Source: a virus | UHGV virus genome: UHGV-0122704 | Reading direction: 5' to 3' (one strand) | Length of the DNA: 43,652 bases | In this document: positions 1 to 43,652 of the stretch, in pieces | How the letters are laid out: every line of letters begins with the position of its first letter | How positions within the stretch are numbered: position 1 is the stretch's first letter | Notes under the pieces: generated by a model | Seen by the model: the letters and a program-made list of their open reading frames with translations, nothing else | Database searches by the model: none | Told to the model about the DNA's origin: nothing | Translations under genes and position numbers: made by a program

Positions 1-686
1 TCCCTATCTATAGGGAGTGCCTAGCTTATGACAACGTACGCTCTGGCTTTAACTGTTCGTACGGTGGTGGCTACGTTTATGACTGCGAGGCTCACGGTAG
101 CCAGAATGGTGTGCGAATCAACGGGGGCCGTGTTAAAGGCGGTCGGTACACGCGCAACTCCAGCTCTCACATCTTCGTCACTAAGGATGTGGCTGAGACA
201 GCGCAGACATCCCTGGAGATTGATGACGTGAGCATGCGCTACGACGGTACCGGAAGAGCTGTGTACTTCCACGGGACTATGGGCATTAACCCTACCATGG
301 TATCTATGTCCAATAATGACATGACCGGTCACGGTGTGTCTTGGGCATTACTGAGTGGTTATACTGTGCAGCCTACGCCTCCGCGCATGTCCAGGAACTT
401 ACTGGACGACACAAGCATTCGCGGAGTGGCAACACTGGTTGCGGGTGAGGCTACGGTCAACGCTCGTGTACGCGGAAACTTTGGCAGCGTAGCTAACTCC
501 TTCAAGTGGGTGTCTGAGGTCAAGTTGACGCGGTTAACCTTTCCTTCTAGTGCTGGGGCCTTGACGGTTACTGGCGTAGCACAGAACCAGGATGTACCTA
601 CACCTAATCCGGACCTAAACAGCTTCGTGATTAGGAGTAGTAACGCAGCGGATGTATCCCAGGTAGCCTGGGAGGTGTATCTCTAA
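1..686 (+). CDS. Tailspike / putative capsule depolymerase, C-terminal part (5'-truncated by window start; probable continuation of 42383..43652)
   Basis: Frame with codons at 3,6,9... is open from base 3 to the TAA at 684..686. It is in phase with the ORF truncated at 43652 if the window ends are joined. Gly/Ser/Thr/Asn/Val-rich sequence typical of beta-helix tailspikes. Confidence 0.6.
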   Translation, partial: PIYRECLAYDNVRSGFNCSYGGGYVYDCEAHGSQNGVRINGGRVKGGRYTRNSSSHIFVTKDVAETAQTSLEIDDVSMRYDGTGRAVYFHGTMGINPTMVSMSNNDMTGHGVSWALLSGYTVQPTPPRMSRNLLDDTSIRGVATLVAGEATVNARVRGNFGSVANSFKWVSEVKLTRLTFPSSAGALTVTGVAQNQDVPTPNPDLNSFVIRSSNAADVSQVAWEVYL

Positions 687-782
687 GTAGCTCCCTGGGG
701 TATCTCTATGGTATCCCGGGGCACTACTTGGGGTGCACGTCTATACCTGGACCTGAAATTTATTAGACTTTAAAATGAGGAT

Positions 783-1244
783 ATGTCTATGAACATCAAA
801 TATGACACAACATCCCCTAGCTGCTTGGTGTGGCTCAAGGGTAGGCGCGCCGGTGCTCCAGCGGGTACCCGCAACACTCGTGGCTACTGGGTGGTACAGG
901 TATCTGGTAGAAAGATACAGGCACACCGCCTCATCTGGGAACTACACAACGGGCCTATTCCAGACGGATATGTGGTGGACCACATCAACCAAAACCCCGG
1001 TGACAACAGATTAGAGAACCTGCGCTTAGCTACGGTTAGCGAAAACAACTGTAACGCACGCAGGTCTAAGCGGGAACATCCTAGGGGTGTATACTACACT
1101 GGCACCTGCTGGCGCGGGGAGTTCTGGAAGGACGGTAAGCGTTACATGAAGAAGCACAGCTCCTACGAAGTTATCTGCAAGTGGGTACTAGAGAAACGTC
1201 AAGAGCAACACAAGGCCTTCACCCCGGGGCAGGTGTATATCTGA
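783..1244 (+). CDS. HNH homing endonuclease (HNH_3-type with AP2-like C-terminal domain)
   Basis: ATG 783 preceded by GAGGA. Motif HRLIWELHNGPIPDGYVVDHINQNPGDNRLENLRLATVSENN is a textbook phage HNH_3 signature; C-terminal GVYYTGTCWRGEFWKDGKRY resembles an AP2 DNA-binding domain. Confidence 0.85.
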   Translation: MSMNIKYDTTSPSCLVWLKGRRAGAPAGTRNTRGYWVVQVSGRKIQAHRLIWELHNGPIPDGYVVDHINQNPGDNRLENLRLATVSENNCNARRSKREHPRGVYYTGTCWRGEFWKDGKRYMKKHSSYEVICKWVLEKRQEQHKAFTPGQVYI

Positions 1245-1605
1245 AACCAAAAATTATTATACTCGCCCTTGAGCCTCCCTCACCCTCAACGACGCCAATT
1301 GCCCCCATAGGGGGTGCCTAGCGCATAAAAGGAGGGGTGGGGTGGGTGCCTAGACGTCTAGACGGCCCTAGGGCGCTCTCTGAGGTGTGGAGCGCCACGG
1401 CAGCTAAGACCGTGGCTATAGCGGAAGCCTCAGAGGGCCTCAGTGGCTCCCTGCGCTGCGCTGGGGCTATCGCTAGTGCTGCCCCACGGCTTGGCCTGTG
1501 CGTGGCACTGAGTGGCTCCTGTGCGCTCTACGGGGCACTAGGGGCTATCCCTGTGCGCTCCCTGTGGGCCGTAGGGGTGCGCTCTGCCTTGCTTATTTTG
1601 CGCGT

Positions 1606-1662
1606 CCATAGTGGGCCCGCCTAGTGCCTGCATTGTGGGGCCATAGTGGGCCTGCCTAGTGC
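1606..1662 (+). repeat. 22-bp direct repeat pair CCATAGTGGGCC(C/T)GCCTAGTGC
   Basis: 1606..1627 and 1641..1662 are identical except for one base. Confidence 0.85.
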
Positions 1663-1858
1663 GCTGTAGTGCGTCACGGTGCTATCCCTAGTATGCACTA
1701 GGCTATCCACTGGCTATCCCTAGTGCTTTACATTGTGCCGATTATATGCTACGCTGCGCGCTCCCCACTAGGGCGCACATCCTCACCCAACACTATCCCG
1801 GCGCTATCTCTTTGCTATCCCCTTGCTCTTACTTTCATTCGAAAGCTGTCATGAAATG

Positions 1859-1875
1859 ATGTTACAGGAGTAGGA
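1859..1875 (+). promoter_or_regulatory. Copy A of conserved motif ATGTTACAGGAGTAGGA (17-mer core)
   Basis: Exact 17-mer also present at 22584..22600 and 34492..34508; lies in the non-coding terminal region about 190 bp upstream of HNH gene 2067. Confidence 0.6.
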
Positions 1876-2066
1876 GGGTTTTAGGGCACTATATACACAC
1901 TACTTACTACTACTCACTAGTAGTCACTAGTATCCCCTAGTAATGCCCTGTATGACTGACCGTAGGGAGGGAAGCATTACCTAGAATCTTGTAACCTCCG
2001 CTCCTATCCCTCCGGGATATCGTCGCTATGGTTACGCTACTAATCACTATGTAAGGAGATATTGTT

Positions 2067-2483
2067 GTGGCTAGAACATTTAAGATTGTGGTTGATAAGG
2101 AAGGTTATCCAGTGATTAATGGTGCTGGGCCTGAGTATGTGAATAAGCGAGGTAAGAGAGACTATAAGACTGTGGCGCTGCATAGGGCCGTGGTTATGGA
2201 TGCTCTGGGAATCACTAGCTACGGTTCTGGCTATCACGTACATCACTGTGACAGTAACCGCCTTAACTGTGACTTCAATAACCTGATACTGGTTAGCGCT
2301 GACACTCACCGGGCCATACACTTAGCACAGATTCAGGAAGGGAGATGCTTCACAAAGGATGAGTTATTGGCTAGTCCTGAGTACGATACTAACTGGCGAG
2401 AGTTCGACGTGACTTATGGGGACTACAATAGTTTACTGCACGCAGACCTTTGGGGGTCTGCTTACTCTTTTTGCTCCCAGTGA
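2067..2483 (+). CDS. HNH endonuclease
   Basis: GTG start 8 nt after AAGGAG (2053..2058). Motif YHVHHCDSNRLNCDFNNLILVSADTHRAIH fits an HNH nuclease core. Confidence 0.75.
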   Translation: MARTFKIVVDKEGYPVINGAGPEYVNKRGKRDYKTVALHRAVVMDALGITSYGSGYHVHHCDSNRLNCDFNNLILVSADTHRAIHLAQIQEGRCFTKDELLASPEYDTNWREFDVTYGDYNSLLHADLWGSAYSFCSQ

Positions 2484-2503
2484 TAAAAAGTTTAAAAAAG
2501 TAC

Positions 2504-2533
2504 TTGCTTCTTTTGGTTCAATAGGGCTATAGT
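2504..2533 (+). promoter_or_regulatory. Candidate sigma70 early promoter (-35 TTGCTT, 18-nt spacer, -10 TATAGT) with A-rich upstream tract
   Basis: TTGCTT 2504..2509, TATAGT 2528..2533, preceded by AAAAAGTTTAAAAAAG; sits in the 600-bp non-coding leader ahead of the early genes. Confidence 0.45.
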
Positions 2534-2635
2534 TCAATCACCGGGAGGCACTGAGGCGCTAACCGGGGCAGAGTCGGGAGATTCAGCCGGATTAAAGCTA
2601 GATAGTGTGAAGGGTTAGACACTCAATAAAAAGAG

Positions 2636-2664
2636 TTGACACCGCGAAGAACATAAGCTAGATT
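2636..2664 (+). promoter_or_regulatory. Candidate sigma70 early promoter (-35 TTGACA, 17-nt spacer, -10 TAGATT)
   Basis: Consensus -35 TTGACA 2636..2641; -10-like TAGATT 2659..2664. Confidence 0.5.
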
Positions 2665-2704
2665 GAATCCCGAAGTAAGCAGTAAGGCAGTAAGAAATAA
2701 ACGC

Positions 2705-2733
2705 TTGACAAGTTCTGATTCACTGAGTAACTT
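2705..2733 (+). promoter_or_regulatory. Candidate sigma70 early promoter (-35 TTGACA, weak -10 TAACTT)
   Basis: Consensus -35 TTGACA 2705..2710; the -10 is poor, so this is the weakest of the three tandem candidates. Confidence 0.35.
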
Positions 2734-3083
2734 AGATAGCGAACAAGGCAAGGATAACCACTCTAGGGCGCAAGGATGTGTGTCCCGTCGGATTAGGCTA
2801 GACGTTAAAAATGACCTCTTAAAGGTTTAGTAGTAAGCTGGTTTGCGGGGAGGCCCAGTACCTTGACTGGTACGTTGACGACCCACCCCTAGACAATCAG
2901 TTAAAGAGTAAACGTGCCGGACGTTATCACCGGGGTTCTGAGACAAACCACACTGTCGAGGCGAGAGCAGCTCGCTCCTCTGAATCGAGGGAACAAGGCG
3001 CGGAGTGTATCCCGCAAAGAGCATATAACATAGCGCAGCAGTAACAAGGTTGCGCTAGATTATGTTCTCTGAGAGGTAAGAGT

Positions 3084-3281
3084 ATGCGCAAATCAAAGCG
3101 TTTAGCATTACGGCGGAATATGCAATTATCACTGAATCCCACCGACGACGTGCCGCTTACTGTGAAGCCTAGCAAACAAGGGTTGAGCAGTGAGCACAGG
3201 GTGAGGGGAAAGCAAAAACAAAAGGGCAGTAGCAGGCAGCCATCTGGATGGCCTACTGTTAACTCCCAATTTGGTCGATAA
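3084..3281 (+). CDS. Hypothetical early protein, small and strongly basic (65 aa)
   Basis: ATG 3084 preceded by GAGAGG; first ORF after the early promoter cluster; Lys/Arg-rich. Confidence 0.5.
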   Translation: MRKSKRLALRRNMQLSLNPTDDVPLTVKPSKQGLSSEHRVRGKQKQKGSSRQPSGWPTVNSQFGR

Positions 3282-3287
3282 TTACAG

Positions 3288-3317
3288 CCTATAGCATCCT
3301 ACGGGGTGCTATGTGAA
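3288..3317 (+). promoter_or_regulatory. Conserved intergenic stem-loop motif, copy 1 (CCTATAGCATCCTACGGGGTGCTATGTGAA)
   Basis: 27/30 identical to 4004..4033. Stem ATAGCA/TGCTAT plus CC/GG around a 4-nt loop; no T-run follows. Confidence 0.6.
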
Positions 3318-3352
3318 GTAATTACCTAAACAACCAATCAAAGAGGTGCATT

Positions 3353-3928
3353 ATGACCCATTCAACTGGTAAAGTATTCAAGCTCACCGCTGCGGGCAGC
3401 ATTCGTAAAGCGCTGGGCGACGTAGTGGAAGCAAAGCGCAACATCACTATTAGCGCGCTCTTCCACGGCCTGATTAGCAGCAACGTTTCCTGGGCTATGG
3501 ATATGCAGCGCAGCGATGCCGCGGACTTCGATATGGTGCTGCGTACGCTGCTGCCTATCAAGTTCAACAAGGAGTCCGGCAAATACGAATTCAACGCGAA
3601 GAAGTGCTATGCGTCTGCTGAGAAGCTGGGCATCGAACTGGACACTATGCGTCTGGACTATAAACAAGCTGACAAGCAGGAGCGCGAAGTAATTGTAGCC
3701 AGCTTCTATAGCTCCTGTATGGCCCTGTACGCTGCCGAAGCGGAGCAGGTAAAGAATGACGCGCTGGATGCCGATGCAGTGCGCTTGCAAGCGCTGGGGC
3801 GCGTTAAAAACGCTATCAAGAAGGCAAAAGAGACTGGTGTAAGCGACGCTGACCTCGTGTATATGCTGGTATCGCAGGGCGTGGATGTACGCGCTGTACT
3901 GGACGCAACTTTGAAGGCGGCGGCATGA
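3353..3928 (+). CDS. Hypothetical early protein (191 aa) with host-optimal codon bias, probably abundantly expressed
   Basis: ATG 3353 preceded by AAGAGG. Strong preference for CTG/CGT/AAC/TTC/ATC codons like the capsid gene. No recognisable domain. Confidence 0.7.
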   Translation: MTHSTGKVFKLTAAGSIRKALGDVVEAKRNITISALFHGLISSNVSWAMDMQRSDAADFDMVLRTLLPIKFNKESGKYEFNAKKCYASAEKLGIELDTMRLDYKQADKQEREVIVASFYSSCMALYAAEAEQVKNDALDADAVRLQALGRVKNAIKKAKETGVSDADLVYMLVSQGVDVRAVLDATLKAAA

Positions 3929-3996
3929 GCGTAGAATTCATGGTTATCATAACGGCGGTGGTGCTGTTATTTGTAGTGGCGGGCGAATATCTCTAG
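3925..3996 (+). CDS. Possible small hydrophobic peptide (23 aa, MSVEFMVIITAVVLLFVVAGEYL)
   Basis: ATGA start/stop overlap with the upstream gene; single predicted TM helix. Too short to support strongly. Confidence 0.3.
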   Translation: MSVEFMVIITAVVLLFVVAGEYL

Positions 3997-4003
3997 TAGC
4001 AAG

Positions 4004-4033
4004 CCTATAGCGTCCTGCGGGGCGCTATGTGAA
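4004..4033 (+). promoter_or_regulatory. Conserved intergenic stem-loop motif, copy 2 (CCTATAGCGTCCTGCGGGGCGCTATGTGAA)
   Basis: Stem ATAGCG/CGCTAT carries a compensatory A-T to G-C change relative to copy 1; lies just upstream of gene 4046. Confidence 0.6.
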
Positions 4034-4045
4034 TGCAACTGGCGT

Positions 4046-4279
4046 ATGGGGTTTCATATGAAAGCAATACTGGTCTATCCGGGCCATGAACTCTGGCCCG
4101 TGTGGTGCAATCGGGTATACGCAGAATACAACTACACTGTGGTCATATTCTCTGACAAAGACACTAATCAGGAATCCCCTTTAGAATTTGTGGATACCTA
4201 CACCGAAATGGCTGCCCGCACTGTGCTGGACGCCGTGAATCTTGGCATTATCAACGACTGGAGACAACTTTATGGTTAA
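4046..4279 (+). CDS. Hypothetical early protein (77 aa; alternative start ATG 4058)
   Basis: ORF in the early gene array; weak RBS, start uncertain. Confidence 0.45.
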   Translation: MGFHMKAILVYPGHELWPVWCNRVYAEYNYTVVIFSDKDTNQESPLEFVDTYTEMAARTVLDAVNLGIINDWRQLYG

Positions 4280-4535
4280 TGTATTCAACATCATTGTGAC
4301 CAGCGCTATGCTGGTGCTGGGCAACGACATAAACAACCCAATCCCATACTGCACTGTGCAGTTGCAGCAACCGGCAACGCAGGAGCCGCAGCCGCGCCCT
4401 GAGTACGACCTATTTGAAGACCCCGAGGGTGGTTGCAAAGAGCTGGGCGCACGTATCCTTGCGGCGGTGCAGGAGCAGTACCAGGACGCTGCGGTAACGC
4501 TCACGGTGGATGGTAAGAGCAATAACGAAATTTGA
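4272..4535 (+). CDS. Hypothetical early protein (87 aa) with hydrophobic N-terminus
   Basis: ATG 4272 preceded by GGAGAC and overlapping the upstream stop; N-terminal VFNIIVTSAMLVLG could be a TM helix. Confidence 0.45.
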   Translation: MVNVFNIIVTSAMLVLGNDINNPIPYCTVQLQQPATQEPQPRPEYDLFEDPEGGCKELGARILAAVQEQYQDAAVTLTVDGKSNNEI

Positions 4536-4544
4536 GGTGGGGGC

Positions 4545-4724
4545 ATGCACGGAAAGAATCCTGAAACGCTGCTGATGCGTAAGCAGCAACCAACAATCGA
4601 CGGGCTGGCGCGGGAGTACAACGCGAAGGCAGCGCTGCGCCAGCACTATGAGAAACAAGCAAAGCGCCTGGGTATGACCCTGCGCGGCTACTGCTTCCGG
4701 TTTAATGTGCGGGGTGTAGTATGA
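4545..4724 (+). CDS. Hypothetical early protein (59 aa)
   Basis: ATG 4545 preceded by GAGGTGGGGG; ATGA overlap with the next gene suggests translational coupling. Confidence 0.45.
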   Translation: MHGKNPETLLMRKQQPTIDGLAREYNAKAALRQHYEKQAKRLGMTLRGYCFRFNVRGVV

Positions 4725-4939
4725 GCAAGCAGGACATTTATGACGTATATAAGCGCCCTAATGGGTTTCTTTACCGGGTACCTCTATTTAGTCCACTGCA
4801 CGCCCTCGCAGAATTCTATGCAGAGGAGACTAGACTGTGGTTGCCGTCCAGTCACACAGTTGGCGGGGTGGTAATGCTAAGTTGTAGCACCCTTGTGGCC
4901 CGCAACGTGGTATTCAAGGATAGCGCATGCTCACAGTAG
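4721..4939 (+). CDS. Hypothetical early protein (72 aa)
   Basis: ATG 4721 in an ATGA overlap with the upstream ORF. Confidence 0.45.
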   Translation: MSKQDIYDVYKRPNGFLYRVPLFSPLHALAEFYAEETRLWLPSSHTVGGVVMLSCSTLVARNVVFKDSACSQ

Positions 4940-5271
4940 ACGAAACAGCGCTGCTGTGCTGGCGTCTGCTGGAAACGCAGGGCAAGTGCGGTTGCACTTG
5001 GGAAACATTCAAAGAGGTTCCTAATGAACTCAAGCAAATCGTGCCAGTTGAGCGTCGATTACTCCGAGTTAGAAAAGAGGATATTGGCACTGTTCTCACA
5101 ACCTATCGAGAGTACACTGAGTCTGCCGCGCGGAAGCTGCAAGAGCACATTGCATTCGATGTGGTTGCAGCACTACGGCGGAATGGATACCGCGGAGCTT
5201 TTAAGCAATTTAGAGCCGCAGTCCGCGCCTATTATAAGCAGCAACAACTCTCCGCGTGGTACGCACGCTGA
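4927..5271 (+). CDS. Hypothetical early protein (114 aa)
   Basis: ATG 4927 preceded by AAGGA; basic, helix-rich sequence. Confidence 0.45.
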   Translation: MLTVDETALLCWRLLETQGKCGCTWETFKEVPNELKQIVPVERRLLRVRKEDIGTVLTTYREYTESAARKLQEHIAFDVVAALRRNGYRGAFKQFRAAVRAYYKQQQLSAWYAR

Positions 5272-5311
5272 ACTCTTAGTGCATGACGAAGTTCTATTAA
5301 CTCGGGAGCAA

Positions 5312-6994
5312 ATGAAAATGCAAGAAACTAACACAGCACCTATCGAATGGAAAGTAGTGTTACCGGAAGGTGCAAACGCACTGCCGATTAAAGAATCAAT
5401 GTATTCCAGCGGTGATTACTGGACCCCGTTCCAGGACTTGCAAATGCAAGGGGAGGACCATCCCCACACTGAGGGTCCGCTGCAGGTGCTTATGGGTCTC
5501 CGCACTGTCAGTGCGCACACTCCAGGCTTAGAGGTGACTATAGGCGGGGCACTGCACCCAGAGTATCGCGAATCAACGATGACGCTCGGCCCGTTGCAAA
5601 AGGTGGACCTGTACCGGTCCGGAACTTTCTGCGAACTCTTTGAACCGGTGCGAATCACCATAGACAGCAAGTTCTGGGAACGCCGCCGCGACTTCTATGA
5701 GGGCGAGGATGTAGTGGTTGAGCGCGTAGTTGCTTGCGTCGAAGAATTCACAGGTTACAAGGTGCACAAGCAGGCCGTGCAGTTATTTGAGCGCATCATG
5801 CTTGCACCAGAAGAGCAGCAGCGCCGCTTATACACTGGCTACGATTACGGCCGCCACACCCGCGATGGCAACTTAGCTGCGCTGCTCATGAAGTTGCACG
5901 GCTTCGTAGTGTCTAGATTCGCCGTGCCTTTGGGCTTTGGTTTCCGCAACGGCGAACCTATCGTGATGCTGGGGCAGCCGCGGATGCACAAGGACTTCGC
6001 AGCAGTTACTGAGTACCGCTGCGTAGAGATGCGCGTAGGTAAGTGGCTCGCTAACTACTACGGAAATGGTGTGGACTTCCGCGATGCTATCGAAGACCTC
6101 AAGGCTATGAACGTAGACCCTACAACGTACCTGTGCAAGACCGAGCAGGAATGGTACGACGCCTACGAGAATGGCCCGGGTAGCTGCATGAGCGGGTACT
6201 CATTTGAGCATAGCTCTGTGCGGACGTACGCTACCACCAGCCACGGGTTGCCGGATAATGGGCTGCGCCTGTTCATCCAGTACACCGGGGAGCTGTTCGG
6301 CGACGATTTCGAAGTGCAGGCACGGGCAATCGTTAACACAGAAACTAACGAGTACGTCCGCGCTTACGGCAACGCTGCGGATGCAATCCTGCGGGGGCAT
6401 GGGTACACCAAAAACATTGAATGTCTCGAAGGGGTAATGCTGGCGCGAATACCGCACCCAACATACAACGGCGCAGTGCTGATGCCATACCTAGATAGCA
6501 GCCAGTGCGGCGTAGATGAGTATGGGGATGATGCCTTTGTAATCCGTGATGCTTATGAGTACGAGGCACAAGACTCAGAAGGATACATCTACGTAGGCAC
6601 TGAGTCTGCTCGGTGCTGCTGCTGTGAATGTCGCTACTCTGTAGATGACATGCAGGAGACCGCAGATGGTGATATGGTCTGCGACGGCTGCGTAGAAGAA
6701 GGGGATTTTGTGTACGTAGTTGGGCGTGATGGTCTGCATAATCGCTGGAGCTGCACCTGGTCTGATTACCACGACGCCTATGTATACGACGAGGACATAG
6801 AGCGCTGCGAAGTAGAGGGTGTAGTGCACGACCAAGAGGAACTGGTGTTTGCACAGGACCGGCAAGTGCTTATTGAGCACGCAGAAGAACACCCAGTGCA
6901 CGGGTTAATTCTCACTGAGCATGCAGCTGATTGCTTGGGAGAGAAGTACCTGGGCAACGATGAAGATGAAGAAGAAGCAGAGGAGGCAGCTTAA
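5312..6994 (+). CDS. Large hypothetical early protein (~560 aa) with a Cys cluster and an acidic C-terminal tail
   Basis: Track ORF 5024..6994 trimmed to ATG 5312 (GGGAG RBS), which avoids overlapping 4927..5271. Contains CCCCECRYSVDD...CDGC and ends NDEDEEEAEEAA. No family recognised. Confidence 0.6.
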   Translation: MKMQETNTAPIEWKVVLPEGANALPIKESMYSSGDYWTPFQDLQMQGEDHPHTEGPLQVLMGLRTVSAHTPGLEVTIGGALHPEYRESTMTLGPLQKVDLYRSGTFCELFEPVRITIDSKFWERRRDFYEGEDVVVERVVACVEEFTGYKVHKQAVQLFERIMLAPEEQQRRLYTGYDYGRHTRDGNLAALLMKLHGFVVSRFAVPLGFGFRNGEPIVMLGQPRMHKDFAAVTEYRCVEMRVGKWLANYYGNGVDFRDAIEDLKAMNVDPTTYLCKTEQEWYDAYENGPGSCMSGYSFEHSSVRTYATTSHGLPDNGLRLFIQYTGELFGDDFEVQARAIVNTETNEYVRAYGNAADAILRGHGYTKNIECLEGVMLARIPHPTYNGAVLMPYLDSSQCGVDEYGDDAFVIRDAYEYEAQDSEGYIYVGTESARCCCCECRYSVDDMQETADGDMVCDGCVEEGDFVYVVGRDGLHNRWSCTWSDYHDAYVYDEDIERCEVEGVVHDQEELVFAQDRQVLIEHAEEHPVHGLILTEHAADCLGEKYLGNDEDEEEAEEAA

Positions 6995-8055
6995 TGTTCT
7001 TGAATCCGCACGGGATTGATATGCAGCTGCTCTTGCAGATACTGCAAACGCACCGGCCTAGCTGGGGTAGCACTAAGTGGTTCGAGCCGCTGCTTATGCA
7101 GTCGCTACAGGCGCTGGGTAGTGGTATGCACTACGTAAAGGACAAGCACGGGAACTACTTCGTGCTGGTGGGGGACTCAGAGCAAAGTGACGTAGCGTTT
7201 ACGTCTCATCTCGACACAGTGGCACGACCAACCAGCGCTGCGCCGGACGTCGGCTGCACTAACAAGGGCGTGCTGTTCGTAAAGAATCCGCAACAAGCTG
7301 ACTGCTTGGGCGCCGACTGCGGCGCCGGTATCTACCTGATGCTGGAGATGCTGCGGCGCGGCGTGCACGGACGCTACTGCTTCTTCGTGGATGAAGAGGT
7401 AGGCTGCGAGGGTAGCGCTGCATCGGTCAAGGATGACTCTGGATTTTGGACTGGGGTCAAGGCGATGATTAGCTTCGACCGCCGCGGCGACGGTATCATT
7501 ACGCATCAAAGGTATATGCGCTGCTGCTCTGACACCTTTGCCAAGACCCTAGCAGAGCGCCTGGGACGCACGGAGCAGCACTTGCAGAAGGGTGTTTATA
7601 CTGACTCGGCTGAGTTCGTTGGCATCATTCCTGAGTGCACCAACGTCGGTGTAGGGTACATGCACGAGCACACCCCGGATGAGGTGCTGGACCTGAACAT
7701 ACTGGGCCAGGTGCTTGAGCGGGTACTACAAGACGGCACGTTCTCGCACCTCCCTATTGAGCGGGACCCGGCAGTAGCAGAGCCAGACCTATGCCAGTGG
7801 CTCGCTGCATCGACGCTCAGTTTACGGCAGCCGTGGGATATGCCGCCGGACGAGGACCCGCAGTTACTGGCCGCGTTCCGGGAAGTATCGCAGCTTTCTA
7901 AACAACAACTGGTTAGCTGGGTACAGGAGAATCCAGAGAAGGCGGCGGAGTACATAATGGTGTTCTCCGATTACGGCTTTAAAGAAGAACTGATTGAACT
8001 AGGCACCCGAGTCGTAGAAGACTGGGGCGGATACGATAATATTGTGGAGGGTTGA
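6994..8055 (+). CDS. Putative Zn-metallopeptidase-like protein (M20/M28/M42-like ligand pattern)
   Basis: Ordered candidate metal ligands HLD (TSHLDTV), D (GADCGAG), EE (FVDEEVG), D (FDRRGDG), H (MHEHT) match the co-catalytic zinc exopeptidase pattern. Motif-level inference only. Confidence 0.5.
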   Translation: MFLNPHGIDMQLLLQILQTHRPSWGSTKWFEPLLMQSLQALGSGMHYVKDKHGNYFVLVGDSEQSDVAFTSHLDTVARPTSAAPDVGCTNKGVLFVKNPQQADCLGADCGAGIYLMLEMLRRGVHGRYCFFVDEEVGCEGSAASVKDDSGFWTGVKAMISFDRRGDGIITHQRYMRCCSDTFAKTLAERLGRTEQHLQKGVYTDSAEFVGIIPECTNVGVGYMHEHTPDEVLDLNILGQVLERVLQDGTFSHLPIERDPAVAEPDLCQWLAASTLSLRQPWDMPPDEDPQLLAAFREVSQLSKQQLVSWVQENPEKAAEYIMVFSDYGFKEELIELGTRVVEDWGGYDNIVEG

Positions 8056-8057
8056 TT

Positions 8058-8504
8058 ATGTCTAAACTTTTTAAAGTAGGTGATAAGGTTCAGCGCATCA
8101 ATAAGATTGAAGGTAAGACCGTGCGCGGCGAGATAGTCACTAAGGGGCCTGGCCTCTATATAGACATCAAGCTAACCGAAGGCGCAGGGATTCATTATGC
8201 CGGGGATATCTATGGCGGCTCTGCCGACTTCTGGCAGCTAATCGAGGAGGCGGACGAGCTGCCACCGGTTCCGTCTAGTGTAGCATATTTAAACACTAAA
8301 CGAGACCCAGGAAACGACCAGCGGCTGGTATTAGAAAAGGACAGCGAGACTAACGAAGGACTACTATACATCGGAATAGTGCCTAGAAAAGGCAGCACCC
8401 GGGCAGAGCGAGAGATTGGTATTAATATGAGCCCCGATTCAGCCCTGCAGTTGGCACATGACATTCGTCGAATGGCTATGAAAGTTAAGCGAGAGATTCA
8501 GTAA
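8058..8504 (+). CDS. Hypothetical protein (148 aa)
   Basis: ATG 8058 preceded by GGAGGG; track start TTG 8052 is a less likely alternative. Confidence 0.5.
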   Translation: MSKLFKVGDKVQRINKIEGKTVRGEIVTKGPGLYIDIKLTEGAGIHYAGDIYGGSADFWQLIEEADELPPVPSSVAYLNTKRDPGNDQRLVLEKDSETNEGLLYIGIVPRKGSTRAEREIGINMSPDSALQLAHDIRRMAMKVKREIQ

Positions 8505-9289
8505 TGGACCAGCCCTGGCTTAGAGCGTGCAAGCGCCTGGCCGTTGGGCAGAGGGCGCGCTTTCGGTGCTGCGGCAGGGACGCCGCCGGGGTGCTCTACA
8601 ATAACCCGGATGCCTGGGAATATTATTGCCACCGCTGCAAACAGGTGGGCAAGGAGCACAAGCAGTACCAGCGCATACAGTTACAGGAAGAGCCGAGGGT
8701 GCAGCCCGCTGCACCTGCAGATGCAATTTGCATTAGCCAAGCGCCTGCGGAAACGCAGAGTTTTATTTACGGATTCCTGACCACAAAGGGAATCATGCCT
8801 GAAATGGTGGAGGATGCAGAATGGAGCAAAGAGAAACAGCGGATAATCTTCCGTGTCGGAAGCGCTGCTCTGGGCCGTGCAGTGCATGCTCGGCAGCAAC
8901 CGAAGTGGGTAATGTACGGCCAGCCAATAGCTTTCGCTGTCGCGGCACCTGCCGTAGCACCGGCTGTAGCTGCGGCCGCGCCTCTAAAGGTCGTGCTCAC
9001 CGAGGACTTACTCTCAGCCCGGAAGATACAGCACGCAGTTACGAGTTACAGTGCATTGAACGTGCAGGCTATAGCTATGCTGGGTACACGCTTGCCCACG
9101 CCGCTGAGGGCTTGGCTGATTCAGAATCGCCCGGAAGTGATTCTGATGCTGGATAATGACCCGGCTGGACATGCTGGGGTAGCAGCGGCGCGCCGAGCAC
9201 TGCGTCCGTTCATGCAGTGCCGTGAGCATTACTTCGCTGCGGACCCGAAGGATGCAGAAATCAAAGAGATTCTGGAGGCTTTACAATGA
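8504..9289 (+). CDS. DNA primase (zinc-ribbon + TOPRIM)
   Basis: N-terminal Cys cluster RFRCCGRD...YYCHRCKQ; TOPRIM-like VILMLDNDPAGHAG with an upstream acidic residue; sits directly before the helicase. Confidence 0.8.
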   Translation: MDQPWLRACKRLAVGQRARFRCCGRDAAGVLYNNPDAWEYYCHRCKQVGKEHKQYQRIQLQEEPRVQPAAPADAICISQAPAETQSFIYGFLTTKGIMPEMVEDAEWSKEKQRIIFRVGSAALGRAVHARQQPKWVMYGQPIAFAVAAPAVAPAVAAAAPLKVVLTEDLLSARKIQHAVTSYSALNVQAIAMLGTRLPTPLRAWLIQNRPEVILMLDNDPAGHAGVAAARRALRPFMQCREHYFAADPKDAEIKEILEALQ

Positions 9290-9480
9290 GTATGGGTATC
9301 TGGGTTTTAATCATGGCGATTAATGGCAGTGCGGTTAGCGACACAGACTTCGCTGCGCTAACCACTCAAGAGTTCACAACGGGGGCCGCCTGCAACAAGG
9401 CGGCCAAGGCGTTCGAAGAGAAGTTTGACACATTCAGGGTGTATACCGCTAAAGCAATCTGTGTTCCTAAGGAGGTTTAA
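9286..9480 (+). CDS. Hypothetical protein (64 aa)
   Basis: ATGA overlap with the primase stop; fills the primase-helicase gap. Confidence 0.45.
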   Translation: MSMGIWVLIMAINGSAVSDTDFAALTTQEFTTGAACNKAAKAFEEKFDTFRVYTAKAICVPKEV

Positions 9481-10761
9481 TTGGACCTAATAGTAGTTAA
9501 GGCAATGTGCACGCAGAAGGTATGGAACCGACTGCGTGAACAGATACCCAAATCCATGCTAGCGCCGGACACAGCTAACCTACTAGACTGGGTGGGGTTG
9601 TACTGGAACACGTACCCGGAGCACCAGGAGGTTCAGTGGGATGCAATGCAGAGCATGCTAAACCTCCGGGCGGGGCACCTGTCCCGGGAAGAGCGGGTAA
9701 TCATGGACGAGCTTATGCGGGGAGTACAAGCCGTGCCACAGGATTCTGTGGTGGGGATTGTCCAGACCCTGAACGAGCTGGCCTACAGCGGGGAGGTAGC
9801 AGCGCTGACGCAGCGCTATCAAGACGGCGAGGAGATTGATTACCTGCTGGAAATGAAGCACCTACAGCGCAAGTACGGTGATGGCGCTGCGGTGCATGAT
9901 TCGCTGCTTGAATGGGAGAGCGGTAGTGTTGACGAGATACTTGCCGCGACTGATGAGAGCGGCGGTCTTAAACTGGGCGTGTTCGAGCAACTCGCTAGCA
10001 ACATCCGAGGTCTACGTGGCGGGGACTGCATCGCAGTGGCTGCTCCTGTGGACTCTGGTAAAACTAGCCTGCTTGCTGCTATTGCTGTGGACTTTGCTGA
10101 GCAGATGCAGCAGCAGCCGGAAGTATACGGGGACCGCCCGATTCTCTGGCTGGTTAACGAGGGTCCGGCGACGCGTACAGTGCCGAGGGTATATCAAGCG
10201 GCGCTGCACTGGACTCTGGCGGAGATTAAGGACCGGCACAGTAAGCAAGAGTTCGTGCCAGCCTACCTCAAGAAAGTAGGCAGGGCTGACCGGATTCGCG
10301 TTAAGGCTGCGCACTCCTTGACGATGGCGCAGATATCCACGCTCATGGAGGAGATGCGCCCCGCGGTAATCATCATTGATATGGTGGCGAATATCCGTGG
10401 CGGTACTATGGAGAGTGAGCACCAGAACCTAGAGGCGAAATGGCAGGAGCTGCGCATCCTTGGGTGCGAGAACGACTGCGCTATCGTAGGGACTATGCAG
10501 CTTTCACTCGAAGGTTACAACATGTTGTTCCCGCCGCTCACCGCTATGAAGCAGAGCAAGATTGGTGTACAGGGTGCCTTGGACTTGGCGATTATGATGG
10601 GATGCTTGGACAGGAACGAGCAGCCGCACATGCAAAACGTCCGTGGTATCAGTACTCCGAAGAACAAGATGGCACTGTCTGGTAAAGAGTCGCTACTGCA
10701 ATTCGAGGTGGGATTCGAGCCGGGTCGTTGCCGCTTTGACGAGGGCCAGATTAACCGGTGA
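9481..10761 (+). CDS. Replicative DNA helicase (DnaB-like / T7 gp4 helicase-domain-like)
   Basis: Walker A AAPVDSGKTSLL and Walker B-like AVIIIDMV. TTG start at 9481 sits 5 nt after a strong AAGGAGG; an in-frame ATG at 9506 is the alternative. Confidence 0.85.
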   Translation: MDLIVVKAMCTQKVWNRLREQIPKSMLAPDTANLLDWVGLYWNTYPEHQEVQWDAMQSMLNLRAGHLSREERVIMDELMRGVQAVPQDSVVGIVQTLNELAYSGEVAALTQRYQDGEEIDYLLEMKHLQRKYGDGAAVHDSLLEWESGSVDEILAATDESGGLKLGVFEQLASNIRGLRGGDCIAVAAPVDSGKTSLLAAIAVDFAEQMQQQPEVYGDRPILWLVNEGPATRTVPRVYQAALHWTLAEIKDRHSKQEFVPAYLKKVGRADRIRVKAAHSLTMAQISTLMEEMRPAVIIIDMVANIRGGTMESEHQNLEAKWQELRILGCENDCAIVGTMQLSLEGYNMLFPPLTAMKQSKIGVQGALDLAIMMGCLDRNEQPHMQNVRGISTPKNKMALSGKESLLQFEVGFEPGRCRFDEGQINR

Positions 10762-10767
10762 CTTCCC

Positions 10768-10790
10768 TAGCGCCTTCTATGAGGGCGCTA
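10768..10790 (+). promoter_or_regulatory. Stem-loop (TAGCGCC / GGCGCTA, 9-nt loop) related to the early hairpin motif
   Basis: Shares GGCGCTATGT with copy 2; lies between the helicase and the small ORF before the DNA polymerase. Confidence 0.45.
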
Positions 10791-10813
10791 TGTAGGTACA
10801 CTAGGAGGCTACT

Positions 10814-10969
10814 ATGCTTAAACCGTCAGACATTAACTACCTCGACGAAGAGGTAATCAAGGCGTACGCTGCGTCTGCAGGTACTTTCCGTAAACGATTC
10901 GCGCTGGACAGCAGCCAGCTGATTGTGCATCTAGCTATCAATAAAGCTCGGAGGGCTAAGTGGAAATGA
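10814..10969 (+). CDS. Hypothetical small protein (51 aa)
   Basis: ATG 10814 preceded by a near-perfect AGGAGG; its stop overlaps the DNA polymerase start in ATGA. Confidence 0.5.
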   Translation: MLKPSDINYLDEEVIKAYAASAGTFRKRFALDSSQLIVHLAINKARRAKWK

Positions 10970-13377
10970 CAACCAGCATAATGCACCTTGACCTGGAGAC
11001 GGAGAACCATGAATATTACGGCTCTAAAGCAAGCCCATACTGCCCTGACAACTATGTTGTTGAGTCCGCATGGCGTATCGACACGACACAGGCTGACGGT
11101 ACTACCACTGTTGGCGCGACTCAATCGGTGCGCTTCAATTCAAGAGCTGATTTCTTGGCGGGAAACAGTGCAGCAGAAGGCTGCCGGTGGTTTCATATCC
11201 CCGAGGATTGCTGGCTTATTGTTGCGCACAACGCAGCCTATGAGATTTCTTGGTTTCTCACGTACCAGCGGCAGCAGTTTGAGGCCTTCCTCAAGCGCGG
11301 TGGCAGGGTGTTCTGCACAATGCACGGGGAATACATCGCCTCGGACTTTCAGAGCATGTATCCGTCTCTGGACGAGACGGCTCCTAAGTACGGTGGTACG
11401 CACAAAGTAGACGGGGTTAAGATTCTATGGGAGCAGGGTGTGTTAACCTCCCAGATCGACCCGATACTGCTGCATGACTACCTGGTTAACGGGGACATCC
11501 CGAACACGGCCCTGTGCTTCTACGGCCAGTGCGCTACGTTCGCCCAGCGCAATCAGATGCAGTACGTGTGGGAACGTATGGATGCCTTGCTAGCTTGGGC
11601 GTACTGCGAGTGGTTCGGCCTGTTCGTGAATATGCCAATTGCACGCAAGAACCAGGAGGAGCAGGAGCAGCGCATCCGTGAGATTAAGCAGGAACTGCAG
11701 CAGTACATCCCGAAGGACTTGCCGGAGACGCTGGACTTCAATTTCGGGTCGGACTTTCATATGTCTGCACTGGTGTACGGCGGGCCTATAAAGTACCGCA
11801 AGAAGGTCCCCTATGACCCTCCGCAGTACGTCAAGGCCGACTACTATAAGTACGAGGACGAAGATGGTGCGCACACCTATATACCTGTACACGACACGCA
11901 CATGCAAGAACTTCAAACGGAAGGCGGATGGTGGCGTGTAGTGACATATCGTGCGGGTAAGAACAAGGGGCTCCCTAAAGTATTCCGCCTCGATACCGAG
12001 GAAGAGAAACTTAAATGGGAAGACGACCTTTACTTCTGCCCGGGCCTAGTGAACATCCAGGAGCTTCCGGAAGTTATCCGGGAGAAGTACGCAGAGCGCG
12101 GGGAGTTCCGACAGGCGCGCACCCTGCAGGATGGCACCCCTGTGTATAGCACCAGCACTGATGCAATGGAGGCGCTGGCTCGCCAAGGGTTCGAGTTCTG
12201 TAAGTTGGTGAACGAACTGGCGGCGCTGGAGAAGGATACCGGCACTTACTATTTGCGAGAAGTACTGGACGCAGGAGGTAATGTAAAAGAGCGGAAGGGG
12301 ATGCTGCAGTATGTAATCCCGGAGCGTCCCGATGGTTCCGGCATCATTCACCACCGGCTGAATACTTGCGCCACCGTAACCGGGCGCTTGAGTAGCTCTA
12401 ACCCGAACCTGCAGAACCTACCCCGCCCGGATGAGGATGGCGACGGTGTGGCTAAATCCAAGGTGAAGCAGGTGTTCACCAGTAGATTCGGGGACAACGG
12501 ACGTATCACTGAGGTTGACTACTCGGCACTGGAAGTGGTTATGTCCTGTGTACACACGGGTGACAAGAAACTGCTGGGACTGCTGCAGAGTGGTACGGAT
12601 ATGCACTGTTACCGCCTAGCTTTCCGCGAGGGATTACCGTATGAAGAAGTATATGAGCGCTGCCACAACAAGAAGCACGAGCTGCATCCGCTTTGGAAGG
12701 CAATGCGTACAGGTATTAAGGCTCCTAGCTTTGCAGCCCAGTATGGCGCTACGGCTAAGGGGATTGCGTTTGCTACTGGATGTACGGTGGAATTTGCACA
12801 GGCTTTCTTGGACAACGAGGCTGCGCTGTTCCCGCAAACAATTGGCTTCCGCGCTGTTGTCAAGGAAGAGGTAGAACGTACCGGTGCGGAGGGGCGCATG
12901 TACCGGGAGCAGGCTGACGACGGCAGCTACCGAATCTACCGCATTGGGACGTGGACCAGCCCAGCCGGTGCCCGCTACAGTTTCCGTCAGAAAGAGCAGT
13001 GGAAAGAGGTTGTGCCTGGGCAGCGTAAGCAGAAGGTAATGGACTACAAGGAAACAGAGATGGCTAACTACTGGTGCCAGGGGGAAGCATTCTTCCTGAT
13101 GGCGGTAGCCGCCGGTATGGTTCTGCGTGCACTCCTGGCCCGTGACTGGTTCGACAATCAGGTGTGCCTGATTACGAACGTGCACGATGCGTTGTATCTG
13201 GACAGCGCCAACCCGGAGGTTGGACGTGAGGCGAGCCTGCTGGTTAAGCAGTGCATGGAGGATGCACCTAAGCGTATTCACCAGCTCTGGCCTAACTACG
13301 GCATCATTGGTGAGGTCCCGTTCCCAGCAGAGGCTGAGATGGGTACGAGTATGTACAGTAAGGAGAAGGTAGAATGA
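10966..13377 (+). CDS. DNA polymerase (family A, T7 gp5-like)
   Basis: N-terminal 3'-5' exo motif MHLDLETEN; polymerase motifs RLNTCATVTGRLSSSNPNLQNLP, K...FAAQYGA and VHDALYLD. ATG 10966 preferred over the track GTG 10960. Confidence 0.95.
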   Translation: MTTSIMHLDLETENHEYYGSKASPYCPDNYVVESAWRIDTTQADGTTTVGATQSVRFNSRADFLAGNSAAEGCRWFHIPEDCWLIVAHNAAYEISWFLTYQRQQFEAFLKRGGRVFCTMHGEYIASDFQSMYPSLDETAPKYGGTHKVDGVKILWEQGVLTSQIDPILLHDYLVNGDIPNTALCFYGQCATFAQRNQMQYVWERMDALLAWAYCEWFGLFVNMPIARKNQEEQEQRIREIKQELQQYIPKDLPETLDFNFGSDFHMSALVYGGPIKYRKKVPYDPPQYVKADYYKYEDEDGAHTYIPVHDTHMQELQTEGGWWRVVTYRAGKNKGLPKVFRLDTEEEKLKWEDDLYFCPGLVNIQELPEVIREKYAERGEFRQARTLQDGTPVYSTSTDAMEALARQGFEFCKLVNELAALEKDTGTYYLREVLDAGGNVKERKGMLQYVIPERPDGSGIIHHRLNTCATVTGRLSSSNPNLQNLPRPDEDGDGVAKSKVKQVFTSRFGDNGRITEVDYSALEVVMSCVHTGDKKLLGLLQSGTDMHCYRLAFREGLPYEEVYERCHNKKHELHPLWKAMRTGIKAPSFAAQYGATAKGIAFATGCTVEFAQAFLDNEAALFPQTIGFRAVVKEEVERTGAEGRMYREQADDGSYRIYRIGTWTSPAGARYSFRQKEQWKEVVPGQRKQKVMDYKETEMANYWCQGEAFFLMAVAAGMVLRALLARDWFDNQVCLITNVHDALYLDSANPEVGREASLLVKQCMEDAPKRIHQLWPNYGIIGEVPFPAEAEMGTSMYSKEKVE

Positions 13378-13595
13378 GTATAAAGTCTGGCAGTGTTGTG
13401 GAGTTGATGGACCTGGGGCCTGAGCCGATAGACCCGCGGTATGCAGCATACTTCGCCCCGGGTACGAGGCACACGGTCATGTTCTTCGACCCGGTTACTG
13501 GGGAGATAGAACTAAGTTATCCTGGACTAGTAGTAAGTAGACCGGGGGATGGTGTTACCTTCTTCCCGGGGGAGTACAAGCTTATCGTGGAATAG
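13374..13595 (+). CDS. Hypothetical protein (73 aa)
   Basis: ATGA overlap with the DNA polymerase stop. Confidence 0.5.
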   Translation: MSIKSGSVVELMDLGPEPIDPRYAAYFAPGTRHTVMFFDPVTGEIELSYPGLVVSRPGDGVTFFPGEYKLIVE

Positions 13596-13717
13596 TGATA
13601 GGTGGACCCTTGGGTGGTGTAGGGGGTTAGGGTAGCATGGAAATACACTGGGGTCAACTAAATAATTAAATAAAATTATTTGTTGACTCTAGCTTGATTC
13701 TGTGATTCACAGAGAAT

Positions 13718-13736
13718 TAATGTGATACGAGTAGGA
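13718..13736 (+). promoter_or_regulatory. Degenerate copy D of the conserved 19-bp motif (TAATGTgatacGAGTAGGA)
   Basis: Shares the 5' block TAATGT and 3' block GAGTAGGA at the same spacing as the three exact copies; about 20 nt upstream of HNH gene 13757 in an AT-rich intergenic region that also holds a TTGACT -35-like hexamer (13683..13688). Confidence 0.45.
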
Positions 13737-13756
13737 ACAACACAAGAGGATACCGA

Positions 13757-14191
13757 ATGTCGATGTGTATTGACCACGGGTATAACAAATGCCTTAACAA
13801 GAACGGATACCGCCGGGCATGGTATAAGCCGACCAGGCGATTGGAGCTGCTGCATCGGGTGGTGTATGCTGAGCATAACGGGCTGGATATAAGGGCGCTG
13901 GCTGGCCTGTCTGTTAGACATACCTGCGATAACCCCAGGTGCATTAACCCTAAGCACTTAGTATTGGGAACGCATATGGATAATATGCGGGACCGTGCAG
14001 AGCGCGGAAGGAACCCAGATGTGCGTGGGGATAGGAACCCAAAAGCGCAGTTAACTTGGGATGCTGTGCAGGATATCAGGGATAACTATATCCCATACAA
14101 GAAAGGTATGCGGCAACACTTTGCTAATAAGTACGGTGTAGGTGTACATGTAATTAGTGACGTAATAAGTAACAGGAGCTGGAATGCCTAA
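13757..14191 (+). CDS. HNH homing endonuclease (HNH_3-type)
   Basis: LHRVVYAEHNG...HTCDNPRCINPKHLVLGTHMDNMRD; RBS AAGAGGA. Confidence 0.85.
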   Translation: MSMCIDHGYNKCLNKNGYRRAWYKPTRRLELLHRVVYAEHNGLDIRALAGLSVRHTCDNPRCINPKHLVLGTHMDNMRDRAERGRNPDVRGDRNPKAQLTWDAVQDIRDNYIPYKKGMRQHFANKYGVGVHVISDVISNRSWNA

Positions 14192-15173
14192 GTTAAACAC
14201 AATAAAGCTATTCACCAAAGAGCAACACATAGATATCTTGAGCAAGCACAGCTCTAACGTGGATGCTGCTGCCGCCTATAATAATCTGGCGGGACTGGAC
14301 GAGCCAGTGGTGTATCGACAGATGGTGAAGTACTGGCGCAGCATATTCCTAGACCACGCTGGGAGCAAGGGTAAGGCAATATCCCACATGAAGGAGGCAC
14401 TAAAGCTCATACAGCCCAGTCCCACTGATGACATCGGCAAAACCTTCGTGCCGGAAGTGTGCCACCGTATTCTCGTAGTTGGGGATTTGCATGCCCCCTA
14501 TACGCACGTAGATGCTATGGCCTTCTTAGAATCTGTGCGAGACGCCTACTGTCCGGACATGGTTGTACAGGTAGGCGACGAGACGGACGGCCACGCTATA
14601 TCATTCCACGAAAGTAACCCGAACCTAGATAGCGCCGGGGTGGAGCTGGAGAAAGCCAAGCTCGTACTGGAGGAGCTGCATGAACTATTCCCGAACCTAC
14701 TGGTTTGCGATTCCAATCACGGCAGTCTGGTTTACCGCAGGGCGAAAGCTCACGGGCTACCAGTGCAATTCATCAAGAAGTACCGAGATATACTTTTCCC
14801 TGAGCATGGTGCCCCGGCGTGGTCTTGGGCTGACGCATGGGTACTCAATACCCCACTTGGCCCGGTTAGATTCCAGCATCAAGTGTCGGGTGACTTCATG
14901 CTCAACGCTAGCCACGAAAGAACCAGCCTTGTCCTTGGTCACGAACATGGTCGCTTTGAGGTGCAATATGCAGCTAGCTCAACAGCTTTGTACTTTGGTG
15001 CGTATGCTGGGTGTCTGATTGACCGTAAGAGCATGGCCTTTGCTTACGGCAGACTCACCCGCAAGAAACCAATCCTGGGTGTGATGGTAATCACCGAGGG
15101 CTGTCCGCAGTTAATCCCGATGCTGCTTGATGATTCCGGAAGGTGGTGTGCAAGAGATAAAACCAAAGACTGA
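14184..15173 (+). CDS. Calcineurin-like metallophosphoesterase (possible nuclease/phosphatase)
   Basis: Ordered motifs GDLHA (D-x-H), GDETDGH (GD-x-x-D), SNHG (N-H) and GHEHG (GH-x-H). Confidence 0.75.
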   Translation: MPKLNTIKLFTKEQHIDILSKHSSNVDAAAAYNNLAGLDEPVVYRQMVKYWRSIFLDHAGSKGKAISHMKEALKLIQPSPTDDIGKTFVPEVCHRILVVGDLHAPYTHVDAMAFLESVRDAYCPDMVVQVGDETDGHAISFHESNPNLDSAGVELEKAKLVLEELHELFPNLLVCDSNHGSLVYRRAKAHGLPVQFIKKYRDILFPEHGAPAWSWADAWVLNTPLGPVRFQHQVSGDFMLNASHERTSLVLGHEHGRFEVQYAASSTALYFGAYAGCLIDRKSMAFAYGRLTRKKPILGVMVITEGCPQLIPMLLDDSGRWCARDKTKD

Positions 15174-15195
15174 TACAGGAAAGAGATTCCGCGGT

Positions 15196-15699
15196 ATGGT
15201 TGTTTATACCTGGGACTGCCCTTACTGTGGCGAGGAGTTTGAGGCGATACGCACTAAGCTATTCAATACCAGTAAGCGCGGCGGCCTTGGTCACTGCGGA
15301 TGTCAAACTAAACTCAGGCAAAGTGAGAAGAATACTGGACGAACTCCGCCTAATAAGCTGGACGACTTAACAGTATCGGCGAATAAGGTATGGGCCTTTA
15401 GCACTAAGTTAGGTAGGAGTATTACTAAGGAAGACGCCAAGGCCTTAGTAAGCGCAGATTGTTATTACTGCGGCGCGCCACCCAGTACCTACCGGGAACT
15501 CGGCAGTGGGAGATGGGCGCGTAAATCCACAGTACCCACTAACGGGATAGACCGGAAGGATTCACGCATTGGGTACCATTTAGACAACTGTGTGCCATGC
15601 TGCCCTACCTGCAACTATATGAAGTCTGACATGCACCACGATGACTTCGTAGGACTGTGCAAACGCATAGCCCTGCATCTGCACGTAAATATCATTTAA
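15196..15699 (+). CDS. Cys-rich HNH-like endonuclease (start uncertain; track start 15127)
   Basis: CPYCGEEF, CGC, CYYCG and YHLDNCVPCCPTCNYMKSDMHHDDF suggest a zinc-binding HNH fold. ATG 15196 chosen to avoid a 45-nt overlap. Confidence 0.5.
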   Translation: MVVYTWDCPYCGEEFEAIRTKLFNTSKRGGLGHCGCQTKLRQSEKNTGRTPPNKLDDLTVSANKVWAFSTKLGRSITKEDAKALVSADCYYCGAPPSTYRELGSGRWARKSTVPTNGIDRKDSRIGYHLDNCVPCCPTCNYMKSDMHHDDFVGLCKRIALHLHVNII

Positions 15700-15720
15700 A
15701 CTAAACGAGGACGTAATTAT

Positions 15721-16509
15721 ATGACTACGAATGTATTGGCATCCCTGAACGCTCTGGTAGACGCAGCAATCGGAACCCAAGATGTAGATATGCGGGAAAC
15801 CGCACAGGGCGGCGCATATGAGGACGTGCTGCTGCCGAAGGGTGAATACTACGGCTACTTCACCGAGTACGTAGAAATCGGTAAGCGCCTGCCGACTAAG
15901 GGTGGCAAGCCGACCGGTAAGCCCGCAGTAGCTAACGTACGCATCGGCATTGTAGTGTTCGGTCCTAACGGCGAAGTGAAGCGTATCCGCCCGTTCCCGA
16001 TGGCTATCAGTAACTTTGAGCGCGCAGGCTTCAAGAAGTTCTTCGACAAGCTCAACTACGACAATAGCATTAAGCATGCAGCACAGCGTCTGGGCCAGGC
16101 CTTCACCTTCCCGATTGATGAGCACACCAGCGCCGCGGGCAAGAAGTCCAACATCGTGGACCTGTCCGGTATCCGCCCGATTCCGAAATTCGACCCGAAC
16201 ACTGGCGAGCCTATCAAGATGCCTGCCATGGATGCCTCTGAGATTAAGCTGTTCCTGTGGAACAACCCAACCAAAGAGACCTGGGATAGCCTGCACATCG
16301 AAGGCACCTTCGACGATGGTAAGAGCAAGAACTGGATTCAGGAGGATATGTACAAGGCTGTAGACTTCCCTGGCAGTGCTCTGGATATTCTGCTGAACGC
16401 TGGCTCGGTTCCTAGTCCGGCAGCTATGCAGGCACCCGCAGCCCCGGCTGCACCAGTGGCCCCTGCAGCCCCTGTGGCGCCAGCAGCACCCGCCGCACCT
16501 CAAGCCTAA
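15721..16509 (+). CDS. Hypothetical protein with Pro/Ala-rich C-terminal repeat; host-like codon bias (possibly an abundant DNA-binding protein)
   Basis: RBS GAGGA; C-terminus APAAPAAPVAPAAPVAPAAPAAPQA; codon usage resembles the capsid gene. Confidence 0.7.
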   Translation: MTTNVLASLNALVDAAIGTQDVDMRETAQGGAYEDVLLPKGEYYGYFTEYVEIGKRLPTKGGKPTGKPAVANVRIGIVVFGPNGEVKRIRPFPMAISNFERAGFKKFFDKLNYDNSIKHAAQRLGQAFTFPIDEHTSAAGKKSNIVDLSGIRPIPKFDPNTGEPIKMPAMDASEIKLFLWNNPTKETWDSLHIEGTFDDGKSKNWIQEDMYKAVDFPGSALDILLNAGSVPSPAAMQAPAAPAAPVAPAAPVAPAAPAAPQA

Positions 16510-16532
16510 TCAACCCTAACCTAAACTAATAC

Positions 16533-16549
16533 GGCCCCTCCTAGGGGCC
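16533..16549 (+). promoter_or_regulatory. GC-rich hairpin (GGCCCCT / AGGGGCC, 3-nt loop) with no T-tract
   Basis: Perfect 7-bp stem in the intergenic gap after gene 15721..16509; could be a processing or pause site. Confidence 0.35.
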
Positions 16550-16562
16550 TTAGAGGAAGCCT

Positions 16563-16817
16563 ATGAACATCATCAAGATTCTCATCAAACTCCTGAGCGC
16601 AGCCTACACAGCAGAAGCTAAACGCGCCGATGCCAAAGCGCAGTTTAACGAGCAGTTGTCAGTTAAATTCGCAGACGACGCAGTGCGTCTGGCCGCTCAA
16701 TCCGAGGCGCGCGTAGAGGCATCCAAGCATAGCAAAGAGTTAGCCGAGGCGTGCGCTTGCCATGCTGATAACCTGCGCGCTAAGCGTGATGAAGTAGCTA
16801 ACTTCCTGGAGGTATAA
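16563..16817 (+). CDS. Hypothetical protein (84 aa)
   Basis: ATG 16563 preceded by AGAGGAAG. Confidence 0.55.
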   Translation: MNIIKILIKLLSAAYTAEAKRADAKAQFNEQLSVKFADDAVRLAAQSEARVEASKHSKELAEACACHADNLRAKRDEVANFLEV

Positions 16818-17096
16818 ATGCGCATAATCACATGGGCCAAAGAACAGTACGCTGTGTTTCTGCTTCTGCGTGCACAGCGTTTGCAGAAGCGAGCAAATGA
16901 CTGGCACCGGGCAGCTAATTCTCACGCACACAGGGCAAGCCTTCTGGGTGCCGAGATTAGCGCACACCGCTATCACTTGACTCGCCAGTGCGCCAAGTCC
17001 CGACGCCGTGCATACGCCCTGGGTGCAGAGGCTACGGCCACTGAGACCAAAGCCCACAATTTCATTTCAAAACACAAATTGAAAGGATTTGACTAA
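16818..17096 (+). CDS. Hypothetical protein (92 aa), basic
   Basis: ATG 16818 preceded by GGAGG. Confidence 0.55.
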   Translation: MRIITWAKEQYAVFLLLRAQRLQKRANDWHRAANSHAHRASLLGAEISAHRYHLTRQCAKSRRRAYALGAEATATETKAHNFISKHKLKGFD

Positions 17097-17470
17097 TGGA
17101 CAAAGTACTAGACGCATACAAGAAACTGGTTCTGGCTGTAGGTTACGTGAACTGTAGCGCCGTTCAAGGTTTCGACAATGGTGACCAGCTCGGCGCTGTG
17201 TACGATGCTCTGGACAAGCTGGCGGCCCTGTACGGCATGGACCTGGAGTTGGCTGCTACCGCCTTCAAGGAGCACAATGACCTGGCGGCACATGCCGATA
17301 AGTTACGGGGTGATGACCTAGTGCTTATCCGCATTGTGGGTACCCTAAGCATCGGGCTGGCGGAGATTGGTTCCTGCATCTACGACGTAGACCAGAGCCT
17401 GCGTACCACGGAAGTAATCGGGGACATGCTTGGCACCGTGTTGGTGCTATCTGAACTGGAGGGTATATAA
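17096..17470 (+). CDS. Hypothetical protein (124 aa), acidic
   Basis: ATG 17096 preceded by AAAGGA. Confidence 0.55.
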   Translation: MDKVLDAYKKLVLAVGYVNCSAVQGFDNGDQLGAVYDALDKLAALYGMDLELAATAFKEHNDLAAHADKLRGDDLVLIRIVGTLSIGLAEIGSCIYDVDQSLRTTEVIGDMLGTVLVLSELEGI

Positions 17471-17631
17471 TGCGTAAATTTATATCCTACATAATTTCAG
17501 TCCCAGCACTGGTACTACTTGCAATCAGCTTGATGCTAATGGCGCTGGCGCTCAGTGTAGCCGGAGGCTCTAAGGGCGTGGCTATGCTGGGCCGTGCAAT
17601 CCATGCTTTTACTGACCACTTAAAGGTGTAG
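17470..17631 (+). CDS. Small membrane protein (53 aa, one TM helix)
   Basis: MRKFISYIISVPALVLLAISLMLMALALSVAGG...; start overlaps the upstream stop. Confidence 0.45.
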   Translation: MRKFISYIISVPALVLLAISLMLMALALSVAGGSKGVAMLGRAIHAFTDHLKV

Positions 17632-17634
17632 AGA

Positions 17635-17796
17635 ATGCGTAACTTCTTTGCAAAATCATTTTACTTCCTGTTAGTAGCCCCGCTAGTGCCTGTAGCTATC
17701 CTGTGCTGGGCATTTGAGAAGGTAGAAAACAGTCAGGCGCCGACCGCCTGGGAATCCTGGGCGCGTAAGTTGACCAAGAAGGTTACGGGGGTCTGA
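17635..17796 (+). CDS. Small membrane protein (53 aa, one TM helix)
   Basis: MRNFFAKSFYFLLVAPLVPVAILCWAF...; same length and M-R-(K/N)-F start as the preceding ORF; stop overlaps the exonuclease start. Confidence 0.45.
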   Translation: MRNFFAKSFYFLLVAPLVPVAILCWAFEKVENSQAPTAWESWARKLTKKVTGV

Positions 17797-18764
17797 TGAT
17801 TATCAACGGGGTTGACTTGTCCCAGCTCGGGGAGCAGTTAGCTCCGCAGAACTCTGGGAAGATTCTGCTGTACGACGCGGATTTCACAGTTTATAAATCT
17901 GCTGCTACAGTGAAACGTTTGGATACCGCGATACGCCGCTTCTATCAGCTGGTGCTTGAGGACATGTTCCTGGTCGGCTGCTCAGAAGCAGTGGCGTATC
18001 TGACGCCTACGGGGTGTGCTAAGTGCCTGCGCTGGCACCTGCCTACGGCTAAGCCGTACCAAGGGAACCGCAATAAGCGTCAGGAGCTGCCACTCAAGGC
18101 ACCGTTGAAGCGGCACCTGATTGAGAACCCGGACCAGTATTCTGAGCATGGCATACAAGTGGTAAGCAGTGACTACTTCGAGGCGGATGACCTGTTCATA
18201 ATGGATTCGTACAGCTTCGGGGACCGTGGAATCCTGATGTCTCAGGACAAGGACTCCTGGCTCAGCCCTATGGCCCGGTTCGATATCCCAACCGGAACCG
18301 TATGGCCTGCCTTGGATAACCCCTTCGGATGGATTAAGTGGGATGATACCCAGGCTATGCCGGTACGAGCGCATGGCACTAAGTTCTTCTGGTGGCAGAT
18401 GCTAGCAGGAGATGACGCAGATAACGTCAAAGGCATCACATTGCTTGATGGGAAGCTCTGTGGGAAGCGAACGGCCTTTGATGCTATCTACCCTATTACC
18501 TCAGAGCAGGACGCCGCAGAATTCGTTGTAGCGGCTTACGCTCGAAACAACCAAGATGTACTCGCAGAGGCAGAATGCCTGTTCCTGCGGCGCTCCCCGT
18601 CAGATTCAGCGTACCTGTATCTGATGTCACTGTTGACTACTCCCAGTCTGCGTGACTGGGTGCATTCGCTGCACGAGTACCATAAACAGCATATACAGTG
18701 GATACAGGAGCACCCAGACAATGGCGAAGATGTCTGCGAAGGAAATGAGCCTGCGGGCGATTGA
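17796..18764 (+). CDS. 5'-3' exonuclease (T7 gp6-like, FEN family)
   Basis: ILLYDADFTVYKSAA, SQDKDSWL and GDDADNVKGI parallel T7 gp6 acidic-cluster motifs. Confidence 0.85.
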   Translation: MIINGVDLSQLGEQLAPQNSGKILLYDADFTVYKSAATVKRLDTAIRRFYQLVLEDMFLVGCSEAVAYLTPTGCAKCLRWHLPTAKPYQGNRNKRQELPLKAPLKRHLIENPDQYSEHGIQVVSSDYFEADDLFIMDSYSFGDRGILMSQDKDSWLSPMARFDIPTGTVWPALDNPFGWIKWDDTQAMPVRAHGTKFFWWQMLAGDDADNVKGITLLDGKLCGKRTAFDAIYPITSEQDAAEFVVAAYARNNQDVLAEAECLFLRRSPSDSAYLYLMSLLTTPSLRDWVHSLHEYHKQHIQWIQEHPDNGEDVCEGNEPAGD

Positions 18765-18921
18765 GTTATACTACGAGGGGAAACATGATGAACTTGAAAC
18801 TATTCTGGTTGCGCTGCGTGAACGAGCACCCAAAACACATCGAAGAACGGTTGAGCATTTGGATTCTCTCATTCACGACAATGCTCTGCTGGATGTAGTG
18901 GGGGAGATTGAACTATGTTAG
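18721..18921 (+). CDS. Hypothetical protein (start uncertain: ATG 18721, 18730 or 18745)
   Basis: ORF overlapping the 3' end of the exonuclease gene; ATG 18745 has the best RBS (AAGGA). Confidence 0.4.
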   Translation: MAKMSAKEMSLRAIELYYEGKHDELETILVALRERAPKTHRRTVEHLDSLIHDNALLDVVGEIELC

Positions 18922-19094
18922 AAATGGGTAGAGAATATACTTTTGAGGATACACAAGACGTGTATATATTGGAACCCGCCCCACAGCAAGGGGTTCAGGT
19001 TAGGTGCACTAACACCGGAGAGGTGATGTCTCCGGCACTGACCGTAGCTCACATACGCTCCGCGCATTTATGGTGGGGGTTCATATACGTATGA
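18915..19094 (+). CDS. Hypothetical protein (59 aa)
   Basis: Its stop overlaps the endonuclease VII start in ATGA. Confidence 0.4.
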   Translation: MLEMGREYTFEDTQDVYILEPAPQQGVQVRCTNTGEVMSPALTVAHIRSAHLWWGFIYV

Positions 19095-19513
19095 GTCTGC
19101 GGAAGATTACACGGGCACAGATTCGCTCCGTGGCAATTAAGCTTGCCAAAGACCAGGGAGGTATCTGCCTCCTTTGTGGCAAACCTTTGGACTTCACAAT
19201 CAAGGGGGTAACTGGTGATTCTGTTGTCGTTGACCACGATCATATTACTGGGCGTATTCGGGGTGCTCTTCATCGCTCGTGCAATGGAGGGGAAGGCAAA
19301 GTGGCATCTGCCGCTGGGCGCTGGATTGTTGGTAGCATGCAATCTTCTGGGGCTATTGCTGAATCTCTACGTAGGGTCGCCGATTACTTAGACCGCGAAC
19401 CTACGGATATGCTATACTATACGCACAAGACGCCGGAAGAATTGGCGCAGGCACAGAAGCTCAAGGCCCGCAAGGCCCGGGCACGACGTAAAGCACGGGA
19501 GACTATTAAATGA
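19091..19513 (+). CDS. DNA endonuclease VII-like (Holliday-junction resolving)
   Basis: CLLCGKPLDF...VVVDHDHITGRIRGALHRSCN matches the T4 endonuclease VII zinc/HNH-like core. Confidence 0.8.
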   Translation: MSLRKITRAQIRSVAIKLAKDQGGICLLCGKPLDFTIKGVTGDSVVVDHDHITGRIRGALHRSCNGGEGKVASAAGRWIVGSMQSSGAIAESLRRVADYLDREPTDMLYYTHKTPEELAQAQKLKARKARARRKARETIK

Positions 19514-19965
19514 GTAATATTAAAGTTGGTGATGTGGTAGTTCGTAAAGCTACGCACGTGTCGGGTGACTGGTCTCGAATCTGCGAGTCTCTTCATATCT
19601 CCCCATACGCCTCCAGGGGGGTGCTTGAGGTTAGTGGCACCACAATTACACTAAGCGGAGACCTAGCTGGCGGTTGGCGCGCGGACTACTTCCATGTAGT
19701 GGGGGAAGTCCCCATAACCAGCACACAAGCGCCCGACGCAGTGAACTCACCCAAGCACTACCAGTTCTTCCCGGACCTGGAGGCAATTGAGGTGATTGCA
19801 CGCAGTATGACGAAAGAGCAGTTCTACGGATACTGCCTGGGGAACCGGCTCAAGTACAGACTGCGCGCCGGGAACAAGGATAAGCTGGAACAAGACATTG
19901 CCAAGTCCGACAAGTACTCAGAACTATACGAGCAACACAGAGGTAAGTGCATTGACGCCAAGTGA
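19510..19965 (+). CDS. Hypothetical protein with DUF3310-like C-terminal motif
   Basis: NSPKHYQFFPDLEAIEVIARSMTKEQFYGYCLGNRLKYRLRAGNKD resembles a widespread phage domain of unknown function, as far as I recall it. Confidence 0.55.
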   Translation: MSNIKVGDVVVRKATHVSGDWSRICESLHISPYASRGVLEVSGTTITLSGDLAGGWRADYFHVVGEVPITSTQAPDAVNSPKHYQFFPDLEAIEVIARSMTKEQFYGYCLGNRLKYRLRAGNKDKLEQDIAKSDKYSELYEQHRGKCIDAK

Positions 19966-20106
19966 GTGGTGCCACGGGATGTGGCAGAAAGCAGTAGAGC
20001 GGGGAGACGAACGCGCCGCTAAAGACTACCTGGAGATGTACAATCTCTGGGTAAGTCGCAATCAGTAGTTAGAAGTACCGGACATAACCAAGGAGACTAA
20101 GCGCCT

Positions 20107-22575
20107 ATGATTAGCGCCCTGAATACGGTTGTAGTACCAGAGGAAGCACTGGTGAAACGCCAGCTGGAGCTTGAAGAGACCTATAAGATTCGCGGAATCG
20201 AGCGGGCACGTAAGCTGATTACGGACGCATTGCAGAACGGTGGGATTATGAACCTGCCGATGACGCAGCGTATGCTCACCTCGGCATATGAGGTGGCCGC
20301 CGCCGCTATCGATGAGATGCGAAATGTAAAAGCCCCGGGCATTGGCGGTAAGTACCGCCGGTTCCTGCGCTTAGTCCCCTTGGATGTCCTGACCACCCTG
20401 AGCCTATGCACAATGTTTGAGGCATTTAGCGTAGCTCCTGGCGAGTCCGCTAGCCGCCGCCAGACTGCACAGGCGGTAATGTCCGCGCTGGGCCGGAACG
20501 TACAATCGGAACTGCTGGCCCTGCAGTTACGCAACGTGGCTCCGGCGTACATGGACCGTGTGTACGAGTACCTTACGGAGCGTAAGACCAAGTCTCCCAC
20601 GCACATCCTGCGTACGCTGCGGGCCAGTGCTGAGAACGTGCACTATGGGCACGAGCCATGGACCAACTCCCAGAATATCTCAGTAGGTCGGCTGCTATGT
20701 GCCGCGGTGTTTGAGACTGGCCTGTTCCAATGGAAGAACTGTAGTGGGAACCTGAGCATGCTCTACCCGGCTGACGATGTTATGGAGGCCTTCCAGAAAC
20801 TGGTAGAGTCCGCTGATACCGTAACCATGAAGCCGCCTATGCTGGTGCCACCGGTACAGCACACCACTATGTGGGATGGCGGGTACCTTACCCCCATCGA
20901 CAATCGCGGGACCTATCACAACTCGCACATCGACCGCGCGCGACTCCGTGAAGTAGCAGAAGCATTCAAGTCCGCGGACGGCATCAAAAAGGCGCTTAAT
21001 AAGGCGCAGGAAACCCCATACCGTATTAATAAGCGCATACTGGAACTGGTGCAAGAAGCACGGGCCCTGGGTATTGGGGTGGGCATGCCCCGCTCAGTAC
21101 CAGAGCCTAAACCGGAGTGGTACTTGGATGGAGTACCAAAAGAGAACTACACCGAAGAAGAACTGGACCGCTTCGGTGAGTGGAAGACGCGCATGTCCCT
21201 ATGGTACAGCGCAGACCGTAAGCGTGTGTCACAACTACGCAGCCTGTTGACCACGCTGGAAATGGCGGAGGAATTCAAAGATGAGAAAGCCCTGTACTTC
21301 CCGACTTGTGTGGACTGGCGCTACCGCCTGTACTTCAAGTCCTCGCTGCATCCCCAAGGTTCTGATTTGCAGAAAGCCCTTCTTGAATTCGGACGTGGCA
21401 AGCCTCTGGGAGAGCGCGGACTTTTCTGGCTTAAAGTGCACGTCGCCACTTGCTTTGGTTATGACAAAACCCTATTCGAAGACCGTGCAGCTTGGGTTGA
21501 TGCGAACTATGCAGAGATTGAGAGGCTCGCGGATTCTCCTCTTGATGCCCCTGCTTTTTCCTCTGCGGATAGCCCCTGGTGCCTGCTGGCCGCCGCTATC
21601 GACTTGGTTAATGCGGTTCGTTCTGGATGCCCAGAAGAGCATATTAGCCGAATCCCAGTTGCTATGGACGCTACAAACTCAGGTGGACAGCATCTCTCAG
21701 CGCTCCTGAGAGACCCTGTGGGCGGACGCTTGACGAACCTGTACTGGGAGGGTAATGATAAGAAAGCGGACCTGTACATGGACGTGAAGCGCCGTACGGA
21801 CGAGAAGGTGATACTGGACCTGGACAAGGAGGATTTCGTTATCCAGAGCACGTACTGGAGAGAGAACGAAATCACCCGCAGCATGACCAAGCGCCCTAGT
21901 ATGACCTACTTCTACAGCGCCACTGTGCGCAGCTGCAGCGACTACATCTTCGAAGGCGCTTGCGCTGAGGGGTACGAGGGTACTGAGACTAACAGTCTGT
22001 GGAACTTGTCATGCTACCTGGCTCCGCGTATGCGCACTGCTATCGAGGAGGCAAACCCAGCCGCAGCCGCAGTTATGGGGTACTTGCAGAACCTCGCTAG
22101 GCGTGTACCGGCAAGCCAGCATCTGCAGTGGTATACGCCGCTGGGTGGGCTCGTAATGAACCGCTACACGCAGCGTGAAGAAGTGCGCGTACGTATTGAC
22201 TGCATGAACCTATCAGCGGTACTGGTACACAACCGGGACTTCAAAACTTGCAACAAGCGCAAGGCAGCCTCCGGGATTGCCCCGAACTTTGTGCATAGCC
22301 TGGACAGTACGCACTTGATGATGGTGCTCTGCGCTGCGGAGGGTCTGGATATTGTGCCTATTCACGACTCGCTGGCTACTCACGCAGCTGACGTTGACGC
22401 TATGCATAGGCACATCCGTGAGCAGTTTGTGCGCCTGTATGAAGAGAATGACCTGCTTGGCGACATTACTCGCGCAGCAGCAGCAGCCGGGGCAGACTTG
22501 ACGGACCTGGACATGCCGGAAGTGGGCACTTTGGACATCCGGCAAGTGCTAGAATCCCCGTTCTTCTTCTGCTAA
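20107..22575 (+). CDS. Single-subunit DNA-dependent RNA polymerase (T7-like)
   Basis: Motif A VAMDATNSGGQHLSALLRD, motif B RSMTKRPSMTYFYSAT and motif C IHDSLATH correspond to the T7 RNAP catalytic motifs; RBS AAGGAGA. Confidence 0.95.
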   Translation: MISALNTVVVPEEALVKRQLELEETYKIRGIERARKLITDALQNGGIMNLPMTQRMLTSAYEVAAAAIDEMRNVKAPGIGGKYRRFLRLVPLDVLTTLSLCTMFEAFSVAPGESASRRQTAQAVMSALGRNVQSELLALQLRNVAPAYMDRVYEYLTERKTKSPTHILRTLRASAENVHYGHEPWTNSQNISVGRLLCAAVFETGLFQWKNCSGNLSMLYPADDVMEAFQKLVESADTVTMKPPMLVPPVQHTTMWDGGYLTPIDNRGTYHNSHIDRARLREVAEAFKSADGIKKALNKAQETPYRINKRILELVQEARALGIGVGMPRSVPEPKPEWYLDGVPKENYTEEELDRFGEWKTRMSLWYSADRKRVSQLRSLLTTLEMAEEFKDEKALYFPTCVDWRYRLYFKSSLHPQGSDLQKALLEFGRGKPLGERGLFWLKVHVATCFGYDKTLFEDRAAWVDANYAEIERLADSPLDAPAFSSADSPWCLLAAAIDLVNAVRSGCPEEHISRIPVAMDATNSGGQHLSALLRDPVGGRLTNLYWEGNDKKADLYMDVKRRTDEKVILDLDKEDFVIQSTYWRENEITRSMTKRPSMTYFYSATVRSCSDYIFEGACAEGYEGTETNSLWNLSCYLAPRMRTAIEEANPAAAAVMGYLQNLARRVPASQHLQWYTPLGGLVMNRYTQREEVRVRIDCMNLSAVLVHNRDFKTCNKRKAASGIAPNFVHSLDSTHLMMVLCAAEGLDIVPIHDSLATHAADVDAMHRHIREQFVRLYEENDLLGDITRAAAAAGADLTDLDMPEVGTLDIRQVLESPFFFC

Positions 22576-22581
22576 AAAATT

Positions 22582-22600
22582 TAATGTTACAGGAGTAGGA
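22582..22600 (+). promoter_or_regulatory. Copy B of conserved 19-bp motif TAATGTTACAGGAGTAGGA, abutting the start codon of gene 22601
   Basis: Exact 19-mer shared with 34490..34508 and 17-mer shared with 1859..1875. Sits between RNAP and the first late gene; its AGGAG doubles as the RBS. Confidence 0.6.
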
Positions 22601-23041
22601 ATGAAGTTAAAACACACTAGTAAAACTTCCGACTACACTCTCAGAGTTCTGTATAAGTCTGACGACATTACGGACGCAGTGAAGCAACTGCATGAACTGG
22701 GCCACGGCATTAGTCGGGGCCTGGCTCCAGAGCAGCACTACTGGAGGGTGCTGGGAAGTATACTGGGTAAACAGTATATACTAGGGGTCTATGACTCCCA
22801 AGGCGACTTAGTCGGTGCTGTCAGCTACTACCCAGAGGCTGTAGAGGACTGTCATTACGTAGAGCCTGTGCTGTATACAGACTTCTTCGTATTGAAACCG
22901 GACAACGGCGCGGCAGTGTCTGTGATTATGCAAGGCCTGCGCGCAATAGCCAAATGCATGCGCGCTGGGCGTATAGCCATTAGCCGGAGTACATCGGATA
23001 ACACGTACAAGACAACTTATCATTTAGTGAGGTCAGAATGA
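22601..23041 (+). CDS. Hypothetical protein (146 aa)
   Basis: First ORF after RNAP, immediately downstream of motif copy B. Confidence 0.6.
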   Translation: MKLKHTSKTSDYTLRVLYKSDDITDAVKQLHELGHGISRGLAPEQHYWRVLGSILGKQYILGVYDSQGDLVGAVSYYPEAVEDCHYVEPVLYTDFFVLKPDNGAAVSVIMQGLRAIAKCMRAGRIAISRSTSDNTYKTTYHLVRSE

Positions 23042-23304
23042 GTGGTGGTAATTTAGGTAAGCTGTTAGGTAAGGCCACGGACATGCTCGGCCTTACTGAC
23101 AACGCAGGATTAGAGGCGCAGCAGCGCTTGGCAGAGCAGCAGGCCAGTGCAGCTAAACAACAGGCTGCCTTAGAGGCTAATAGCGCCGCAGATAACATTG
23201 CTGAGATTGACCCCGCAGGGGCTGCCTCTGAATCTGCAGATGCAATTACGTCTGAGCAGAAGAAACGGCGACAAGCAGGGCAGAGCAATCCTCTGGGCCT
23301 GTAA
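23038..23304 (+). CDS. Hypothetical protein (88 aa), Ala/Gln-rich; possible virion-associated protein
   Basis: ATGA overlap with the upstream gene; lies just before the portal gene. Confidence 0.5.
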   Translation: MSGGNLGKLLGKATDMLGLTDNAGLEAQQRLAEQQASAAKQQAALEANSAADNIAEIDPAGAASESADAITSEQKKRRQAGQSNPLGL

Positions 23305-23313
23305 GGGGGTAGC

Positions 23314-24909
23314 TTGGAACAAAAAGCAACATTAGCAGAACTCTTTAAGAAGGACCAGGACGCAGGTGTATTGGATGCCTCCGAGAAGTTCGCGCAGTGG
23401 ACGCTCAGCACTATCTTTACCCGGGACGATTCCCTGGACGGTAGACGCAGACCGCTAGAGCGTGACTACCAGAGCACCGGCGCGCAGCTGGTCAACACTG
23501 CAGCCACTAAGATTGTAGGGGCACTGTTCCCTCAGGGCACTAGCTTCTTCCGGTTCTCCAAGAGTTCGGACCTGGACGAGTTCATTAGTTCGCTGGGCAG
23601 TGCAGCTACGGCAGAATCTAAGCTGGCTGAGGTTGAGAACACAGCGTCACAGAAAGTATTTGAGAAAGACGGTTATGCTGCGAAGTTGCAAGCTGTGAAG
23701 CTGCTGCTGGTTACAGGTAACGCGTTGGAGTATATTGATGAGCGGACAGGTAAATCCATCGTCTACTCAGTTCGTAACTTTACCGTTCGAAGGGATGGCA
23801 GCGGGAACGTCCTGCGACTCATTATCAGAGAGCGCACAAGCGTCCAGGACCTGCCAGAGGATTTCCAGAACACCTTCTACCGTGACAAAGACCCATACGG
23901 CGACGTTGATATCTACACTGCCGCTTGTCGCAAAGTTAAGCGGACAGAGGAAGGCGTAGAGGTAGTAAGCTACGAGGTGTATCAAGAAGCCGATGGACAC
24001 CGTATCGGGGACAGCAGCACCTATCCGGAGCTGGAGCTCCCCTACAACGTGCTGGTGTGGAACCTTGTTAGTGGCGAGCACTACGGGCGCGGCTTGGTAG
24101 AGGACTACGCTGGGGACTTTGCCCGATTATCGGTACTGTCGGAAGCACTGACTAACTACGAGGTCGAAGCCTCTCGGCTGATTCCACTAGTAGATTCTAG
24201 TTCTGGCCTGGATGTGGACGAGTTCTCTACGGCGGAGACCGGGGAGGCCGTGCAGGTGGGCGGCGGTGGTTCCAACGGAAACACTAAGTCTCCTGTCACT
24301 GCTTACGAGGGCGGCTCTGCCCAGAAGATTCAGTGGATTGCCAGCAACATCCAGATGCTCGAACAGAAACTGTCTCGTGCGTTTATGTACACCGGCAACT
24401 CCCGGCAGGGTGAGCGTGTCACGGCTTATGAGATTCGCCAGAACGCCAAAGAGGCGGAAGCCGCTATGGGTGGTGGGTTCAGTATCCTGAGCGACACCTG
24501 GCTGCGTAAGCTGGCGTACCTGTACACTGCACTGGTGTACCCTCGCTTTAAGTTGTACCTCAGCGAAGGCGTGGTGAGCATCAACGTTACAGTAGGTACC
24601 TCTGCGCTGGCTAAGGCCGCAGCAGCGGACAAGCTGTTAGAGGCGGCACAGTCCATGCAGCTGGCTATCCCGGTGCTTGAGCAGATTACTCCGCGCTTCA
24701 ACAAGGATGCGTGTGTAGACTGGTACTTCGACGCCTATGGTATCGTCAGCGAGCCGTTCATGTACACCGAAGAGCAGCTGCAGCAGAAGCAACAGGTTCA
24801 AGATGCGTCTGCCGATGTATCCGCAGGTGCAGCACAGGACCAACTCCAGGGCTTGACAGCAGCGGACCCGACAGTAGCAGGTAAGCAGCTGGGCTTATTA
24901 CCAAGTTAA
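23314..24909 (+). CDS. Portal (head-tail connector) protein
   Basis: LLLVTGNALEYID, RDGSGNVLRLIIRE, LPEDF and GNSRQGERVTAYEIR...GGGFSILS parallel T7 gp8 blocks. Only possible start is TTG 23314 after the in-frame stop at 23302..23304. Confidence 0.9.
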   Translation: MEQKATLAELFKKDQDAGVLDASEKFAQWTLSTIFTRDDSLDGRRRPLERDYQSTGAQLVNTAATKIVGALFPQGTSFFRFSKSSDLDEFISSLGSAATAESKLAEVENTASQKVFEKDGYAAKLQAVKLLLVTGNALEYIDERTGKSIVYSVRNFTVRRDGSGNVLRLIIRERTSVQDLPEDFQNTFYRDKDPYGDVDIYTAACRKVKRTEEGVEVVSYEVYQEADGHRIGDSSTYPELELPYNVLVWNLVSGEHYGRGLVEDYAGDFARLSVLSEALTNYEVEASRLIPLVDSSSGLDVDEFSTAETGEAVQVGGGGSNGNTKSPVTAYEGGSAQKIQWIASNIQMLEQKLSRAFMYTGNSRQGERVTAYEIRQNAKEAEAAMGGGFSILSDTWLRKLAYLYTALVYPRFKLYLSEGVVSINVTVGTSALAKAAAADKLLEAAQSMQLAIPVLEQITPRFNKDACVDWYFDAYGIVSEPFMYTEEQLQQKQQVQDASADVSAGAAQDQLQGLTAADPTVAGKQLGLLPS

Positions 24910-24923
24910 CAACAGAGGCATAG

Positions 24924-25766
24924 ATGGATAACGTAGAAAACGGTCAAAACGTAGAAACTACACAGGTAGAGAACCAAGGTGGTCCTAAGATTCCGGGCCT
25001 AGGTGCTCCCCTTAGCGCCCCGAACAATCAAGGCGTGCAGGATGCACAGACACCTACCCAGCAGCAACAGGGCAAAGATTCCCCTGACCCTGCTAAGATT
25101 CCTCTGGATATCGAAGCCCTAAAAGCGGCCCTGGATAAGGGTGGCGATAGCGCTAAAGAGCAGCCCCAGGAGCTGGCTAAGACTGGCAACCCGACGATTG
25201 ACGCCGGTGTAGCTATGTTGCAGAAAGTCTCTGGGTTAACTGACTCTGATATGGTGCGGGCACTTGGTAAGGCCCTGGAGTACCAGGACCCTAACCTAAT
25301 CGATACGGCCTTCATTAAGGAACGTTTCGGCGAGCACGCTGCTTATGCAGAGCTGCTGGCCAAGGCGTACCTGGAAGACCAGGTTGGCCAAGCCACCAAA
25401 GCAGTACAGGAAGCTTACGATATCGTGGGTGGTAAGGAGAACTGGGAGGTAGCAGCGCAGCTGTTTAATTCCAAGGCCCCTGAACCTCTGCGTAACGCAG
25501 CTCGTGTACTCGCTAACTCGGGTGAGCTCAAGCAGGCCGCTGAGTTGGTAGCAAGCTTCTGCCGGGATATGGGTCTTATCAAGACACAGAACCCAATGGT
25601 ACGCGGTGTAGCCAGCAACAATGCACTATCTGCTGCGGAATTCCGCGCAGAGTACACCAAACTCCGTCAGGAAGCGGGCAACCGTAGCTTGGCATCCCCA
25701 CAGTTCAGTCAACGTTATAACGATTTGCTCGCACGCCGTGAAGCCGGTAAGCGCGTAGGTCTTTAA
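24924..25766 (+). CDS. Capsid assembly (scaffolding) protein
   Basis: Position between portal and capsid; acidic, low-complexity 280-aa protein. Confidence 0.7.
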   Translation: MDNVENGQNVETTQVENQGGPKIPGLGAPLSAPNNQGVQDAQTPTQQQQGKDSPDPAKIPLDIEALKAALDKGGDSAKEQPQELAKTGNPTIDAGVAMLQKVSGLTDSDMVRALGKALEYQDPNLIDTAFIKERFGEHAAYAELLAKAYLEDQVGQATKAVQEAYDIVGGKENWEVAAQLFNSKAPEPLRNAARVLANSGELKQAAELVASFCRDMGLIKTQNPMVRGVASNNALSAAEFRAEYTKLRQEAGNRSLASPQFSQRYNDLLARREAGKRVGL

Positions 25767-25791
25767 TCTCATTTAAAAGGAAAAGTAAGAT

Positions 25792-26811
25792 ATGGCAGAT
25801 ACTATCTATAAAAGCGCCCTGACCCGAGCCCATTGGGGCGGCGCGGCATCTGATGTAGACATTCACCTGGAAGTGTATCAGAATGAAGTAGACACCCGCT
25901 TCCAGTACCAGGCTCTGTTCCTGGGCCTATCCAGCCAGCGCTCTATCAGCGGTTCCAATACCTACCGTATTGACCGCCTGAACACCTCTTCGGTGAAGGG
26001 TCGTCGCTCTGGCGAGGCGCTGGATAGCACCCCGGTCCGTAACGATAAGATGATTATCGTGGTGGATACGGTGCTGTATATCCGTAACCCGATTGACTAC
26101 CAGGATGACTGGACCGGTCCGGACTTCCTGACTGAGATGGGCCAGAACAACGGCTCGGAGTTCGCGGAGACCTTCGACCAGGCGCACCTGATTCAGCTCA
26201 TCAAGGGCCGCTCCTGGGTTGCTCCGGAGCACCTTAAACCGGCATTCAACGACGGTATCGAAGTGGGTGCCTCTATCCTGGTTCCGGGCACCACTACCGC
26301 CACGCAGCTGACCCAGGCTGAGATGGAAGCGAACGCCATGAACATCAACCTGGCCCACAAGGCTGGTATTGATGAGCTCATCAAGCGTAAGACTCCGCTG
26401 GCGGACATGATTACCCTGGTGGATGTCGATACCTATTCGCGTCTGCTGGAGCATCCGAAGCTCCTGAACCTGGACTTTGGTGCATCCAACAACGACGGTT
26501 ACAAAGACCGCCGTGTAGTGAAGATGAACGGAGTGCCTGTAGTAGAGTGCACTGAGTTCCCGACCGCTGCTGGTACGCACCCGCTGGGCTCTGCTTACAC
26601 CGTCACCCCTGACGACGCGCTGTGCCGTATGGTGACTTTCAGCAAGTCCAAGACCCTGGTGACTGTTGAGGCCAAGCCGTTCACCTCCCGTATCTGGGAC
26701 GATACGCGCGAGTTCAGCAACGTACTGGACTGCTACGCGATGTACAACATCGGCCTGCGTCGTCCAGACACCGCTGCAGTGACCAAGTTCACCCTCACCA
26801 CCAAGTCCTAA
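25792..26811 (+). CDS. Major capsid protein (T7 gp10-like)
   Basis: Size, position, C-terminal YAMYNIGLRRPDTAAVTKF block resembling T7 gp10, and strongly host-optimised codon usage. Confidence 0.9.
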   Translation: MADTIYKSALTRAHWGGAASDVDIHLEVYQNEVDTRFQYQALFLGLSSQRSISGSNTYRIDRLNTSSVKGRRSGEALDSTPVRNDKMIIVVDTVLYIRNPIDYQDDWTGPDFLTEMGQNNGSEFAETFDQAHLIQLIKGRSWVAPEHLKPAFNDGIEVGASILVPGTTTATQLTQAEMEANAMNINLAHKAGIDELIKRKTPLADMITLVDVDTYSRLLEHPKLLNLDFGASNNDGYKDRRVVKMNGVPVVECTEFPTAAGTHPLGSAYTVTPDDALCRMVTFSKSKTLVTVEAKPFTSRIWDDTREFSNVLDCYAMYNIGLRRPDTAAVTKFTLTTKS

Positions 26812-26822
26812 TTGGAGGTTCA

Positions 26823-27005
26823 ATGGCAGTAATCGCTACGTTCGGTCTGGAGACTCTCCAGGCCAATGCAGCTCAGCGGGAGGCGGTTAAGGCCGCCACC
26901 GATGTAGCGAAGAACATCCAGGTGGCTTCGGTTGAATCTGGCCGCAAGGCTACCAAGAAAACCCGTAAGGCGGCTGACGCAGCCGCTGATACTACGGAAG
27001 AGTAA
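26823..27005 (+). CDS. Hypothetical small protein after the capsid gene (60 aa)
   Basis: ATG 26823 preceded by TGGAGG. Confidence 0.5.
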   Translation: MAVIATFGLETLQANAAQREAVKAATDVAKNIQVASVESGRKATKKTRKAADAAADTTEE

Positions 27006-27054
27006 ACAGTTAACGGCAATTGAACCTGCCTAGTTCCGTTTGATGAGGAAACCT

Positions 27055-27387
27055 ATGAAAGATATCCGTAACATTATAACCGGTATGACCCGCATGGAGG
27101 CCATAACCCAAGGTGGTGTAGAGTACGGCACAGAGGTGTGGCACAAACGCTGCACTGGGGACAGTACAGCCAATGCTCTGCGCATCATCTCAGAGGCCAT
27201 GTTAAAGCAGGCTGTACCTGTTAGGGTTGAGCAGTACGTAGTAAGCGGCACCCACACCCGGGAACCTAAGCACGTGTTTGATTTGTGCCGATATCTGGTG
27301 GATGTTATGGGTCTTCGGGGTTTTACGTTTAACGCAGCAGCTAGAACTGTTGAGTGTAACGTGTTCGAGCCTGTTAACAAACAGTAA
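27055..27387 (+). CDS. Hypothetical protein (110 aa)
   Basis: ATG 27055 after GAGGAA; track start 27040/27043 has no RBS. Followed directly by the intrinsic terminator. Confidence 0.5.
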   Translation: MKDIRNIITGMTRMEAITQGGVEYGTEVWHKRCTGDSTANALRIISEAMLKQAVPVRVEQYVVSGTHTREPKHVFDLCRYLVDVMGLRGFTFNAAARTVECNVFEPVNKQ

Positions 27388-27392
27388 TACGC

Positions 27393-27429
27393 GCCCCTGG
27401 TGCCTTCGGGTGCCAGGGGCTTTTTTTTT
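27393..27429 (+). terminator. Rho-independent terminator (12-bp stem, UUCG tetraloop, T9 tract)
   Basis: GCCCCTGGTGCC-TTCG-GGTGCCAGGGGC followed by TTTTTTTTT; stem includes two G-U wobble pairs. Confidence 0.85.
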
Positions 27430-27474
27430 GTCCCTGTCTTAAGGGTCCAAGGGGTCTTTAATAGAGGAACAAAT

Positions 27475-28035
27475 ATGAGAGAATTAGACGCTGTGAACCT
27501 GACGCTGGAAGCCCTGGGGGAGTCCCGCGTTATGGACATCAACACCAGCAACCCAAGCGCTGGGTTAGCTCGCTCTGCGCTTGCGCGCAATCGGCGCGGG
27601 CTGCTCAGCACAGGGTTCTGGTTTAACGTGGTCGAGCGTGAAGTTGCCCCTACTGCTGACGGCTTTATTAAAGTGCCGTGGAACCAACTGGCCGTGTACG
27701 ATGCTGGCTCTGACTCCAAATACGGGGTCCGTGATGGGAACCTGTACGACCTTATGGAGCAGAACCAGTACTTCGACAGCTCCGTTAAGCTCAAAATAGT
27801 CCTGGACTTGGACTTTGAGGACCTGCCGGAGCATGCGGCTATGTGGGTGGCTAACTACACCACTGCACAGGTGTATCTAAACGACCTGGGCGGCGACAGT
27901 AACTACGCTAATTACGCACAGGAAGCTGAGCGCTACAAGAGCATGGTGCTGCGTGAGCATCTGCGCAACCAGAGATTCAGCACCAGCAAGACCCGCTTTG
28001 CTCGTAGAATCCGCCGCGCTCGTTTTATGGTTTAA
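27475..28035 (+). CDS. Tail tubular protein A (T7 gp11-like)
   Basis: ATG 27475 with RBS AGAGGAA; the track start 27400 lies inside the terminator. LEALGESRV and GFWFN blocks parallel T7 gp11. Confidence 0.8.
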   Translation: MRELDAVNLTLEALGESRVMDINTSNPSAGLARSALARNRRGLLSTGFWFNVVEREVAPTADGFIKVPWNQLAVYDAGSDSKYGVRDGNLYDLMEQNQYFDSSVKLKIVLDLDFEDLPEHAAMWVANYTTAQVYLNDLGGDSNYANYAQEAERYKSMVLREHLRNQRFSTSKTRFARRIRRARFMV

Positions 28036-28044
28036 GGAGAGGTT

Positions 28045-30405
28045 ATGGCGCAATCATTAGAAGGTACTATTCAGAGCTTGCTGCAGGGCGTTTCCCAGCA
28101 GGTTCCGAGAGAGCGCCAACCAGGACAACTGGGGGCGCAGCTGAACATGCTCAGCGACCCGGTTTCCGGTATCCGCCGCAGACCCCCGGGTGAGATTGTC
28201 TGGGAAAGCACGATTGATAATCCAGGGCTTGATTCCCTGTTCACTGAATACGTAGAGCGTGGAACTGACGGTAGGCACCTGCTGATTAACACCAGCAACG
28301 GTAACTGGTGGTTACTGGCTAAGAATGGAAAGACCATCCTTAACTCCGGAAACGACCCGTACTTTATTACCGCCGTGGGTCAGACCTCTTTGCAGACCGC
28401 GAGTATTGCTGGACTGACTTATATCCTGAATACGGAGATGGCCCCGAACACAACCGTGGACAATACGGGGCGTATTGACCCAGGCACCACTGGGTTCTTC
28501 TACGTTAAATCTGCAGCATTCCAGAAACGCTGGAACGTCACTGTTACATCTGCCGGGGTAGATTACTCCGGGGACTACACCGCCCCAGCTGCTGGCAGTA
28601 CCAGTGGTAACGCTGAGGAGGTATCAGGTGCCTACGTTGCTCAGCAGCTGCGAGACTCTCTTGTAGCGAATGGATTGCCAGCTGGGAACGTTAGCGTACG
28701 CGGCGCATACTTGTTCTTCTATGGGTTGAGCAACTGTGTGGTATCCTCCGACGCTGGCGATACTTATGCTGGGGTATCCAACCAGTCTCGTGTAGACCAG
28801 GAGCAGGACCTACCTGCACAGCTCCCAGCGCAAGCTGACGGGGCGATGTGTCGTGTAGGTACAGCCTCGTCTGAGACAGCGTGGTACCAGTTCAGCTACA
28901 GCACCCGCACCTGGTCTGAGGTGGGAGCGTACGGCAGCATCACCAAGATTACGAACATGCCCCGAGAGCTTGCTGCAGATGACAACATTATTGCGCGGGA
29001 TTGGGAGGGGCGTTTAGCTGGTAACGACGACAATAACAGCGACCCCGGATTCGTGGAGAATGGATACATCACCGGCATTGCAGCTTTCCAGGGCCGCTTG
29101 GTTCTGCTTAGTGGTAGCTCCGTGGATATGTCTGCCTCAGGTCTGTACCAGCGCTTCTACCGCTCCACTGTGACGTCTCTGCTGGATACGGACCGTATCA
29201 GCATTAGCTCTGCGTCTGCACAGGATTCTGTGTATCGTACCGCTGTGCAGTTCAACCGGGACTTGGTCCTGTTTGCTAACAGCATGCAGGCGGTTGTGCC
29301 GGGTTCAGCGGTACTCACCCCCACTAACGCAAGTATTAGCATCACCAGCACCTACGAGTGTGATAGCCGTGTGACTCCGGTAATGGCGGGGCAGACGGTA
29401 ATCTACCCGAATAAGCGCAACAACAGCTACGCGGGTATACTGGAGCTAATCCCATCACCATATACTGCGGCGCAGTACACTACGCAGGACGCCACGGTGC
29501 ACCTGCCGCGGTACATTCCCGGCAGGGTATTGCAGATGCAAAACTCCAGTGTCACCAATATGGCCTTCTCACGAATGTCCGGAGAGCGAAATAACCTGCT
29601 GGTCTATGAGTTTATGTGGGGTGGGAGTGATGGTACTAAGATGCAAGCGTCGTGGCATAAATGGACGTTCCCATATCCAATCCTGAGCGTGCAGGCGCTG
29701 GAGGATGAGGTGTTCTTGTATATGCAAGGGCCCAGTCCCAGCAACAAGCTTTTGATTGTGTCTATGGACCCGCGTGAAGGTTATCAGCTGGGTTCGGAGT
29801 ACCGCGAAGCCTACTCGGATTTGCAGAAGCAAGTTCAAGTGCAGGATGGGGTGTTTACTGTTCCGGCGGTACTGCGCCCCGTCGGGTGGGCTGACAACTA
29901 CAAGGAAGAGCTTATCCTAACGTACTTGCCCAGCAACCCTATGGGGCCTACTGAGGTTGGCATCAAGGAGATTGCCGGGGAGAACACCCTGCGGGTTGTG
30001 CGTGGTGTACCTGATGGCACCTACGTAATTGGGAGACGCTACCGCAGTACGTTCACTCTAACTACGCCTATTCTACGGGACCAGAATGACAAGCTAGTGG
30101 GAAGTGGGCACGTGCGCCTGCTGCGCCTGGACGTAGCAGTACGTAACTCTGGGCACTTCGATGTACAGGTACTAGACACCCCACGGGACGTCAACTGGGG
30201 TGGGGAACTAACCGGTATCTTGATGAACTCAAAGGAGCTAACGCTTGGGCAGGCCCTGCGTATGGACTTGGCTACGATTACCGTGCCGTGCCGTACTAAC
30301 GCAGACACAACCGAGGTGACGTTATTTACTGAGGGTTCTATGGAACTGAACGTGCTGGATATCTCGTATATCCTGCGCTACAACCAACGCAGACGGAGAA
30401 TTTAA
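28045..30405 (+). CDS. Tail tubular protein B (T7 gp12-like)
   Basis: 786 aa directly after tail tube A; RBS AAGGAGAGG. Confidence 0.8.
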   Translation: MAQSLEGTIQSLLQGVSQQVPRERQPGQLGAQLNMLSDPVSGIRRRPPGEIVWESTIDNPGLDSLFTEYVERGTDGRHLLINTSNGNWWLLAKNGKTILNSGNDPYFITAVGQTSLQTASIAGLTYILNTEMAPNTTVDNTGRIDPGTTGFFYVKSAAFQKRWNVTVTSAGVDYSGDYTAPAAGSTSGNAEEVSGAYVAQQLRDSLVANGLPAGNVSVRGAYLFFYGLSNCVVSSDAGDTYAGVSNQSRVDQEQDLPAQLPAQADGAMCRVGTASSETAWYQFSYSTRTWSEVGAYGSITKITNMPRELAADDNIIARDWEGRLAGNDDNNSDPGFVENGYITGIAAFQGRLVLLSGSSVDMSASGLYQRFYRSTVTSLLDTDRISISSASAQDSVYRTAVQFNRDLVLFANSMQAVVPGSAVLTPTNASISITSTYECDSRVTPVMAGQTVIYPNKRNNSYAGILELIPSPYTAAQYTTQDATVHLPRYIPGRVLQMQNSSVTNMAFSRMSGERNNLLVYEFMWGGSDGTKMQASWHKWTFPYPILSVQALEDEVFLYMQGPSPSNKLLIVSMDPREGYQLGSEYREAYSDLQKQVQVQDGVFTVPAVLRPVGWADNYKEELILTYLPSNPMGPTEVGIKEIAGENTLRVVRGVPDGTYVIGRRYRSTFTLTTPILRDQNDKLVGSGHVRLLRLDVAVRNSGHFDVQVLDTPRDVNWGGELTGILMNSKELTLGQALRMDLATITVPCRTNADTTEVTLFTEGSMELNVLDISYILRYNQRRRRI

Positions 30406-30406
30406 T

Positions 30407-30994
30407 ATGTGGTGGATGGTTGCGGCCATGGCCGCTAAGGCCGTTCTGGGGCAGAGTGCTCAGATTGAAGTGTCCAAGGCCAGGAACAAGGCTGTGATTC
30501 AACAGACAGCCAAACAGTTAAACGATATAGCGCTGCAGCGTGCACAGTCCAGGGACAGGACTGAGGTATCCCTGTTTAACATCCAGCAGCAGAAACTGCA
30601 GGCGCAGAGCCAAGTAGTACTGCAGGCAGCAGCCTCTGGCACTATGGGGGCCTCTGTTAAAGACGCCGTAGCCACCGTGAACACAGTAGCAGGGCGACAA
30701 GAGGCTAGCGTACGGGACCAGCAGGCAACCCAGGAAGAGGGCTTCCGGCTAATGACGGACAAGGCTGTGGATAGTGGTCTGGCTAACATGGACATGGAGG
30801 ACCCGTACGATAACATGTTTAACTCGTTGCTAAGTGTTGGGGCATCTGCCGTTGGGCAGTACGCCGGTAACGCTGCGTCATCTTCTGACTCTGGCGGCTC
30901 ATCCCCTGGTAGCGGTGCGTCGGCTACACAGAACACGGCATCCTCCTATGACTTATGGGGGAGTAAGGGTAACAGCTCAGTTCATACCTGGTAA
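30407..30994 (+). CDS. Internal virion protein (T7 gp14-like)
   Basis: 195 aa at the position of T7 gp13/gp14; hydrophobic N-terminus. Confidence 0.65.
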   Translation: MWWMVAAMAAKAVLGQSAQIEVSKARNKAVIQQTAKQLNDIALQRAQSRDRTEVSLFNIQQQKLQAQSQVVLQAAASGTMGASVKDAVATVNTVAGRQEASVRDQQATQEEGFRLMTDKAVDSGLANMDMEDPYDNMFNSLLSVGASAVGQYAGNAASSSDSGGSSPGSGASATQNTASSYDLWGSKGNSSVHTW

Positions 30995-31011
30995 CTTAAG
31001 AGGAATATTAA

Positions 31012-33696
31012 ATGCCTGTGATTCAACCCAATAGACAGGGGCTAAATGTCGGTGGCGTACAATTGCAGGCCAACGATGTTAGCTTGCCGTCAACGGTGAG
31101 TGAGGTATCTGTTGATACCTCCAAAGCAAAACGTCTAGCCGCCCTGTCTGGGTTTGTGCAGGACTTCGGCGTAGGCTTTGACGAGGCAGTAAAAGAGAAC
31201 GCCGCAGCCGCCACAGTGCGCGGCGCGATGGATGCTCAGGGTGCGGTGGACGCGATGGCCTCCAAGGACGAGGCTGTACAGAAGCAGAACATCTTCGTAC
31301 GTGAAGCCTACCAGGATGGCTACGTATCCGCTGCTGCATACGACTCGCTAGCCAAGTGGCGCACAGACAGTATCGCCCGGGCTAAGAAAGCTGCCGAGTC
31401 CGGGTTGACTGACGAGGAGTTCCAGCAGCAGGAGCAAGAGCACGTCCAGTCTATGTCGGACAAGCTCGGTATGTATCTACCGGATATGTCCAAGCAGTCC
31501 GCTACCACCATACTGCAGCAGCTCCGTGCTACCAGCATGGCGAACTATACAGCCTTCCAGAAAGGTCGAGCTGCGTTTGCCCTGGCGCAGGCTGACCGTG
31601 CCCTAGACCGCGGCCTTAGCTCGTCCAGTGATGAGTTCTATCAGCGCCTACAAGCAGGGCAGGGTGCCGCTGCGCAGATGTCTATCAAGACCGGCTTAGA
31701 CAGCATCCTGGCTGCTGAGCACCTGGATAAGAGCAAAAAGCTTGACCGGGCCAAGCAGTATTTGGTCAGCGTAGCGCAGCAGACGCAGGACCCGCTGGTA
31801 ATCAACCAGCTGCAAGAAATGGCCACTAAGGAACTTGGTGTCAACTCCGTAGATGTCAACGCGGCGCTATATCAGGAGTTCAAGCGTGCTGGTGCTCAGA
31901 TTGAGACCCAAGCCCGTTTCGAAATCTCTGATGCAATCCAGTCCCTTGAAGGGCAGACCCCAGAGCAGCAGGAACAGACTATGGCGCATATTCGTAGTCG
32001 TGTCATTGAGCTGTCTGCATCTGATGTGCTCAGCGCTGGCACCAGTATGGAGTTCTGGAACAAGGCCCAGACCATCCGCGAGAAGGCAGCGGACACCCAG
32101 GCATTGCGCACAGCAATCACTGGGAATATGCCAAGCTCTACTTTAGCAGGCATGTTCAAAGGGGACTTAGATAAGGCGCGTACTCAGCTGCTCAAGAGCT
32201 TTCCGGACACCCCGGAAGGGAACCTGCAGTTGCTGGCATACGGGAGCAACAGCAAGGATGCGTGGGCAGTCAACGAGGCGCACAAGCGTATGTCTTCGGA
32301 CATGGCACGTACGCTGACTACGCTGGACCAGCTCGGTGAGGATGGCGAGGTTTCCCGCGAGAACGTCAACAGCATCAACTTGTGGGCACAGGCTTATAGC
32401 ACCAGTACGGACTTAGGTAAGATGGCCCTGCTGTCTGAGGTCCCGTCCGAGTGGCAGGGGGTGGTGCAGAAAGCTATTGCACAAAACCCAAGCAATGCCA
32501 GCAATACTATCTTGGACGACCTGCGCCGCCAGGCGCGTAACAAGGCCAGTGGGCGCTACAGCAATATCCAGAGTAACCCCACGGACAAGATGGTAGACCC
32601 TAGCGGTACCAGCAACTGGTTCAGTTTCTTTGGCGATGCCGACGCTCAGCGCCAGGAAGCGCGCGCTGCTATGGAGGAGGAGTACCGTTATACGTACAGC
32701 CGCAACCCAGAATCTCTGGTGGGTAAAGATGCCGAGGACATCAACACGATGCTAAAGGGTAACATCCAAGCCCGTAAGCTAGAGCTGGAAATTGCCGGTA
32801 CGCCGAGGCACGTGTATCTGCCTGCCGGAACCTCTCTGCAGTCTATCATGGGCGACTACAAGGGCGACCAGGAGCAGTTCAAGGCTACTCTGCAACAGCA
32901 GATTCAAAACCAAGTCCAGGCCATCACCGACCCCAGCAACATGGAACGTGTAGTGGTGCAGGCTGCCACAGCGGGCAACGCGGGTCAGAACATGACCGTA
33001 ACCGTGTTCGACAAGAAGGGCACATTCCAGACTATGTCTGTGAACCTCCGTGACGTTCAGGCTACTGCGCAGGCTGCGTACGATTCGGCACTGGCTGGGG
33101 ATATGAAGATTGGCAGCGAGCAAGTGGGCGTACGTCCTGCCACCTTCTACGACCACGACAATGGGCGCGCTGTCAGCGTACAGGTCAACGGTCGTAACGC
33201 GGTGGGGCTGGAACCATCGCTGTTTAGTGACATCCTCGCCACCACTATGAAGTTCGAAGGGTTCCGAGAAGGCAAGGGCAAGGGTAGCGTAGGCTTCGGT
33301 CTGCACGTTAACTCGGGCATGCCTGTCCCTCAGAAAGTAACCATTGACGACGGTATCAGTATCCTTAAATCCTCTATGGAGAGGCAGTACGTTCCGAACG
33401 TGCAGAAGCAACTCAAGGGGCAGGGTTTGAATGCCTCCGATGAGGCGTTAAAGGTTATGGTGGACCTGAACTATCACGGTGGTAACGGTAGCTCTGGTCC
33501 TGTAGCAGAGGCGATGGCACAGGTACGTAAGGCTGCCAAGTCCCCGGTGGGGGCGTATCAGTATCCTGTATCTGAGGCCCAGGGTAGGGCTTGGCAAGCG
33601 CTGAGGAATACCCCGGCGTACAAGCAGGCCCAACCTGAGCGTAAGAAGTACCTGGAACAAAACCTACGTGATTGGCTCTTTGAGGCAACACACTAA
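31012..33696 (+). CDS. Internal virion protein (gp15-like) with possible C-terminal lysozyme-like domain
   Basis: 894 aa; C-terminal MKFEGFREGKGKGSVGFGLH loosely resembles the E-G...G-x-G-H lysozyme block. Size matches the phiKMV-type internal virion protein with a peptidoglycan hydrolase domain (from memory). Confidence 0.7.
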   Translation: MPVIQPNRQGLNVGGVQLQANDVSLPSTVSEVSVDTSKAKRLAALSGFVQDFGVGFDEAVKENAAAATVRGAMDAQGAVDAMASKDEAVQKQNIFVREAYQDGYVSAAAYDSLAKWRTDSIARAKKAAESGLTDEEFQQQEQEHVQSMSDKLGMYLPDMSKQSATTILQQLRATSMANYTAFQKGRAAFALAQADRALDRGLSSSSDEFYQRLQAGQGAAAQMSIKTGLDSILAAEHLDKSKKLDRAKQYLVSVAQQTQDPLVINQLQEMATKELGVNSVDVNAALYQEFKRAGAQIETQARFEISDAIQSLEGQTPEQQEQTMAHIRSRVIELSASDVLSAGTSMEFWNKAQTIREKAADTQALRTAITGNMPSSTLAGMFKGDLDKARTQLLKSFPDTPEGNLQLLAYGSNSKDAWAVNEAHKRMSSDMARTLTTLDQLGEDGEVSRENVNSINLWAQAYSTSTDLGKMALLSEVPSEWQGVVQKAIAQNPSNASNTILDDLRRQARNKASGRYSNIQSNPTDKMVDPSGTSNWFSFFGDADAQRQEARAAMEEEYRYTYSRNPESLVGKDAEDINTMLKGNIQARKLELEIAGTPRHVYLPAGTSLQSIMGDYKGDQEQFKATLQQQIQNQVQAITDPSNMERVVVQAATAGNAGQNMTVTVFDKKGTFQTMSVNLRDVQATAQAAYDSALAGDMKIGSEQVGVRPATFYDHDNGRAVSVQVNGRNAVGLEPSLFSDILATTMKFEGFREGKGKGSVGFGLHVNSGMPVPQKVTIDDGISILKSSMERQYVPNVQKQLKGQGLNASDEALKVMVDLNYHGGNGSSGPVAEAMAQVRKAAKSPVGAYQYPVSEAQGRAWQALRNTPAYKQAQPERKKYLEQNLRDWLFEATH

Positions 33697-33746
33697 CTAG
33701 AGGCCCTCCGGGGCCTCCCCTTATCAAAATTCTTTTAGGAGATATT

Positions 33747-36700
33747 ATGGCTCAGTTTCTGAACCAAGAACCGAATCCACAGGAAAAGGATTCTGCTAAG
33801 GGCGCAACACTTAAACCTGCGCCTGAGCGCGTAGATTGGAACGATGCCGGAGACAACGGCTTAAACGCACTGGAGCGTGCCTCCTTACTGGCGCAGGCCA
33901 AGACCCCAGCTACTACAGCCGGGGAGAGCTTTGCGTCTGGTATGGGTAACAGCATCATCGCCGCAGCTATCCGTAAGGCCTCTGCCCCGGCATTTGACCG
34001 GGACCAGAACTTTAACGCCAAGCAGACTCTGAGCAGCGATACCAGGGCTAAGCTGTATGCTCCGAATCAGGAAGAGATTGAGTACCTGCACGACTCTGTA
34101 TCGGTCGAGGATTACAACTACCGCATGCAGCAGATGCTTGAGCAACGCAACCGTGACCGCTTAATGGCTGACAACACGGTAGCCGGGTTCGCGGGTATGT
34201 TGGTGGGTGATTCTCCGTTCATCCTGGCCCCGATGTCTGCCGCTGGTATTGCTGGCCGCGCAGGCTTAGCTGCACGGACTGCTATCCGCGCTGCTGACGT
34301 AGGCTCCGCATTCTATGCGCAGGACCAACTGGGCCAGTCTGCTGCGGTAACTGCACTGGTAGCGGGCGTAGCTGGGTTGGACCAGCTCTGGGATATGTCT
34401 AGGGCTGCTAAAGCTGCTGCTAAGGCTCGTACTGGGCGTGAGCCTATGTTCGACCCAGAAGCGCCTACAACTCGTACAGCGAGGGACGCTAATGTTACAG
34501 GAGTAGGAGAGGGAGAGGAAATCCTTACTAAGACACTGGATGAAAGCATCCAAGTATCTAGAAACAATACCGCCTCCGTGAACATGAAAGCACAGCACGT
34601 AGTTCAGTTCTTGAAGAAGTCCGAACACTTAACAGCAGGCCAGAAGGCTATTCTGGACACGCTGGGCGATGCTGTAAATGACATTGATTTTAAACTGGTA
34701 GCAGGCTCCGCAAACCGCAGCCGCTACACTTACGCACAGCAAGATTTAGCTAAGCGTGGAGAGGTGTCTCTACGCGCACCTAAGCGAGCTAATGGCAGCA
34801 CATGGACTACAGCAGGGGACGCACTGCGTGCTATGGATGCAGACACAAGCAGGGTAGCCGTGCACGAACTGATTCATGCCGCCACTGCGCGCGCCGTTGA
34901 CAGTAACCCAGAGATTGCTAAGCGCCTGGATGAAGTGCGCGCTGTTATTGCAGCGGACTCCACCTTGACGCCGCGTATGCGGTATTACGCTAGTAATGTG
35001 CACGAGATGCTGGCAGGCTTAGGTGACAGCCCTGAGTGGGTTGAGCATCTGGCGCGGACGAAATCCCCAACCGGTAAGAGCATGCTCCGCCAACTGGGCG
35101 AGTACATCATGAATGCCCTGGGCATCAAGGCCAAAGGTTCTGCCTTGGAAGATGTCTTGGATGCGTACGAGGACGCCGTTAAGTGGACAGCTAAGGATTA
35201 TGCAGACCAAGCCCAGGGCTTCCGTAGTGAAGCCTTCCAGGACCTGGCGGGCAGCACTACCCTAAACGAGGCTAAGGGTGCCCAAGCTATGCTGGATGGC
35301 GCTAAGAAGAAGCTCTCTACTATGTTTGCCCTGTACGATAACATCGCTCAAGGCAATGAAGACTTGGCTAAACTGCTAGTGTCGGATGCGTCCGCAGTAG
35401 GCGGCCGTCGCCCGTCTGTAGTGGACTTCAAGCGCAACCTCACTTTGGAGATGGACGCCAGCGCTAGCGTAGTGGAAGACGCTATCCTGGGCGCGTTGAA
35501 GGATAAGGGTGTAGGTTTCTCTGAGCGCTTCTTCCATCGGAGCAAGTTCCGCGCTGAGCGGGCTGCACTGGAAGACCGCCTGAGCAAGTACCTGGATGCT
35601 GCCTACAGTGCTGATGTAAACGGCCGAGCTGTTCCCGTACCGGATGCAGAGATTGCCCCACTGGTTGACGCCTATCGCCGCTCTGGCTGGGCAGGCAAGT
35701 GGCACGAGCATATGCTCAATGCTGGTCTAGTGGATGATGGTGCGTTGGTTAAATCCGATTACTACTTCCCGCGTCAGTACAGCTACGACAAGATGCGCCA
35801 AGGTATTGCGCAGGGTAACACTCTGGACGACTACCGCGCCCTGTTCAGGTCCGCCCTGCGGGACGTGTACCCGAGCATGGAGTCAGAGGTAGTGCAGCGT
35901 GTTGCAAAGGAGATGGTTGACGGTATCTACAACGGCCGTGCAGGGCAGTCCGGCCCGATGTGGAAGCAGCTGATTAACGGCATGGGTAACGACGAGGTCG
36001 TTATGGCTATGCGTAGCGCTGGTGTAGATGAATCTGCAATCCAGAGTTTCCTGGCTGGTAACGTACGCGAATCCGGTAGCACATCCCCTGCGCGGAACCT
36101 GCGTCAGCGTACTCGGTTCAACATGGACAAAGAGTATCTGGTGAACGGTAAGAGCATGCGCATGCAGGACCTGATGGATACTGATGTAGCCAAGGTTATG
36201 CACGGGTACACTAACCGTATGTCTGGGCGTGTAGGCATGGCCTATGCAGGCGTACAGGACCTGGGCCAGCTAGCTAAGATGATTGATGAGTCTAAGCACG
36301 CACTGGCGGATTCCGCTAAGTGGGAGAAGACAGTCAATGACACCATCGACTTTATCCTGGGTGGGGCGCCTGCTGACGCCGGACAGCTTCCGGATTTGCT
36401 GCGTGCAGCCGGGAACATGGCTAACGCCACCATGCTTAAGAACTCCGGCCTGTATCAGCTGACTGACACTGCCCTGGCTATGAAGGAGTTCGGTATGGCT
36501 AGAGTGCTGCGTAGTATGCGTGACCAGCCTTGGTTCAAGGAAGGTGCCGTAGCTATCAAGACTCCGGATATGGCTACCCGTCTAGACACTGTACTGCGAG
36601 GTAATATCCAGAAGGAGATGCGCTTCCGCTGGTTGAATACGTACGCCGACGATAACCTGGACCTGACCCGTCAGGCCTCTTGGTTCAATGTAACCCAGAA

Positions 36701-37445
36701 CGTTGGGCAGGCTGCGCGTCACGTCAACGGTATGAGCATGGTGCACCGGCTGCAGGTTAACCTGAACTCCGGCATTGTGGCGGATGAGCTTACCCAGATG
36801 TTCAAGGGTGATGCTGCGGCGTTTAAGCGTCTGGAGCGTTTCGGGCTTACCCGCGACGTTGCTGACCGTGCCATCGCTGCCAACAAAGCCAACCCGGGCG
36901 CCATGTTCCAGCCGGACCTGCAAATGCAAGTTGAGGTTGTAGGGACGCGTATGATGGACTACCTGGTACAGCAGGTTCGTACTGGAGAGACCTCACACTT
37001 TGCACAGTTCAACCCTATCGGCAAAGTCATTGTAGGGTACCAGAGCTTCGCACTGGCCGCCACTAACAAGATTCTGCGTAGGGAGCTGAGCGACGCTGGG
37101 TGGATTGGCGTAGCCCATATTATGGCGTATCAATTCCCGCTGATGCTACTGGCTACTATGGCTAAGCACGGTATGGATGGGAAGGACGTAGACACCCAGA
37201 AACTCATCGGTGAGTCCGTGATGGGTATGAGTGCCATTGGCGGTGTATCCTTACTACAGGATATCTTCCTGGGGGATTCTCCCCGTCACTCATTGGCATC
37301 TATGGGTTACGTCACAGGACTACTTGGGGCTGTGCAGGACCTGGCTACCGGTAATATGGATATCAAGACCTTCACTAAGCAGGTGCCGTTAATCCAGGAA
37401 TTCGCACCTACGCGAGCTATCATCAATAACTTCGGAGACGATTAA
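33747..37445 (+). CDS. Internal virion (core / ejectosome) protein, gp16-like
   Basis: 1232 aa, the largest ORF, at the position of T7 gp16; RBS AGGAG. Confidence 0.75.
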   Translation: MAQFLNQEPNPQEKDSAKGATLKPAPERVDWNDAGDNGLNALERASLLAQAKTPATTAGESFASGMGNSIIAAAIRKASAPAFDRDQNFNAKQTLSSDTRAKLYAPNQEEIEYLHDSVSVEDYNYRMQQMLEQRNRDRLMADNTVAGFAGMLVGDSPFILAPMSAAGIAGRAGLAARTAIRAADVGSAFYAQDQLGQSAAVTALVAGVAGLDQLWDMSRAAKAAAKARTGREPMFDPEAPTTRTARDANVTGVGEGEEILTKTLDESIQVSRNNTASVNMKAQHVVQFLKKSEHLTAGQKAILDTLGDAVNDIDFKLVAGSANRSRYTYAQQDLAKRGEVSLRAPKRANGSTWTTAGDALRAMDADTSRVAVHELIHAATARAVDSNPEIAKRLDEVRAVIAADSTLTPRMRYYASNVHEMLAGLGDSPEWVEHLARTKSPTGKSMLRQLGEYIMNALGIKAKGSALEDVLDAYEDAVKWTAKDYADQAQGFRSEAFQDLAGSTTLNEAKGAQAMLDGAKKKLSTMFALYDNIAQGNEDLAKLLVSDASAVGGRRPSVVDFKRNLTLEMDASASVVEDAILGALKDKGVGFSERFFHRSKFRAERAALEDRLSKYLDAAYSADVNGRAVPVPDAEIAPLVDAYRRSGWAGKWHEHMLNAGLVDDGALVKSDYYFPRQYSYDKMRQGIAQGNTLDDYRALFRSALRDVYPSMESEVVQRVAKEMVDGIYNGRAGQSGPMWKQLINGMGNDEVVMAMRSAGVDESAIQSFLAGNVRESGSTSPARNLRQRTRFNMDKEYLVNGKSMRMQDLMDTDVAKVMHGYTNRMSGRVGMAYAGVQDLGQLAKMIDESKHALADSAKWEKTVNDTIDFILGGAPADAGQLPDLLRAAGNMANATMLKNSGLYQLTDTALAMKEFGMARVLRSMRDQPWFKEGAVAIKTPDMATRLDTVLRGNIQKEMRFRWLNTYADDNLDLTRQASWFNVTQNVGQAARHVNGMSMVHRLQVNLNSGIVADELTQMFKGDAAAFKRLERFGLTRDVADRAIAANKANPGAMFQPDLQMQVEVVGTRMMDYLVQQVRTGETSHFAQFNPIGKVIVGYQSFALAATNKILRRELSDAGWIGVAHIMAYQFPLMLLATMAKHGMDGKDVDTQKLIGESVMGMSAIGGVSLLQDIFLGDSPRHSLASMGYVTGLLGAVQDLATGNMDIKTFTKQVPLIQEFAPTRAIINNFGDD
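34490..34508 (+). promoter_or_regulatory. Copy C of conserved 19-bp motif TAATGTTACAGGAGTAGGA, inside the gp16-like gene
   Basis: Exact 19-mer identical to 22582..22600; lies in-frame within the coding sequence (encodes ...ANVTGVGEGEE...). Confidence 0.6.
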
Positions 37446-37446
37446 T

Positions 37447-38403
37447 ATGGCATACAGCTGGCAAGAACAAATCAAGCCAGCTGGTACCCAGGATATCCAG
37501 TGCGATATTGAATATTTGGACAAGTCCTATATTCATGTATACCTAGACGGTGTGGAAACCACTGGGTACACCTGGACCAGCTCTACTAATATCAGGCTTA
37601 ATTCGGCCTTAGCGGCAAGCACTACTGTGCTACTAATCCGTAAGACAGAGCGAGAGTATCTGTACATTGAGTTCGCCAGTGGTTCTCCGTTCATTGAGGT
37701 AAACGTAGACTCCCAAAACACGCAGTTCCTGCACCTTGCGCAGGAACTAGTGGAGGGCCGGGCTATACCCGGATTCTATGGCGCTATCAGCATGAACGGG
37801 TACCGGATAACCAACTTAGCCAACCCAATCAGTGCCCAAGATGCCGCCACTAAGGCTTATGTAGATGCCGCCGATGCCTTACTAGGACAGCGCATTGACG
37901 CAGAGCATTCGGGGTGGGTATCCGCTGTACAGGCCGAAGCCGTTACACGGAAGGCAGCAGATGACGCGCTGAGTGCCCGTACCTCCGCCTTGGAGAACAC
38001 CTTTATAAGCGGTGTAGAGACGGTAAGCTACCCGTGGAGCACGGTCCTGGCCACTGATACGGACGAAGTAACTCCAGGCTTAGCCTTCACTAAGGCTGTA
38101 GTAGAGGTTAACGGGGTTGGGCAGATTCGTGGCTACAGTTTCGATATTGTAGATAATACCATACTGTTTGCAGAGACCTTACCTGCAGGCACTATTGTAG
38201 CCGCTCGGCTGGGGGTTGATGTAACTGCGGGGGACGGTTTTGCTACGCAAGCATCCCTAGATTACTTAGCCGACTCTTTGGGAGATTTGGCGTATCTGGA
38301 CAAGGCTGCAGCTGTATCCAACGCAACCGGCACCGGGGATGTAGTGGCTAAATTTAACGCACTGCTGGCAGCGCTACGCACCAGTGGGGTGCTGTCTACA
38401 TGA
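37447..38403 (+). CDS. Tail fibre / adaptor protein with T7 gp17-like N-terminal domain
   Basis: MNGYRITNLANPISAQDAATKAYVD parallels T7 gp17 GRRIVNLANAVDDRDAVPFGQL. At 318 aa it is short, consistent with an anchor for a second receptor-binding protein. Confidence 0.8.
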   Translation: MAYSWQEQIKPAGTQDIQCDIEYLDKSYIHVYLDGVETTGYTWTSSTNIRLNSALAASTTVLLIRKTEREYLYIEFASGSPFIEVNVDSQNTQFLHLAQELVEGRAIPGFYGAISMNGYRITNLANPISAQDAATKAYVDAADALLGQRIDAEHSGWVSAVQAEAVTRKAADDALSARTSALENTFISGVETVSYPWSTVLATDTDEVTPGLAFTKAVVEVNGVGQIRGYSFDIVDNTILFAETLPAGTIVAARLGVDVTAGDGFATQASLDYLADSLGDLAYLDKAAAVSNATGTGDVVAKFNALLAALRTSGVLST

Positions 38404-38415
38404 TAGGAGAAGAGC

Positions 38416-38718
38416 ATGGCAGGGGCAGCTAAACGCAGTCGCCTCTCGGAGCTGCACCGTATGTTCACCGAGGCCTTGATTGAAGAAATCAAGCAGTCTA
38501 AGGAAGATGAGGTGCCGCTCCCCGCAGCAGATAAATCGGTCATTGCTAAGTTCTTGAAGGATAACGACATCACCGCGGACGCAGATTCCGAGGAGATGCA
38601 GGACCTTCGTGACGAATTCGATGACGAGCTAGCGGCGCGCAGAGAGGCGCGTAAGCAAGAGATTCTAAATAAAGTTGGTGGTTCAGACTCTGAGGACTTA
38701 CTAGAAGGAATTGTCTAA
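38416..38718 (+). CDS. Terminase small subunit (T7 gp18-like)
   Basis: 100-aa acidic protein directly upstream of the large terminase; RBS AGGAGAAG. Confidence 0.7.
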   Translation: MAGAAKRSRLSELHRMFTEALIEEIKQSKEDEVPLPAADKSVIAKFLKDNDITADADSEEMQDLRDEFDDELAARREARKQEILNKVGGSDSEDLLEGIV

Positions 38719-40574
38719 TGGTATCGGTGAAGACTGCGCGAAGACTGCGCATGCTCAACCAGAAACTTACTGGTTATAGTGCGAATCCGCGCAGTATTCC
38801 CAAAGAGGAGCGCGAGGATATCGCGATGATGATGGCCGCGGCGCTAAGCGACTTCCGGGAATTCGCGTACATCGGTATGCGGTTCCTGGGCTTTACGCTC
38901 ACGGACATGCAGGCCGACATTGCAGAGTACATGCAGAAGGGCCCCCGGAAGCGCATGGTGGCCGCGCAGCGTGGTGAGGCTAAGTCTACACTAGCTGCAC
39001 TGTACGCCGTCTGGAGGCTCATCCAGGACCAATCCTGCCGTATCCTGATTGTGTCCGGTGCAGAGAAGCAGGCGTCCGACGTAGCGAACTTAATCATTCG
39101 TATGATTGAGACATGGCCGCTGCTGTGCTATTTGAAGGCTGATCCTACTCGTGGGGACCGTACTTCATTCGAAGGTTATGACGTACACTGTGACCTCAAG
39201 CCGCTGGAGAAATCCGCCAGCGTAGCCTGTGTAGGTATCACTGCATCCCTGCAGGGTAAGCGCGCGGACCTGCTGATTCCGGATGATATCGAGACCACCA
39301 AGAATGGTTTAACGCAAACCCAGCGTGAGCAGCTGCTGATGATTTCTAAAGACTTCGCGGCTATCTGTACGCACGGGGATACGCTGTACCTGGGTACACC
39401 ACAGACCAAGGACAGTATCTATAAAACCCTGCCGGGACGTGGCTTCGAGGTCCGCGTGTGGCCCGGGCGCATTCCGTCTGTTGAAATGGAAGAGCGATAT
39501 GGAAGTACACTTGCTCCTTATATCCTGGAGCTTATTGAGCGCGGCTATAAACGCACCGGCTTCGGAGTCGACGGAACGCTAGGCGAGAGCACGGACACCG
39601 GGCGCTATGACGAGGATGCGCTGATTGAGAAGGAGCTGGACTTTGGTCCGGAAGGCTTCCAGCTGCAGTACATGCTCGACACCACCCTGTCCGACCAAAT
39701 GCGTACGCGCATCAAGCTATCGGATATGCTGGTTTACTCTGGCAGCCAGGATTCCTCCCCGGAGACGTTCTCCTACATTGCGGACCGCAGGTACCTGTAC
39801 CAGCACGAGCATGAGGGGATTATGGGTCAGCAGATGTACTTCCCGGCATTCTACGGGGACATGCACCTGCCGTACCAGCATAAGGTACTGGTGGTGGACC
39901 CGGCTGGTTGTGGTGGGGACGAAGTGTCCTACGCTGCTGGAGGTGCTGCGAACTCGTACATTCACCTATTCTCCGTAGGCGGATTCCAAGGAGGTATCAG
40001 CGAAGAGAACATTGATAAACTGATTGACCTGTGTGTAGAGTTGGACATCCCGGATATGGTGGTGGAGAGCAATATGGGGCACGGTACCGTGTCTATGCTT
40101 ATCCTGAACCGATTACGTGAGCGGCGTCTCGCCGGTATCGGTGTAAGGGACCTGAATAACTCCACGCAGAAAGAGCGTCGTATCATCGACACAATCAGCC
40201 CAGTTACTCGTCGCCATCGCCTGATAGTGCATGAGCGTGCTATTCACGACGATATCAGTACCTGTATGGCATATTCCCGCGATAGGCGTTGGCTGTACTC
40301 TGCGTTCGCGCAGTTGTCCGGTATCACGTACGACCGCGGTAGCCTTGCGAAGGATGACCGGGCAGACGCAATCGCCATGATGGTGGCTACGCTGAATGGG
40401 CATCTGGTGGAAGATGAGAAAGTGGTGGCTGAGCGTGAGTCTGAGAAGATGGCTCGGGCCTTCATTGAGAACCCACTGGATTGGGCACAGAGCAAAGTGT
40501 CTAAGGGCCTTCGTGGTGTAGCTGCTCGGCTACATAACCGGGGCAGAGGTAAACAACATAGAGGAAGAAGATAA
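38718..40574 (+). CDS. Terminase large subunit (T7 gp19-like)
   Basis: 618 aa at the gp19 position; call is by synteny and size. Confidence 0.8.
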   Translation: MVSVKTARRLRMLNQKLTGYSANPRSIPKEEREDIAMMMAAALSDFREFAYIGMRFLGFTLTDMQADIAEYMQKGPRKRMVAAQRGEAKSTLAALYAVWRLIQDQSCRILIVSGAEKQASDVANLIIRMIETWPLLCYLKADPTRGDRTSFEGYDVHCDLKPLEKSASVACVGITASLQGKRADLLIPDDIETTKNGLTQTQREQLLMISKDFAAICTHGDTLYLGTPQTKDSIYKTLPGRGFEVRVWPGRIPSVEMEERYGSTLAPYILELIERGYKRTGFGVDGTLGESTDTGRYDEDALIEKELDFGPEGFQLQYMLDTTLSDQMRTRIKLSDMLVYSGSQDSSPETFSYIADRRYLYQHEHEGIMGQQMYFPAFYGDMHLPYQHKVLVVDPAGCGGDEVSYAAGGAANSYIHLFSVGGFQGGISEENIDKLIDLCVELDIPDMVVESNMGHGTVSMLILNRLRERRLAGIGVRDLNNSTQKERRIIDTISPVTRRHRLIVHERAIHDDISTCMAYSRDRRWLYSAFAQLSGITYDRGSLAKDDRADAIAMMVATLNGHLVEDEKVVAERESEKMARAFIENPLDWAQSKVSKGLRGVAARLHNRGRGKQHRGRR

Positions 40575-40948
40575 TGGCATCAATCATCGCAGCTAAAACT
40601 GCGGACGTCCAGTACGCCATTGTAGGCACGTGCCAGAACCTGGAGAAGCAGGTGCAGCCGGACTACAACGTAGGCTTCGTAGGTACGACTGCCCTGACTA
40701 AGCTGAACGCGTTCTTCACGTACATGCAGTCCCAGGGCTATACGGCTACCCGTGCCGGTACAGCCTTTAAGGATGACGGTACGCTGCAGGCGCGCCTGTT
40801 CAGCATGCTGTCACAGCTCTCTAAGACCGGCTACGTTGCCCTTACAGGTACAGGTATGCCGCTCGGTGAGGGCTCCGGTACAGCGTTTGATGATTCGTTC
40901 ACTGCACTGCAGAGTGCATTCGTAGCCGCCACTGATGCGGCAGAATAA
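40574..40948 (+). CDS. Hypothetical protein (124 aa)
   Basis: Start overlaps the terminase stop; soluble Thr/Ala/Gly-rich protein. Confidence 0.55.
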   Translation: MASIIAAKTADVQYAIVGTCQNLEKQVQPDYNVGFVGTTALTKLNAFFTYMQSQGYTATRAGTAFKDDGTLQARLFSMLSQLSKTGYVALTGTGMPLGEGSGTAFDDSFTALQSAFVAATDAAE

Positions 40949-40959
40949 GGAGAGTACAC

Positions 40960-41142
40960 ATGGCAATTGCAAAAGCAACCTCAGCGCAACAGCAGGAGCT
41001 GTTGCGTCAGCTGAACATTCTCGGTAAGGACCTGTATGCTATCCTTACGCAGCCGCAGAACGTGGCCCAGACTGGTGCTGCCTTCGATACCAAGATTGCT
41101 GCGCTTGAAGCCGCGGTGGCCGCAGTGGAGGCTGCTAGCTAA
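40960..41142 (+). CDS. Hypothetical protein (60 aa)
   Basis: RBS AAGGAGAG; Ala/Gln-rich, helical. Confidence 0.5.
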   Translation: MAIAKATSAQQQELLRQLNILGKDLYAILTQPQNVAQTGAAFDTKIAALEAAVAAVEAAS

Positions 41143-41546
41143 TGCGTAAACTGGTCGCTGGGTTGCTGCTCGCGGTTACTCTGACTGGTTGCTCGGCGAC
41201 CTCTGCACTCACCGGCTTAGTTGGTTCTAAGCCGGATGTATCTGCTCAGGTTGGTGCCGAGAACACCAAACAAACCGTTGGCTTGAATAACAAGGTGGAC
41301 TCCAGCACCACCAACAAAACTGATGTACAGGATTCTAACGTAGGCACTTTGGACACGTCCAGTAAGAAGCAGGTGCAAACTATTAGCACCGGGACAATCC
41401 AGGCAGAACGCCTGCAGGTGGTTAACAATGATAGTTACAGTCTTATCCTCGCCGGATTAGCTGGGGCCAGTATTCCTCTGGTCTTCCTAGTGGTCATTCT
41501 GGTGATTCGTAAGCTGTTCAGGAAGAAGGGGCAGCAGGATGATTAA
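41142..41546 (+). CDS. Putative unimolecular spanin (N-terminal lipoprotein signal + C-terminal TMD)
   Basis: N-terminus MRKLVAGLLLAVTLTGCS has a signal peptide with lipobox LTGC; C-terminus LILAGLAGASIPLVFLVVILVIRKLFRKK is a TM helix with a basic tail. Sits in the lysis cassette. Confidence 0.7.
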   Translation: MRKLVAGLLLAVTLTGCSATSALTGLVGSKPDVSAQVGAENTKQTVGLNNKVDSSTTNKTDVQDSNVGTLDTSSKKQVQTISTGTIQAERLQVVNNDSYSLILAGLAGASIPLVFLVVILVIRKLFRKKGQQDD

Positions 41547-41790
41547 GGTGGGAGACATGGTTGGAGCAGACATCGCTACCCGGGCAGGTGCAGCAGTTAC
41601 CGGCGCTACGGTATCAGGAGGTTGGTTGGCAGAGTTAATGAGCTGGAACTGGAGCACTATCAGCTTCATCACTGCGACGGTGTGCGCAGTGTTAACCCTG
41701 GCGTGGAATGCGTATTACAAGCGACGTACATTCAAGCTCCTAGAGGAGCAGGCACGTAAGGGGACTATTAAATATGAGTTTAAGGACTAA
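41539..41790 (+). CDS. Holin (two predicted TMDs; pinholin-like)
   Basis: 83 aa with two hydrophobic segments (AAVTGATVSGGWLAELM and STISFITATVCAVLTLAWNAYY) and a charged C-terminus; immediately upstream of the endolysin. Alternative start ATG 41557. Confidence 0.7.
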   Translation: MIKVGDMVGADIATRAGAAVTGATVSGGWLAELMSWNWSTISFITATVCAVLTLAWNAYYKRRTFKLLEEQARKGTIKYEFKD

Positions 41791-42382
41791 GGTTGTGGCG
41801 GCCCTTACGGGGGCCACCATGCTCGGCGGCGCTATCACTGGAGTGATTAAGCATAACGAAGGTCTAAGCCTCCCCGCCTATAGGGACAGTGCCGGTGTCC
41901 CTACCATCTGCTATGGCGAGACAAAGGGCGTCAAGATGGGCCAGAGAGCCACGCTGAGCGATTGTCAGAAGCAACTGATACAATCAGCAGGGGAACACGC
42001 AAAAGCCCTTGACGGGCTTCCTATGCAGCTCTCTGATGTAGCTCTGGTTGGGTCTATAGACTTTATTTATAACGTAGGAGTAGCTGGCTTCAACGGCAGC
42101 TCCGTGAAGCGGCATCTCAAGAACCTGGATTACGCAGCAGCTGGAAAGGCCGTACTGGACTGGCGCTATATTAGCAAGTACCAGCAGAAATCCCCGGGCA
42201 TCGGTTGGGTGTACAAGGGTAGCAACCGCTGGACCTTCGACTGTTCTCAGTATATTAACGGGCAGCGCAATAAAGTGTGCTGGGGCCTATGGGGGCGCAG
42301 ACAGTGGCAGAGCAAGGCCATTGGGAATCAGTATAAGAATGTAAATGCTGCGGTGGCAGCTCTTACTAAGACCGGAGGATAA
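41774..42382 (+). CDS. Endolysin, GH24 (T4-lysozyme-like) muramidase with N-terminal SAR domain
   Basis: Gly/Ala-rich weakly hydrophobic N-terminus VVAALTGATMLGGAITGVI followed by catalytic E-x8-D-x5-T (NEGLSLPAYRDSAGVPTICYGET). Confidence 0.85.
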   Translation: MSLRTKVVAALTGATMLGGAITGVIKHNEGLSLPAYRDSAGVPTICYGETKGVKMGQRATLSDCQKQLIQSAGEHAKALDGLPMQLSDVALVGSIDFIYNVGVAGFNGSSVKRHLKNLDYAAAGKAVLDWRYISKYQQKSPGIGWVYKGSNRWTFDCSQYINGQRNKVCWGLWGRRQWQSKAIGNQYKNVNAAVAALTKTGG

Positions 42383-43652
42383 ATGGCGTTAATTAGATTA
42401 GTAGCTCCAGAGCGGGTATTCTCCGACTTGGCGAGCATGGTAGCATATCCAAACTTTCAGGTGCAGGACAAGATTATCCTACTGGGCAGTGGTGGTGGGG
42501 ATTTCACCTTTACTACTGCTGCGTCGGTAGTAGATAACGGGACTGTGTTTGCTGTGCCCGGTGGGTATCTGCTCCGTAAATTCACGGGCCCGGCATACAG
42601 CTCCTGGTTCAGCAATTGGGCAGGCATAGTCACGTTCATGAGCGCGCCTAATAGGCACCTGGTTGTGGACACAGTCCTGCAGGCCACGAGTGTGCTCAAC
42701 ATCAAAAGCAACTCTACGCTAGAGTTTACCGATACCGGAAGAATCCTACCGGACGCTGCGGTTGCGCGTCAGGTGCTTAATATTATCGGCGCGGCACCAT
42801 CGGCGTTCGTACCGTTAGCGGCGGACGCTGCGGCGGGCAGCAAAGTCATTACGGTGGCTGCTGGTGCTTTGTCTGTGGTAAAAGGTACGTACTTGTATCT
42901 TCGCTCTAACAAGCTATGCGACGGTGGGCCTAACACCTACGGGGTAAAGATTTCCCAGATTAGGAAAGTGGTGGGTGTTAGCACCTCCGGTGGCGTCACC
43001 AGCATTCGGCTGGATAAAGCGCTGCACTATAACTACTACCTGTCTGATGCTGCGGAAGTAGGTATCCCGACAATGGTGGAGAACGTAACCTTAGTATCCC
43101 CGTACATCAACGAGTTCGGCTACGACGATTTGAACCGGTTCTTTACTATCGGTATCTCTGCCAACTTTGCCGCGGACTTGCACATCCAGGACGGGGTTAT
43201 TATTGGCAACAAACGCCCAGGGGCTTCTGATATAGAAGGGCGTAGCGCTATCAAGTTCAATAACTGCGTAGACAGCACCGTTAAGGGTACGTACTTCTAC
43301 AACATCGGATGGTACGGGGTAGAGGTGCTCGGCTGCTCAGAGGACACGGAAGTACACGATATCCACGCTATGGACGTACGCCACGCAATCTCTTTGAACT
43401 GGCAGAGCACTGCAGACGGGGACAAGTGGGGAGAGCCTATCGAGTTCTTAGGCGTTAACTGCGAAGCCTACAGCACAACCCATGCTGGATTTGATACTCA
43501 CGACATTGGTAAGCGTGTGAAGTTCGTTCGCTGCGTTTCGTACGACAGTGCTGACGATGGGTTCCAAGCGCGCACTAACGGGGTAGAGTACTTGAACTGT
43601 CGAGCTTACCGTGCAGCTCTGGACGGGTTCGCCTCCAACACCGGTGTAGCCT
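42383..43652 (+). CDS. Tailspike / putative capsule depolymerase, N-terminal part (3'-truncated by window end; probably continues at 1..686)
   Basis: ATG 42383 directly after the endolysin stop; no stop codon before the window end. N-terminus lacks a T7 gp17-like adaptor domain. Confidence 0.75.
   Translation, partial: MALIRLVAPERVFSDLASMVAYPNFQVQDKIILLGSGGGDFTFTTAASVVDNGTVFAVPGGYLLRKFTGPAYSSWFSNWAGIVTFMSAPNRHLVVDTVLQATSVLNIKSNSTLEFTDTGRILPDAAVARQVLNIIGAAPSAFVPLAADAAAGSKVITVAAGALSVVKGTYLYLRSNKLCDGGPNTYGVKISQIRKVVGVSTSGGVTSIRLDKALHYNYYLSDAAEVGIPTMVENVTLVSPYINEFGYDDLNRFFTIGISANFAADLHIQDGVIIGNKRPGASDIEGRSAIKFNNCVDSTVKGTYFYNIGWYGVEVLGCSEDTEVHDIHAMDVRHAISLNWQSTADGDKWGEPIEFLGVNCEAYSTTHAGFDTHDIGKRVKFVRCVSYDSADDGFQARTNGVEYLNCRAYRAALDGFASNTGVA

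Follow-up and report, generated by a model that had tools for sequence, protein, structure and literature searches.

A K1 capsule lyase gene divided between the two ends of a rotated Klebsiella phage genome

The two gene pieces and their surroundings

The window, by which is meant the whole 43,652-bp stretch of viral DNA that was analysed, is a complete, non-redundant genome of a KP34-like Klebsiella podophage (Autographiviridae, Slopekvirinae, Drulisvirus). It carries a full gene complement in an order that fits the KP34-like plan, the gene for a single-subunit RNA polymerase (20107-22575) coming shortly before the structural genes and that for a T7-type large terminase lying at 38718-40574, and it is collinear throughout with the genomes of KpV71 and NTUH-K2044-K1-1, both members of Drulisvirus. 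When 3 kb around the junction of the window's end with its start was searched by megablast, 198 of the 206 phage records retrieved came from Klebsiella phages. The first receptor-binding protein is a 318-aa ‘tail fiber’ anchor (37447-38403, + strand), which matches PF03906 over residues 13-141 (E = 6.3e-20) and is without an enzymatic domain. Holin and endolysin genes are followed by the gene that is the subject of this report, a lyase gene that lies in two pieces, one at either end of the window.

The 5' piece occupies 42383-43652 on the + strand. The endolysin gene (Phage_lysozyme; 41774-42382, + strand) is directly upstream of it, as in KpV71 and NTUH-K2044-K1-1, and the endolysin stop codon (TAA, 42380-42382) directly abuts the lyase start codon (ATG, 42383-42385, + strand). 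A ribosome-binding site, GGAGGA (42374-42379, + strand), can be read in the sequence 3 nt upstream of this ATG. The 1270 bases from 42383 to 43652 amount to codons 1-423 and the first base of codon 424, while the 3' piece (1-686, + strand) supplies the last two bases of codon 424, codons 425-651 and a TAA stop codon at 684-686.

Beyond the gene, a very stable hairpin of 22 pairs (681-733, + strand) begins at the lyase stop codon. Folding of 680-785 gives a minimum free energy of -41.4 kcal/mol (z = -4.2), which none of 200 shuffles equalled. There is no clear T-run 3' of the hairpin, which may be a transcript-end structure (a late terminator) or a stabilising one. Next comes a 153-aa ORF (783-1244, + strand) for a homing-type endonuclease of the HNH_3 family (PF13392), placed between the lyase gene and the terminal repeat that is described below. 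This ORF is present in some relatives only and is missing from many similar K1 phages, which appear as megablast matches of about 80% coverage; such patchiness is to be expected of a mobile homing endonuclease. Another HNH_3 ORF is found at 2067-2483, the two standing on either side of the terminal repeat.

A preliminary description of this DNA held that the two pieces form one ORF, running on in phase when the end of the window is joined to its start, and each part of that claim was reproduced on reading and translating the joined ends. The frame is open from the ATG at 42383 through 43652, the T at 43652 combines with the TC at 1-2 to give a TTC codon (Phe424), and the frame stays open from base 3 to exactly the TAA at 684-686. 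The joined ORF is 1956 nt long and its product, previously put at about 651 aa, is exactly 651 aa. Each of the other two forward frames has about 50-60 stops in a 3-kb stretch centred there, whereas the joined frame has none between -1273 and +683 relative to the junction, which argues that the joined frame is no chance opening. At a stop density of about 0.05 per codon, the probability of 227 open codons past the junction by chance is about 1e-5. A terminal overlap of at least 10 bases between the window ends was looked for and not found.

The product of the joined gene

The gene join(42383..43652,1..686) encodes the K1 capsule-specific polysaccharide lyase known from KP34-like Klebsiella phages (Drulisvirus). 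The earlier reading of it as a tailspike of beta-helix-like composition holds and can now be sharpened to a particular enzyme. In a search of solved structures, residues 1-651 aligned without a gap to the K1 lyase PDB 7W1C (E = 0), with 9K4A, a second K1 depolymerase structure, as a more distant match (E = 1.9e-94). The characteristic Pfam domains are found at residues 1-71 (PF24145, K1-lyase_N; E = 1.2e-38, 131.5 bits against a cut-off of 27), 142-230 (PF24149, K1-lyase Rider; E = 5.8e-38) and 563-649 (PF24146, K1-lyase_C; E = 2.2e-16), the last of these being encoded past the window junction. A Pfam Beta_helix stretch at 359-466 spans residue 424, the residue at the junction, with 24.1 bits, just below the gathering score of 25.9. 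This sub-threshold score is immaterial because of the full-length match to a solved structure, and in the gapless alignment to 7W1C the central right-handed beta-helix is continuous over residue 424.

Compared with the full-length tailspikes of related phages, the joined protein matches its orthologues from end to end at the same length of 651 aa. It shares 630 of 651 residues (96.8%) with ORF34 of NTUH-K2044-K1-1 (AB716666), and is 95.9% identical to kpv71_52 of KpV71. The alignment of residues 1-651 to 7W1C, the equal length of the orthologues and the similar identity on both sides of the junction all sustain the view that the two pieces are one gene; the halves do not match different proteins. 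In NCBI nr the exact 651-aa protein is present as DAV54585.1, ‘MAG TPA: hypothetical protein [Caudoviricetes sp.]’. The exact sequences of the two gene fragments were absent from the protein collection that holds the joined 651-aa protein.

The enzyme from NTUH-K2044-K1-1, K1-ORF34 (BAP15746; PDB 7W1C/7W1D/7W1E), is of the same length, 651 aa, and has the same PF24145, PF24149 and PF24146 domains as the window protein. Tu et al. (2022) described it as a trimeric beta-helix lyase that acts on the K1 capsule by syn beta-elimination, with Tyr311 as base, His373 as acid and Arg397 as neutraliser (PMC8822698). It also possesses a second, non-catalytic, inter-subunit site that depends on Arg472 and affects adsorption and plaque size (PMC8822698). 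All 22 of the catalytic, groove, pyruvyl-pocket and second-site residues listed in that paper are conserved in the joined protein, the sole listed residue to differ being Thr213 of the Rider domain, which is Ala in the window protein. Tyr311, His373, Arg397 and Arg472 are invariant across 19 orthologues.

The junction thus separates the catalytic site from the second site and the C-terminal domain. The 5' piece (42383-43652) encodes an N-terminal MALIRLV heptapeptide, the K1-lyase_N and Rider domains and Tyr311, His373 and Arg397, and the 3' piece (1-686) encodes the remainder of the beta-helix, Arg472 of the second carbohydrate site and K1-lyase_C. On its own, neither fragment would work, or be recognised, as a receptor-binding protein. 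From its 96.8% identity to a characterised enzyme, the intact window protein is predicted to have the same enzymatic activity and K1 specificity, and it would probably assemble as a trimer and cleave the K1 capsule by beta-elimination.

The 21 residues at which the window protein differs from the characterised enzyme include Tyr304 (Cys in that enzyme), His367 (Gln), Leu413 (Met), Val536 (Leu) and Ser537 (Phe). Tyr304 and His367 are minority variants near the catalytic region, where Cys and Gln respectively are usual, and both occur in other relatives too; Thr68 and Ala137 are found in none of the 19 other orthologues. The codons for these four variants are at 42584-42586 (residue 68), 42791-42793 (137), 43292-43294 (304) and 43481-43483 (367), all on the + strand. 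The PDB construct and GenBank AB716666 themselves differ at a few positions, 213 and 256 among them.

The manner in which the lyase is likely to be carried on the virion is suggested by a published model. In group A of the KP34viruses, as defined by Latka et al. (2019), a truncated anchor of 307-318 aa is accompanied by an enzymatic second receptor-binding protein (PMC6872550), which docks by way of a conserved MALxxLV heptapeptide (PMC6872550). KpV71 and KpV475 have such a pair, of 318 and 651 aa (PMC6872550). No structural difference separates the window from this system: its second receptor-binding protein starts with MALIRLV and is encoded after the lysis genes. By analogy, MALIRLV would dock on the T4gp10-like segment of the 318-aa anchor (37447-38403), which is the expected partner of the lyase. 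The K1 depolymerase of PDB 9K4A/9K4B (922 aa) is homologous over lyase residues 36-650, the catalytic beta-helix included, but is a far more divergent protein with an N-terminal module about 300 aa longer; the window protein is the short, peptide-docked form.

In the proposed mechanism, join(42383..43652,1..686) would give rise to a 651-aa, trimeric, right-handed beta-helix tailspike held on its anchor by the N-terminal peptide. The lyase would bind the K1 capsule and cleave it by beta-elimination through Tyr311, His373 and Arg397, and the second, non-catalytic, pyruvate-recognising site, which includes Arg472, would help adsorption. Capsule cleavage and second-site binding together would allow the phage to reach the cell surface of K1 Klebsiella pneumoniae.

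Continuity across the junction and the physical ends

The suggestion that the window is a circular permutation of a full genome is borne out: its ends adjoin in relatives, and independent assemblies cross the junction. The last and first bases of the window map to adjacent positions, 41735|41736 in KpV71 and 42332|42333 in NTUH-K2044-K1-1, with nothing lost or doubled. Nucleotide identity before the junction is 94.9% to the genes of both phages, and after it 93.9% (NTUH-K2044-K1-1) and 93.0% (KpV71). More than 10 of the megablast records gave a single alignment piece straight across the junction. In a set of 22 loci, made up of two GenBank genomes and 20 IMG/VR contigs, each of the latter coding for a relative of the 3' piece, a 300-nt probe centred on the junction aligned without a gap in every case, and the full 1956-nt gene was present in 21.

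Identical and near-identical genomes were located by means of two neighbouring genes, the endolysin gene and an ORF at 3353-3928. A human-gut contig from ENA, k127_30252 (ERZ917445 / SRR413609), is 100% identical to the rotated window over 12,576 bases that include the junction, and in it the 651-aa gene was called whole, with all three K1-lyase Pfam domains. A JGI contig, 3300055984 Ga0250154_00308, reads through the window junction at each of its ends: its start lies 107 bases ahead of window base 1 and its end 13 bases past it. The sizes of these contigs agree with that of the window, since 43,779 bp less 127 (k127_30252) and 43,772 bp less 120 (Ga0250154_00308) each give 43,652; the 127-base figure is a probable assembler overlap, judged from the 43,779-bp size and the contig name. 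Exact matches to the last 53 and the last 35 bases of the window were sought in viral_contigs and metagenome_contigs, and there were none, so that the window itself is absent from both sets. As far as sequence data can do so, these comparisons exclude both a failed junction and an origin of the halves in different proteins.

The preliminary description cautioned that an ORF running across the junction is no evidence of physically circular DNA. That caution was right: in relatives whose ends have been determined, the DNA is linear and carries a 246-bp terminal repeat. KpV71 begins at a base that aligns with window 1278 and finishes at one that aligns with about 1586, the ends of NTUH-K2044-K1-1 correspond to 1279 and 1584, and KpV41 and KpV2883 also start at 1278-1280. 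By homology to the ends of KpV71 and NTUH-K2044-K1-1, window 1278-1586 (+ strand) is a direct terminal repeat in a single collapsed copy; a second copy, or any other long direct repeat, was looked for in the window and not found. Compared with the repeats of these two phages, that of the window contains a 62-base insertion (about 1361-1422), so that the inferred repeat would be about 309 bp instead of 246 bp.

The presence of the repeat once only, with the ends of relatives falling at 1278-1586, indicates that the window is the unique circle with a collapsed repeat, written out with a shift of about 1277 bases from the physical left end. This left end would then be near 1278 and its right counterpart near 1584-1586, some 1.3 kb downstream of the window junction. 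The virion DNA is expected to be linear, starting near 1278 and ending with a second copy of about 1278-1586, which would give a length of 43,652 + 309, or about 43.96 kb. 

KpV71 (KU666550; Drulisvirus KpV71) resembles the window in its collinearity over the whole genome, in its 318-aa anchor and in the HNH ORF after the lyase gene, and its annotated 246-bp long terminal repeats are homologous to window 1278-1586. However, KpV71 was deposited from its physical left end with both copies of the repeat, whereas in the window, where rotation amounts to about 1277 bases, the repeat stands once; the two genomes also differ in early-region content. In NTUH-K2044-K1-1 the lyase gene has the same position as in the window, being the last late gene after the endolysin gene, with an HNH ORF and then the terminal repeat beyond it, but only the window gene is cut by a linearisation point.

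Two 30-nt direct repeats (1598-1627 and 1633-1662), which are 87% identical with a spacing of 35, follow directly on the right-hand side of the inferred terminal repeat. These could be early promoters or packaging-related elements.

The point of opening and its consequences

If the window ends were the physical ends of the virion DNA, the tailspike gene would be interrupted until circularisation or concatemer formation. The bare fact that the record is written so speaks for this, as does the opening of Ga0250154_00308 within about 100 bases of the window opening. However, T7-like and KP34-like phages need a terminal repeat, and the window ends have none in common. The determined ends of KpV71, KpV41, KpV2883 and NTUH-K2044-K1-1 lie instead at window 1278-1280, Ga0250154_00308 crosses the junction at both of its ends with a 120-base assembly overlap, and k127_30252, the identical genome from another pipeline, is opened elsewhere than the window and has the gene intact. 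IMG/VR relatives, moreover, are opened at arbitrary places and in arbitrary orientations, one of them (IMGVR_UViG_3300045988_002538) having its contig end inside the same K1 lyase gene, at gene position 752. Physical ends at the window junction are thus exceedingly unlikely. A mis-assembly, in which pieces of different tailspike genes were brought together and have a common frame by coincidence, is the least probable explanation of all. No points in favour of such a chimera were found, and it is refuted by the match of all residues, 1-651, to a single solved protein (7W1C) in one alignment without gaps, by the like identity on the two sides of the junction (94.9% versus 93.9% and 93.0%), by contiguity over the junction at 22 of 22 loci and by the independent assembly that is 100% identical across it.

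A further alternative is that the opening is not arbitrary, but lies beside a secondary processing, packaging or promoter site that gives rise to ends or to a break in coverage. The candidate for such a site is a 17-nt motif, ATAGGGRGTGCCTAGC, found at 10-26 in the lyase gene and at 1307-1323, about 30 bases inside the terminal repeat. It has a degenerate 14-mer core in two exact copies, the match extending to 17 nt with one R position. Besides the two exact core copies, this idea draws on the invariance of the terminal-repeat copy in KpV71 and NTUH-K2044-K1-1 and on the fact that the window and the JGI contig both open beside the gene copy. Against it, a scan with up to two mismatches was not significant (14 of 100 shuffles gave at least two matches), and the gene copy is broken in five of 19 orthologues, mainly by synonymous substitutions, which argues that it is under no extra constraint. 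The distance from motif to opening, 10 bases, differs from the 30 bases between motif and real left end, the identical genome from another pipeline opens elsewhere, and the SNP at 43619 between the overlap copies of the JGI contig offers a mundane reason, a graph bubble, for a break at this place. A motif-directed opening is therefore very unlikely, if less remote than physical ends at the junction. As the cause of the opening point ATAGGGRGTGCCTAGC was rejected on the scan, the synonymous breakage and the mismatch in distance, and its recurrence is probably due to chance. That the copy at 10-26 is a functional secondary terminase-processing, nicking or promoter site inside the lyase gene ranks somewhat above this and is still very improbable; were it so, assemblies would break for a biological reason, and a fraction of the genomes or transcripts would have an end or a start within the lyase gene. 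Looser relatives of ATAGGGRGTGCCTAGC, CCATAGTGGGCCYGCCTAGTGC, occur at 1608-1624 and 1643-1659, just to the right of the terminal repeat.

The two 120-base terminal copies of Ga0250154_00308 differ at window 43619 (L023 5846 versus L025 74), where one has C, specifying the Leu413 of the window, and the other A, specifying the Met413 of NTUH-K2044-K1-1 and KpV71. The receptor-binding protein thus seems to have been polymorphic within the sample, and a SNP bubble arising from this in the assembly graph is a plausible, if trivial, cause of a break here. The window is not simply Ga0250154_00308 with its 120-base overlap removed: a simple trim fails, since the C at 43619 in the window is the allele of the other overlap copy.

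The explanation that is almost certainly correct is that the window is a complete, rotated genome of a K1 Klebsiella phage whose lyase gene was split by linearisation. It accords with the observed continuity of the gene, the identity of its protein and conservation of residues, the collinearity with relatives and the independent assemblies across the junction. The direct terminal repeats would have collapsed into one copy, so that the genome was assembled from a metagenome as a circle, and this circle would then have been opened for its linear record at an arbitrary position, which happens to fall within the last of the late genes.

The K1 capsule is the serotype of hypervirulent, liver-abscess Klebsiella pneumoniae. 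The K1 lyase fixes host range and is also of therapeutic and vaccine interest, and its loss from an annotation is of practical weight. It had been foreseen that annotating the two pieces separately would miss the receptor-binding protein, and this is what has happened in the JGI calls on Ga0250154_00308, where the gene appears as a 427-aa and a 263-aa partial product, neither with a Pfam assignment. A pipeline that treats the record as linear will yield two truncated ‘hypothetical’ fragments and miss the host-range protein. Either opening the record anew at about 1278 or annotating join(42383..43652,1..686) cures this. The problem recurs in public viral collections, the IMG/VR contig that ends inside the lyase gene being another instance.

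The protein is already known, its crystal structure and mechanism having been published along with therapeutic data; the phage, too, is of a known kind, and there is no novelty here. The split is a bookkeeping artefact of the linearisation of a circle, with no new biology in it, and poses no new biological question. What it offers is practical, namely that a K1-specific Klebsiella phage found in a human gut metagenome can be annotated correctly and its host range called. A minor difference in gene calling is seen just downstream, where the public call of the 153-aa HNH ORF begins two codons later.

What the first reader, a model, noticed from the sequence alone, without database searches (positions are those of the whole stretch)
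783..15699. Unusually high load of HNH-type endonuclease genes
There are three clear HNH_3 homing endonucleases (783..1244, 2067..2483, 13757..14191), one Cys-rich HNH-like protein (15196..15699) and endonuclease VII. Two flank the putative genome terminus. Free-standing HNH genes are mobile and their insertion sites often mark recombination hot-spots, so they are useful for tracing mosaicism among relatives.
Basis: partly seen in the sequence, partly recalled or inferred. Interest (0 to 1): 0.4.

Follow-up and report, generated by a model that had tools for sequence, protein, structure and literature searches.

The report
Four mobile HNH endonuclease gene cassettes
This Klebsiella podophage (Drulisvirus) genome carries four small, intact "selfish" nuclease genes that are present or absent as neat cassettes among otherwise very similar relatives; this is real, but it is ordinary for this phage group and already documented.

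Summary
ORFs 783-1244, 2067-2483 and 13757-14191 pass Pfam HNH_3. ORF 15196-15699 is a Cys-rich nuclease of the HNH (beta-beta-alpha-metal) superfamily, closest to restriction enzyme PacI. A true endonuclease VII lies at 19070-19513, outside the stated range.

The window is a circularly permuted Drulisvirus (KP34-like) genome. Each of the four genes is a discrete 417-523 bp cassette. Each is present in only 3-10% of about 250 GenBank relatives, with an empty site or a different HNH gene at the same slot in the others. No GenBank phage carries more than two of the four.

The HNH_3 genes keep their catalytic residues and are under purifying selection (dN/dS 0.05-0.11). The window is almost identical to one IMG/VR contig, and two of the four divergent patches between them carry HNH differences. 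One is the Cys cassette plus about 140 bp of downstream flank.

Free-standing homing-endonuclease genes are the best reading; nuclease activity and homing were not tested.

"Unusually high load" is not supported. Relatives carry 0-6 such genes (median 2; 30% have 4 or more) across about 20 slots, and the published relative BUCT86 has five. Endonuclease VII is a core gene, not mobile. Known biology, low interest.

The parts
783..1244 (+). HNH1: free-standing HNH_3 endonuclease gene, 153 aa, with motifs DH...N...N and a weak AP2-like C-terminal tail. It is the last gene before the right terminal repeat. The net insertion relative to empty sites is 494 bp (770-1263).
   Evidence: Pfam HNH_3 78.1 bits; PHROG 99; AP2 only E 0.79. 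Empty sites join window 769 to 1226. Orthologue present in 27 GenBank records, 82-99% nt identity, usually annotated HNH or homing endonuclease. dN/dS 0.11.
730..769 (.). Upstream copy of an imperfect ~38-bp direct repeat that brackets HNH1. The second copy is at 1226-1263, inside the 3' end of the ORF. Empty sites have a single copy.
   Evidence: The two BLAST segments overlap by 38 bp in locus coordinates in L002, L030, L039, L041 and L042. Alignment A2.
1278..1551 (.). Equivalent of the direct terminal repeat (physical genome end), present once in this circularly permuted assembly.
   Evidence: The annotated terminal repeat of AttikonH2 (1-214) maps to 1278-1342 and 1431-1544. KpV71 and KpV41 record position 1 maps to window 1278.
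2067..2483 (+). HNH2: free-standing HNH_3 endonuclease gene, 138 aa from a GTG preceded by AAGGAG, with motifs HH...N...H. It sits in the repeat-rich non-coding early region. The cassette is about 2041-2457 and replaces 98-210 bp of variable sequence. A terminator-like hairpin at 2442-2461 spans the right boundary.
   Evidence: Pfam HNH_3 31.1 bits. Boundaries. Sixteen GenBank records carry it, against 245 with the flanks. A second allele at 52% aa identity occupies the same slot in L021 and L047. dN/dS 0.10. Hairpin.
13757..14191 (+). HNH3: free-standing HNH_3 / His-Me-finger endonuclease gene, 144 aa. The cassette 13749-14201 replaces 26 bp of the empty site (the spacer after the ribosome-binding site, the TTG start and the first 6 codons of the phosphoesterase gene). 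It uses the old AAGAGG ribosome-binding site and supplies a new AGGAG and ATG for the phosphoesterase, overlapping its own stop (ATGCCTAA).
   Evidence: Pfam HNH_3 37.3 bits plus zf-His_Me_endon 28.5 bits. Junction sequences. Seventeen GenBank records carry it, against 247 with the flanks. dN/dS 0.05.
14184..15173 (+). Metallophosphoesterase gene lying between two cassettes. Its 5' 300 bp is a distinct allele linked to HNH3. Its last 8 codons and stop codon are supplied by the left end of the Cys cassette.
   Evidence: Pfam Metallophos. Downstream-flank identity is 1.00 and 0.83 in the two HNH3+ loci, against a maximum of 0.72 in 50 HNH3- loci. C-terminal tails compared.
15196..15699 (+). Cys-rich PacI-like HNH-superfamily nuclease gene, 167 aa. 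It has an N-terminal zinc ribbon (C8, C11, C34, C36). Its C-terminal motif is C89xxC92 ... D119-R120 ... Y127 ... N131 ... C135-C136xxC139-N140..K143. The cassette 15147-15669 (523 bp) replaces 18 bp of the empty site, and the ORF ends in conserved intergenic sequence.
   Evidence: PHROG 1035. PacI 3LDY: phmmer E 0.015, profile E 1.3e-7, Foldseek E 3.5e-5. Invariant residues in a 44-sequence alignment. AlphaFold pLDDT 85.5. Junctions. Eight GenBank records carry it, against 263 with the flanks.
19070..19513 (+). Endonuclease VII-family gene. It is a core gene (presumed junction-resolving enzyme) and not part of the mobile set. It lies outside the finding's range.
   Evidence: PF02945 45.1 bits; PHROG 423. 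Present in 55 of 55 loci covering the site and in 228 GenBank records.

Best explanation
The window is a complete, circularly permuted genome of a KP34-like Klebsiella podophage (Drulisvirus). It carries four independent free-standing homing-endonuclease genes. Three are HNH_3 / His-Me-finger nucleases. One is a PacI-like, cysteine-rich HNH variant in which the usual general-base histidine is replaced (DR...Y...N).

Each gene is a self-contained cassette of about 0.4-0.5 kb in an intergenic slot. The coding-region cassettes are built so that neighbouring genes keep working. HNH3 takes over the phosphoesterase's ribosome-binding site and supplies a new one. The Cys cassette supplies a new 3' end for the phosphoesterase.

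The proposed mechanism is inferred from the well-studied T4 and T-even free-standing endonucleases and was not tested here. During co-infection with a relative that lacks the cassette, the nuclease would cut the cassette-less allele near the slot. Recombinational repair from the cassette-bearing genome would then copy the cassette together with a tract of flanking sequence. The cassette-bearing genome would be protected because the insertion, or a linked flanking allele, destroys the target.

The result is a genus-wide patchwork: about 20 slots, at least 48 sequence clusters of HNH genes, and 0-6 per genome. The endonuclease VII gene at 19070-19513 is an ordinary core DNA-processing gene.

Shown here: domain identity, intact motifs, purifying selection, exact cassette boundaries, presence/absence, alternative occupants of slots, independent assortment, and one cassette-plus-flank patch in a near-clonal pair.

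Inferred: nuclease activity, target sites, and super-Mendelian inheritance.
For: - **Domains.** Pfam HNH_3 above threshold for three ORFs. PADLOC 'HEase' models hit all three. The Cys protein is related to PacI by sequence, profile and fold, with all zinc and active-site positions invariant in 44 homologues.
- **Sporadic distribution.** Orthologues occur in 27, 16, 17 and 8 GenBank phage records, against 209-263 with the flanks. No record has more than two of the four.
- **Clean cassettes with defined junctions**.
- **Shared slots.** The same slots hold unrelated HNH genes in other relatives. For example, the phosphoesterase|15721 slot has a 169-176 aa HNH_3 gene in 11 loci and the Cys type in 2. 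In total there are about 20 slots and 48 clusters.
- **Functional proteins.** dN/dS is 0.05-0.11, and orthologues have the same length.
- **Near-clonal comparison.** The window matches L011 at no more than 1 mismatch per 100 bp over most of 1546-23400. It differs at 15105-15815, which is the Cys cassette plus about 140 bp downstream and is identical to L024. It also differs at 8700-13000, where L011 has an extra HNH gene at the primase|helicase slot.
- **Flank linkage.** HNH3 is perfectly linked to a distinct 5' allele of the downstream gene.
- **Literature.** Closely related Drulisvirus phages differ by homing endonucleases (PMC7013548). BUCT86 has five (PMC9119126).
Against: - No cleavage, target site or biased inheritance was or could be tested.
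- Orthologues at the same slot are old (dS 0.5-1.3) and co-diverge with their flanks. Much of the pattern could therefore reflect long residence plus ordinary homologous recombination and occasional loss, rather than frequent active homing.
- Only two of the four window-versus-L011 patches involve an HNH difference. Slots are so dense that co-localisation with breakpoints is not statistically testable.
- HNH2 lies in a hypervariable non-coding region, where the 'empty' state is a replacement rather than a clean deletion.
- The three HNH_3 proteins have no relative of solved structure detectable by sequence.
Confidence: 0.8

Rival explanations
1. Accessory nucleases kept because they benefit the phage, for example by excluding co-infecting competitors, degrading host or rival DNA, or stimulating recombination. 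On this view they are shuffled by ordinary homologous recombination between co-infecting Drulisviruses and do not drive their own spread by homing.
For: Strong purifying selection (dN/dS 0.05-0.11) and deep divergence of orthologues at the same slot (dS 0.5-1.3) indicate long-term maintenance. The genus is highly mosaic even where no HNH gene is involved, as in patches 7000-7700 and 17200-18200 against L011. The PADLOC defence library lists homing-endonuclease models, and these hit HNH1-3.
Against: Each gene is absent from at least 90% of relatives. Different, unrelated HNH genes occupy the same slots. The cassettes segregate independently. This is the signature of selfish elements rather than of a useful function. 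Competitor exclusion by cutting rival genomes is mechanistically the same act as homing, so the two readings overlap.
Confidence: 0.12
2. HNH1 and HNH2, which sit next to the genome terminus, are packaging cofactors like the terminase-associated HNH proteins of HK97-like cos phages.
For: HNH1 ends 33 bp before the terminal repeat, and HNH2 is the first sizeable ORF after it. A ~38-bp element just upstream of the repeat is duplicated around HNH1.
Against: Relatives with the same terminal repeat and terminase lack them: HNH1 is in 27 and HNH2 in 16 of more than 200 records. The terminase genes are about 5 kb away, at 38416-40574. Both proteins are HNH_3 proteins. From general knowledge, T7-like phages with direct terminal repeats do not need an HNH cofactor.
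Confidence: 0.03
3. The genes are inactive relics of past invasions that are on their way to being lost.
For: Homing-endonuclease genes are expected to decay once fixed (general knowledge). No activity data exist.
Against: The ORFs are full length and the same length as their orthologues. The catalytic His/Asn residues, or D-Y-N in the Cys protein, and all zinc-binding cysteines are intact. dN/dS is about 0.1. No truncated HNH fragments occur in the window.
Confidence: 0.05

Closest known systems
Free-standing HNH homing endonuclease genes of T4-like phages (mob genes) and the I-HmuI / HNH_3 family
   Same: Small intergenic ORFs with a His-Me-finger HNH_3 domain. Sporadic presence among close relatives. 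Insertion that preserves expression of neighbouring genes. Linkage with flanking alleles. Density is similar: 4 genes in 43.7 kb, 4.2% of the genome.
   Different: The host is a T7-like podophage (Autographiviridae, Slopekvirinae). None of these proteins has been characterised. No sequence-detectable relative has a solved structure.
Annotated HNH / homing endonuclease genes of other Drulisvirus phages (NTUH-K2044-K1-1 ORF35, KpV71, VKV295, BUCT86, VLC2 and others)
   Same: Direct orthologues at the same slots. HNH1 is 92% identical to NTUH-K2044-K1-1 ORF35 and, as there, follows the K1 lyase gene. HNH2 is 95% identical to VKV295. HNH3 is 100% identical to RCIP0044. Differences in homing endonucleases between close relatives are already reported (PMC7013548).
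   Different: The particular combination of four is not found in any of 50,697 GenBank phage records.
Restriction endonuclease PacI (PDB 3LDY), an HNH / beta-beta-alpha-metal enzyme with Cys4 zinc sites and tyrosine as general base
   Same: The Cys-rich protein shares CxxC...G(I/V)DRxD...GY...N...CxxCN..K. It is the best sequence, profile and fold match. It lacks the canonical first histidine and keeps the Asp, Tyr and Asn positions. The chemistry of PacI is taken from PMC4081073.
   Different: It is a phage-borne mobile cassette with no methylase partner. It has an extra N-terminal zinc ribbon. Identity is only about 22% and TM-score 0.40-0.46. Activity and specificity are unknown.
T4 endonuclease VII (PF02945) junction-resolving enzymes
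   Same: ORF 19070-19513 matches the family above threshold and is conserved in all relatives, as expected for a DNA-debranching enzyme.
   Different: It is not mobile. The Cys-rich protein is labelled 'endonuclease VII' in PHROGs and GenBank, but it does not match PF02945.
Terminase-associated HNH proteins of HK97-like cos phages
   Same: An HNH-superfamily nuclease encoded near a genome end.
   Different: Not next to the terminase genes, not conserved, a different HNH subfamily, and a genome type with direct terminal repeats.

Membership tests
Pfam HNH_3 (PF13392) His-Me-finger endonucleases | Whole-protein score above the curated gathering threshold (24.8 bits) | tested here: met
   78.1, 31.1 and 37.3 bits for 783-1244, 2067-2483 and 13757-14191. 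The Cys-rich ORF has no HNH_3 hit.
Pfam HNH_3 (PF13392) His-Me-finger endonucleases | Catalytic His (general base) and metal-binding Asn/His retained | tested here: met
   Read from the sequences within the matched stretches. HNH1: VVDH...NRLEN...SENN. HNH2: HVHH...NRLN...DTHRAIH. HNH3: VRH...CINPKH...HMDN.
Free-standing homing endonuclease gene | Sporadic presence/absence at a fixed locus among close relatives | tested here: met
   Orthologues in 27, 16, 17 and 8 records, against 209-263 records with the flanks. Independent assortment.
Free-standing homing endonuclease gene | Discrete cassette between genes (not inside an intron or intein), with neighbouring genes intact | tested here: met
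   Junctions at 769|1226, 2040|2458, 13748|14202 and 15146|15670. Ribosome-binding site and terminal codons of the phosphoesterase are re-supplied by the cassettes. Rfam finds no intron in the window.
Free-standing homing endonuclease gene | Co-conversion of flanking markers with the cassette | tested here: inconclusive
   The Cys cassette arrives with about 140 bp of downstream flank in an otherwise L011-identical background. HNH3 is linked to a distinct downstream allele. The same patterns can arise from ordinary recombination.
Free-standing homing endonuclease gene | Site-specific cleavage of the cassette-less allele and super-Mendelian inheritance | not testable with these tools
   Requires enzyme assays and phage crosses.
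PacI-like HNH (beta-beta-alpha-metal) nucleases | Sequence, profile and fold similarity, with zinc-binding cysteines and the D...Y...N active-site positions conserved | tested here: met
   phmmer E 0.015; profile E 1.3e-7; Foldseek E 3.5e-5, probability 1.00. C89, C92, D119, R120, Y127, N131, C135, C136, C139, N140 and K143 are invariant.
PacI-like HNH (beta-beta-alpha-metal) nucleases | Endonuclease activity with tyrosine as general base | not testable with these tools
   Chemistry is known for PacI only (PMC4081073).
T4 endonuclease VII family (PF02945) | Pfam score above threshold (23.6 bits) | tested here: met
   ORF 19070-19513 scores 45.1 bits. Not met for the Cys-rich ORF, which GenBank and PHROG label 'endonuclease VII'.
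Terminase-associated packaging HNH (HK97 gp74 type) | Encoded next to the terminase genes and conserved across relatives that share the packaging system | tested here: not met
   Terminase genes are at 38416-40574. HNH1 and HNH2 are absent from about 90% of relatives.

The most novel reading that the evidence does not exclude
The Cys-rich cassette (15196-15699) may represent a family not covered by Pfam. At least 195 clusters were found in metagenomes, and almost none has a Pfam domain. Its members would be PacI-type beta-beta-alpha-metal nucleases that use tyrosine rather than histidine as the general base and that act as free-standing homing endonucleases in phages. That would link a rare-cutting restriction enzyme directly to a phage homing-endonuclease lineage. 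It would also mean that the common database label 'endonuclease VII' for these proteins is wrong.
Probability: 0.4. Interest if true: 0.35.

Novelty: already known. Interest (0 to 1): 0.15.

Why it matters
The practical value is modest.

- The four cassettes, and the roughly 20 slots mapped here, are convenient markers for tracing recombination among therapeutic Klebsiella phages.
- They explain much of the small-scale gene-content difference between near-identical Drulisvirus isolates.
- Annotators should not count endonuclease VII as mobile, and should not label the PacI-like protein 'endonuclease VII'.
- Nothing here changes current understanding of homing endonucleases.

Tried and rejected
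- Sequence searches of HNH1-3 against the PDB and NCBIfam gave nothing.
- I hypothesised that the Cys ORF re-uses the original stop codon and C-terminal codons of the phosphoesterase after an in-frame insertion. The empty-site sequences rejected this: the phosphoesterase stops before the shared intergenic sequence.
- I looked for decayed HNH fragments in the window's empty slots. The only matches were short overlaps of relatives' ORFs with flanking genes.
- I asked whether the divergent patches against the near-identical contig are enriched at HNH slots. This is not testable, because slots occur about every 1.1 kb.
- The original PacI structure paper is not held in the library, so the chemistry is cited from a review.
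- The AP2 DNA-binding domain in HNH1 is only a sub-threshold hint (E 0.79).

Full report
**What the window is.** Megablast of window 1-16000 finds 269 phage records, 234 of them Klebsiella phages. The best matches have 90-94% identity over 80-88% of the query. The relatives include NTUH-K2044-K1-1, classified as Autographiviridae; Slopekvirinae; Drulisvirus.

All genes are on the + strand. They run in the KP34-like order: early region, peptidase, primase, helicase, DNA polymerase (10960-13377), phosphoesterase, exonuclease, endonuclease VII, RNA polymerase, structural genes, terminase, lysis genes, tail fibre.

Window 111-686 is the C-terminus of a K1-lyase tail fibre (PF24146; PHROG 18512 positions 462-651 of 651). 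The missing N-terminal part fits the last ~1.27 kb of the window. The window is therefore a circular permutation of a whole genome.

The annotated direct terminal repeat of AttikonH2 and position 1 of KpV71 and KpV41 map to window 1278-~1551.

**Checking the observation.** Three ORFs pass Pfam HNH_3:

| ORF | Name | Bits (cutoff 24.8) |
|---|---|---|
| 783-1244 | HNH1 | 78.1 |
| 2067-2483 | HNH2 | 31.1 |
| 13757-14191 | HNH3 | 37.3, plus zf-His_Me_endon |

All three keep the catalytic His and Asn positions.

The Cys-rich ORF 15196-15699 has no Pfam family. It belongs to PHROG 1035, matches PacI weakly by phmmer (E 0.015), and has 195 homologue clusters, almost none with a Pfam domain. A 44-sequence alignment shows the following residues invariant or nearly so: C8, C11, C34, C36, C89, C92, D119, R120, Y127, N131, C135, C136, C139, N140 and K143. 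The family profile hits PacI at E 1.3e-7 and an HNH nicking enzyme at 0.014. An AlphaFold model (pLDDT 85.5) has PacI as its only significant Foldseek hit (E 3.5e-5).

PacI is an HNH / beta-beta-alpha-metal enzyme with Cys4 zinc sites. Its metal is held by Asp and Asn, and tyrosine replaces the general-base histidine (PMC4081073). The aligned D, Y and N are the invariant residues here. 'Cys-rich HNH-like' is therefore right.

Endonuclease VII is at 19070-19513 (PF02945, 45.1 bits), outside the stated range. An HMM built from all HNH_3-type ORFs of the relatives finds no other copy in the window. No HNH remnants are present.

**Presence/absence.** Megablast with flanks included, then with each gene alone, gives:

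| Gene | Records with the gene | Records with the flanks |
|---|---|---|
| HNH1 | 27 | 209 |
| HNH2 | 16 | 245 |
| HNH3 | 17 | 247 |
| Cys | 8 | 263 |
| Endonuclease VII | 228 | not measured |

Endonuclease VII is also present in every one of 55 IMG/VR loci that cover its site.

A query made of the four cassettes joined together finds 65 records with at least one. Three records have two (RCIP0044, and KpV71 deposited twice). None has three or four.

**Anatomy of the cassettes.** I fetched 115 IMG/VR loci around the DNA polymerase and an internal virion protein and compared filled and empty sites.

- **HNH3.** Window 13749-14201 replaces 26 bp. The empty site reads AAGAG|AGGCAACC TTG GCT..., which is the phosphoesterase ribosome-binding site and TTG start. 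In the window the same AAGAGG now precedes the HNH3 ATG. The 3' end of HNH3 carries AGGAG and a new phosphoesterase ATG that overlaps the HNH3 stop.
- **Cys.** Window 15147-15669 replaces 18 bp. The cassette supplies the last 8 codons and stop of the phosphoesterase. The Cys ORF runs into the conserved intergenic sequence upstream of gene 15721.
- **HNH1.** The net insertion is 494 bp after position 769. The last ~38 bp of the cassette are a diverged copy of the 38 bp before the insertion point.
- **HNH2.** About 2041-2457, in the repeat-rich non-coding early region, replacing 98-210 bp of variable sequence.

**The genus-wide picture.** Mapping the flanks of every HNH-type ORF in the relatives onto the window gives about 20 distinct slots between 769 and 22586. 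Examples are directly upstream of the DNA polymerase (18 loci), primase|helicase (12 loci), directly upstream of endonuclease VII (10 loci), and the phosphoesterase|15721 slot. The last holds an unrelated 169-176 aa HNH_3 gene in 11 loci and the Cys type in 2.

The 154 ORFs fall into 48 clusters at 60% identity.

In 37 near-complete relatives (at least 40 kb, at least 85% covered) the counts are:

| HNH-type genes per genome | 0 | 1 | 2 | 3 | 4 | 5 | 6 |
|---|---|---|---|---|---|---|---|
| Relatives | 7 | 6 | 7 | 6 | 7 | 3 | 1 |

The median is 2, and 30% have 4 or more. BUCT86 has five annotated HNH or homing-endonuclease ORFs (PMC9119126). VLC1 and VLC2 were reported to differ by a homing endonuclease (PMC7013548). 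The window's four genes (1,818 bp, 4.2% of the genome) put it in the upper third, not at an extreme.

**Are they functional and mobile?** Against diverged orthologues, dN/dS is 0.11 (HNH1), 0.10 (HNH2) and 0.05 (HNH3), with dS 0.5-1.3. The proteins are therefore maintained by selection, and the slots have been occupied for a long time.

The window is nearly identical to IMG/VR contig 3300045988_012371 (L011) over most of 1546-23400. It differs in four patches:

- **7000-7700.** No HNH difference.
- **8700-13000.** L011 has a 145-aa HNH gene at the primase|helicase slot. The window has a 64-aa ORF there.
- **About 15105-15815.** This is the Cys cassette plus about 140 bp downstream. The window is identical here to contig 3300045988_005987 (L024).
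- **17200-18200.** No HNH difference.

HNH3 is perfectly associated with a distinctive allele of the first 300 bp of the phosphoesterase gene. Identity is 1.00 and 0.83 in the two HNH3+ loci, against a maximum of 0.72 in 50 HNH3- loci. There is no such association upstream.

These patterns are what homing with co-conversion, or linkage to a cleavage-resistant allele, would produce.

**Verdict.** The mobility and mosaicism interpretation is supported at the level of comparative genomics. The 'unusually high' claim and the inclusion of endonuclease VII are not supported.

Orthologues of all four genes are already in GenBank. Many HNH1-3 orthologues are annotated as HNH or homing endonucleases, and Cys orthologues are mostly labelled 'endonuclease VII'. 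Variation in homing endonucleases among Drulisvirus phages is published.

The only mildly new points are the PacI-type nature of the Cys-rich cassette, the slot map, and the fact that this four-cassette combination is absent from GenBank phages.

Noticed in passing
[not shown]
   Followed up: partly
L042 11694-11902; also L039, L041, L043, L046 (equivalent to window ~12736): Several relatives have their DNA polymerase gene interrupted after codon 592 by 230-640 bp. In L042 the insert is a group I intron (Rfam RF00028, 70.6 bits). The window's polymerase gene has no intron. GenBank relatives annotated with two 'DNA polymerase' CDSs probably reflect this.
   Followed up: partly
window 730-769 and 1226-1263: An imperfect ~38-bp direct repeat brackets HNH1, and empty sites have one copy. 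The element sits just upstream of the terminal repeat. It might be a functional signal that must stay next to the genome end, or a trace of the insertion event.
   Followed up: partly
L048 17055-17909: A single 284-aa ORF in one relative matches both the HNH_3 and the endonuclease VII HMMs. It is either a fusion or a read-through of an HNH gene inserted directly upstream of endonuclease VII.
   Followed up: no
window 19070-19513 and relatives: The core endonuclease VII gene exists in two allele classes among relatives (93% aa identity or more to the window, versus 53-69%). The slot directly upstream of it is occupied by an HNH gene in 10 loci.
   Followed up: no
window 9286-9480: The primase|helicase slot holds a 64-aa ORF (PHROG 3766, unknown function) in the window. 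A 145-aa HNH gene occupies it in 12 relatives, including the near-identical contig L011. The two are alternative cassettes at one slot.
   Followed up: partly
window 1546-23400 vs L011 (IMGVR_UViG_3300045988_012371): The window is almost clonal with this 32.7-kb metagenomic contig, apart from four recombinant patches. Many of the related contigs come from the same IMG dataset (3300045988). This suggests a co-circulating, recombining Drulisvirus population.
   Followed up: partly
window 1-686 and 42382-43652: The window starts and ends inside the K1-capsule lyase tail-fibre gene (circular permutation of the assembly). As in phage NTUH-K2044-K1-1, the K1 lyase is followed directly by the HNH1 orthologue.
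   Followed up: partly

What the first reader, a model, noticed from the sequence alone, without database searches (positions are those of the whole stretch)
1245..2066. Repeat array in the 820-bp non-coding region: probable genome terminus and packaging signals
The region between the last late gene and the early region has no credible ORF. It holds at least 8 copies of (G)CTATCC(C), a 22-bp direct repeat pair (1606..1627 and 1641..1662), many CTAG-containing short repeats and motif copy A. T7-type genomes carry arrays of short repeats in their direct terminal repeats for concatemer processing, so this is the most likely site of the physical ends. The terminal-repeat boundaries cannot be read from a single collapsed copy.
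Basis: partly seen in the sequence, partly recalled or inferred. Interest (0 to 1): 0.55.

Follow-up and report, generated by a model that had tools for sequence, protein, structure and literature searches.

The report
Phage genome ends and left-end promoter
This non-coding stretch is the junction where the two ends of a KP34-like Klebsiella phage genome meet in the circularised assembly (one collapsed ~307-bp terminal repeat, flanking short-repeat arrays and a known phage promoter), which is ordinary and already documented in close relatives.

Summary
Window 1245-2066 is non-coding and full of strand-specific short repeats. The window is a complete Drulisvirus (KP34-like) genome, circularly permuted and opened inside the tailspike gene.

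Alignment to relatives with annotated or experimentally mapped ends places the collapsed direct terminal repeat (DTR) at about 1278-1584 (307 bp). The relatives include fHe-Kpn01, KP34, KpV48, KpV475 and AttikonH4. The DTR therefore covers only the left 40% of the flagged region.

Most GCTATCC copies and the 22-bp repeat pair lie just right of the DTR. T7's CCTAAAG array sits in the same position relative to its own repeat.

"Motif copy A" (1857-1872, TGATGTTACAGGAGTA) is the experimentally defined KP34 RNA-polymerase strong promoter, placed as T7 phiOL is.

No reads for this phage were available. A packaging role for the repeat arrays remains unproven.

One very conserved block (1692-1772) is unexplained. 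Both DTR boundaries also carry motifs shared across Autographiviridae genera. Overall this is a known feature of low novelty.

The parts
1232..1277 (+). Conserved non-coding segment immediately left of the DTR, on the right-unique side of the concatemer junction (GGTGTATATCTGAAACCAAAAATTATTATACTCGCCCTTGAGCCTC). It is a candidate pacB-like recognition segment. Its first bases overlap the 3' end of the HNH ORF.
   Evidence: 72-87% identity to 16 junction-spanning relatives with no gaps. Nearly identical to the sequence preceding the right DTR of fHe-Kpn01 and AttikonH4. The function is inferred.
1278..1584 (+). Direct terminal repeat, present as one collapsed copy (307 bp). The predicted virion DNA runs 1278..43652 and then 1..1584, about 43,959 bp.
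   Evidence: The annotated DTRs of KP34, KpV48, KpV475, Pokalde_001, AttikonH4, JKT6 and Dlv622 map to 1277/1279 .. 1584/1586. The experimentally mapped fHe-Kpn01 ends map to 1278 and 1584. Many records start or end exactly there.
1278..1330 (+). Conserved left-terminal box: CCTCAC..., then the palindrome CCCCCATAGGGGG at 1302-1314, 25 nt from the predicted end.
   Evidence: 80-87% identity across relatives. The same CCCC(C)RTAGG element lies at nt 26-29 from the left end in T7, gh-1, SP6, phiKMV, PS3 and KP34. It occurs once on the + strand of the whole window.
1332..1430 (+). Hypervariable interior of the DTR. It contains a G-tract (1332-1347) and the AGACGTCTAGACG palindrome (1352-1364).
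   Evidence: Gapped in 42-94% of relatives over most of this stretch (9% in the 1352-1371 bin). Annotated DTR lengths in relatives range from 192 to 311 bp.
1552..1600 (+). Conserved right-boundary box: ...CTGTGGGCCGTAGGGGTGCGCTC | TGCCTTGCTTATTTTG, with the boundary between 1584 and 1585.
   Evidence: 80-94% identity. The same |TGCCTY context follows the DTR in LIMElight and LKA1.
1598..1662 (+). Imperfect 30-nt direct repeat pair (1598-1627 / 1633-1662). It lies outside the DTR.
   Evidence: Copy number varies among relatives; Dlv622, for example, has several extra units.
1681..1829 (+). GCTATCC arrays right of the DTR, with copies at 1681, 1702, 1713, 1793 (CTATCC), 1803 (GCTATCT) and 1814. 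Spacing is 11 or 21 nt and all copies are on the + strand.
   Evidence: All Drulisvirus relatives have 3-9 CTATCC copies in their first 900 nt, mostly right of the DTR. Similar GGCTATC or GTATCC arrays lie right of the DTR in LIMElight and PS3.
1692..1772 (+). The most conserved non-coding block, of unknown function. It contains a candidate extended -10 sigma-70 promoter, TTTACA-N17-(TGc)TACGCT, at 1727-1755.
   Evidence: 87-100% identity to 16 relatives, with 1752-1771 invariant. Relaxed promoter scan; the stricter tool scan did not report it. Unique in the genome. No Rfam hit.
1857..1872 (+). KP34-type phage RNA-polymerase strong promoter TGATGTTACAGGAGTA. The expected start is G at 1873, rightward.
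   Evidence: Identical to KP34 nt 475-490, which was shown to drive KP34 RNAP transcription in vitro (PMC6834552). Other window copies are at 22582-22597 and 34490-34505. 92-97% conserved.
1899..1940 (+). 10-bp-period repeats (ACTACTYACT / TCACTAGTA), downstream of the promoter start.
   Evidence: Copy number varies in relatives.

Best explanation
The region is the concatemer junction of a T7-type (Autographiviridae, genus Drulisvirus) phage genome whose assembly was circularised.

The two copies of the DTR collapsed into one at about 1278-1584. To its left (1232-1277) lies the end of the right-unique DNA. To its right (1585-2066) lies the gene-free leader of the left end.

During packaging, the T7-type terminase (genes at 38416-38718 and 38718-40574) would cut replicated concatemers at the two outer DTR boundaries, and the DTR would be duplicated by DNA synthesis. 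Every virion would then carry the DTR at both ends; in fHe-Kpn01 the ends are blunt.

The signals most likely reside in the conserved boundary boxes. These are YCTCAC...CCCCCATAGGGGG at the left and GTGCGCTC|TGCCTT at the right. The DTR interior is free to vary.

The strand-specific GCTATCC and CTAGTG arrays at 10-11-bp spacing, right of the DTR, correspond in position to T7's CCTAAAG array. They are most plausibly protein-binding or architectural sites, for example for the small terminase. This step is inferred, not shown.

The promoter at 1857-1872 fires rightward into the early region, as T7 phiOL does.
For: Identity of the phage and permutation of the assembly:
- 250-260 phage records, mostly Klebsiella Drulisvirus, match the region.
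- The tailspike ORF reads through from the window end into the window start, so the assembly is circularly permuted.

Position of the ends:
- Seven of nine annotated DTRs align to 1277/1279-1584/1586.
- The fHe-Kpn01 ends were mapped by restriction digests, ligation plus Sanger sequencing, and PhageTerm, and are blunt (PMC7291057). They align to 1278 and 1584.
- About 14 of the 60 records listed begin or end exactly at the 1278 equivalent.

Packaging machinery:
- T7-type terminase large subunit (PF22530), T7 gp18-like DNA packaging protein (PF11123) and single-subunit RNAP are all present.

Comparison with T7:
- T7 has CCCCCATAGGGGGTACCTA at nt 26-44 of its 160-bp repeat.
- T7 has CCTAAAG 11 times on the + strand and 0 times on the - strand, 3 inside the repeat and 8 to its right.

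Wider conservation:
- The right-boundary context |TGCCTY is shared with LIMElight and LKA1.

Promoter:
- The KP34 strong promoter is experimentally defined and has a copy at KP34 nt 475-490, identical to window 1857-1872.

Non-coding status:
-.
Against: - There are no reads or virion DNA for this phage, so its own ends are inferred only by homology.
- Two annotated relatives deviate. The KPPK108.1 DTR ends at the equivalent of 1508, and the NNA-G4 DTR starts at the equivalent of 1312 and ends at 1573. Boundary placement may therefore vary, or some annotations are imprecise.
- DNA folding around both boundaries is no more stable than in shuffled sequence.
- Nothing here shows that the arrays bind terminase. 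Their copy number varies freely among relatives, which would also fit neutral slippage.
Confidence: 0.88

Rival explanations
1. The short-repeat arrays are functionless products of replication slippage or recombination in a tolerated spacer. Only the boundary boxes and the promoter are functional. The ends would still be here.
For: Copy number and spacing of the GCTATCC, CTAGTG and ACTAC units differ freely among close relatives. The array segments are the least conserved parts of the region.
Against: - The motif itself is kept in every Drulisvirus examined, always on the + strand (7:0 here).
- It recurs as GGCTATC or GTATCC arrays in the same position in the other genera LIMElight and PS3.
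- The 10-11-bp phasing suggests binding on one face of the helix.
Confidence: 0.3
2. The repeats are iterons of a replication origin, or a promoter-primed origin like the T7 phiOL secondary origin, rather than packaging elements.
For: There are direct repeats in helical phase next to an AT-richer segment and a phage promoter (1832-1872). From established T7 biology, recalled rather than tested here, T7 phiOL can act as a secondary origin.
Against: The flanking genes are HNH endonucleases, not initiator genes. T7-type phages prime replication from RNAP transcripts rather than from iteron-binding initiators (established knowledge).
Confidence: 0.1
3. The physical ends are elsewhere, or the genome is packaged by a headful or cos mechanism, and this region is only an early regulatory or promoter region.
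For: No direct end data exist for this phage. The region does contain a phage promoter and a candidate host promoter.
Against: The terminase is T7-type. Both DTR boundaries of experimentally mapped relatives are conserved here. The strong host-type promoters lie further right, at 2504-2733.
Confidence: 0.03

Closest known systems
Direct terminal repeats of Drulisvirus (KP34-like) Klebsiella phages, e.g. KP34 (216 bp), fHe-Kpn01 (222 bp, experimentally mapped) and AttikonH4 (297 bp)
   Same: Orthologous sequence with the same left-end and right-end boundary sequences, the same downstream GCTATCC arrays and the same left-end phage promoter.
   Different: The DTR interior is longer here (307 bp) because of a variable segment at 1332-1430 that most relatives lack. 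Only JKT6, at 311 bp, is similar in length. Two HNH endonuclease genes flank the junction here, and they are only sporadically present in relatives.
Bacteriophage T7 concatemer junction: 160-bp terminal repeat, flanking CCTAAAG repeat arrays, and the phiOL promoter
   Same: Same overall architecture. The shared elements are:
- a terminal repeat beginning YCTCAC, with CCCCCATAGGGGGTRCCTA about 26 nt from the end;
- a strand-specific heptamer array mostly just right of the repeat;
- a phage RNAP promoter about 250-270 nt right of the repeat;
- host promoters further right.
   Different: The repeat unit differs (GCTATCC at 11-nt spacing here, CCTAAAG at 13-nt spacing in T7), as does the promoter sequence. 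No phiOR-like phage promoter was found left of the right DTR. Beyond the left-end box there is no nucleotide homology.
KP34 RNA polymerase strong promoter T(A/G)ATGTTACAGGAGTA (Lu et al. 2019, PMC6834552)
   Same: Window 1857-1872 is identical to the KP34 nt 475-490 copy. The other two copies sit in the same genomic positions as in KP34: after the RNAP gene, and inside the large internal-virion-protein gene.
   Different: Activity was not tested for this phage. Several relatives carry a diverged left-end copy, TGAAGTAACCGGAGTA.

Membership tests
T7-type (Autographiviridae) short-direct-terminal-repeat genome end / concatemer junction | An exact direct repeat is present at both ends of the linear virion DNA. 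| not testable with these tools
   The window holds a single collapsed copy: CCCCCATAGGGGG and TGCCTTGCTTATTTTG each occur once. No reads or virion DNA were available.
T7-type (Autographiviridae) short-direct-terminal-repeat genome end / concatemer junction | The phage encodes a T7-type large terminase, a gp18-like small subunit and a single-subunit RNA polymerase. | tested here: met
   PF22530 (E 1.3e-30) at 38718-40574, PF11123 (E 1.7e-19) at 38416-38718, and PF00940 (E 6.6e-90) at 20107-22575.
T7-type (Autographiviridae) short-direct-terminal-repeat genome end / concatemer junction | The sequence is homologous, at both boundaries, to terminal repeats whose ends were mapped experimentally. 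| tested here: met
   The fHe-Kpn01 ends (PMC7291057) align to window 1278 and 1584. Seven of nine annotated DTRs agree within 1-2 nt.
T7-type (Autographiviridae) short-direct-terminal-repeat genome end / concatemer junction | The junction lies in the non-coding gap between the end of the late (structural/lysis/tailspike) genes and the early region of a co-linear genome. | tested here: met
   The tailspike ends at 686, early host-type promoters lie at 2504-2733, and no conserved ORF lies between apart from two HNH insertions.
T7-type (Autographiviridae) short-direct-terminal-repeat genome end / concatemer junction | Strand-specific arrays of a short repeat lie in and next to the terminal repeat, as in T7. 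| tested here: met
   GCTATCC/CTATCC occurs 7:0 (+:-) here. T7 CCTAAAG occurs 11:0, with 3 copies inside the repeat and 8 to its right.
Drulisvirus (KP34-like phages) | Genome-wide nucleotide similarity and gene order match KP34-like phages, including the KP34-type promoters. | tested here: met
   Hits are dominated by Drulisvirus records at 72-98% identity. Three strong-promoter copies and the weak promoter sit at the KP34 positions.
Iteron-type replication origin | Direct repeats lie adjacent to a gene for an initiator protein that binds them. | tested here: not met
   The adjacent genes are HNH_3 endonucleases. No initiator-like gene flanks the region, and binding itself could not be tested.
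Structured non-coding RNA | The sequence matches a known RNA family or folds significantly better than shuffled sequence. | tested here: not met
   No Rfam match at E<=1 in 600-3400. The folding z-score for 1755-1960 is -1.08.

The most novel reading that the evidence does not exclude
Two short boundary motifs may be the actual terminase cleavage and recognition signals of Autographiviridae. They appear to be conserved across subfamilies.

- Left motif: YCYC... followed by a C-tract/CCCC(C)RTAGG(GG) element at a fixed 24-29 nt from the left terminus. The full element is present in T7, gh-1, SP6, phiKMV, Kakivirus PS3 and Drulisvirus; T3, LKA1, LIMElight and Syn5 have only a C-tract (or a related palindrome) there.
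- Right motif: |TGCCTY at the right DTR boundary, present in Drulisvirus, LIMElight and LKA1.

If so, the physical ends of collapsed or metagenomic assemblies could be predicted from sequence alone. In the same reading, the phased GCTATCC-type arrays right of the DTR would be the binding platform of the small terminase.
Probability: 0.3. Interest if true: 0.45.

Novelty: already known. Interest (0 to 1): 0.15.

Why it matters
The practical value is for annotation. The genome should be re-opened at 1278 and reported with a 307-bp DTR, giving a virion DNA of about 43,959 bp. The region 1245-2066 should be annotated as DTR plus left-end leader plus phage promoter, not as hypothetical ORFs as in some relatives.

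Biologically it confirms that this phage follows the T7-type packaging scheme. The cross-genus conservation of the boundary motifs and of the TATCC-type arrays is a modest lead towards the still poorly defined DNA signals recognised by T7-type terminases.

Tried and rejected
- **Coding potential.** ORF 1337-1624 has no Pfam hit, and no ORF of 30 aa or more is conserved. Rejected.
- **Known RNA family or stable structure.** There is no Rfam hit. Folding of 1755-1960 as RNA and of both boundary regions as DNA is no better than shuffled sequence. Rejected.
- **Intrinsic terminator at the DTR boundary.** The candidate at 1571-1587 is only a weak G-T-containing hairpin. Not pursued.
- **Block 1692-1772 as a repeated phage promoter.** Its core is unique in the genome. 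Rejected. A relaxed scan gives a possible extended -10 host promoter at 1727-1755, but the stricter tool scan did not report it. Left open.
- **ATAGGGAGTGCCTAGCT at 10-26 as a second copy of the left-end box.** It lies inside the tailspike ORF and has 2 mismatches; 2 of 100 shuffles gave as many matches. Probably chance.
- **HNH endonucleases as end-forming enzymes.** Relatives with the same ends lack them (KP34 at the left, fHe-Kpn01 at the right). Rejected.
- **Literature searches.** Searches for prior descriptions of the CCCCATAGGG box and of conserved T7/SP6 ends found nothing relevant in the held library. This does not show that the box is undescribed, because older T7, T3 and SP6 papers are not in the library.
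- **IMG/VR contig ends.** They did not coincide with the physical ends, so they were used only for conservation analysis.

Full report
**What the window is.** The 43,652-bp window is a complete genome of a KP34-like Klebsiella podophage (Autographiviridae, Slopekvirinae, Drulisvirus).
- Region 1245-2066 matches about 250 phage records, almost all Klebsiella Drulisvirus, at 72-89% identity over most of its length. No record is near-identical across 700-2600.
- The tailspike ORF that starts near 42384 reads without interruption across the window end into 1-686. The sequence is therefore a circularised, arbitrarily opened assembly. Any terminal repeat must be collapsed to one copy.
- The phage encodes a T7-type large terminase (PF22530), a gp18-like packaging protein (PF11123) and a single-subunit RNA polymerase.

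**Checking the observation.**
- CTATCC occurs 7 times on the + strand and never on the - strand within 1245-2066. That is 8.5/kb against 0.23/kb elsewhere, and 0 of 2000 Markov simulations reach 7. With two one-mismatch copies the count is 9.
- The 22-bp pair 1606-1627 / 1641-1662 matches at 21 of 22 positions and is the core of a 30-nt repeat.
- CTAG is nine-fold enriched, with 16 copies.
- Tandem Repeats Finder reports 10-11-bp period arrays at 1681-1719, 1803-1827 and 1901-1932.
- The only ORF of 60 aa or more (1337-1624) has no Pfam match. It spans a segment absent from most relatives. None of six ORFs of 30 aa or more is kept intact in more than 8 of 16 relatives.
- The region is therefore non-coding. 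It is flanked by two HNH_3 endonuclease genes, 783-1244 and 2067-2483.

**Where the ends are.**
- A search with 1278-1584 shows many GenBank records that begin at the nucleotide equivalent to 1278 or end at the equivalent of 1584. Several of them carry terminal-repeat annotation.
- I aligned the left ends of nine relatives with annotated DTRs. KP34 (216 bp), KpV48 (192), KpV475 (243), Kp_Pokalde_001 (247), AttikonH4 (297), JKT6 (311) and Dlv622 (278) all start at window 1277-1279 and end at 1584-1586 (records).
- Two relatives deviate. KPPK108.1 ends at the equivalent of 1508, and NNA-G4 starts at the equivalent of 1312 and ends at 1573.
- The best-documented relative is fHe-Kpn01. Its ends were mapped by restriction digestion, fragment ligation plus Sanger sequencing, and PhageTerm, and found to be blunt (PMC7291057).
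- Its 222-bp DTR is identical at both ends of the record. It begins CCTCACCCTGAACGACGCC (window 1278) and ends ...GGGCGCTC|CGTCTTACCTATTTTG (window ...GTGCGCTC|TGCCTTGCTTATTTTG, 1584|1585).
- The DNA preceding its right DTR is nearly identical to window 1229-1277.
- The collapsed DTR of this phage is therefore most likely 1278-1584 (307 bp), and the virion DNA is about 43,959 bp.

**Anatomy and conservation.** Sixteen independent junction-spanning Drulisvirus contigs from IMG/VR give a clear profile.
- Conserved: 1232-1330 (the pre-DTR segment and the first ~50 nt of the DTR), 1432-1490, 1552-1600 (the right boundary), 1692-1772 (up to 100%) and 1812-1892.
- Hypervariable: 1332-1430 (gapped in up to 94% of relatives), 1490-1550, 1600-1680, 1792-1812 and 1892-1912.
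- So the DTR has conserved ends and a free interior. This explains the 192-311-bp range of annotated DTR lengths in relatives.
They lie just right of it: the 30-nt pair at 1598-1662, GCTATCC copies at 1681, 1702, 1713, 1793, 1803 and 1814, and the 10-bp repeats at 1899-1940.
- Every Drulisvirus left end examined has 3-9 CTATCC copies in this arrangement.

**Motif copy A.**
- The 17-mer ATGTTACAGGAGTAGGA occurs at 1859, 22584 (just after the RNAP gene) and 34492.
- It is the KP34 RNA-polymerase strong promoter T(A/G)ATGTTACAGGAGTA. Lu et al. defined it by 5'-RACE on in vitro KP34 RNAP transcripts and by in vitro transcription assays. They reported copies at KP34 nt 475-490, 22197-22212 and 33721-33736 (PMC6834552).
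- Window 1857-1872 is identical to KP34 475-490, and transcription should start at G1873.
- It lies 273 nt right of the DTR. T7 phiOL lies 245 nt right of the T7 repeat.
- This explains the conserved block 1812-1892.

**Comparison with T7, made on the sequences rather than from memory.**
- The T7 record carries an exact 160-bp repeat at both ends.
- Its left end is TCTCACAGTGTACGGACCTAAAGTTCCCCCATAGGGGGTACCTAAAG. The window's predicted end is CCTCACCCTCAACGACGCCAATTGCCCCCATAGGGGGTGCCTAG.
- The 19-nt element CCCCCATAGGGGGTRCCTA therefore sits at nt 26 in T7 and nt 25 here.
- CCCC[AG]TAGG occurs once on the + strand of the whole window.
- The same element, or a C-tract variant, lies 24-29 nt from the annotated left end in gh-1, SP6, phiKMV, PS3, T3, LKA1, LIMElight and Syn5. 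It is absent only in VP4, whose record has no DTR annotation.
- T7's CCTAAAG heptamer occurs 11 times on the + strand and 0 times on the - strand in the first 520 nt. Three copies are inside the repeat and 8 are just right of it, at 13-nt spacing. GCTATCC here follows the same design.
- At the right boundary, the first unique bases are TGCCTT here, TGCCTT in LIMElight and TGCCTC in LKA1.
- LIMElight has GGCTATC arrays and PS3 has GTATCC arrays right of their DTRs.

**Mechanism.**
- Shown here: the position of the junction, the conserved boundary boxes, the T7-type packaging genes, and the promoter identity.
- Taken from established T7/T3 biology, not tested here: terminase cuts concatemers at the outer boundaries of the single inter-genome repeat, and the repeat is duplicated by DNA synthesis, so both ends carry it.
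- Inferred: the boundary boxes are the cleavage and recognition signals, the conserved 1232-1277 segment is a pacB-like element, and the phased strand-specific arrays are protein-binding or architectural sites. The arrays' variable copy number also fits neutral slippage, so I give that rival 0.3.
- A replication-origin reading gets 0.1, and an 'ends elsewhere' reading gets 0.03.

**Unexplained.** Block 1692-1772 is the most conserved non-coding sequence in the region (1752-1771 is invariant in 16 relatives) and is unique in the genome. It contains a possible extended -10 host promoter, TTTACA-N17-TGcTACGCT, at 1727-1755 that the stricter scan did not report. There is no Rfam match, and the RNA fold of 1755-1960, which covers only the 3' end of the block, is not unusual.

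**Verdict.** The feature is the well-known Drulisvirus terminal repeat and concatemer junction, with a published phage promoter beside it. Novelty is low. The cross-genus boundary motifs and arrays are a modest lead, not a discovery established here.

Noticed in passing
window 42384-43652 joined to 1-686: The tailspike/depolymerase ORF runs off the window end and continues in frame at the window start. The window is a circularly permuted assembly opened inside this gene.
   Followed up: yes
window 783-1244 and 2067-2483: Two HNH_3 (PF13392) endonuclease genes flank the junction on either side. Relatives have them only sporadically (AttikonH4 and KPPK108.1 at the left; KP34 and fHe-Kpn01 lack them), so they look like homing-endonuclease insertions. 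A short similar sequence (CTGAAATTTATTAGAC at about 753-775, against CTGAAACCAAAAATTATTATAC at about 1240-1262) may mark the insertion site.
   Followed up: partly
window 22582-22597, 34490-34505, 22528-22547: Further KP34 RNAP promoters. There are two TAATGTTACAGGAGTA strong copies, one just after the RNAP gene and one inside the 1232-aa ORF 33747-37445. The 'weak' promoter ACTTTGGACATCCGGCAAGT lies inside the RNAP gene.
   Followed up: partly
left ends of T7 (L017), T3 (L019), gh-1 (L023), SP6 (L020), phiKMV (L021), LKA1 (L060), LIMElight (L062), PS3 (L022), Syn5 (L059); window 1302-1320: A C-tract, usually CCCC(C)RTAGG(GG), lies at a fixed 24-29 nt from the annotated left terminus across several Autographiviridae subfamilies. 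It is identical over 18 of 19 nt between T7 and this phage. I could not find it described in the held literature.
   Followed up: partly
window 1584|1585; L062 277|278; L060 298|299: The first unique bases right of the DTR are TGCCTT (this phage and LIMElight) or TGCCTC (LKA1). This suggests a conserved right-boundary cut-site context.
   Followed up: partly
window 1692-1772: This is the most conserved non-coding block (1752-1771 invariant in 16 relatives) and is not explained by the DTR or the phage promoter. It holds a candidate rightward extended -10 sigma-70 promoter at 1727-1755 and a perfect TATAAT on the minus strand (1746-1741) without a good -35.
   Followed up: partly
window 1332-1364: Inside the hypervariable part of the DTR there is a G-tract, GGAGGGGTGGGGTGGG, which is a G11-13 homopolymer in some relatives. 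There is also the palindrome AGACGTCTAGACG, which resembles tandem MetJ 'met boxes' (AGACGTCT). The resemblance is probably coincidental.
   Followed up: no
L001, L006, L007, L009-L011 versus L012, L013 and window 1857-1872: The left-end promoter copy comes in distinct variants among relatives: TGATGTTACAGGAGTA, TGAAGTAACCGGAGTA and TGAAGTTACCGGAGTA. These may reflect co-variation with RNAP specificity or decay of the left-end copy.
   Followed up: no
window 2504-2533, 2636-2664, 2705-2733: A cluster of sigma-70-type early promoters (TTGCTT-18-TATAGT, TTGACA-17-TAGATT, TTGACA-17-TAACTT) lies right of the second HNH gene. They match the promoters annotated in KP34, KpV48 and KpV475.
   Followed up: partly
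window 10-26: ATAGGGAGTGCCTAGCT inside the tailspike ORF resembles the left-end box 1307-1323 with 2 mismatches. Two of 100 shuffles gave as many matches, so it is probably chance.
   Followed up: yes
L006 (KPPK108.1) and L011 (NNA-G4): The annotated terminal repeats of these two records do not match the boundaries shared by the other relatives. In NNA-G4 the conserved left-end box lies about 73 nt upstream of its annotated right repeat. These annotations may be imprecise.
   Followed up: partly

What the first reader, a model, noticed from the sequence alone, without database searches (positions are those of the whole stretch)
2484..3083. 600-bp non-coding early leader with three tandem sigma70 promoter candidates
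Candidates are TTGCTT-18-TATAGT at 2504..2533 with an A-rich upstream tract, TTGACA-17-TAGATT at 2636..2664 and TTGACA-17-TAACTT at 2705..2733, all facing the early genes. This mirrors the tandem strong early promoters of T7. One HNH gene (2067..2483) lies upstream of the cluster, between the putative genome end and the promoters.
Basis: partly seen in the sequence, partly recalled or inferred. Interest (0 to 1): 0.4.

Follow-up and report, generated by a model that had tools for sequence, protein, structure and literature searches.

The report
Tandem host promoters in phage leader
The 600-base gap is the early leader of a KP34-like Klebsiella phage: three host-type promoters in a row that start the infection programme as in phage T7, already predicted in relatives and so ordinary, but followed by a conserved folded RNA element that appears undescribed.

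Summary
The window is a circularly permuted Klebsiella Drulisvirus (KP34-like) genome. Positions 2484-3083 hold no conserved ORF and carry the three hexamer pairs exactly as reported.

The promoter reading is well supported by computation:
- The three sites rank 1, 3 and 24 of 87,244 positions in a whole-window sigma70 scan.
- Across 36 relatives the hexamers are about 14 times better conserved than the sequence around them.
- The P3 cassette keeps an exact 17-nt spacer in several genera while the spacer sequence changes freely.
- In a sister subgroup, the slot that holds P2+P3 here holds a segment about 90% identical to the T7 A2 promoter.

P2 and P3 are letter-for-letter the "host promoters" predicted for KP34-like phages in 2015, so the finding is already known. 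No transcription start has been mapped in this genus.

New context:
- The HNH gene is a mobile insertion downstream of a proven KP34-RNAP promoter (1857-1872), not of the host promoters.
- The leader RNA is structured.
- One ~65-nt element (2837-2901), always just after the last promoter, shows strong covariation across lineages and has no Rfam match.

Interest of the finding as written is low. The RNA element is the only part worth following up.

The parts
2484..3083 (+). Non-coding early leader between the HNH stop codon and the first early gene
   Evidence: No conserved ORF. The small ORFs have no family hits. Relatives show a mosaic of conserved blocks and indels.
2487..2541 (+). P1: A/T-rich UP-like tract (2487-2503), -35 TTGCTT (2504-2509), 18-nt spacer, -10 TATAGT (2528-2533). 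Predicted start is about 2540-2541.
   Evidence: rank 24 of 87,244; hexamers nearly invariant, spacer 2520-2527 variable. Analogues: LIMElight TTGCAA-17-TAGTAT, phiKDA1 TTGACA-17-TAGAGT, and TTGCTT-18-TATATT followed by ...ATCGAAAG in the sister subgroup.
2567..2588 (+). Hairpin GGCAGAGUC-GGGA-GAUUCAGCC (GNRA-type loop) in the P1 transcript, enclosed by helix 2548-2553/2603-2608
   Evidence: 100% of cells paired. U-A changes to C-G in 15 of 33 sequences; several G-C/G-U switches occur and none breaks a pair. Folding z-score is -2.7.
2624..2672 (+). P2: AAUAAAAAGAG tract, -35 TTGACA (2636-2641), 17-nt spacer, -10 TAGATT (2659-2664). Predicted start is about 2671-2672.
   Evidence: Best sigma70 score in the whole window and 10 of 12. 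Identical to the predicted host promoter of SU552A (and to what Table 3 prints for KP34, which is cut short) in PMC4411677; annotated.
2693..2741 (+). P3: GAAAUAAACGC tract, -35 TTGACA (2705-2710), 17-nt spacer, -10 TAACTT (2728-2733). Predicted start is about 2740-2741.
   Evidence: Rank 3, level on score with rank 2. All 39 collection matches with a 17-nt spacer sit in the same promoter context, with at least 9 different spacer sequences across genera; matches with other spacer lengths are unrelated contexts. Identical to the NTUH-K2044-K1-1 predicted promoter.
2741..2828 (+). 88-bp variable insert in the transcribed leader, present in only a few relatives
2837..2901 (+). Module C, a conserved structured leader-RNA element: outer helix 2837-2843/2895-2901, inner hairpin 2858-2862/2869-2873, and conserved unpaired UUGCGG, UGACGAC and CCUAGA
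   Evidence: one copy per genome, always just after the last host-type promoter. In 43 distinct sequences, 96% of cells are paired and 8 of 15 pairs change on both sides; the outer helix is fully replaced in a sister subgroup. No Rfam match.
2960..2976 (+). Small hairpin GGCGAG-AGCAG-CUCGCU in the 5' UTR module that travels with gene 3084-3281
   Evidence: A-U changes to U-A in 3 of 10 sequences. The hairpin is also present in LIMElight.
3018..3070 (+). Long imperfect hairpin immediately upstream of the Shine-Dalgarno sequence of the first early gene. It is a candidate processing or stability site, positioned like T7 R0.3.
   Evidence: -23.2 kcal/mol, z = -5.3; the upper stem varies only by G-C/G-U switches.
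3084..3281 (+). First early gene (65 aa, unknown function)
   Evidence: PHROG 32970, E = 1e-42. Annotated as gp01 in AltoGao and SU503.
1857..1872 (+). KP34-type phage-RNAP strong promoter S2 (TGATGTTACAGGAGTA), upstream of the HNH gene and the leader. Positional analogue of T7 phiOL.
   Evidence: Exact match (3 matches in the window against 0.06 expected). Its activity was shown for KP34 in vitro (PMC6834552).
2067..2483 (+). HNH endonuclease gene, a mobile insertion between S2 and P1
   Evidence: PF13392. The S2-to-P1 distance is 275-364 nt in relatives without it and 623-647 nt in those with it.
2442..2461 (+). Terminator-like hairpin at the 3' end of the HNH insertion, followed by UUACUCUUUUU
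   Evidence: -13.6 kcal/mol, z = -2.4. The 5' arm is supplied by the insertion. Other inserts at this site carry their own hairpins.

Best explanation
Positions 2484-3083 are the early leader of a KP34-like (Drulisvirus) podophage.

**Proposed mechanism**
- After the left end of the genome (about window 1278) enters the cell, the host's sigma70 RNA polymerase starts at three tandem promoters. Predicted starts are P1 at about 2540, P2 at about 2671 and P3 at about 2740.
- It transcribes rightward through a roughly 340-540-nt structured leader into the early genes.
- Because the phage RNA polymerase gene lies at 20107-22575, the host enzyme probably continues through much of the first 20 kb.
- Once the phage polymerase is made, its promoter S2 at 1857-1872 can re-transcribe the same region. 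S2 is also what expresses the inserted HNH gene.
- The leader RNA carries conserved hairpins and one conserved ~65-nt element (2837-2901). These most likely act in cis on the early transcripts, through processing, stability or elongation control.

**Shown versus inferred**
- Shown by computation: the promoter-type sequence constraint, the layout and the RNA covariation.
- Inferred from T7 and LUZ19: actual initiation by host polymerase, promoter strength, any role in DNA entry, and the function of the RNA element.
For: **The sites are there and stand out**
- Hexamers and spacings are verified. They rank 1, 3 and 24 of 87,244 positions, and the clustering has P of about 0.04.

**Conservation pattern in 36 distinct Drulisvirus leaders**
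- The mean mismatch is 0.7% in the 36 hexamer columns and 9.9% in the other 221 columns.
- Variable columns number 7 of 36 against 107 of 221 (Fisher P = 0.001).

**Spacer behaviour of the P3 cassette**
- TTGACA-N17-TAACTTAGATAG recurs with exactly 17 nt and at least 9 unrelated spacer sequences.
- It occurs in Drulisvirus, Koutsourovirus, Limelightvirus and other contigs.

**Same arrangement elsewhere**
- Tandem arrays of 2-4 such sites precede the early genes in those genera. The LIMElight record annotates five putative host promoters.
- In a sister subgroup (loci L009, L012, L023, L030, L043), the slot that holds P2+P3 here holds a segment 89-92% identical to T7 nt 541-610, the A2 promoter region (E = 1e-16 to 3e-20).
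- LIMElight 880-935 matches T7 531-586.

**Layout parallels T7**
- This genome: terminal repeat, phage promoter S2, then host promoters.
- T7: phiOL at 405, then A1, A2 and A3 at 498, 626 and 750.

**Literature**
- P2 and P3 are predicted as host promoters in PMC4411677.
- LUZ19, a phiKMV-like phage, has five mapped promoters at its left end, four of them resembling the bacterial consensus; of these only P005 gave a significant reporter signal in P. aeruginosa, where P002-P004 yielded no data (PMC10914365).

**No competing start sites**
- The only strong phage-RNAP promoters are at 1857, 22582 and 34490.
- No comparable sigma70 site lies in 3-22 kb.

**The + strand is transcribed and folded**
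- Variation in the leader helices is pair-preserving and includes G-U intermediates.
Against: - No transcription start, RNA-seq or reporter data exist for any Drulisvirus in the literature searched.
- P1 matches only 3 of 6 in its -35, and P3 only 3 of 6 in its -10. The simple consensus scan flags P2 alone and finds no overall enrichment.
- A Drulisvirus profile does not detect T7 A1-A3 directly. Homology with T7 is shown for sister leaders and LIMElight, not for the window's own cassettes.
- The relatives are closely related, so the conservation statistics are not independent samples.
- The pattern used fixed the hexamers. Only the spacer length and spacer sequence are informative there.
- Some relatives lack P3, so no single promoter is indispensable.
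Confidence: 0.85

Rival explanations
1. Only P2 and P3 (or P2 alone) are real promoters. P1 would be a conserved A/T-rich sequence with another role, for example the end of the upstream non-coding region or part of the insulating terminator.
For: - P1 scores lowest (rank 24) and its -35 matches 3 of 6.
- Eriksson et al. did not list it.
- It directly follows the conserved CTTACCCTTTTTGCTC tract.
Against: - TTGCTT and TATAGT are nearly invariant while the spacer varies.
- The 18-nt spacing is kept in the sister subgroup, where the initial transcribed sequence reads ATCGAAAG, like T7 A1's ATCGAGAG.
- LIMElight and phiKDA1 have better-scoring promoters at the same relative place.
- The hairpin 2567-2588 downstream covaries as RNA. 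That requires transcription from upstream of P2, although S2 read-through could also supply it.
Confidence: 0.2
2. The region encodes small proteins, as several GenBank records annotate, and the hexamers are incidental.
For: AttikonH4 and phi1_066009 annotate 3-5 hypothetical CDSs of 30-70 aa on both strands in the homologous region.
Against: - None of these ORFs has a Pfam or PHROG match.
- The annotated CDSs differ between records and lie on both strands.
- Indels of 8, 88 and about 90-150 nt interrupt every frame across relatives.
- The best-conserved blocks are conserved at all three codon positions, and changes preserve base pairs rather than codons.
- RefSeq records leave the region unannotated.
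Confidence: 0.03
3. The conserved blocks act at the DNA level, as a replication origin, a packaging or nick site, or recombination linkers between mosaic modules, rather than as promoters or RNA.
For: - The region is a mosaic whose breakpoints flank the conserved blocks, as expected if the blocks serve as homology arms.
- Phages related to phiKMV carry site-specific nicks (PMC7291057).
- Module C contains CGAC-N5-CCTA, which resembles the nick consensus I recall for phiKMV-like phages.
Against: - CGAC-N4-6-CCTA is not enriched: 3 found against 4.0 expected.
- The one nick mapped in a Drulisvirus is at nt 7873, not in the leader.
- Helices tolerate G-U intermediates and compensatory changes on the + strand, which points to RNA.
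- There is no marked AT-rich or skew anomaly beyond a mild GC dip to about 0.44-0.45.
- A linker role does not explain hexamer-specific conservation with a fixed spacer length.
Confidence: 0.05

Closest known systems
Predicted host (sigma70) promoters of the 'Kp34likevirus' genus (Eriksson et al. 2015, PMC4411677, Table 3; annotated in NC_028816 and KP708986)
   Same: P2 is letter-for-letter the SU552A site (874..902) and matches what Table 3 prints for KP34 (931..959, cut short there). P3 is letter-for-letter the NTUH-K2044-K1-1 site (1022..1050). Position and orientation are the same, upstream of the first operon.
   Different: P1 is not in that list. SU552A instead lists a weaker site just upstream, equivalent to window 2453-2480. 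Those are predictions only; nothing was measured.
Phage T7 early promoters A1, A2 and A3 with the upstream phiOL promoter
   Same: - Three tandem sigma70 promoters sit within about 1.5 kb of the left end, downstream of the terminal repeat and of a phage-RNAP promoter.
- All face the early genes. -35 boxes are near-perfect and -10 boxes imperfect.
- Starts are spaced 131 and 69 nt apart here, against 128 and 124 nt in T7.
- A structured leader precedes the first gene.
- Sister Drulisvirus leaders contain a segment about 90% identical to the T7 A2 region.
   Different: - The window's own cassettes are not detectably homologous to T7 A1-A3.
- The leader is longer.
- The phage RNAP gene lies about 17 kb further downstream than in T7, so host transcription must run much further or hand over to S2.
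- An HNH gene is inserted between the phage promoter and the host promoters.
LUZ19 (phiKMV-like) left-end promoters P002-P006, mapped by ONT-cappable-seq (PMC10914365)
   Same: A cluster of promoters, four of the five resembling the bacterial consensus, sits at the leftmost end upstream of the first gene in a phage whose RNAP gene follows the DNA-metabolism genes.
   Different: The host is Pseudomonas, there is no sequence similarity, and the LUZ19 sites were mapped experimentally whereas these were not.
Pantoea phage LIMElight and Enterobacter phage phiKDA1 early leaders
   Same: Both share the P3 cassette (nhmmer E = 5e-10 and 2e-10). LIMElight also shares module C and a 5' UTR hairpin.
   Different: The number and order of cassettes differ. 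LIMElight combines T7-like and KP34-like cassettes.

Membership tests
Bacterial sigma70 (housekeeping) promoter | -35 and -10 hexamers resembling TTGACA/TATAAT, separated by 17 +/- 1 bp, with A at -11 and T at -7 | tested here: met
   - P1 matches 3/6 + 5/6 with an 18-nt spacer.
- P2 matches 6/6 + 4/6 with a 17-nt spacer.
- P3 matches 6/6 + 3/6 with a 17-nt spacer.
- All three keep TA at positions 1-2 and T at position 6 of the -10.
Bacterial sigma70 (housekeeping) promoter | Purifying selection on hexamers and spacer length but not on spacer sequence | tested here: met
   Hexamer mismatch is 0.7% against 9.9% elsewhere. The P3 spacer is always 17 nt, with at least 9 different sequences.
Bacterial sigma70 (housekeeping) promoter | Transcription initiates about 7 nt downstream of the -10, by the host holoenzyme | not testable with these tools
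   No 5'-end data for any Drulisvirus were found in the literature searched.
T7-type tandem early promoter array at the leading genome end | Located just inside the left terminal repeat, all oriented towards the early genes, two or more in tandem | tested here: met
   The left end maps to about window 1278 and the repeat runs to about 1594, by alignment with AttikonH4, AltoGao and SU503. The promoters are at 2504-2733 on the + strand.
T7-type tandem early promoter array at the leading genome end | Phage-RNAP promoter upstream of the host promoters (phiOL-like) | tested here: met
   There is an exact KP34 S2 promoter at 1857-1872, shown active in vitro for KP34. T7 phiOL is at 405 and A1 at 498.
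T7-type tandem early promoter array at the leading genome end | Sequence homology to T7 A1, A2 or A3 | tested here: not met
   Drulisvirus profiles give no significant hit on the T7 leader. Homology to A2 exists in the sister subgroup and to the A1-A2 segment in LIMElight. The window is therefore a functional analogue in the same slot, not a demonstrated homologue.
T7-type tandem early promoter array at the leading genome end | Transcription by host RNAP pulls the rest of the genome into the cell | not testable with these tools
   This is known for T7 from the literature (my own knowledge). No data exist for Drulisvirus.
Any described RNA family (Rfam 15) | Covariance-model match | tested here: not met
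   There were no matches at E <= 1 in 1200-4200 on either strand.
Single-subunit phage RNAP promoter (KP34 type) | Match to T(A/G)ATGTTACAGGAGTA or to the weak promoter | tested here: not met
   There are no matches inside 2484-3083. Matches occur only at 1857, 22582, 34490 and 22528.

The most novel reading that the evidence does not exclude
The ~65-nt element at 2837-2901 (module C) is an undescribed cis-acting leader-RNA motif of enterobacterial Autographiviridae.

- It is placed immediately after the last host promoter, so every early transcript carries it.
- It might control the fate of host-polymerase transcripts through processing, stabilisation or, most interestingly, factor-independent anti-termination. 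The last would help the host enzyme cross the roughly 17 kb to the phage RNAP gene.
- The promoter cassettes and this element appear to be exchanged as modules between phage subfamilies, T7-like phages included.
Probability: 0.3. Interest if true: 0.55.

Novelty: already known. Interest (0 to 1): 0.25.

Why it matters
As written, the finding re-derives a textbook arrangement: T7-style tandem host promoters at the leading end of the genome. The same arrangement has been predicted for this genus since 2015.

Its practical value is for annotation and phage engineering:
- It marks where early transcription should start.
- It shows that the "hypothetical proteins" some records call in this region are probably spurious.
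- It explains that the upstream HNH gene depends on the phage polymerase promoter.

Two by-products are more interesting:
- A covarying structured RNA element is carried by all early transcripts, has no Rfam counterpart and has no known function.
- There is clear evidence that host-promoter cassettes, including a near-copy of T7 A2, move horizontally between distant podophage lineages.

Tried and rejected
- **Rfam scan** of 1200-4200 at E <= 1 found nothing. No tRNA or tmRNA was found.
- **Small-ORF reading.** There are no Pfam or PHROG hits and the frames are broken by indels.
- **Fourth sigma70 promoter inside module C** (TTGACT at 2863, TTGACG at 2875). No -10 lies at 16-18 nt, the second TTGAC is not conserved, and the spacing varies by 1-2 nt among relatives.
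- **Nick-site idea** for CGAC-N5-CCTA in module C. The motif is not enriched and the mapped Drulisvirus nick is elsewhere.
- **Direct homology of the window's cassettes to T7.** BLAST and nhmmer were negative. A four-way MAFFT alignment was uninformative because of rearrangements.
- **boxA/nut-like sequence** CCTCTTAAAGG (2816-2826). It is only a weak match by eye and lies in the 88-bp insert that most relatives lack, so I did not pursue it.
- **Global fold of 2740-3100** is not unusually stable (z = -1.5), nor is module C alone (z = -0.5). Support for module C comes from covariation only.
- **Literature search** found no Drulisvirus transcription-start data.

Full report
**What the window is.** Megablast of 1900-3400 finds 245 phage records, almost all Klebsiella phages of the genus Drulisvirus (KP34-like; Autographiviridae, Slopekvirinae) at 85-97% identity.

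The record is circularly permuted:
- It opens inside the C-terminus of a K1-lyase-type tailspike and a first HNH gene.
- The left physical end of relatives (CCTCACCCTCAACGACGCC...) maps to about window 1278.
- The direct terminal repeat runs to about 1594.

**Check of the observation.** All three hexamer pairs are at the stated coordinates with the stated spacings.
- 2484-3083 lies between the stop codon of an HNH gene (2067-2483, PF13392) and the ATG of a 65-aa early gene (3084-3281, PHROG 32970).
- The five longest leader ORFs (39-82 aa, both strands), the ones tested, match no Pfam or PHROG family.
- Indels in relatives destroy these frames, including an 88-bp block (2741-2828) that most relatives lack.
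- Some GenBank records nevertheless hypothetical proteins here, on both strands and inconsistently. RefSeq records leave the region empty.

**Is it more than chance?** The built-in consensus scan is not enriched (4 found against 6.1 expected) and lists only P2.
- I scanned the whole window on both strands with a position-weight matrix. Its consensus frequencies were recalled from published promoter compilations and are therefore approximate.
- That scan ranks P2 first, P3 third (level with the second-ranked site on score) and P1 24th of 87,244 positions.
- Three of the top 24 falling within 230 nt on one strand occurs in about 4% of random placements.

**Comparative evidence.** I collected 39 loci through the neighbouring 191-aa protein and aligned 38 distinct leaders. 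Two very divergent leaders were then set aside, leaving 36 for the conservation counts.

The region is a mosaic:
- Block A (2458-2690) carries P1 and P2.
- A variable insert follows P2 in many relatives.
- Block B (2691-2746) carries P3.
- The 88-bp insert comes next.
- Block C (2829-2901) is present in essentially all relatives.
- Block D (2907-3266) is the 5' UTR plus the 65-aa gene. Only a subset of relatives has it.

Within 2484-2740 the 36 hexamer columns have a mean mismatch of 0.7%, against 9.9% for the other 221 columns. Variable columns number 7 of 36 against 107 of 221 (Fisher P = 0.001). The sequences are related, so this is a footprint, not an independent-sample test.

A stronger test used a collection scan for TTGACA-N13-21-TAACTTAGATAG.
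- All 39 matches with a 17-nt spacer sit in the same promoter context, with at least nine unrelated spacer sequences.
- They come from Drulisvirus, Koutsourovirus (phiKDA1), Limelightvirus and other contigs.
- The 17 matches with other spacer lengths lie in unrelated contexts.
- Fixed length with free sequence is what a sigma70 spacer predicts.

Tandem arrays of 2-4 high-scoring sites precede the early genes in all these lineages. The LIMElight record annotates five putative host promoters.

**Link to T7.** T7 has phiOL at 405 and A1, A2 and A3 at 498, 626 and 750, ahead of gene 0.3 at 925.
- The window has S2 at 1857, the predicted starts at about 2540, 2671 and 2740, and the first gene at 3084.
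- The window's own cassettes are not detectably homologous to T7.
- A sister subgroup of Drulisvirus leaders (L009, L012, L023, L030, L043) has a different arrangement. Their 191-aa early protein is 91-97% identical to the window's.
- In those leaders, the slot between P1 and block C holds a segment 89-92% identical to T7 nt 541-610: ACGAAAAACAGGTATTGACAAC..., the A2 promoter (E = 1e-16 to 3e-20).
- Their P1 is followed by ATCGAAAG, like the ATCGAGAG start of the A1 transcript.
- LIMElight 880-935 is 84% identical to T7 531-586.

So the slot that holds P2+P3 in the window holds a near-copy of a biochemically proven E. coli RNA polymerase promoter in close relatives. This is the best available argument for functional equivalence. 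It also shows that promoter cassettes are exchanged between podophage subfamilies.

**What is already known.** Table 3 of Eriksson et al. 2015 lists predicted host promoters (PMC4411677):
- TTGACACCGCGAAGAACATAAGCTAGATT, which is P2.
- TTGACAAGTTCTGATTCACTGAGTAACTT, which is P3.
- Sites of these two types are listed across KP34, SU503, SU552A, NTUH-K2044-K1-1 and F19.

The deposited records carry them as regulatory features. P1 is not listed. No experimental start-site mapping for the genus turned up. For phiKMV-like LUZ19, five promoters at the left end were mapped; four resemble the bacterial consensus, and of these P005 was active in reporter assays in both hosts (PMC10914365).

**The upstream HNH gene.** Lu et al. 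2019 showed in vitro that KP34 RNA polymerase uses T(A/G)ATGTTACAGGAGTA, with one copy at KP34 nt 475-490 (PMC6834552).
- The window has exact copies at 1857-1872, 22582 and 34490. It also has the weak promoter at 22528, inside the RNAP gene 20107-22575.
- The distance from S2 to P1 is 275-364 nt in relatives without an insert and 623-647 nt with this HNH gene.
- The HNH gene is therefore a mobile insertion between the phage promoter and the host promoters, and it is presumably expressed by the phage polymerase.
- The insertion supplies the 5' arm of a terminator-like hairpin (2442-2461, -13.6 kcal/mol). Other inserts at this site bring their own hairpins.

**The leader as RNA.** Several helices vary only in pair-preserving ways.
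- Hairpin 2567-2588, with a GGGA loop, switches U-A to C-G in 15 of 33 sequences and has G-C/G-U switches. All its cells remain paired.
- Hairpin 2960-2976 switches A-U to U-A. It is retained in LIMElight.
- A long hairpin at 3018-3070 sits directly before the Shine-Dalgarno sequence and is unusually stable (z = -5.3).

The most constrained block of the whole leader is block C.
- A covariance model built from 32 Drulisvirus copies finds exactly one copy per genome, always just downstream of the last host-type promoter.
- It also finds copies in the divergent subgroup, in a second lineage (L060, L089, L099) and in Limelightvirus. It finds none in T7 or Koutsourovirus.
- In 43 distinct sequences, 96% of cells are paired, against 23-44% when the partners are slid.
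- Eight of 15 pairs change on both sides. The outer helix changes in 5 of 7 pairs: GCUGGUU/AAUCAGU in the window becomes AUCAUGU/ACAUGAU in the subgroup.
- The inner hairpin is 100% paired.
- That alignment was fitted to the model, which favours the structure. A plain MAFFT alignment across lineages gave the same helices, with 7 of 13 pairs compensated.
- The short GGG/CCC helix is weak (88% paired).
- Thermodynamic stability is unremarkable (z = -0.5), and there is no Rfam match.
- The unpaired UUGCGG, UGAC(G/C)AC and CCUAGA segments are conserved.
- Function is unknown. Processing, stability and elongation control are inferences only.

**Mechanism and confidence.** I put 0.85 on the statement that this is the host-polymerase early promoter array, with at least P2 and P3 active, driving a structured leader into the early genes. 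P1 alone I put at about 0.7.
- No comparable sigma70 site lies between 3 and 22 kb.
- The only strong phage promoters are at 1857, 22582 and 34490.
- The first 20 kb must therefore be read from this leader by host polymerase and later from S2. The relative contributions are unknown.

**Verdict.** The finding itself is of low interest. The covarying leader element and the T7-A2 cassette exchange are modest new leads.

Noticed in passing
window 2837-2901: Conserved ~65-nt structured RNA element (module C), found immediately after the last host-type promoter in Drulisvirus, a divergent subgroup, a second lineage and Limelightvirus. Covariation is strong (the outer helix is fully replaced in some), there is no Rfam match, and function is unknown.
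   Followed up: yes
L009 2270-2333, L030 1516-1583, L043 2406-2469, L012 2303-2366, L023 1122-1175: Sister Drulisvirus leaders carry a segment 89-92% identical to T7 nt 541-610 (the A2 promoter region) in the slot where the window has P2+P3. LIMElight 880-935 also matches T7 531-586. This implies horizontal exchange of host-promoter cassettes between podophage subfamilies.
   Followed up: partly
window 1857-1872, 22582-22597, 34490-34505, 22528-22547: Exact copies of the three KP34 RNA polymerase strong promoters, plus the weak promoter inside the RNAP gene (20107-22575). The first lies upstream of the HNH gene and the leader, like T7 phiOL.
   Followed up: yes
window 3286-3317 and 4002-4033: A 32-nt repeat forms a 10-bp hairpin (z = -3.7), with an A-U to G-C compensatory difference between the two copies. 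It was predicted in 2015 to be the phage promoter but was inactive with KP34 RNAP in vitro. It is more likely an intergenic RNA hairpin for processing or stability.
   Followed up: partly
window 3018-3070: An unusually stable long imperfect hairpin (-23.2 kcal/mol, z = -5.3) lies directly upstream of the Shine-Dalgarno sequence of the first early gene. It is positioned like the T7 R0.3 RNase III site.
   Followed up: partly
window 2442-2461; L030 and L032 upstream of P1: Different mobile inserts (HNH genes) between S2 and P1 each end in their own terminator-like hairpin just before P1. In the window a TAG-to-TGG change in the hairpin loop extends the HNH ORF by 10 codons compared with AttikonH4.
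   Followed up: partly
window 783-1244 and 1-686: A second HNH endonuclease gene (PF13392) sits next to the right genome end. The window begins inside a tailspike C-terminus with a K1-lyase_C domain. The record is circularly permuted, with the physical left end at about 1278.
   Followed up: partly
window 2741-2828: An 88-bp block in the transcribed leader is present in only a few relatives. It contains a weak boxA-like CCTCTTAAAGG and a small hairpin.
   Followed up: no
L001 1123-1712; L002 2058-2701: GenBank records of close relatives annotate several short hypothetical CDSs, on both strands, inside the homologous leader. These are probably over-calls.
   Followed up: partly
window 2598-2605, 2657-2664, 2732-2739, 2796-2802, 2888-2894, 3054-3061: The motif (G)CTAGA(T/C) recurs six times in the leader. 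Two copies coincide with or abut the -10 boxes of P2 and P3. I did not test it for enrichment.
   Followed up: no

What the first reader, a model, noticed from the sequence alone, without database searches (positions are those of the whole stretch)
3084..8504. Early block of uncharacterised genes: candidate host-takeover or anti-defence module
About 12 ORFs follow the early promoters and none has a recognisable replication or structural role. They include a small strongly basic protein (3084..3281), a 191-aa protein with codon bias as strong as the capsid gene (3353..3928), several proteins under 100 aa, a ~560-aa protein with a CCCCEC...CDGC cluster and a poly-acidic tail (5312..6994), and a protein with a zinc-exopeptidase-like ligand pattern (6994..8055). 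In T7-like phages this position is where anti-restriction and host-shutoff functions reside, so this is the most likely place for a new anti-defence or host-manipulation function. None can be assigned from sequence alone.
Basis: inference. Interest (0 to 1): 0.7.

Follow-up and report, generated by a model that had tools for sequence, protein, structure and literature searches.

The report
Early gene block of a Klebsiella podophage
This is the standard early operon of a KP34-like (Drulisvirus) Klebsiella phage: a few fast-evolving small genes that could manipulate the host, plus a conserved, widespread two-gene enzyme module (unknown Cys/zinc-ribbon protein and zinc exopeptidase) that travels with the replication genes and looks like core phage biology, not strain-specific anti-defence.

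Summary
The ORFs are real and lie where stated: ten genes, all matching PHROG families. The window is a Drulisvirus genome, and 251 phage records share this block. No protein matches a Pfam, NCBIfam or PADLOC family apart from DUF7267 and a weak M28 hit.

The block has two layers.
- **Variable genes:** the 65-aa basic protein (13 of 55 relatives), the 72-aa protein (median 58% identity) and the 150-aa protein, which has a hypervariable N-terminal domain. The 72-aa protein's fHe-Kpn01 homologue gp10 is toxic in E. coli.
- **Conserved genes:** the 191-aa, 59-aa and 114-aa proteins, the ~560-aa protein and the peptidase.

The host-takeover reading fits only the variable genes; no anti-defence function is shown. 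The commonly annotated 656-aa start is wrong: the gene starts at 5312 or 5318. Two RNase III-like hairpins bracket the 191-aa gene.

The parts
1857..1872 (+). KP34-type phage RNA polymerase strong promoter (S2 variant, TGATGTTACAGGAGTA), upstream of the whole early block
   Evidence: Exact match. Three copies in the window against 0.06 expected by chance. The promoter sequence was defined experimentally for KP34 in PMC6834552.
2636..2664 (+). Sigma-70-like early promoter candidate (TTGACA-17-TAGATT). Another TTGACA-17-TAACTT site lies at about 2705-2733.
   Evidence: Consensus scan, 10 of 12 matches, and the sequence read. The number of promoter-like sites in the region is not above chance, so this is a candidate only.
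3084..3281 (+). 65-aa strongly basic protein (pI 12), first early gene. A variable gene.
   Evidence: phrog_32970, E=1e-42. pI. This allele is present in only 13 of 55 related loci. Only the C-terminal 35 aa are shared with fHe-Kpn01 gp02. It has the lowest Fop in the genome, 0.34.
3286..3317 (+). Conserved 32-nt hairpin element, copy 1, upstream of the 191-aa gene. Candidate RNase III processing or mRNA-stabilising site.
   Evidence: Two copies in the window, none expected by chance. As RNA it folds to -20.6 kcal/mol, z = -4.5, with a 10-bp upper stem, an internal loop and a 7-bp lower stem. KP34 RNA polymerase did not transcribe a DNA fragment carrying this element in vitro (PMC6834552).
3353..3928 (+). 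191-aa conserved, probably highly expressed early protein. Helical, unknown function, ends in Ala-Ala-Ala-COOH.
4002..4033 (+). Hairpin element, copy 2, downstream of the 191-aa gene
   Evidence: One mismatch to the pattern. Relative to copy 1 it carries a compensatory A-U to G-C change in the upper stem, and its lower stem is built from unrelated sequence. It folds to -23.8 kcal/mol, z = -3.0.
4058..4279 (+). 73-aa acidic early protein (the ORF could also start at 4046)
   Evidence: phrog_7657 matches residues 5-77 of the 4046 form. 85% identical to fHe-Kpn01 gp06, which starts at the second ATG. Present in 39 of 55 loci.
4272..4535 (+). 87-aa acidic early protein (pI 4.05)
   Evidence: phrog_7036 matches residues 11-97 of the TTG form, so the start is ATG 4272. 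The 'DinI superfamily' and 'Cro/CI repressor' labels in GenBank records were not reproduced by Pfam or PDB searches.
4545..4724 (+). 59-aa basic protein, DUF7267
   Evidence: PF23929, E=1.6e-25. Present in 55 of 55 loci, median 91.5% identity.
4721..4939 (+). 72-aa fast-evolving protein, homologue of the E. coli-toxic fHe-Kpn01 gp10
   Evidence: phrog_7916. 58% identity to gp10 over 66 aa. Toxicity of gp10 is shown in PMC7291057. Median identity is 58% among 44 of 55 loci, with a conserved C-terminal ARNVVFKD motif.
4927..5271 (+). 114-aa conserved basic protein immediately upstream of the large gene
   Evidence: phrog_6167. Present in 55 of 55 loci, median 86% identity. Homologues sit at the same position in Pectobacterium and Vibrio phages. 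Substitutions fall on the third codon position of this frame.
5312..6994 (+). ~560-aa protein: variable N-terminal region, conserved core (about aa 235-420, invariant S291-C292-M293, R338, Y352, Y393, D395), Cys4 zinc ribbon (435, 438, 457, 460), beta-hairpin repeats and an acidic tail ending Ala-Ala. The true start is ATG 5312 or 5318.
6994..8055 (+). 353-aa M28-like di-zinc exopeptidase (clan MH) with a family-specific C-terminal extension of about 100 aa. Its start overlaps the stop of the upstream gene (TAATG).
   Evidence: PF04389, 23.0 bits against a 21.3-bit cutoff. phrog_4191 'peptidase'. Ligand alignment to PepT. Invariant H72, D108, E134, E135, D162 and H226. A GAGGAGG Shine-Dalgarno sequence lies inside the upstream gene's tail codons.
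8052..8504 (+). 150-aa protein with a hypervariable N-terminal domain (about aa 15-65) and a conserved C-terminal domain. It is always present between the peptidase and the primase.
   Evidence: phrog_4317. 273 of 304 phage records are below 60% identity, although the flanking genes are about 95% identical. Per-residue conservation profile.

Best explanation
The block is the early, pre-replication operon of a Drulisvirus (KP34-like) Klebsiella podophage. I infer that the host RNA polymerase transcribes it. It is a composite of two parts.

**(1) Small early genes.** Three of them are variable or fast-evolving: the 65-aa basic protein, the 72-aa homologue of toxic gp10, and the 150-aa protein with a hypervariable N-terminal domain. 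These are the plausible host-interaction genes.

**(2) A conserved core.** This comprises the 191-aa, 59-aa (DUF7267) and 114-aa proteins, the ~560-aa protein and the peptidase. Its centre is a translationally coupled gene pair. The first partner is a ~560-aa protein built from an uncharacterised Cys-bearing alpha/beta core, a Cys4 zinc ribbon, beta-hairpin repeats and an acidic tail. The second is an M28-like di-zinc exopeptidase.

**Proposed mechanism.** The two proteins are made in fixed proportion and act together in the infected cytoplasm, as an enzyme or as an enzyme plus a specificity subunit. They work on a protein, peptide or amino-acyl substrate at the onset of phage DNA replication. 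This is a core phage function inherited with the replication module, not a strain-specific counter-defence.

**Shown:** gene reality, conservation layers, adjacency and stop/start overlap, an intact metal site, the true start codon, and toxicity of a homologue of the 72-aa protein.

**Inferred:** complex formation, catalytic activity, the substrate class, and the timing and source of transcription.
For: - **Identity of the phage.** 251 phage records match, nearly all Klebsiella phages; the annotated ones read are classified as Drulisvirus.
- **All ORFs are conserved families**.
- **Two conservation layers** across 55 related loci, with per-residue profiles.
- **Hypervariability of the 150-aa gene** between genes that are about 95% conserved.
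- **Toxic homologue.** gp10 of fHe-Kpn01 is toxic in E. coli and is 58% identical to the 72-aa protein.
- **Pair conservation.** The order large protein, peptidase, (small gene), primase, helicase is kept in Drulisvirus, Maculvirus and Phimunavirus. The peptidase lies immediately downstream of the large-protein homologue in 4 of 4 distant metagenomic contigs. Among 40 informative IMG/VR loci with a distant peptidase homologue, 32 carry the core-domain gene and 30 have it immediately upstream.
- **Coupling.** The stop and start overlap in the window (TAATG). An SD-like motif lies inside the last 24 nt of the upstream gene in 18 of 27 loci.
- **Neighbours.** In 18 non-redundant distant loci the commonest neighbours are Toprim primase (11 ORFs), ThyX (10) and DnaB helicase (6).
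- **Intact active site.** The H-D-EE-D-H ligand set is invariant at 31-39% identity.
- **Expression.** gp12, gp13 and gp14 of fHe-Kpn01 were detected by LC-MS/MS.
Against: - No biochemical or genetic data exist for the pair.
- Adjacency and coupling suggest a complex but do not prove one. No fused big-protein/peptidase protein was found among 150 representatives.
- Eight informative peptidase loci, mostly from contigs of 150-464 kb, lack the partner.
- The link to replication genes is by neighbourhood only. In most distant loci the window's own primase and helicase have no detectable homologue within 4 kb.
- Conserved core genes can still be counter-defence genes, as Ocr is in T7-like phages.
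Confidence: 0.5

Rival explanations
1. One reading: the whole block is a host-takeover or anti-defence module. On this view the large acidic-tailed protein and the peptidase disable host defence or host proteins. One GenBank record labels the large protein a DNA mimic.
For: - The block sits in the early region of an Autographiviridae genome.
- A homologue of one gene is toxic.
- Three genes are variable or hypervariable.
- The large protein is acidic (pI 4.55) with a poly-acidic tail. KPPK108.1 annotates its homologue as a 'putative DNA mimic protein'.
- An S-adenosylmethionine lyase family, which I recall as the T3 anti-restriction type, occurs among neighbours in 2 ORFs of the distant loci.
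Against: - There are no hits to PADLOC or to Pfam anti-restriction families.
- AntiDefenseFinder reported anti-defence genes only for other genera in the KlebPhaCol phages (PMC12629751).
- The pair is conserved across genera and in distant phages with an invariant catalytic site, unlike typical accessory anti-defence genes.
- The large protein is a folded multi-domain protein with invariant polar residues, not an Ocr-like helical DNA mimic.
- Part of its acidic tail doubles as the ribosome-binding site of the next gene.
- Apart from gp10, no small early gene was among the toxic candidates in the E. coli screen.
Confidence: 0.25
2. The large protein, the peptidase and the 150-aa protein are packaged in the virion and ejected with the DNA, as their fHe-Kpn01 annotation as 'putative structural proteins' implies. 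They would then act before any phage gene is expressed.
For: LC-MS/MS of purified fHe-Kpn01 particles detected gp12, gp13 and gp14 but not the primase, helicase or DNA polymerase.
Against: - The same preparation also contained exonuclease, endonuclease VII, a nucleotide-kinase-like protein, RNA polymerase, a metallophosphoesterase and the scaffolding protein. It therefore carried over abundant intracellular proteins.
- The genes sit in the early operon, far from the morphogenesis genes.
[quoted passage not shown] That study did not use mass spectrometry (PMC11440229).
Confidence: 0.1
3. The ~560-aa protein is a non-enzymatic replisome accessory or scaffold, SSB-like in logic. A zinc ribbon plus an acidic C-terminal tail with an aliphatic last residue would dock onto the polymerase or helicase, as the tails of T7 gp2.5, T7 gp4 and E. 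coli SSB do (from my own knowledge).
For: - It lies directly upstream of the primase, helicase and polymerase genes, and primase and helicase genes are frequent neighbours in distant loci.
- No SSB was recognised among the middle-region genes I scanned.
- The tail is acidic with a terminal Ala, Val, Leu or Ile in most homologues.
- It was detectable by MS.
Against: - The invariant Ser-Cys-Met, Arg, Tyr and Asp residues look catalytic or ligand-binding.
- This model does not explain the obligatory coupling to a metallopeptidase.
- The acidic tail is confounded by the embedded Shine-Dalgarno sequence.
- Another abundant unknown protein (15721-16509) could be the SSB.
Confidence: 0.12

Closest known systems
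Early regions of KP34-like phages: Klebsiella phage fHe-Kpn01 gp02-gp14, KP34 and SU503
   Same: Same gene order. Identities to the fHe-Kpn01 proteins range from 51% to 96%. 251 phage records share the block. The homologue of the 72-aa protein, gp10, is toxic in E. coli (PMC7291057).
   Different: This phage lacks homologues of gp04, gp05, gp08 and gp15. It carries a different allele of the first gene and divergent alleles of the 72-aa and 150-aa genes (58% and 56% identity). Two HNH endonuclease genes are inserted upstream.
Peptidase family M28 (clan MH co-catalytic zinc exopeptidases such as Aeromonas aminopeptidase) and the related M20 family (PepT, DapE)
   Same: The H-x-D, D, E-E, D, H ligand and catalytic pattern is present and invariant. 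The Pfam M28 hit is above its gathering score. The fHe-Kpn01 authors report an HHpred match to DapE at 99.8% probability.
   Different: Sequence similarity is very weak (23 bits). There is no M20-type lid or dimerisation domain: 64 residues separate D162 from H226. It has a family-specific C-terminal extension of about 100 aa with an invariant Trp. It is cytoplasmic and phage-encoded, and is usually paired with an upstream partner gene.
T7 class I (early) genes and their RNase III-processed mRNAs (from my own knowledge of T7)
   Same: A left-end operon of small host-directed proteins transcribed by the host RNA polymerase. Hairpins with an upper stem, internal loop and lower stem lie between genes.
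   Different: No homology to Ocr, gp0.7 or gp2. The phage RNA polymerase gene lies at 20107-22575 rather than in the early region. RNase III cleavage has not been shown.
GNAT-fold acyl- and aminoacyl-transferases (FemA, FemX, ATE1, N-acetyltransferases)
   Same: These are the only structural neighbours of the large protein's model. The order of secondary-structure elements from 271 to 390 (beta-alpha-alpha-beta-beta-beta-alpha-beta-beta) resembles the GNAT order.

Membership tests
Peptidase M28 / clan MH (gene 6994-8055) | Five metal ligands (His, Asp, Glu, Asp, His) plus a catalytic Glu adjacent to the ligand Glu | tested here: met
   H72, D108, E135, D162 and H226, with E134, are invariant in 7 homologues at 31-39% identity. 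They align to the PepT ligand motifs.
Peptidase M28 / clan MH (gene 6994-8055) | Pfam model score above the gathering threshold | tested here: met
   PF04389 scores 23.0 bits against a 21.3-bit cutoff, covering residues 58-167 only. This is marginal.
Peptidase M28 / clan MH (gene 6994-8055) | Exopeptidase activity | not testable with these tools
   Requires an enzyme assay.
fHe-Kpn01 gp10 toxic-protein family (gene 4721-4939) | Sequence homology to gp10 | tested here: met
   58% identity over 66 aa, E=1e-23. Same PHROG, 7916.
fHe-Kpn01 gp10 toxic-protein family (gene 4721-4939) | Growth inhibition when expressed in bacteria | not testable with these tools
   Shown only for gp10 itself (PMC7291057). 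This allele differs at 42% of positions.
DUF7267 (gene 4545-4724) | Pfam model above threshold | tested here: met
   PF23929, 89.7 bits against a cutoff of 27.
DinI family (gene 4272-4535; noted in the GenBank record of fHe-Kpn01 gp07) | Detectable similarity to DinI by Pfam or to a solved DinI structure | tested here: not met
   No Pfam hit at E <= 0.1. No DinI chain among the PDB hits at E <= 10.
Ocr/ArdA-type DNA-mimic anti-restriction proteins (large protein annotated 'DNA mimic' in KPPK108.1) | Membership of the Pfam Ocr, ArdA or antirestriction families, or an all-helical DNA-shaped acidic fold | tested here: not met
   No Pfam hit. The model is a mixed alpha/beta multi-domain protein with a zinc ribbon. 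No such structural neighbour was found.
GNAT superfamily (core of the large protein) | GNAT fold with a conserved beta4-alpha3 pyrophosphate-binding motif | tested here: inconclusive
ssrA-like C-terminal ClpX degron (191-aa and 560-aa proteins) | C-terminal Ala-Ala-COOH | tested here: met
   These are the only two of 120 plus-strand ORF segments in the window that end in AA. 34 of 104 representative homologues end in AA, against about 0.5% expected. AA, VA or KA ends are common in the 191-aa family.
ssrA-like C-terminal ClpX degron (191-aa and 560-aa proteins) | ClpXP-dependent degradation | not testable with these tools
   Requires stability assays in clpX mutants.
T7-type RNase III processing sites (3286-3317 and 4002-4033) | Extended hairpin with upper stem, internal loop and lower stem, located between genes | tested here: met
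   Folds of -20.6 and -23.8 kcal/mol, z = -4.5 and -3.0. One compensatory pair change in the upper stem, and lower stems built from unrelated sequence.
T7-type RNase III processing sites (3286-3317 and 4002-4033) | Cleavage by RNase III | not testable with these tools
   No Rfam family matches. Requires 5'/3' end mapping in wild-type and rnc hosts.

The most novel reading that the evidence does not exclude
The large-protein/peptidase pair is a previously unrecognised two-enzyme module, widespread in T7-supergroup podophages, that remodels protein termini. The M28-like exopeptidase would trim target proteins. The partner is weakly GNAT-, FemA- and ATE1-like, with an invariant Ser-Cys. It would either recognise or chemically modify those targets, giving a phage-encoded N-degron-like pathway. 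The conserved Ala-Ala C-termini of the large protein and the 191-aa protein would engage host ClpXP. The outcome would be programmed destruction or timing of host or phage proteins at the switch to replication.
Probability: 0.08. Interest if true: 0.8.

Novelty: new member of a known kind. Interest (0 to 1): 0.4.

Why it matters

What deserves follow-up is narrower.
- **The conserved pair.** A gene pair of unknown function is conserved from Klebsiella, Vibrio and Pectobacterium podophages to marine and metagenomic phages. One partner has an intact di-zinc hydrolase site. The other has no sequence family and no informative structural neighbour. Solving this pair would annotate hundreds of phage genomes used in Klebsiella phage therapy.
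- **The variable genes.** The 72-aa and 150-aa genes are the rational first candidates for host-range or defence-related phenotypes.
- **The start-codon correction.** It affects PHROG 6980 and many GenBank records.

Tried and rejected
- **Family searches.** Pfam, NCBIfam and PADLOC scans of all ten proteins returned only DUF7267 and a weak M28 hit.
- **PDB sequence searches.** I searched with the large protein, the peptidase, and the 191-, 87-, 114- and 150-aa proteins, and with two family profiles. Apart from PepT for the peptidase, the only matches were non-significant (E >= 0.019): zinc-ribbon, KaiC and gp41 hits.
- **GNAT idea.** The topology fits, but the CoA-binding motif is not conserved and no profile supports it. 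I kept it only as a lead.
- **DinI and Cro/CI labels for the 87-aa protein.** Not reproduced.
- **'Virion-associated' label for gp12-14.** Discounted, because the same sample contained RNA polymerase, nucleases and scaffold protein.
- **Long 656-aa start at 5024.** Rejected from the codon-position substitution pattern.
- **SSB hypothesis.** No OB fold was found.
- **Searches that failed.**
  - The search for related loci with the diverse alignment, and with P0150, found nothing.
  - The third homologous-protein search, with the core profile, returned only fragments.
  - Rfam found nothing.
  - Literature searches found no functional study of these genes beyond the fHe-Kpn01 screen.

Full report
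**What the window is.** All genes lie on the plus strand. The order is: small ORFs, primase (8504-9289), helicase (9481-10761), DNA polymerase (10960-13377), nucleases, a single-subunit RNA polymerase (20107-22575), then the structural genes. A megablast of 3000-8600 finds 251 phage records, 232 of them Klebsiella phages, at 80-95% identity. The annotated records I read are classified as Autographiviridae, Slopekvirinae, Drulisvirus. The window is therefore a KP34-like podophage genome, and the finding is its left-end early region.

**Checking the observation.** The ORFs are present as described. I count ten genes, not about twelve. Every one matches a PHROG family with E-values between 1e-25 and 0, and all but the peptidase family are labelled 'unknown function'.
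- The PHROG alignments and the fHe-Kpn01 homologues set two start codons: 4058 rather than 4046, and 4272 rather than the TTG at 4242.
- The 65-aa protein has pI 12. The large protein has pI 4.55, 17 Cys and the tail NDEDEEEAEEAA.
- The 191-aa gene has a strong AAAGAGG ribosome-binding site and a marked codon bias (Fop 0.59, ENC 39.9). It ranks 4th of 26 genes by Fop and has the 4th-lowest ENC. The capsid gene is clearly more biased (0.68 and 35.5), so 'as strong as the capsid gene' is an overstatement.
- Upstream there is one good sigma-70-like site (TTGACA-17-TAGATT, 2636-2664). There is also an exact copy of the experimentally defined KP34 RNA polymerase promoter at 1857-1872.

**The start of the large gene.** PHROG 6980 and many GenBank and metagenome gene calls use a 655-656-aa form starting at 5024. 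That form overlaps the 114-aa ORF (4927-5271) in another frame. I aligned 60 distinct relatives over this stretch.
- Across 5024-5271, substitutions fall on the third codon position of the 4927 frame (0.297, against 0.126 and 0.099). In the long-ORF frame they fall on position 2.
- Across 5272-5311, substitutions are uniform and indels are frequent.
- From 5312 onwards the pattern switches to the third position of the large-gene frame (0.182, against 0.037 and 0.056).

The 114-aa gene is therefore real, and the large gene starts at ATG 5312 or at 5318. The fHe-Kpn01 annotation begins at the residue corresponding to 5318.

**Two evolutionary layers.** I ran tblastn against 55 related loci that have enough upstream sequence. 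Some loci may be too short to reach the leftmost genes.

| Gene | Present in | Median identity |
|---|---|---|
| 65-aa (3084) | 13/55 | 94% |
| 191-aa (3353) | 43/55 | 96% |
| 73-aa (4058) | 39/55 | 90% |
| 87-aa (4272) | 42/55 | 92% |
| 59-aa DUF7267 (4545) | 55/55 | 91.5% |
| 72-aa (4721) | 44/55 | 58% |
| 114-aa (4927) | 55/55 | 86% |
| ~560-aa (5312) | 54/55 | 88% |
| Peptidase (6994) | 54/55 | 95% |
| 150-aa (8052) | 49/55 | 54% |
| Primase (8504), for comparison | 51/55 | 96.5% |

In the whole phage collection, 273 of 304 records with a homologue of the 150-aa protein are below 60% identity. Per-residue profiles show that its residues ~15-65 are hypervariable, while its N-terminal 11 residues and its C-terminal ~85 residues are conserved. 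In the 72-aa protein only a C-terminal ARNVVFKD motif and a few other residues are conserved. fHe-Kpn01 also carries gp04, gp05, gp08 and gp15, which are absent here. Gene content between the 191-aa gene and DUF7267 is therefore polymorphic.

**Experimental knowledge.** Spruit et al. (PMC7291057) screened 22 hypothetical proteins of the Drulisvirus fHe-Kpn01 for toxicity in E. coli. Only gp10, gp22 and gp38 were confirmed toxic. gp10 is the homologue of the 72-aa protein here (58% identity over 66 aa, same PHROG). No other small early gene appeared among the toxic candidates. gp12-14 were left out of the screen because they were detected in particles.

That 'virion-associated' label is weak evidence for packaging. 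The same preparation contained the RNA polymerase, exonuclease, endonuclease VII, a metallophosphoesterase and the scaffolding protein. I read it as evidence of expression. I found no study of anti-defence functions in this genus. AntiDefenseFinder reported such genes only for other genera in the KlebPhaCol phages.

**The conserved pair.** The order large protein, peptidase, (small gene), primase, helicase is kept in Escherichia phage ZH5, Vibrio phage FE11 (Maculvirus) and Pectobacterium phage Nobby (Phimunavirus). Their peptidases match the window's at E = 1e-50 to 1e-57. The 191-aa and 114-aa proteins are also conserved in these phages.
- **Breadth of the family.** An exhaustive HMMER search with the large protein found 282 representatives at E <= 0.001. 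They share a core at about residues 235-475.
- **Distant contexts.** I looked up the genomic context of four distant representatives (about 20-25% identity). In all four, the next gene downstream is a peptidase homologue (E = 1e-32 to 1e-37). In three of the four the stop and start overlap.
- **The reverse test.** I fetched 48 IMG/VR loci carrying distant peptidase homologues (31-45% identity). Of the 40 with at least 1.5 kb upstream, 32 contain the core-domain gene. In 30 of them it lies immediately upstream on the same strand.
- **Exceptions.** Most of the eight loci without a partner come from contigs of 150-464 kb.
- **Neighbours.** In 18 non-redundant distant loci the commonest neighbouring Pfam families are Toprim primase (11 ORFs), ThyX (10), integrase (10) and DnaB helicase (6).

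The pair is thus an old two-gene module of T7-supergroup podophages that usually sits beside replication and nucleotide-metabolism genes.

**The peptidase.** Pfam M28 is just above threshold. PepT (M20) aligns through the ligand motifs. The fHe-Kpn01 authors report an HHpred match to DapE at 99.8% probability. In seven homologues at 31-39% identity, H72, D74, D108, E134, E135, D162, D204 and H226 are invariant. The ligand order H-D-EE-D-H, an Asp as fourth ligand, and only 64 residues between D162 and H226 (so no lid domain) fit the M28 architecture better than M20. That last point is my inference from established family features. The last ~100 residues are specific to this family. I expect an active cytoplasmic di-zinc exopeptidase or deacylase. 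The substrate is unknown.

**The large protein.** The AF2 model, built from 60 diverse homologues, has mean pLDDT 81 and is above 90 for most of residues 270-550.
- Residues 1-190 are poorly predicted and variable in length across the family.
- The core is alpha/beta.
- A Cys4 zinc ribbon follows (C435, C438, C457, C460), then about ten short beta-hairpins and a terminal helix.
- Invariant residues are S291, C292, (M293), R338, Y352, (G353), (P392), Y393 and D395.

**C-terminal signature.** The 191-aa and 560-aa proteins are the only two of 120 plus-strand ORF segments in the window that end in Ala-Ala.
- Among 104 representative homologues of the large protein, 34 end in AA, against about 0.5% expected. 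In 23 further distant homologues, 13 end in Ala.
- The 191-aa family mostly ends in AA, VA or KA.
- From my own knowledge, a terminal Ala-Ala-COOH is the key ClpX determinant of the ssrA tag. A ClpXP-related role is therefore possible but untested.
- Caveat: the Glu codons of the tail (GAGGAGG) are also the Shine-Dalgarno sequence of the coupled peptidase gene. An SD-like motif lies in the last 24 nt of the upstream gene in 18 of 27 loci. Part of the tail's acidity may be an RNA-level constraint.

**Other proteins.** The 191-aa model (pLDDT 89) is helical with a 53-residue helix and a small beta-hairpin. It has no meaningful structural neighbour. The 87-aa protein is not detectably DinI- or Cro-like. 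The 114-aa and 150-aa proteins gave only chance-level hits.

**RNA elements.** A 32-nt element (AGCCTATAGCRYCCTRCGGGGYGCTATGTGAA) occurs twice, at 3286-3317 and 4002-4033, bracketing the 191-aa gene.
- Both copies fold into a 10-bp upper stem, an internal loop and a 7-bp lower stem.
- The two copies differ by a compensatory A-U to G-C change in the upper stem, and their lower stems are built from unrelated sequence. The z-scores are -4.5 and -3.0.
- The element was once proposed as a phage promoter, but a fragment carrying it was not transcribed by KP34 RNA polymerase in vitro.
- Its shape and position resemble T7 early-mRNA RNase III sites (my own knowledge). No Rfam family matches.

**Conclusion.** The region is where host-directed functions would be expected, and the variable genes (3084, 4721, 8052) are reasonable candidates; one of them has a proven toxic homologue. 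More than half of the block by length is a conserved, translationally coupled enzyme-like pair that behaves as core phage equipment linked to the replication module. No anti-defence role is shown for any gene. The block is already present in hundreds of sequenced phages. The novelty lies in recognising the pair, its signatures and the annotation error, not in the block itself.

Noticed in passing
window 5024-5311: The widely used 655-656-aa gene model for the large protein (PHROG 6980 and many GenBank and metagenome gene calls) over-extends the gene by about 96 codons into the 114-aa gene. Codon-position substitution patterns show that only the 4927-5271 frame is coding there.
   Followed up: yes
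window 3286-3317 and 4002-4033: Two copies of a 32-nt hairpin element bracket the 191-aa gene. They differ by a compensatory change, and their lower stems are built from different sequence. They resemble T7 RNase III processing sites. The element was earlier proposed as a phage promoter.
   Followed up: partly
window 3926-3928 and 6989-6991 (C-termini): Only the 191-aa and 560-aa proteins end in Ala-Ala-COOH. The feature is conserved in distant homologues (34 of 104 representatives). It may be an ssrA-like ClpX signal.
   Followed up: partly
window 6975-6996: The Shine-Dalgarno sequence of the peptidase gene (GAGGAGG) is encoded by the Glu codons of the upstream protein's acidic tail, and the stop and start overlap (TAATG). 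An SD-like motif is embedded in the tail in 18 of 27 homologous loci.
   Followed up: yes
window 783-1244 and 2067-2483: Two HNH_3 homing-endonuclease genes are inserted in the left-end region. The second lies between the phage promoter at 1857 and the sigma-70-like promoters.
   Followed up: partly
window 1857-1872, 22582-22597 and 34490-34505: Three exact KP34-type phage RNA polymerase strong promoters. The first lies upstream of the early block, so the phage polymerase may also transcribe the early genes later in infection.
   Followed up: partly
window 15721-16509: A 262-aa protein of unknown function (phrog_862) has the second-highest codon bias in the genome and a Pro/Ala-repeat C-terminus (...PAAPVAPAAPAAPQA). 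Its fHe-Kpn01 counterpart is probably g26, judged from size and position only; g26 was detected by MS. It could be the missing single-strand-binding protein.
   Followed up: no
window about 1595-1665: A direct repeat of about 22 nt (CCATAGTGGGCC[CT]GCCTAGTGC), read by eye in the G+C-rich non-coding stretch near the left end.
   Followed up: no
loci L101, L102, L109, L110, L116, L117, L118, L135: Peptidase homologues (37-45% identity over the catalytic domain), mostly on contigs of 150-464 kb, lack the upstream partner gene. They may form a separate subfamily with a different partner.
   Followed up: no
L003 (fHe-Kpn01) position 7873, inside the primase gene homologous to window 8504-9289: The fHe-Kpn01 paper reports a site-specific nick at this position. 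I did not examine the equivalent site in the window.
   Followed up: no

What the first reader, a model, noticed from the sequence alone, without database searches (positions are those of the whole stretch)
3288..4033. Paired ~30-bp intergenic stem-loop motif with a compensatory base-pair change in the early region
CCTATAGCATCCTACGGGGTGCTATGTGAA (3288..3317) and CCTATAGCGTCCTGCGGGGCGCTATGTGAA (4004..4033) are 27/30 identical. The stem differs by a paired change (ATAGCA/TGCTAT versus ATAGCG/CGCTAT), which preserves base pairing and argues for selection on structure. Both sit in short gaps just upstream of early genes and neither is followed by a T-tract. A related hairpin sharing GGCGCTATGT lies at 10768..10793. 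By analogy with T7, where RNase III sites separate early genes, these could be RNA processing or stability elements; promoters and protein-binding sites are alternatives.
Basis: seen in the sequence. Interest (0 to 1): 0.65.

Follow-up and report, generated by a model that had tools for sequence, protein, structure and literature searches.

The report
Conserved RNA hairpin between early phage genes
The two 30-base repeats are copies of a published but unexplained motif of KP34-like Klebsiella phages, and comparison with relatives shows they fold into a conserved RNA hairpin between early genes, probably a cutting or stabilising signal like the RNase III sites of phage T7.

Summary
The two 30-mers sit at 3288-3317 and 4004-4033, are 27/30 identical, and one difference is a compensatory A-U to G-C change. 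The window is a Drulisvirus (KP34-like Klebsiella phage).

The motif is already published. Eriksson 2015 called it a "putative phage promoter". Lu 2019 found that KP34 RNA polymerase does not transcribe from it; the real promoters are at 1857, 22582 and 34490.

What I add is that each copy is the core of a ~46-nt two-tier hairpin on the transcribed strand:
- a 7-bp lower stem;
- an AG/AA internal loop;
- an isolated C-G pair;
- a C/U mismatch;
- a 10-bp upper stem with two conserved G-U wobbles;
- a tetraloop.

Covariation is strong: 95.9% of cells pair, 12 of 18 pairs show double changes, and no shuffle out of 500 does as well. At least seven unrelated lower-stem sequences all pair.

The element occurs in at least eight groups of Autographiviridae that infect Enterobacterales, including SP6 (66 bits). 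It was not found in T7, phiKMV or VP93, and it is not in Rfam. In J8-65, LIMEzero and SP6 it sits in a series of intercistronic hairpins that includes T7-type RNase III-like sites.

Most likely it is an RNase III processing and stability signal, but cleavage is untested. The third hairpin (10768-10793) is real and conserved, but its kinship to the motif is not demonstrable.

The parts
3277..3328 (+). Copy 1 of the structured element (full covariance-model match). Its parts are: lower stem 3279-3285 with 3318-3324; internal loop AG 3286-3287 opposite AA 3316-3317; isolated pair C3288-G3315; mismatch C3289/U3314; upper stem 3290-3299 with 3304-3313; loop UACG 3300-3303.
   Evidence: 76.1 bits, E 6e-20. 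RNA fold -19.4 kcal/mol, z -4.9. The stop codon TAA 3279-3281 of the upstream 65-aa ORF lies in the 5' arm of the lower stem.
3993..4044 (+). Copy 2 of the structured element. Its parts are: lower stem 3995-4001 with 4034-4040 (one A/A mismatch), extendable to 3993/4042; AG 4002-4003 opposite AA 4032-4033; C4004-G4031; C4005/U4030; upper stem 4006-4015 with 4020-4029; loop UGCG 4016-4019.
   Evidence: 49.4 bits, E 7e-12. RNA fold -21.6 kcal/mol. The stop codon TAG 3994-3996 of the 23-codon ORF lies in the lower stem.
2636..2664 (+). Context: host sigma-70-type early promoter, identical to the published Kp34likevirus host promoter. A second published promoter sequence lies at 2706-2734. Transcripts starting here would run through both copies.
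   Evidence: Exact match to TTGACACCGCGAAGAACATAAGCTAGATT (PMC4411677 Table 3). Consensus scan. Sequence.
3353..3928 (+). Context: 191-aa early gene (phrog_5277, function unknown) flanked by the two copies. It is followed by a 23-codon hydrophobic ORF at 3925-3996.
   Evidence: The gene is missing, and a single hybrid copy remains, in three related genomes.
10760..10803 (+). Possible distant cousin. This two-tier hairpin lies between the helicase gene and a 51-aa ORF. It has a 10-bp upper stem (10768-10777 with 10781-10790), a C/U mismatch, an isolated C-G pair and a lower stem.
   Evidence: Fold -24 kcal/mol, z -3.9. Conserved in most Drulisvirus loci. Scores only 9.6 bits, E 6.9, against the motif model.
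1857..1872 (+). Context: true KP34-type phage RNA polymerase strong promoter (TGATGTTACAGGAGTA). Others lie at 22582-22597 and 34490-34505, and the weak promoter at 22528-22547. These show that the motif is not the phage promoter.
   Evidence: Promoters defined experimentally in PMC6834552.

Best explanation
Each copy is a cis-acting RNA stem-loop in the early polycistronic mRNA, which the host RNA polymerase makes from the promoters at about 2636 and 2706.

The RNA folds into an irregular helix about 21 pairs long:
- a 7-bp lower stem whose 5' arm contains the last codons and the stop codon of the upstream gene;
- a conserved AG/AA internal loop;
- an isolated C-G pair;
- a C/U mismatch;
- a 10-bp upper stem with two conserved G-U wobbles;
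- a stable tetraloop.

The most likely function is that of the T7 early-mRNA processing sites. Host RNase III would bind the two-turn helix and cut in or next to the internal loop. The upstream message would keep a protective 3' hairpin, and the downstream message would be released with a short leader of about 25-38 nt that exposes its ribosome-binding site.

Shown here: strand specificity, intergenic placement, conservation of the structure through compensatory changes, near-invariance of the unpaired loop bases, distribution across phage genera, and co-occurrence with T7-type hairpins.

Inferred: that the element acts as RNA rather than single-stranded DNA, that RNase III is the partner, and where it cuts.
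For: 1. Structure.
- On 60 distinct ungapped copies, the lower stem is 91.7% paired, against 52 +/- 2% in column shuffles and 6-58% when partners are slid.
- At least seven unrelated lower-stem sequences all pair.
- On 68 distinct copies from several genera, 95.9% of cells pair, 12 of 18 pairs show double changes, 0 of 500 shuffles reach this, and slid versions give 19-46%.
- RNAalifold on an independent MAFFT alignment finds the same fold, with 14 of 17 pairs covarying.

2. Strand.
- Every copy is on the coding strand.
- The two U-G wobbles are kept in 59/60 and 58/60 copies.
- The minus strand folds 7-8 kcal/mol worse.

3. Context.
- The copies lie downstream of the published host promoters.
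- The upstream stop codon sits inside the lower stem, and the next start codon follows 25-38 nt after UGAA.
- By my recalled coordinates, T7 sites are cut 22-42 nt before most of the following start codons.

4. Design parallel with T7 sites. These have a 9-10 bp upper stem with a conserved lower half, an internal loop holding an isolated C-G pair, conserved unpaired bases, and a variable lower stem.

5. Neighbouring hairpins.
- In J8-65, LIMEzero and SP6 the motif occupies one intergenic gap in a series.
- The other gaps hold hairpins with the T7 consensus CUCAAGG...CCUUUAUGA or the T7 R1-like AGGCCAUC-UGCG-GGUGGCCUGAA.

6. Distribution.
- A 32-nt blastn of the motif finds 298 phage records; every host genus listed in the breakdown is in Enterobacterales (two further name categories were not shown).
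- The downstream genes differ: phrog_5277, phrog_1448, phrog_4571 and a primase.
- This points to a shared host factor rather than a gene-specific phage factor.
- The model finds nothing in phiKMV (whole genome; Pseudomonas host) or in the first 12 kb of VP93 (Vibrio host). VP93 nevertheless carries a homologue of the 191-aa gene.
Against: - No cleavage data exist. I found no transcript-end mapping for any of these phages.
- There is no sequence similarity to T7 sites: the motif model finds nothing in T7.
- The unpaired bases and six base pairs of the upper stem are far more conserved than RNase III, a weakly sequence-specific enzyme, is known to need. This could mean a different, sequence-specific partner.
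- Three genomes carry a hybrid copy whose lower stem cannot form, so the full helix is not strictly required for viability.
- The T7 cleavage coordinates I used are recalled from Dunn and Studier 1983. They were not in the annotation I retrieved.
Confidence: 0.55

Rival explanations
1. The hairpin is an RNA operator for a sequence-specific RNA-binding protein, either from the host or from a conserved phage gene. That protein would control translation or decay of the flanking early genes, without RNase III cleavage.
For: - The unpaired bases A10, G11, C13, U38, A40 and A41 and the box UAUAGC/GCUAUG are nearly invariant in 60 distinct copies, while the lower stem, the top of the stem and the loop vary freely.
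- The hairpin ends 5-20 nt before the next ribosome-binding site.
Against: - No candidate protein emerges. The adjacent genes belong to different families in different genera and carry no RNA-binding domain in Pfam.
- T7 RNase III sites show the same pattern of conserved loop bases, so that pattern does not discriminate between the two explanations.
Confidence: 0.2
2. The hairpin is a passive stability element: a strong intercistronic stem-loop that blocks 3'-to-5' exonucleases, as enterobacterial REP sequences do. It would need no dedicated endonucleolytic cut.
For: - The hairpin is stable (-19 to -22 kcal/mol) and has a UNCG-type loop.
- It sits immediately after stop codons.
- There is no T-tract, so it is not a terminator.
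Against: A passive barrier would not need invariant unpaired bases, a conserved internal loop or a fixed 10-bp upper stem across at least eight phage groups.
Confidence: 0.1
3. The element acts at the DNA level. It could be a site of strand-specific nicking (the alternative offered by Eriksson et al.), a single-strand initiation or origin hairpin, or chiefly a recombination junction for swapping early genes.
For: - PMC4411677 suggests nick sites.
- Hybrid copies in three genomes lack the gene between the repeats, showing that recombination between copies, or cassette gain, does occur.
- G-T pairs are tolerated in single-stranded DNA hairpins.
Against: - Sites recognised in duplex DNA do not produce covariation with freely changing stem sequences.
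- The motif is unlike my recollection of the phiKMV-group nick consensus; this was not tested here.
- Every copy is in the sense orientation, in an intercistronic gap, at a fixed distance from a start codon.
Confidence: 0.08
4. The motif is a promoter for the phage RNA polymerase, which is the original published annotation, or for the host polymerase.
For: - It is the only sequence longer than 20 nt that is repeated in KP34 genomes, and it sits upstream of genes.
Against: - A PCR fragment carrying the motifs gave no transcript with purified KP34 RNA polymerase.
- The real promoters are T(A/G)ATGTTACAGGAGTA plus a weak one inside the polymerase gene (PMC6834552). All are present elsewhere in this window.
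- The sigma-70 scan finds no promoter-like site in the motif.
- A promoter does not explain the covarying stems.
Confidence: 0.02

Closest known systems
RNase III processing sites of phage T7 early and late mRNAs (R0.3, R0.5, R1, R1.1, R1.3 and others; Dunn and Studier 1983, cited from memory)
   Same: - Intercistronic position on the sense strand of a polycistronic phage mRNA in the same virus family.
- Two-tier hairpin of about two helical turns.
- 9-10 bp upper stem whose lower half is sequence-conserved.
- Internal loop with an isolated C-G pair and conserved unpaired bases.
- Lower stem that differs from site to site.
- About 20-40 nt before the next start codon.
- Several copies per genome.
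   Different: - No sequence similarity: CCUAUAGC...GCUAUGUGAA against CUCAAGG...CCUUUAUGAU. The motif model finds nothing in T7.
- The internal loop is smaller and more symmetric (2x2 plus 1x1).
- There are only 1-3 copies per genome, all in the early region.
- Cleavage is unproven.
'Putative phage promoter' of the Kp34likevirus genus (Eriksson et al. 2015, PMC4411677)
   Same: It is the identical sequence, with consensus AGCCTATAGCGTCCTACGGGGCGCTATGTGAA, in two copies in the early region of every member.
   Different: - The promoter reading was tested and failed in vitro (PMC6834552).
- Neither paper describes the extended two-tier fold, the covariation, or the presence outside the genus.
- Here the element is also found in SP6, K1-ULIP33, J8-65, LIMEzero, Gaspode, BF25/12 and PP2.
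Promoter-early-stem-loop (PeSL) cassettes of T4-type phages (Arbiol et al. 2010, from memory)
   Same: - Short repeated regulatory sequences with a stem-loop that flank variable early genes.
- They act as substrates for recombination that adds or removes genes. Compare the hybrid copies and the loss of the 191-aa gene.
   Different: - PeSLs include an early promoter and a terminator-like stem-loop.
- The present motif has neither a promoter nor a T-tract.
REP/BIME intercistronic palindromes of enterobacterial operons (from memory)
   Same: - Conserved imperfect palindromes between cistrons.
- They form RNA hairpins that stabilise upstream message.
   Different: - REPs are chromosomal and present in hundreds of copies.
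- The present motif has no match in 5,426 E. coli genomes.

Membership tests
T7-type RNase III processing site | Lies between cistrons, on the sense strand of a polycistronic phage transcript | tested here: met
   Both copies are intergenic, on the + strand, and downstream of the published host promoters. The same holds in seven other phages.
T7-type RNase III processing site | Two-tier hairpin of about 20 pairs: an upper stem of about 10 bp, an internal loop and a lower stem | tested here: met
   7 + 1 + 10 pairs plus three non-canonical positions. T7 sites folded for comparison.
T7-type RNase III processing site | Sequence homology to the T7 site consensus (CUCAAGG...CCUUUAUGAU) | tested here: not met
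   The model R1 has no hit in T7 below E = 3.8. The T7-consensus fragment tested (CCTTTATGA) has no exact match in the window; the 12 one-mismatch matches were not checked for hairpin context.
T7-type RNase III processing site | Cleaved by host RNase III in vivo and in vitro | not testable with these tools
   No end-mapping data were found. This needs a comparison of rnc mutant and wild type, or the purified enzyme.
T7-type RNase III processing site | Base-pair preferences around the cleavage site (proximal, middle and distal boxes; Altuvia 2018) | not tested
   The scoring matrix is only in a figure or supplement of PMC6212723, and the cleavage position is unknown.
Phage single-subunit RNA polymerase promoter | Directs transcription by the cognate polymerase and matches its promoter consensus | tested here: not met
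   Published in vitro test was negative (PMC6834552). The true promoter sequences are elsewhere in the window.
Intrinsic (rho-independent) terminator | GC-rich hairpin followed directly by a run of U | tested here: not met
   There is no T-tract after either copy, and neither appears in the terminator scan.
Any curated Rfam family | Reaches the family gathering score, or at least a low E-value | tested here: not met
   0 matches at gathering thresholds in the whole window. Only two chance-level matches (E 2.8 and 8.7) in 3250-4070.
Palindromic DNA operator for a dimeric DNA-binding protein | Symmetry on both strands, with half-site sequence conserved rather than covarying | tested here: not met
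   Two conserved G-U wobbles make the minus strand mismatched. The lower-stem sequence changes freely while pairing is kept.

The most novel reading that the evidence does not exclude
The element is not an RNase III site. Instead it is a portable, sequence-specific RNA module recognised by an as yet unknown enterobacterial or phage factor, through the invariant AG/UGAA loop and the UAUAGC/GCUAUG box. It would be exchanged horizontally among at least five subfamilies of Autographiviridae, and would double as the recombination junction through which early 'accessory' genes are gained and lost.
Probability: 0.15. Interest if true: 0.6.

Novelty: new member of a known kind. Interest (0 to 1): 0.42.

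Why it matters
- It gives a testable answer to a loose end in the literature. The only long repeated motif in KP34-like phages was called a promoter in 2015 and shown not to be one in 2019, which left it unexplained.
- It defines an RNA family that is not in Rfam. The family spans many therapeutic-candidate Klebsiella phages, Pectobacterium and Dickeya biocontrol phages, and the classic phage SP6.
- If RNase III is the partner, T7-style mRNA processing would be more widespread in the family than the T7 consensus alone suggests.
- Phage engineers should know that deleting or duplicating these junctions may alter early gene expression, and that the repeats are recombination-prone.

Tried and rejected
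- Phage promoter: rejected on published in vitro data and on the location of the true promoters.
- Terminator: there is no T-tract.
- Known RNA family: no Rfam match at either threshold.
- Host or prophage origin in E. coli: no match in 5,426 genomes.
- Scan of 185,579 bacterial genomes with a degenerate pattern: 112 stretches, nearly all chance matches without a stem. The only exception is a look-alike hairpin found in two contigs, L220 (an Atlantibacter contig, in prophage-like surroundings) and L278 (source not inspected).
- Membership of the 10768 hairpin: not supported (9.6 bits, E 6.9), although the hairpin is conserved.
- Link to one downstream gene family: rejected, because the downstream genes differ among genera. 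In addition, Vibrio phage VP93 has a homologue of the 191-aa gene without the hairpin.
- MAFFT alignment of the 52-mers misplaced the lower stems by one column. I therefore analysed the naturally ungapped sequences in Python and a model-based alignment.
- Scoring against RNase III base-pair rules: not possible, because the matrix is not in the text held.
- Literature searches for transcriptomics of these phages, or for RNase III sites in SP6-like phages, found nothing usable. The SP6 genome paper is not held.

Full report
**Observation**

The two 30-mers are at 3288-3317 and 4004-4033. A degenerate pattern covering both finds only these two sites in the window, and none in 100 shuffles. They differ at three positions, and two of these (9 and 20) are partners in the stem, turning an A-U pair into G-C. 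As RNA the + strand folds at -19.4 and -21.6 kcal/mol (z -4.9 and -3.3). The minus strand reaches only -12.3 and -13.4, because two G-U wobbles become A-C mismatches there. Complementarity continues outside the 30-mer: TAATTAC/GTAATTA around copy 1 and AGTAGCA/TGCAACT around copy 2. These are different sequences and both pair.

**Identity of the window and prior knowledge**

The region matches 249 phage records, almost all Klebsiella Drulisvirus (KP34-like) phages. The motif is already published. Eriksson et al. 2015 (PMC4411677, Table 3) list exactly these two sequences in five phages as "putative phage promoters", with consensus AGCCTATAGCGTCCTACGGGGCGCTATGTGAA, and mention nick sites as an alternative. 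Lu et al. 2019 (PMC6834552) report that a PCR fragment carrying them gave no transcript with purified KP34 RNA polymerase. They define the real promoters as T(A/G)ATGTTACAGGAGTA plus a weak one inside the polymerase gene.

Those promoters are present in this window at 1857, 22582 and 34490, and the weak one at 22528. The published host promoter sequences are at 2636-2664 (exact match) and 2706-2734, upstream of both copies on the same strand. Only these two phage papers in the held library contain the motif sequence, and no transcript-end mapping of such phages was found. The function is therefore open.

**Structure and covariation**

I fetched 39 Drulisvirus loci through the 191-aa protein, that is, without reference to the motif.
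- Every locus carries the motif, always on the coding strand.
- Three genomes have three copies.

A pattern scan that left the stem top and the flanks free added further loci. On 60 distinct, naturally ungapped 52-mers:
- The 7-bp lower stem is 91.7% paired, against 52 +/- 2% in column shuffles and 6-58% with slid partners.
- At least seven unrelated lower-stem sequences all pair: TAATTAC, AGTAGCA, GGTTAAT, GGCTGAT, AGTGATG, GGTTGAC and AATGGTA.
- Upper-stem pair 20-31 occurs as A-U, G-C and C-G.
- Pair 16-35 switches from U-A to C-G, with one mismatched intermediate.
- Pair 23-28 goes from C-G through a C/A mismatch to U-A.
- The two U-G wobbles are kept in 59/60 and 58/60 copies.

Further checks agree:
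- A curated gapless alignment gives 96.7% pairing and 8 pairs with double changes.
- A covariance model built from it (R1) aligned 94 matches, 68 of them distinct. On these, 95.9% of cells pair, 12 of 18 pairs show double changes, 0 of 500 shuffles reach this on any measure, and slid controls give 19-46%.
- RNAalifold on an independent MAFFT alignment of 17 diverse copies predicts the same fold, with 14 of 17 pairs covarying.

The unpaired bases AG, C, U and AA and the box UAUAGC/GCUAUG are almost invariant.

**The third hairpin**

In the window the model finds only the two copies (76.1 and 49.4 bits). The hairpin at 10766-10792 scores 9.6 bits, E 6.9. It is a real, stable two-tier hairpin that is conserved in most Drulisvirus genomes, and it even has the same C/U mismatch and isolated C-G pair. 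It shows almost no informative variation, however, and its membership cannot be demonstrated.

**Distribution**

A 32-nt blastn against 50,697 phage records finds 298 records; every host genus listed in the breakdown belongs to Enterobacterales, and two further name categories were not shown:

| Host genus | Records |
|---|---|
| Klebsiella | 211 |
| Pectobacterium | 53 |
| Escherichia | 20 |
| Cronobacter, Enterobacter, Shigella, Pantoea, Dickeya | a few each |

Model hits with significant E-values were confirmed in these phages:

| Phage | Taxon | Position |
|---|---|---|
| J8-65 | Bonnellvirus | 1936-1987 (72 bits) |
| LIMEzero | Waewaevirus | 2289-2336 |
| Gaspode | Phimunavirus | 2005-2053 |
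| BF25/12 | Stompvirus | 4991-5040 |
| PP2 | Wanjuvirus | 5764-5789 |
| K1-ULIP33 | Molineuxvirinae | 2806-2859 |
| SP6 | Zindervirus (Molineuxvirinae) | 2365-2416 (66 bits, E 1e-16), between the genes annotated gp6 and gp7 |

In PP2 the isolated C-G pair is flipped to G-C. LIMEzero and BF25/12 also show weaker second hits of lower significance (LIMEzero 3560-3614, 22.1 bits, E 9e-4, and 4288-4347, 16.1 bits, E 0.058; BF25/12 6210-6261, 18.1 bits, E 0.015).

The model finds nothing in T7, in Pseudomonas phage phiKMV or in the first 12 kb of Vibrio phage VP93. VP93 nevertheless has a homologue of the 191-aa gene. There is no Rfam match and no match in E. coli genomes.

**Context and mechanism**

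- The gene downstream of the motif differs among genera: phrog_5277, phrog_1448, phrog_4571 and a primase. The element is therefore modular rather than tied to one gene.
- In this window, K1-ULIP33 and Gaspode the upstream stop codon lies inside the 5' arm of the lower stem. This explains why that arm varies and why the 3' arm must covary with it.
- In this window the next start codon follows 25-38 nt after UGAA.
- T7 RNase III sites, folded at cleavage coordinates I recalled from Dunn and Studier, have the same design. They have a 9-10 bp upper stem with a conserved lower half, an internal loop with an isolated C-G pair and conserved unpaired bases, and a variable lower stem. Most are cut 22-42 nt before the next start.
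- In J8-65, LIMEzero and SP6 the motif occupies one gap in a run of intercistronic hairpins. The others carry the T7 consensus (CUCAAGG...CCUUUAUGA) or resemble T7 R1 (AGGCCAUC-UGCG-GGUGGCCUGAA).

I therefore read the element as another sequence class of intercistronic processing and stability hairpin, with host RNase III as the most probable partner. Cleavage is inferred, not shown. The very strong conservation of unpaired bases leaves room for a different, sequence-specific binder.

**Other points**

Three related genomes lack the 191-aa gene and carry one hybrid copy, with the 5' flank of copy 1 and the 3' flank of copy 2. The repeats therefore also act as recombination junctions.

**Verdict**

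- The motif itself is not new.
- What appears to be new, within the literature I could search, is its reading as a covarying RNA element, its extended fold, and its spread across at least eight groups of Autographiviridae, including SP6.

Noticed in passing
window 3020-3070 (+): Another two-tier hairpin (-23 kcal/mol), with upper stem UAGCGCAGC/GUUGCGCUA, a 2x2 loop CA/GA and a lower stem AUAUAA/UUAUGU, just upstream of the 65-aa ORF. It is present in only 11 of 40 Drulisvirus loci. Its changes keep pairing through wobbles.
   Followed up: partly
window 3925-3996 (+): A 23-codon hydrophobic ORF (MSVEFMVIITAVVLLFVVAGEYL) overlaps the stop codon of the 191-aa gene in an ATGA. LIMEzero has the same pair: ORF02 of 177 aa followed by ORF03 of 22 aa. 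This suggests a conserved two-gene cassette behind the motif.
   Followed up: no
L048 9143, L077 218, L086 (minus strand): Three related genomes have one hybrid motif copy, with the 5' flank of copy 1 and the 3' flank of copy 2, and they lack the 191-aa gene. This is consistent with deletion by recombination between the repeats. The lower stem cannot form in these hybrids.
   Followed up: yes
L003 1533 and 1621; L024 2344 and 2436; L028 2348 and 2436: Some Drulisvirus genomes carry two motif copies only 88-92 nt apart, with no gene between them, plus the third copy further on.
   Followed up: no
L106 2641-2679; L108 about 5900-5950; L109 3923-3989 and 4655-4719: A different recurrent hairpin class in Gaspode, BF25/12 and LIMEzero: GUGAUUUCUGUC-stem-GUAGGGCAAUCAUG. 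In the Gaspode example the upstream stop codon and the downstream start codon both lie inside the lower stem.
   Followed up: no
L105 2533-2610 and 3605-3680; L109 2957-3018; L283 12223-12273: Hairpins carrying the T7 RNase III-site consensus (CUCAAGG...CCUUUAUGA) occur in J8-65, LIMEzero and SP6. None of these is a T7-like (Studiervirinae) phage.
   Followed up: partly
window 681-733 and 1450-1710: A very stable intergenic hairpin (-35 kcal/mol) is followed by a repeat-rich, structure-rich stretch. The window appears circularly permuted relative to KP34, since the leftmost phage promoter is at 1857 here against 475 in KP34.
   Followed up: no
L220 5764-5794 (Atlantibacter subterraneus contig): A look-alike hairpin (CCUAUAGCUGAUU-UAC-GAGUCAGCUAUGUGA) directly follows the stop codon of a small ORF. 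The surrounding ORFs look prophage-like to me (a DUF551-like and a RecT-like product), but I did not run them against any family library. A second contig, L278, carries the same locus.
   Followed up: partly
The gap in front of it is unstructured, and the model finds no copy in the first 12 kb.
   Followed up: yes
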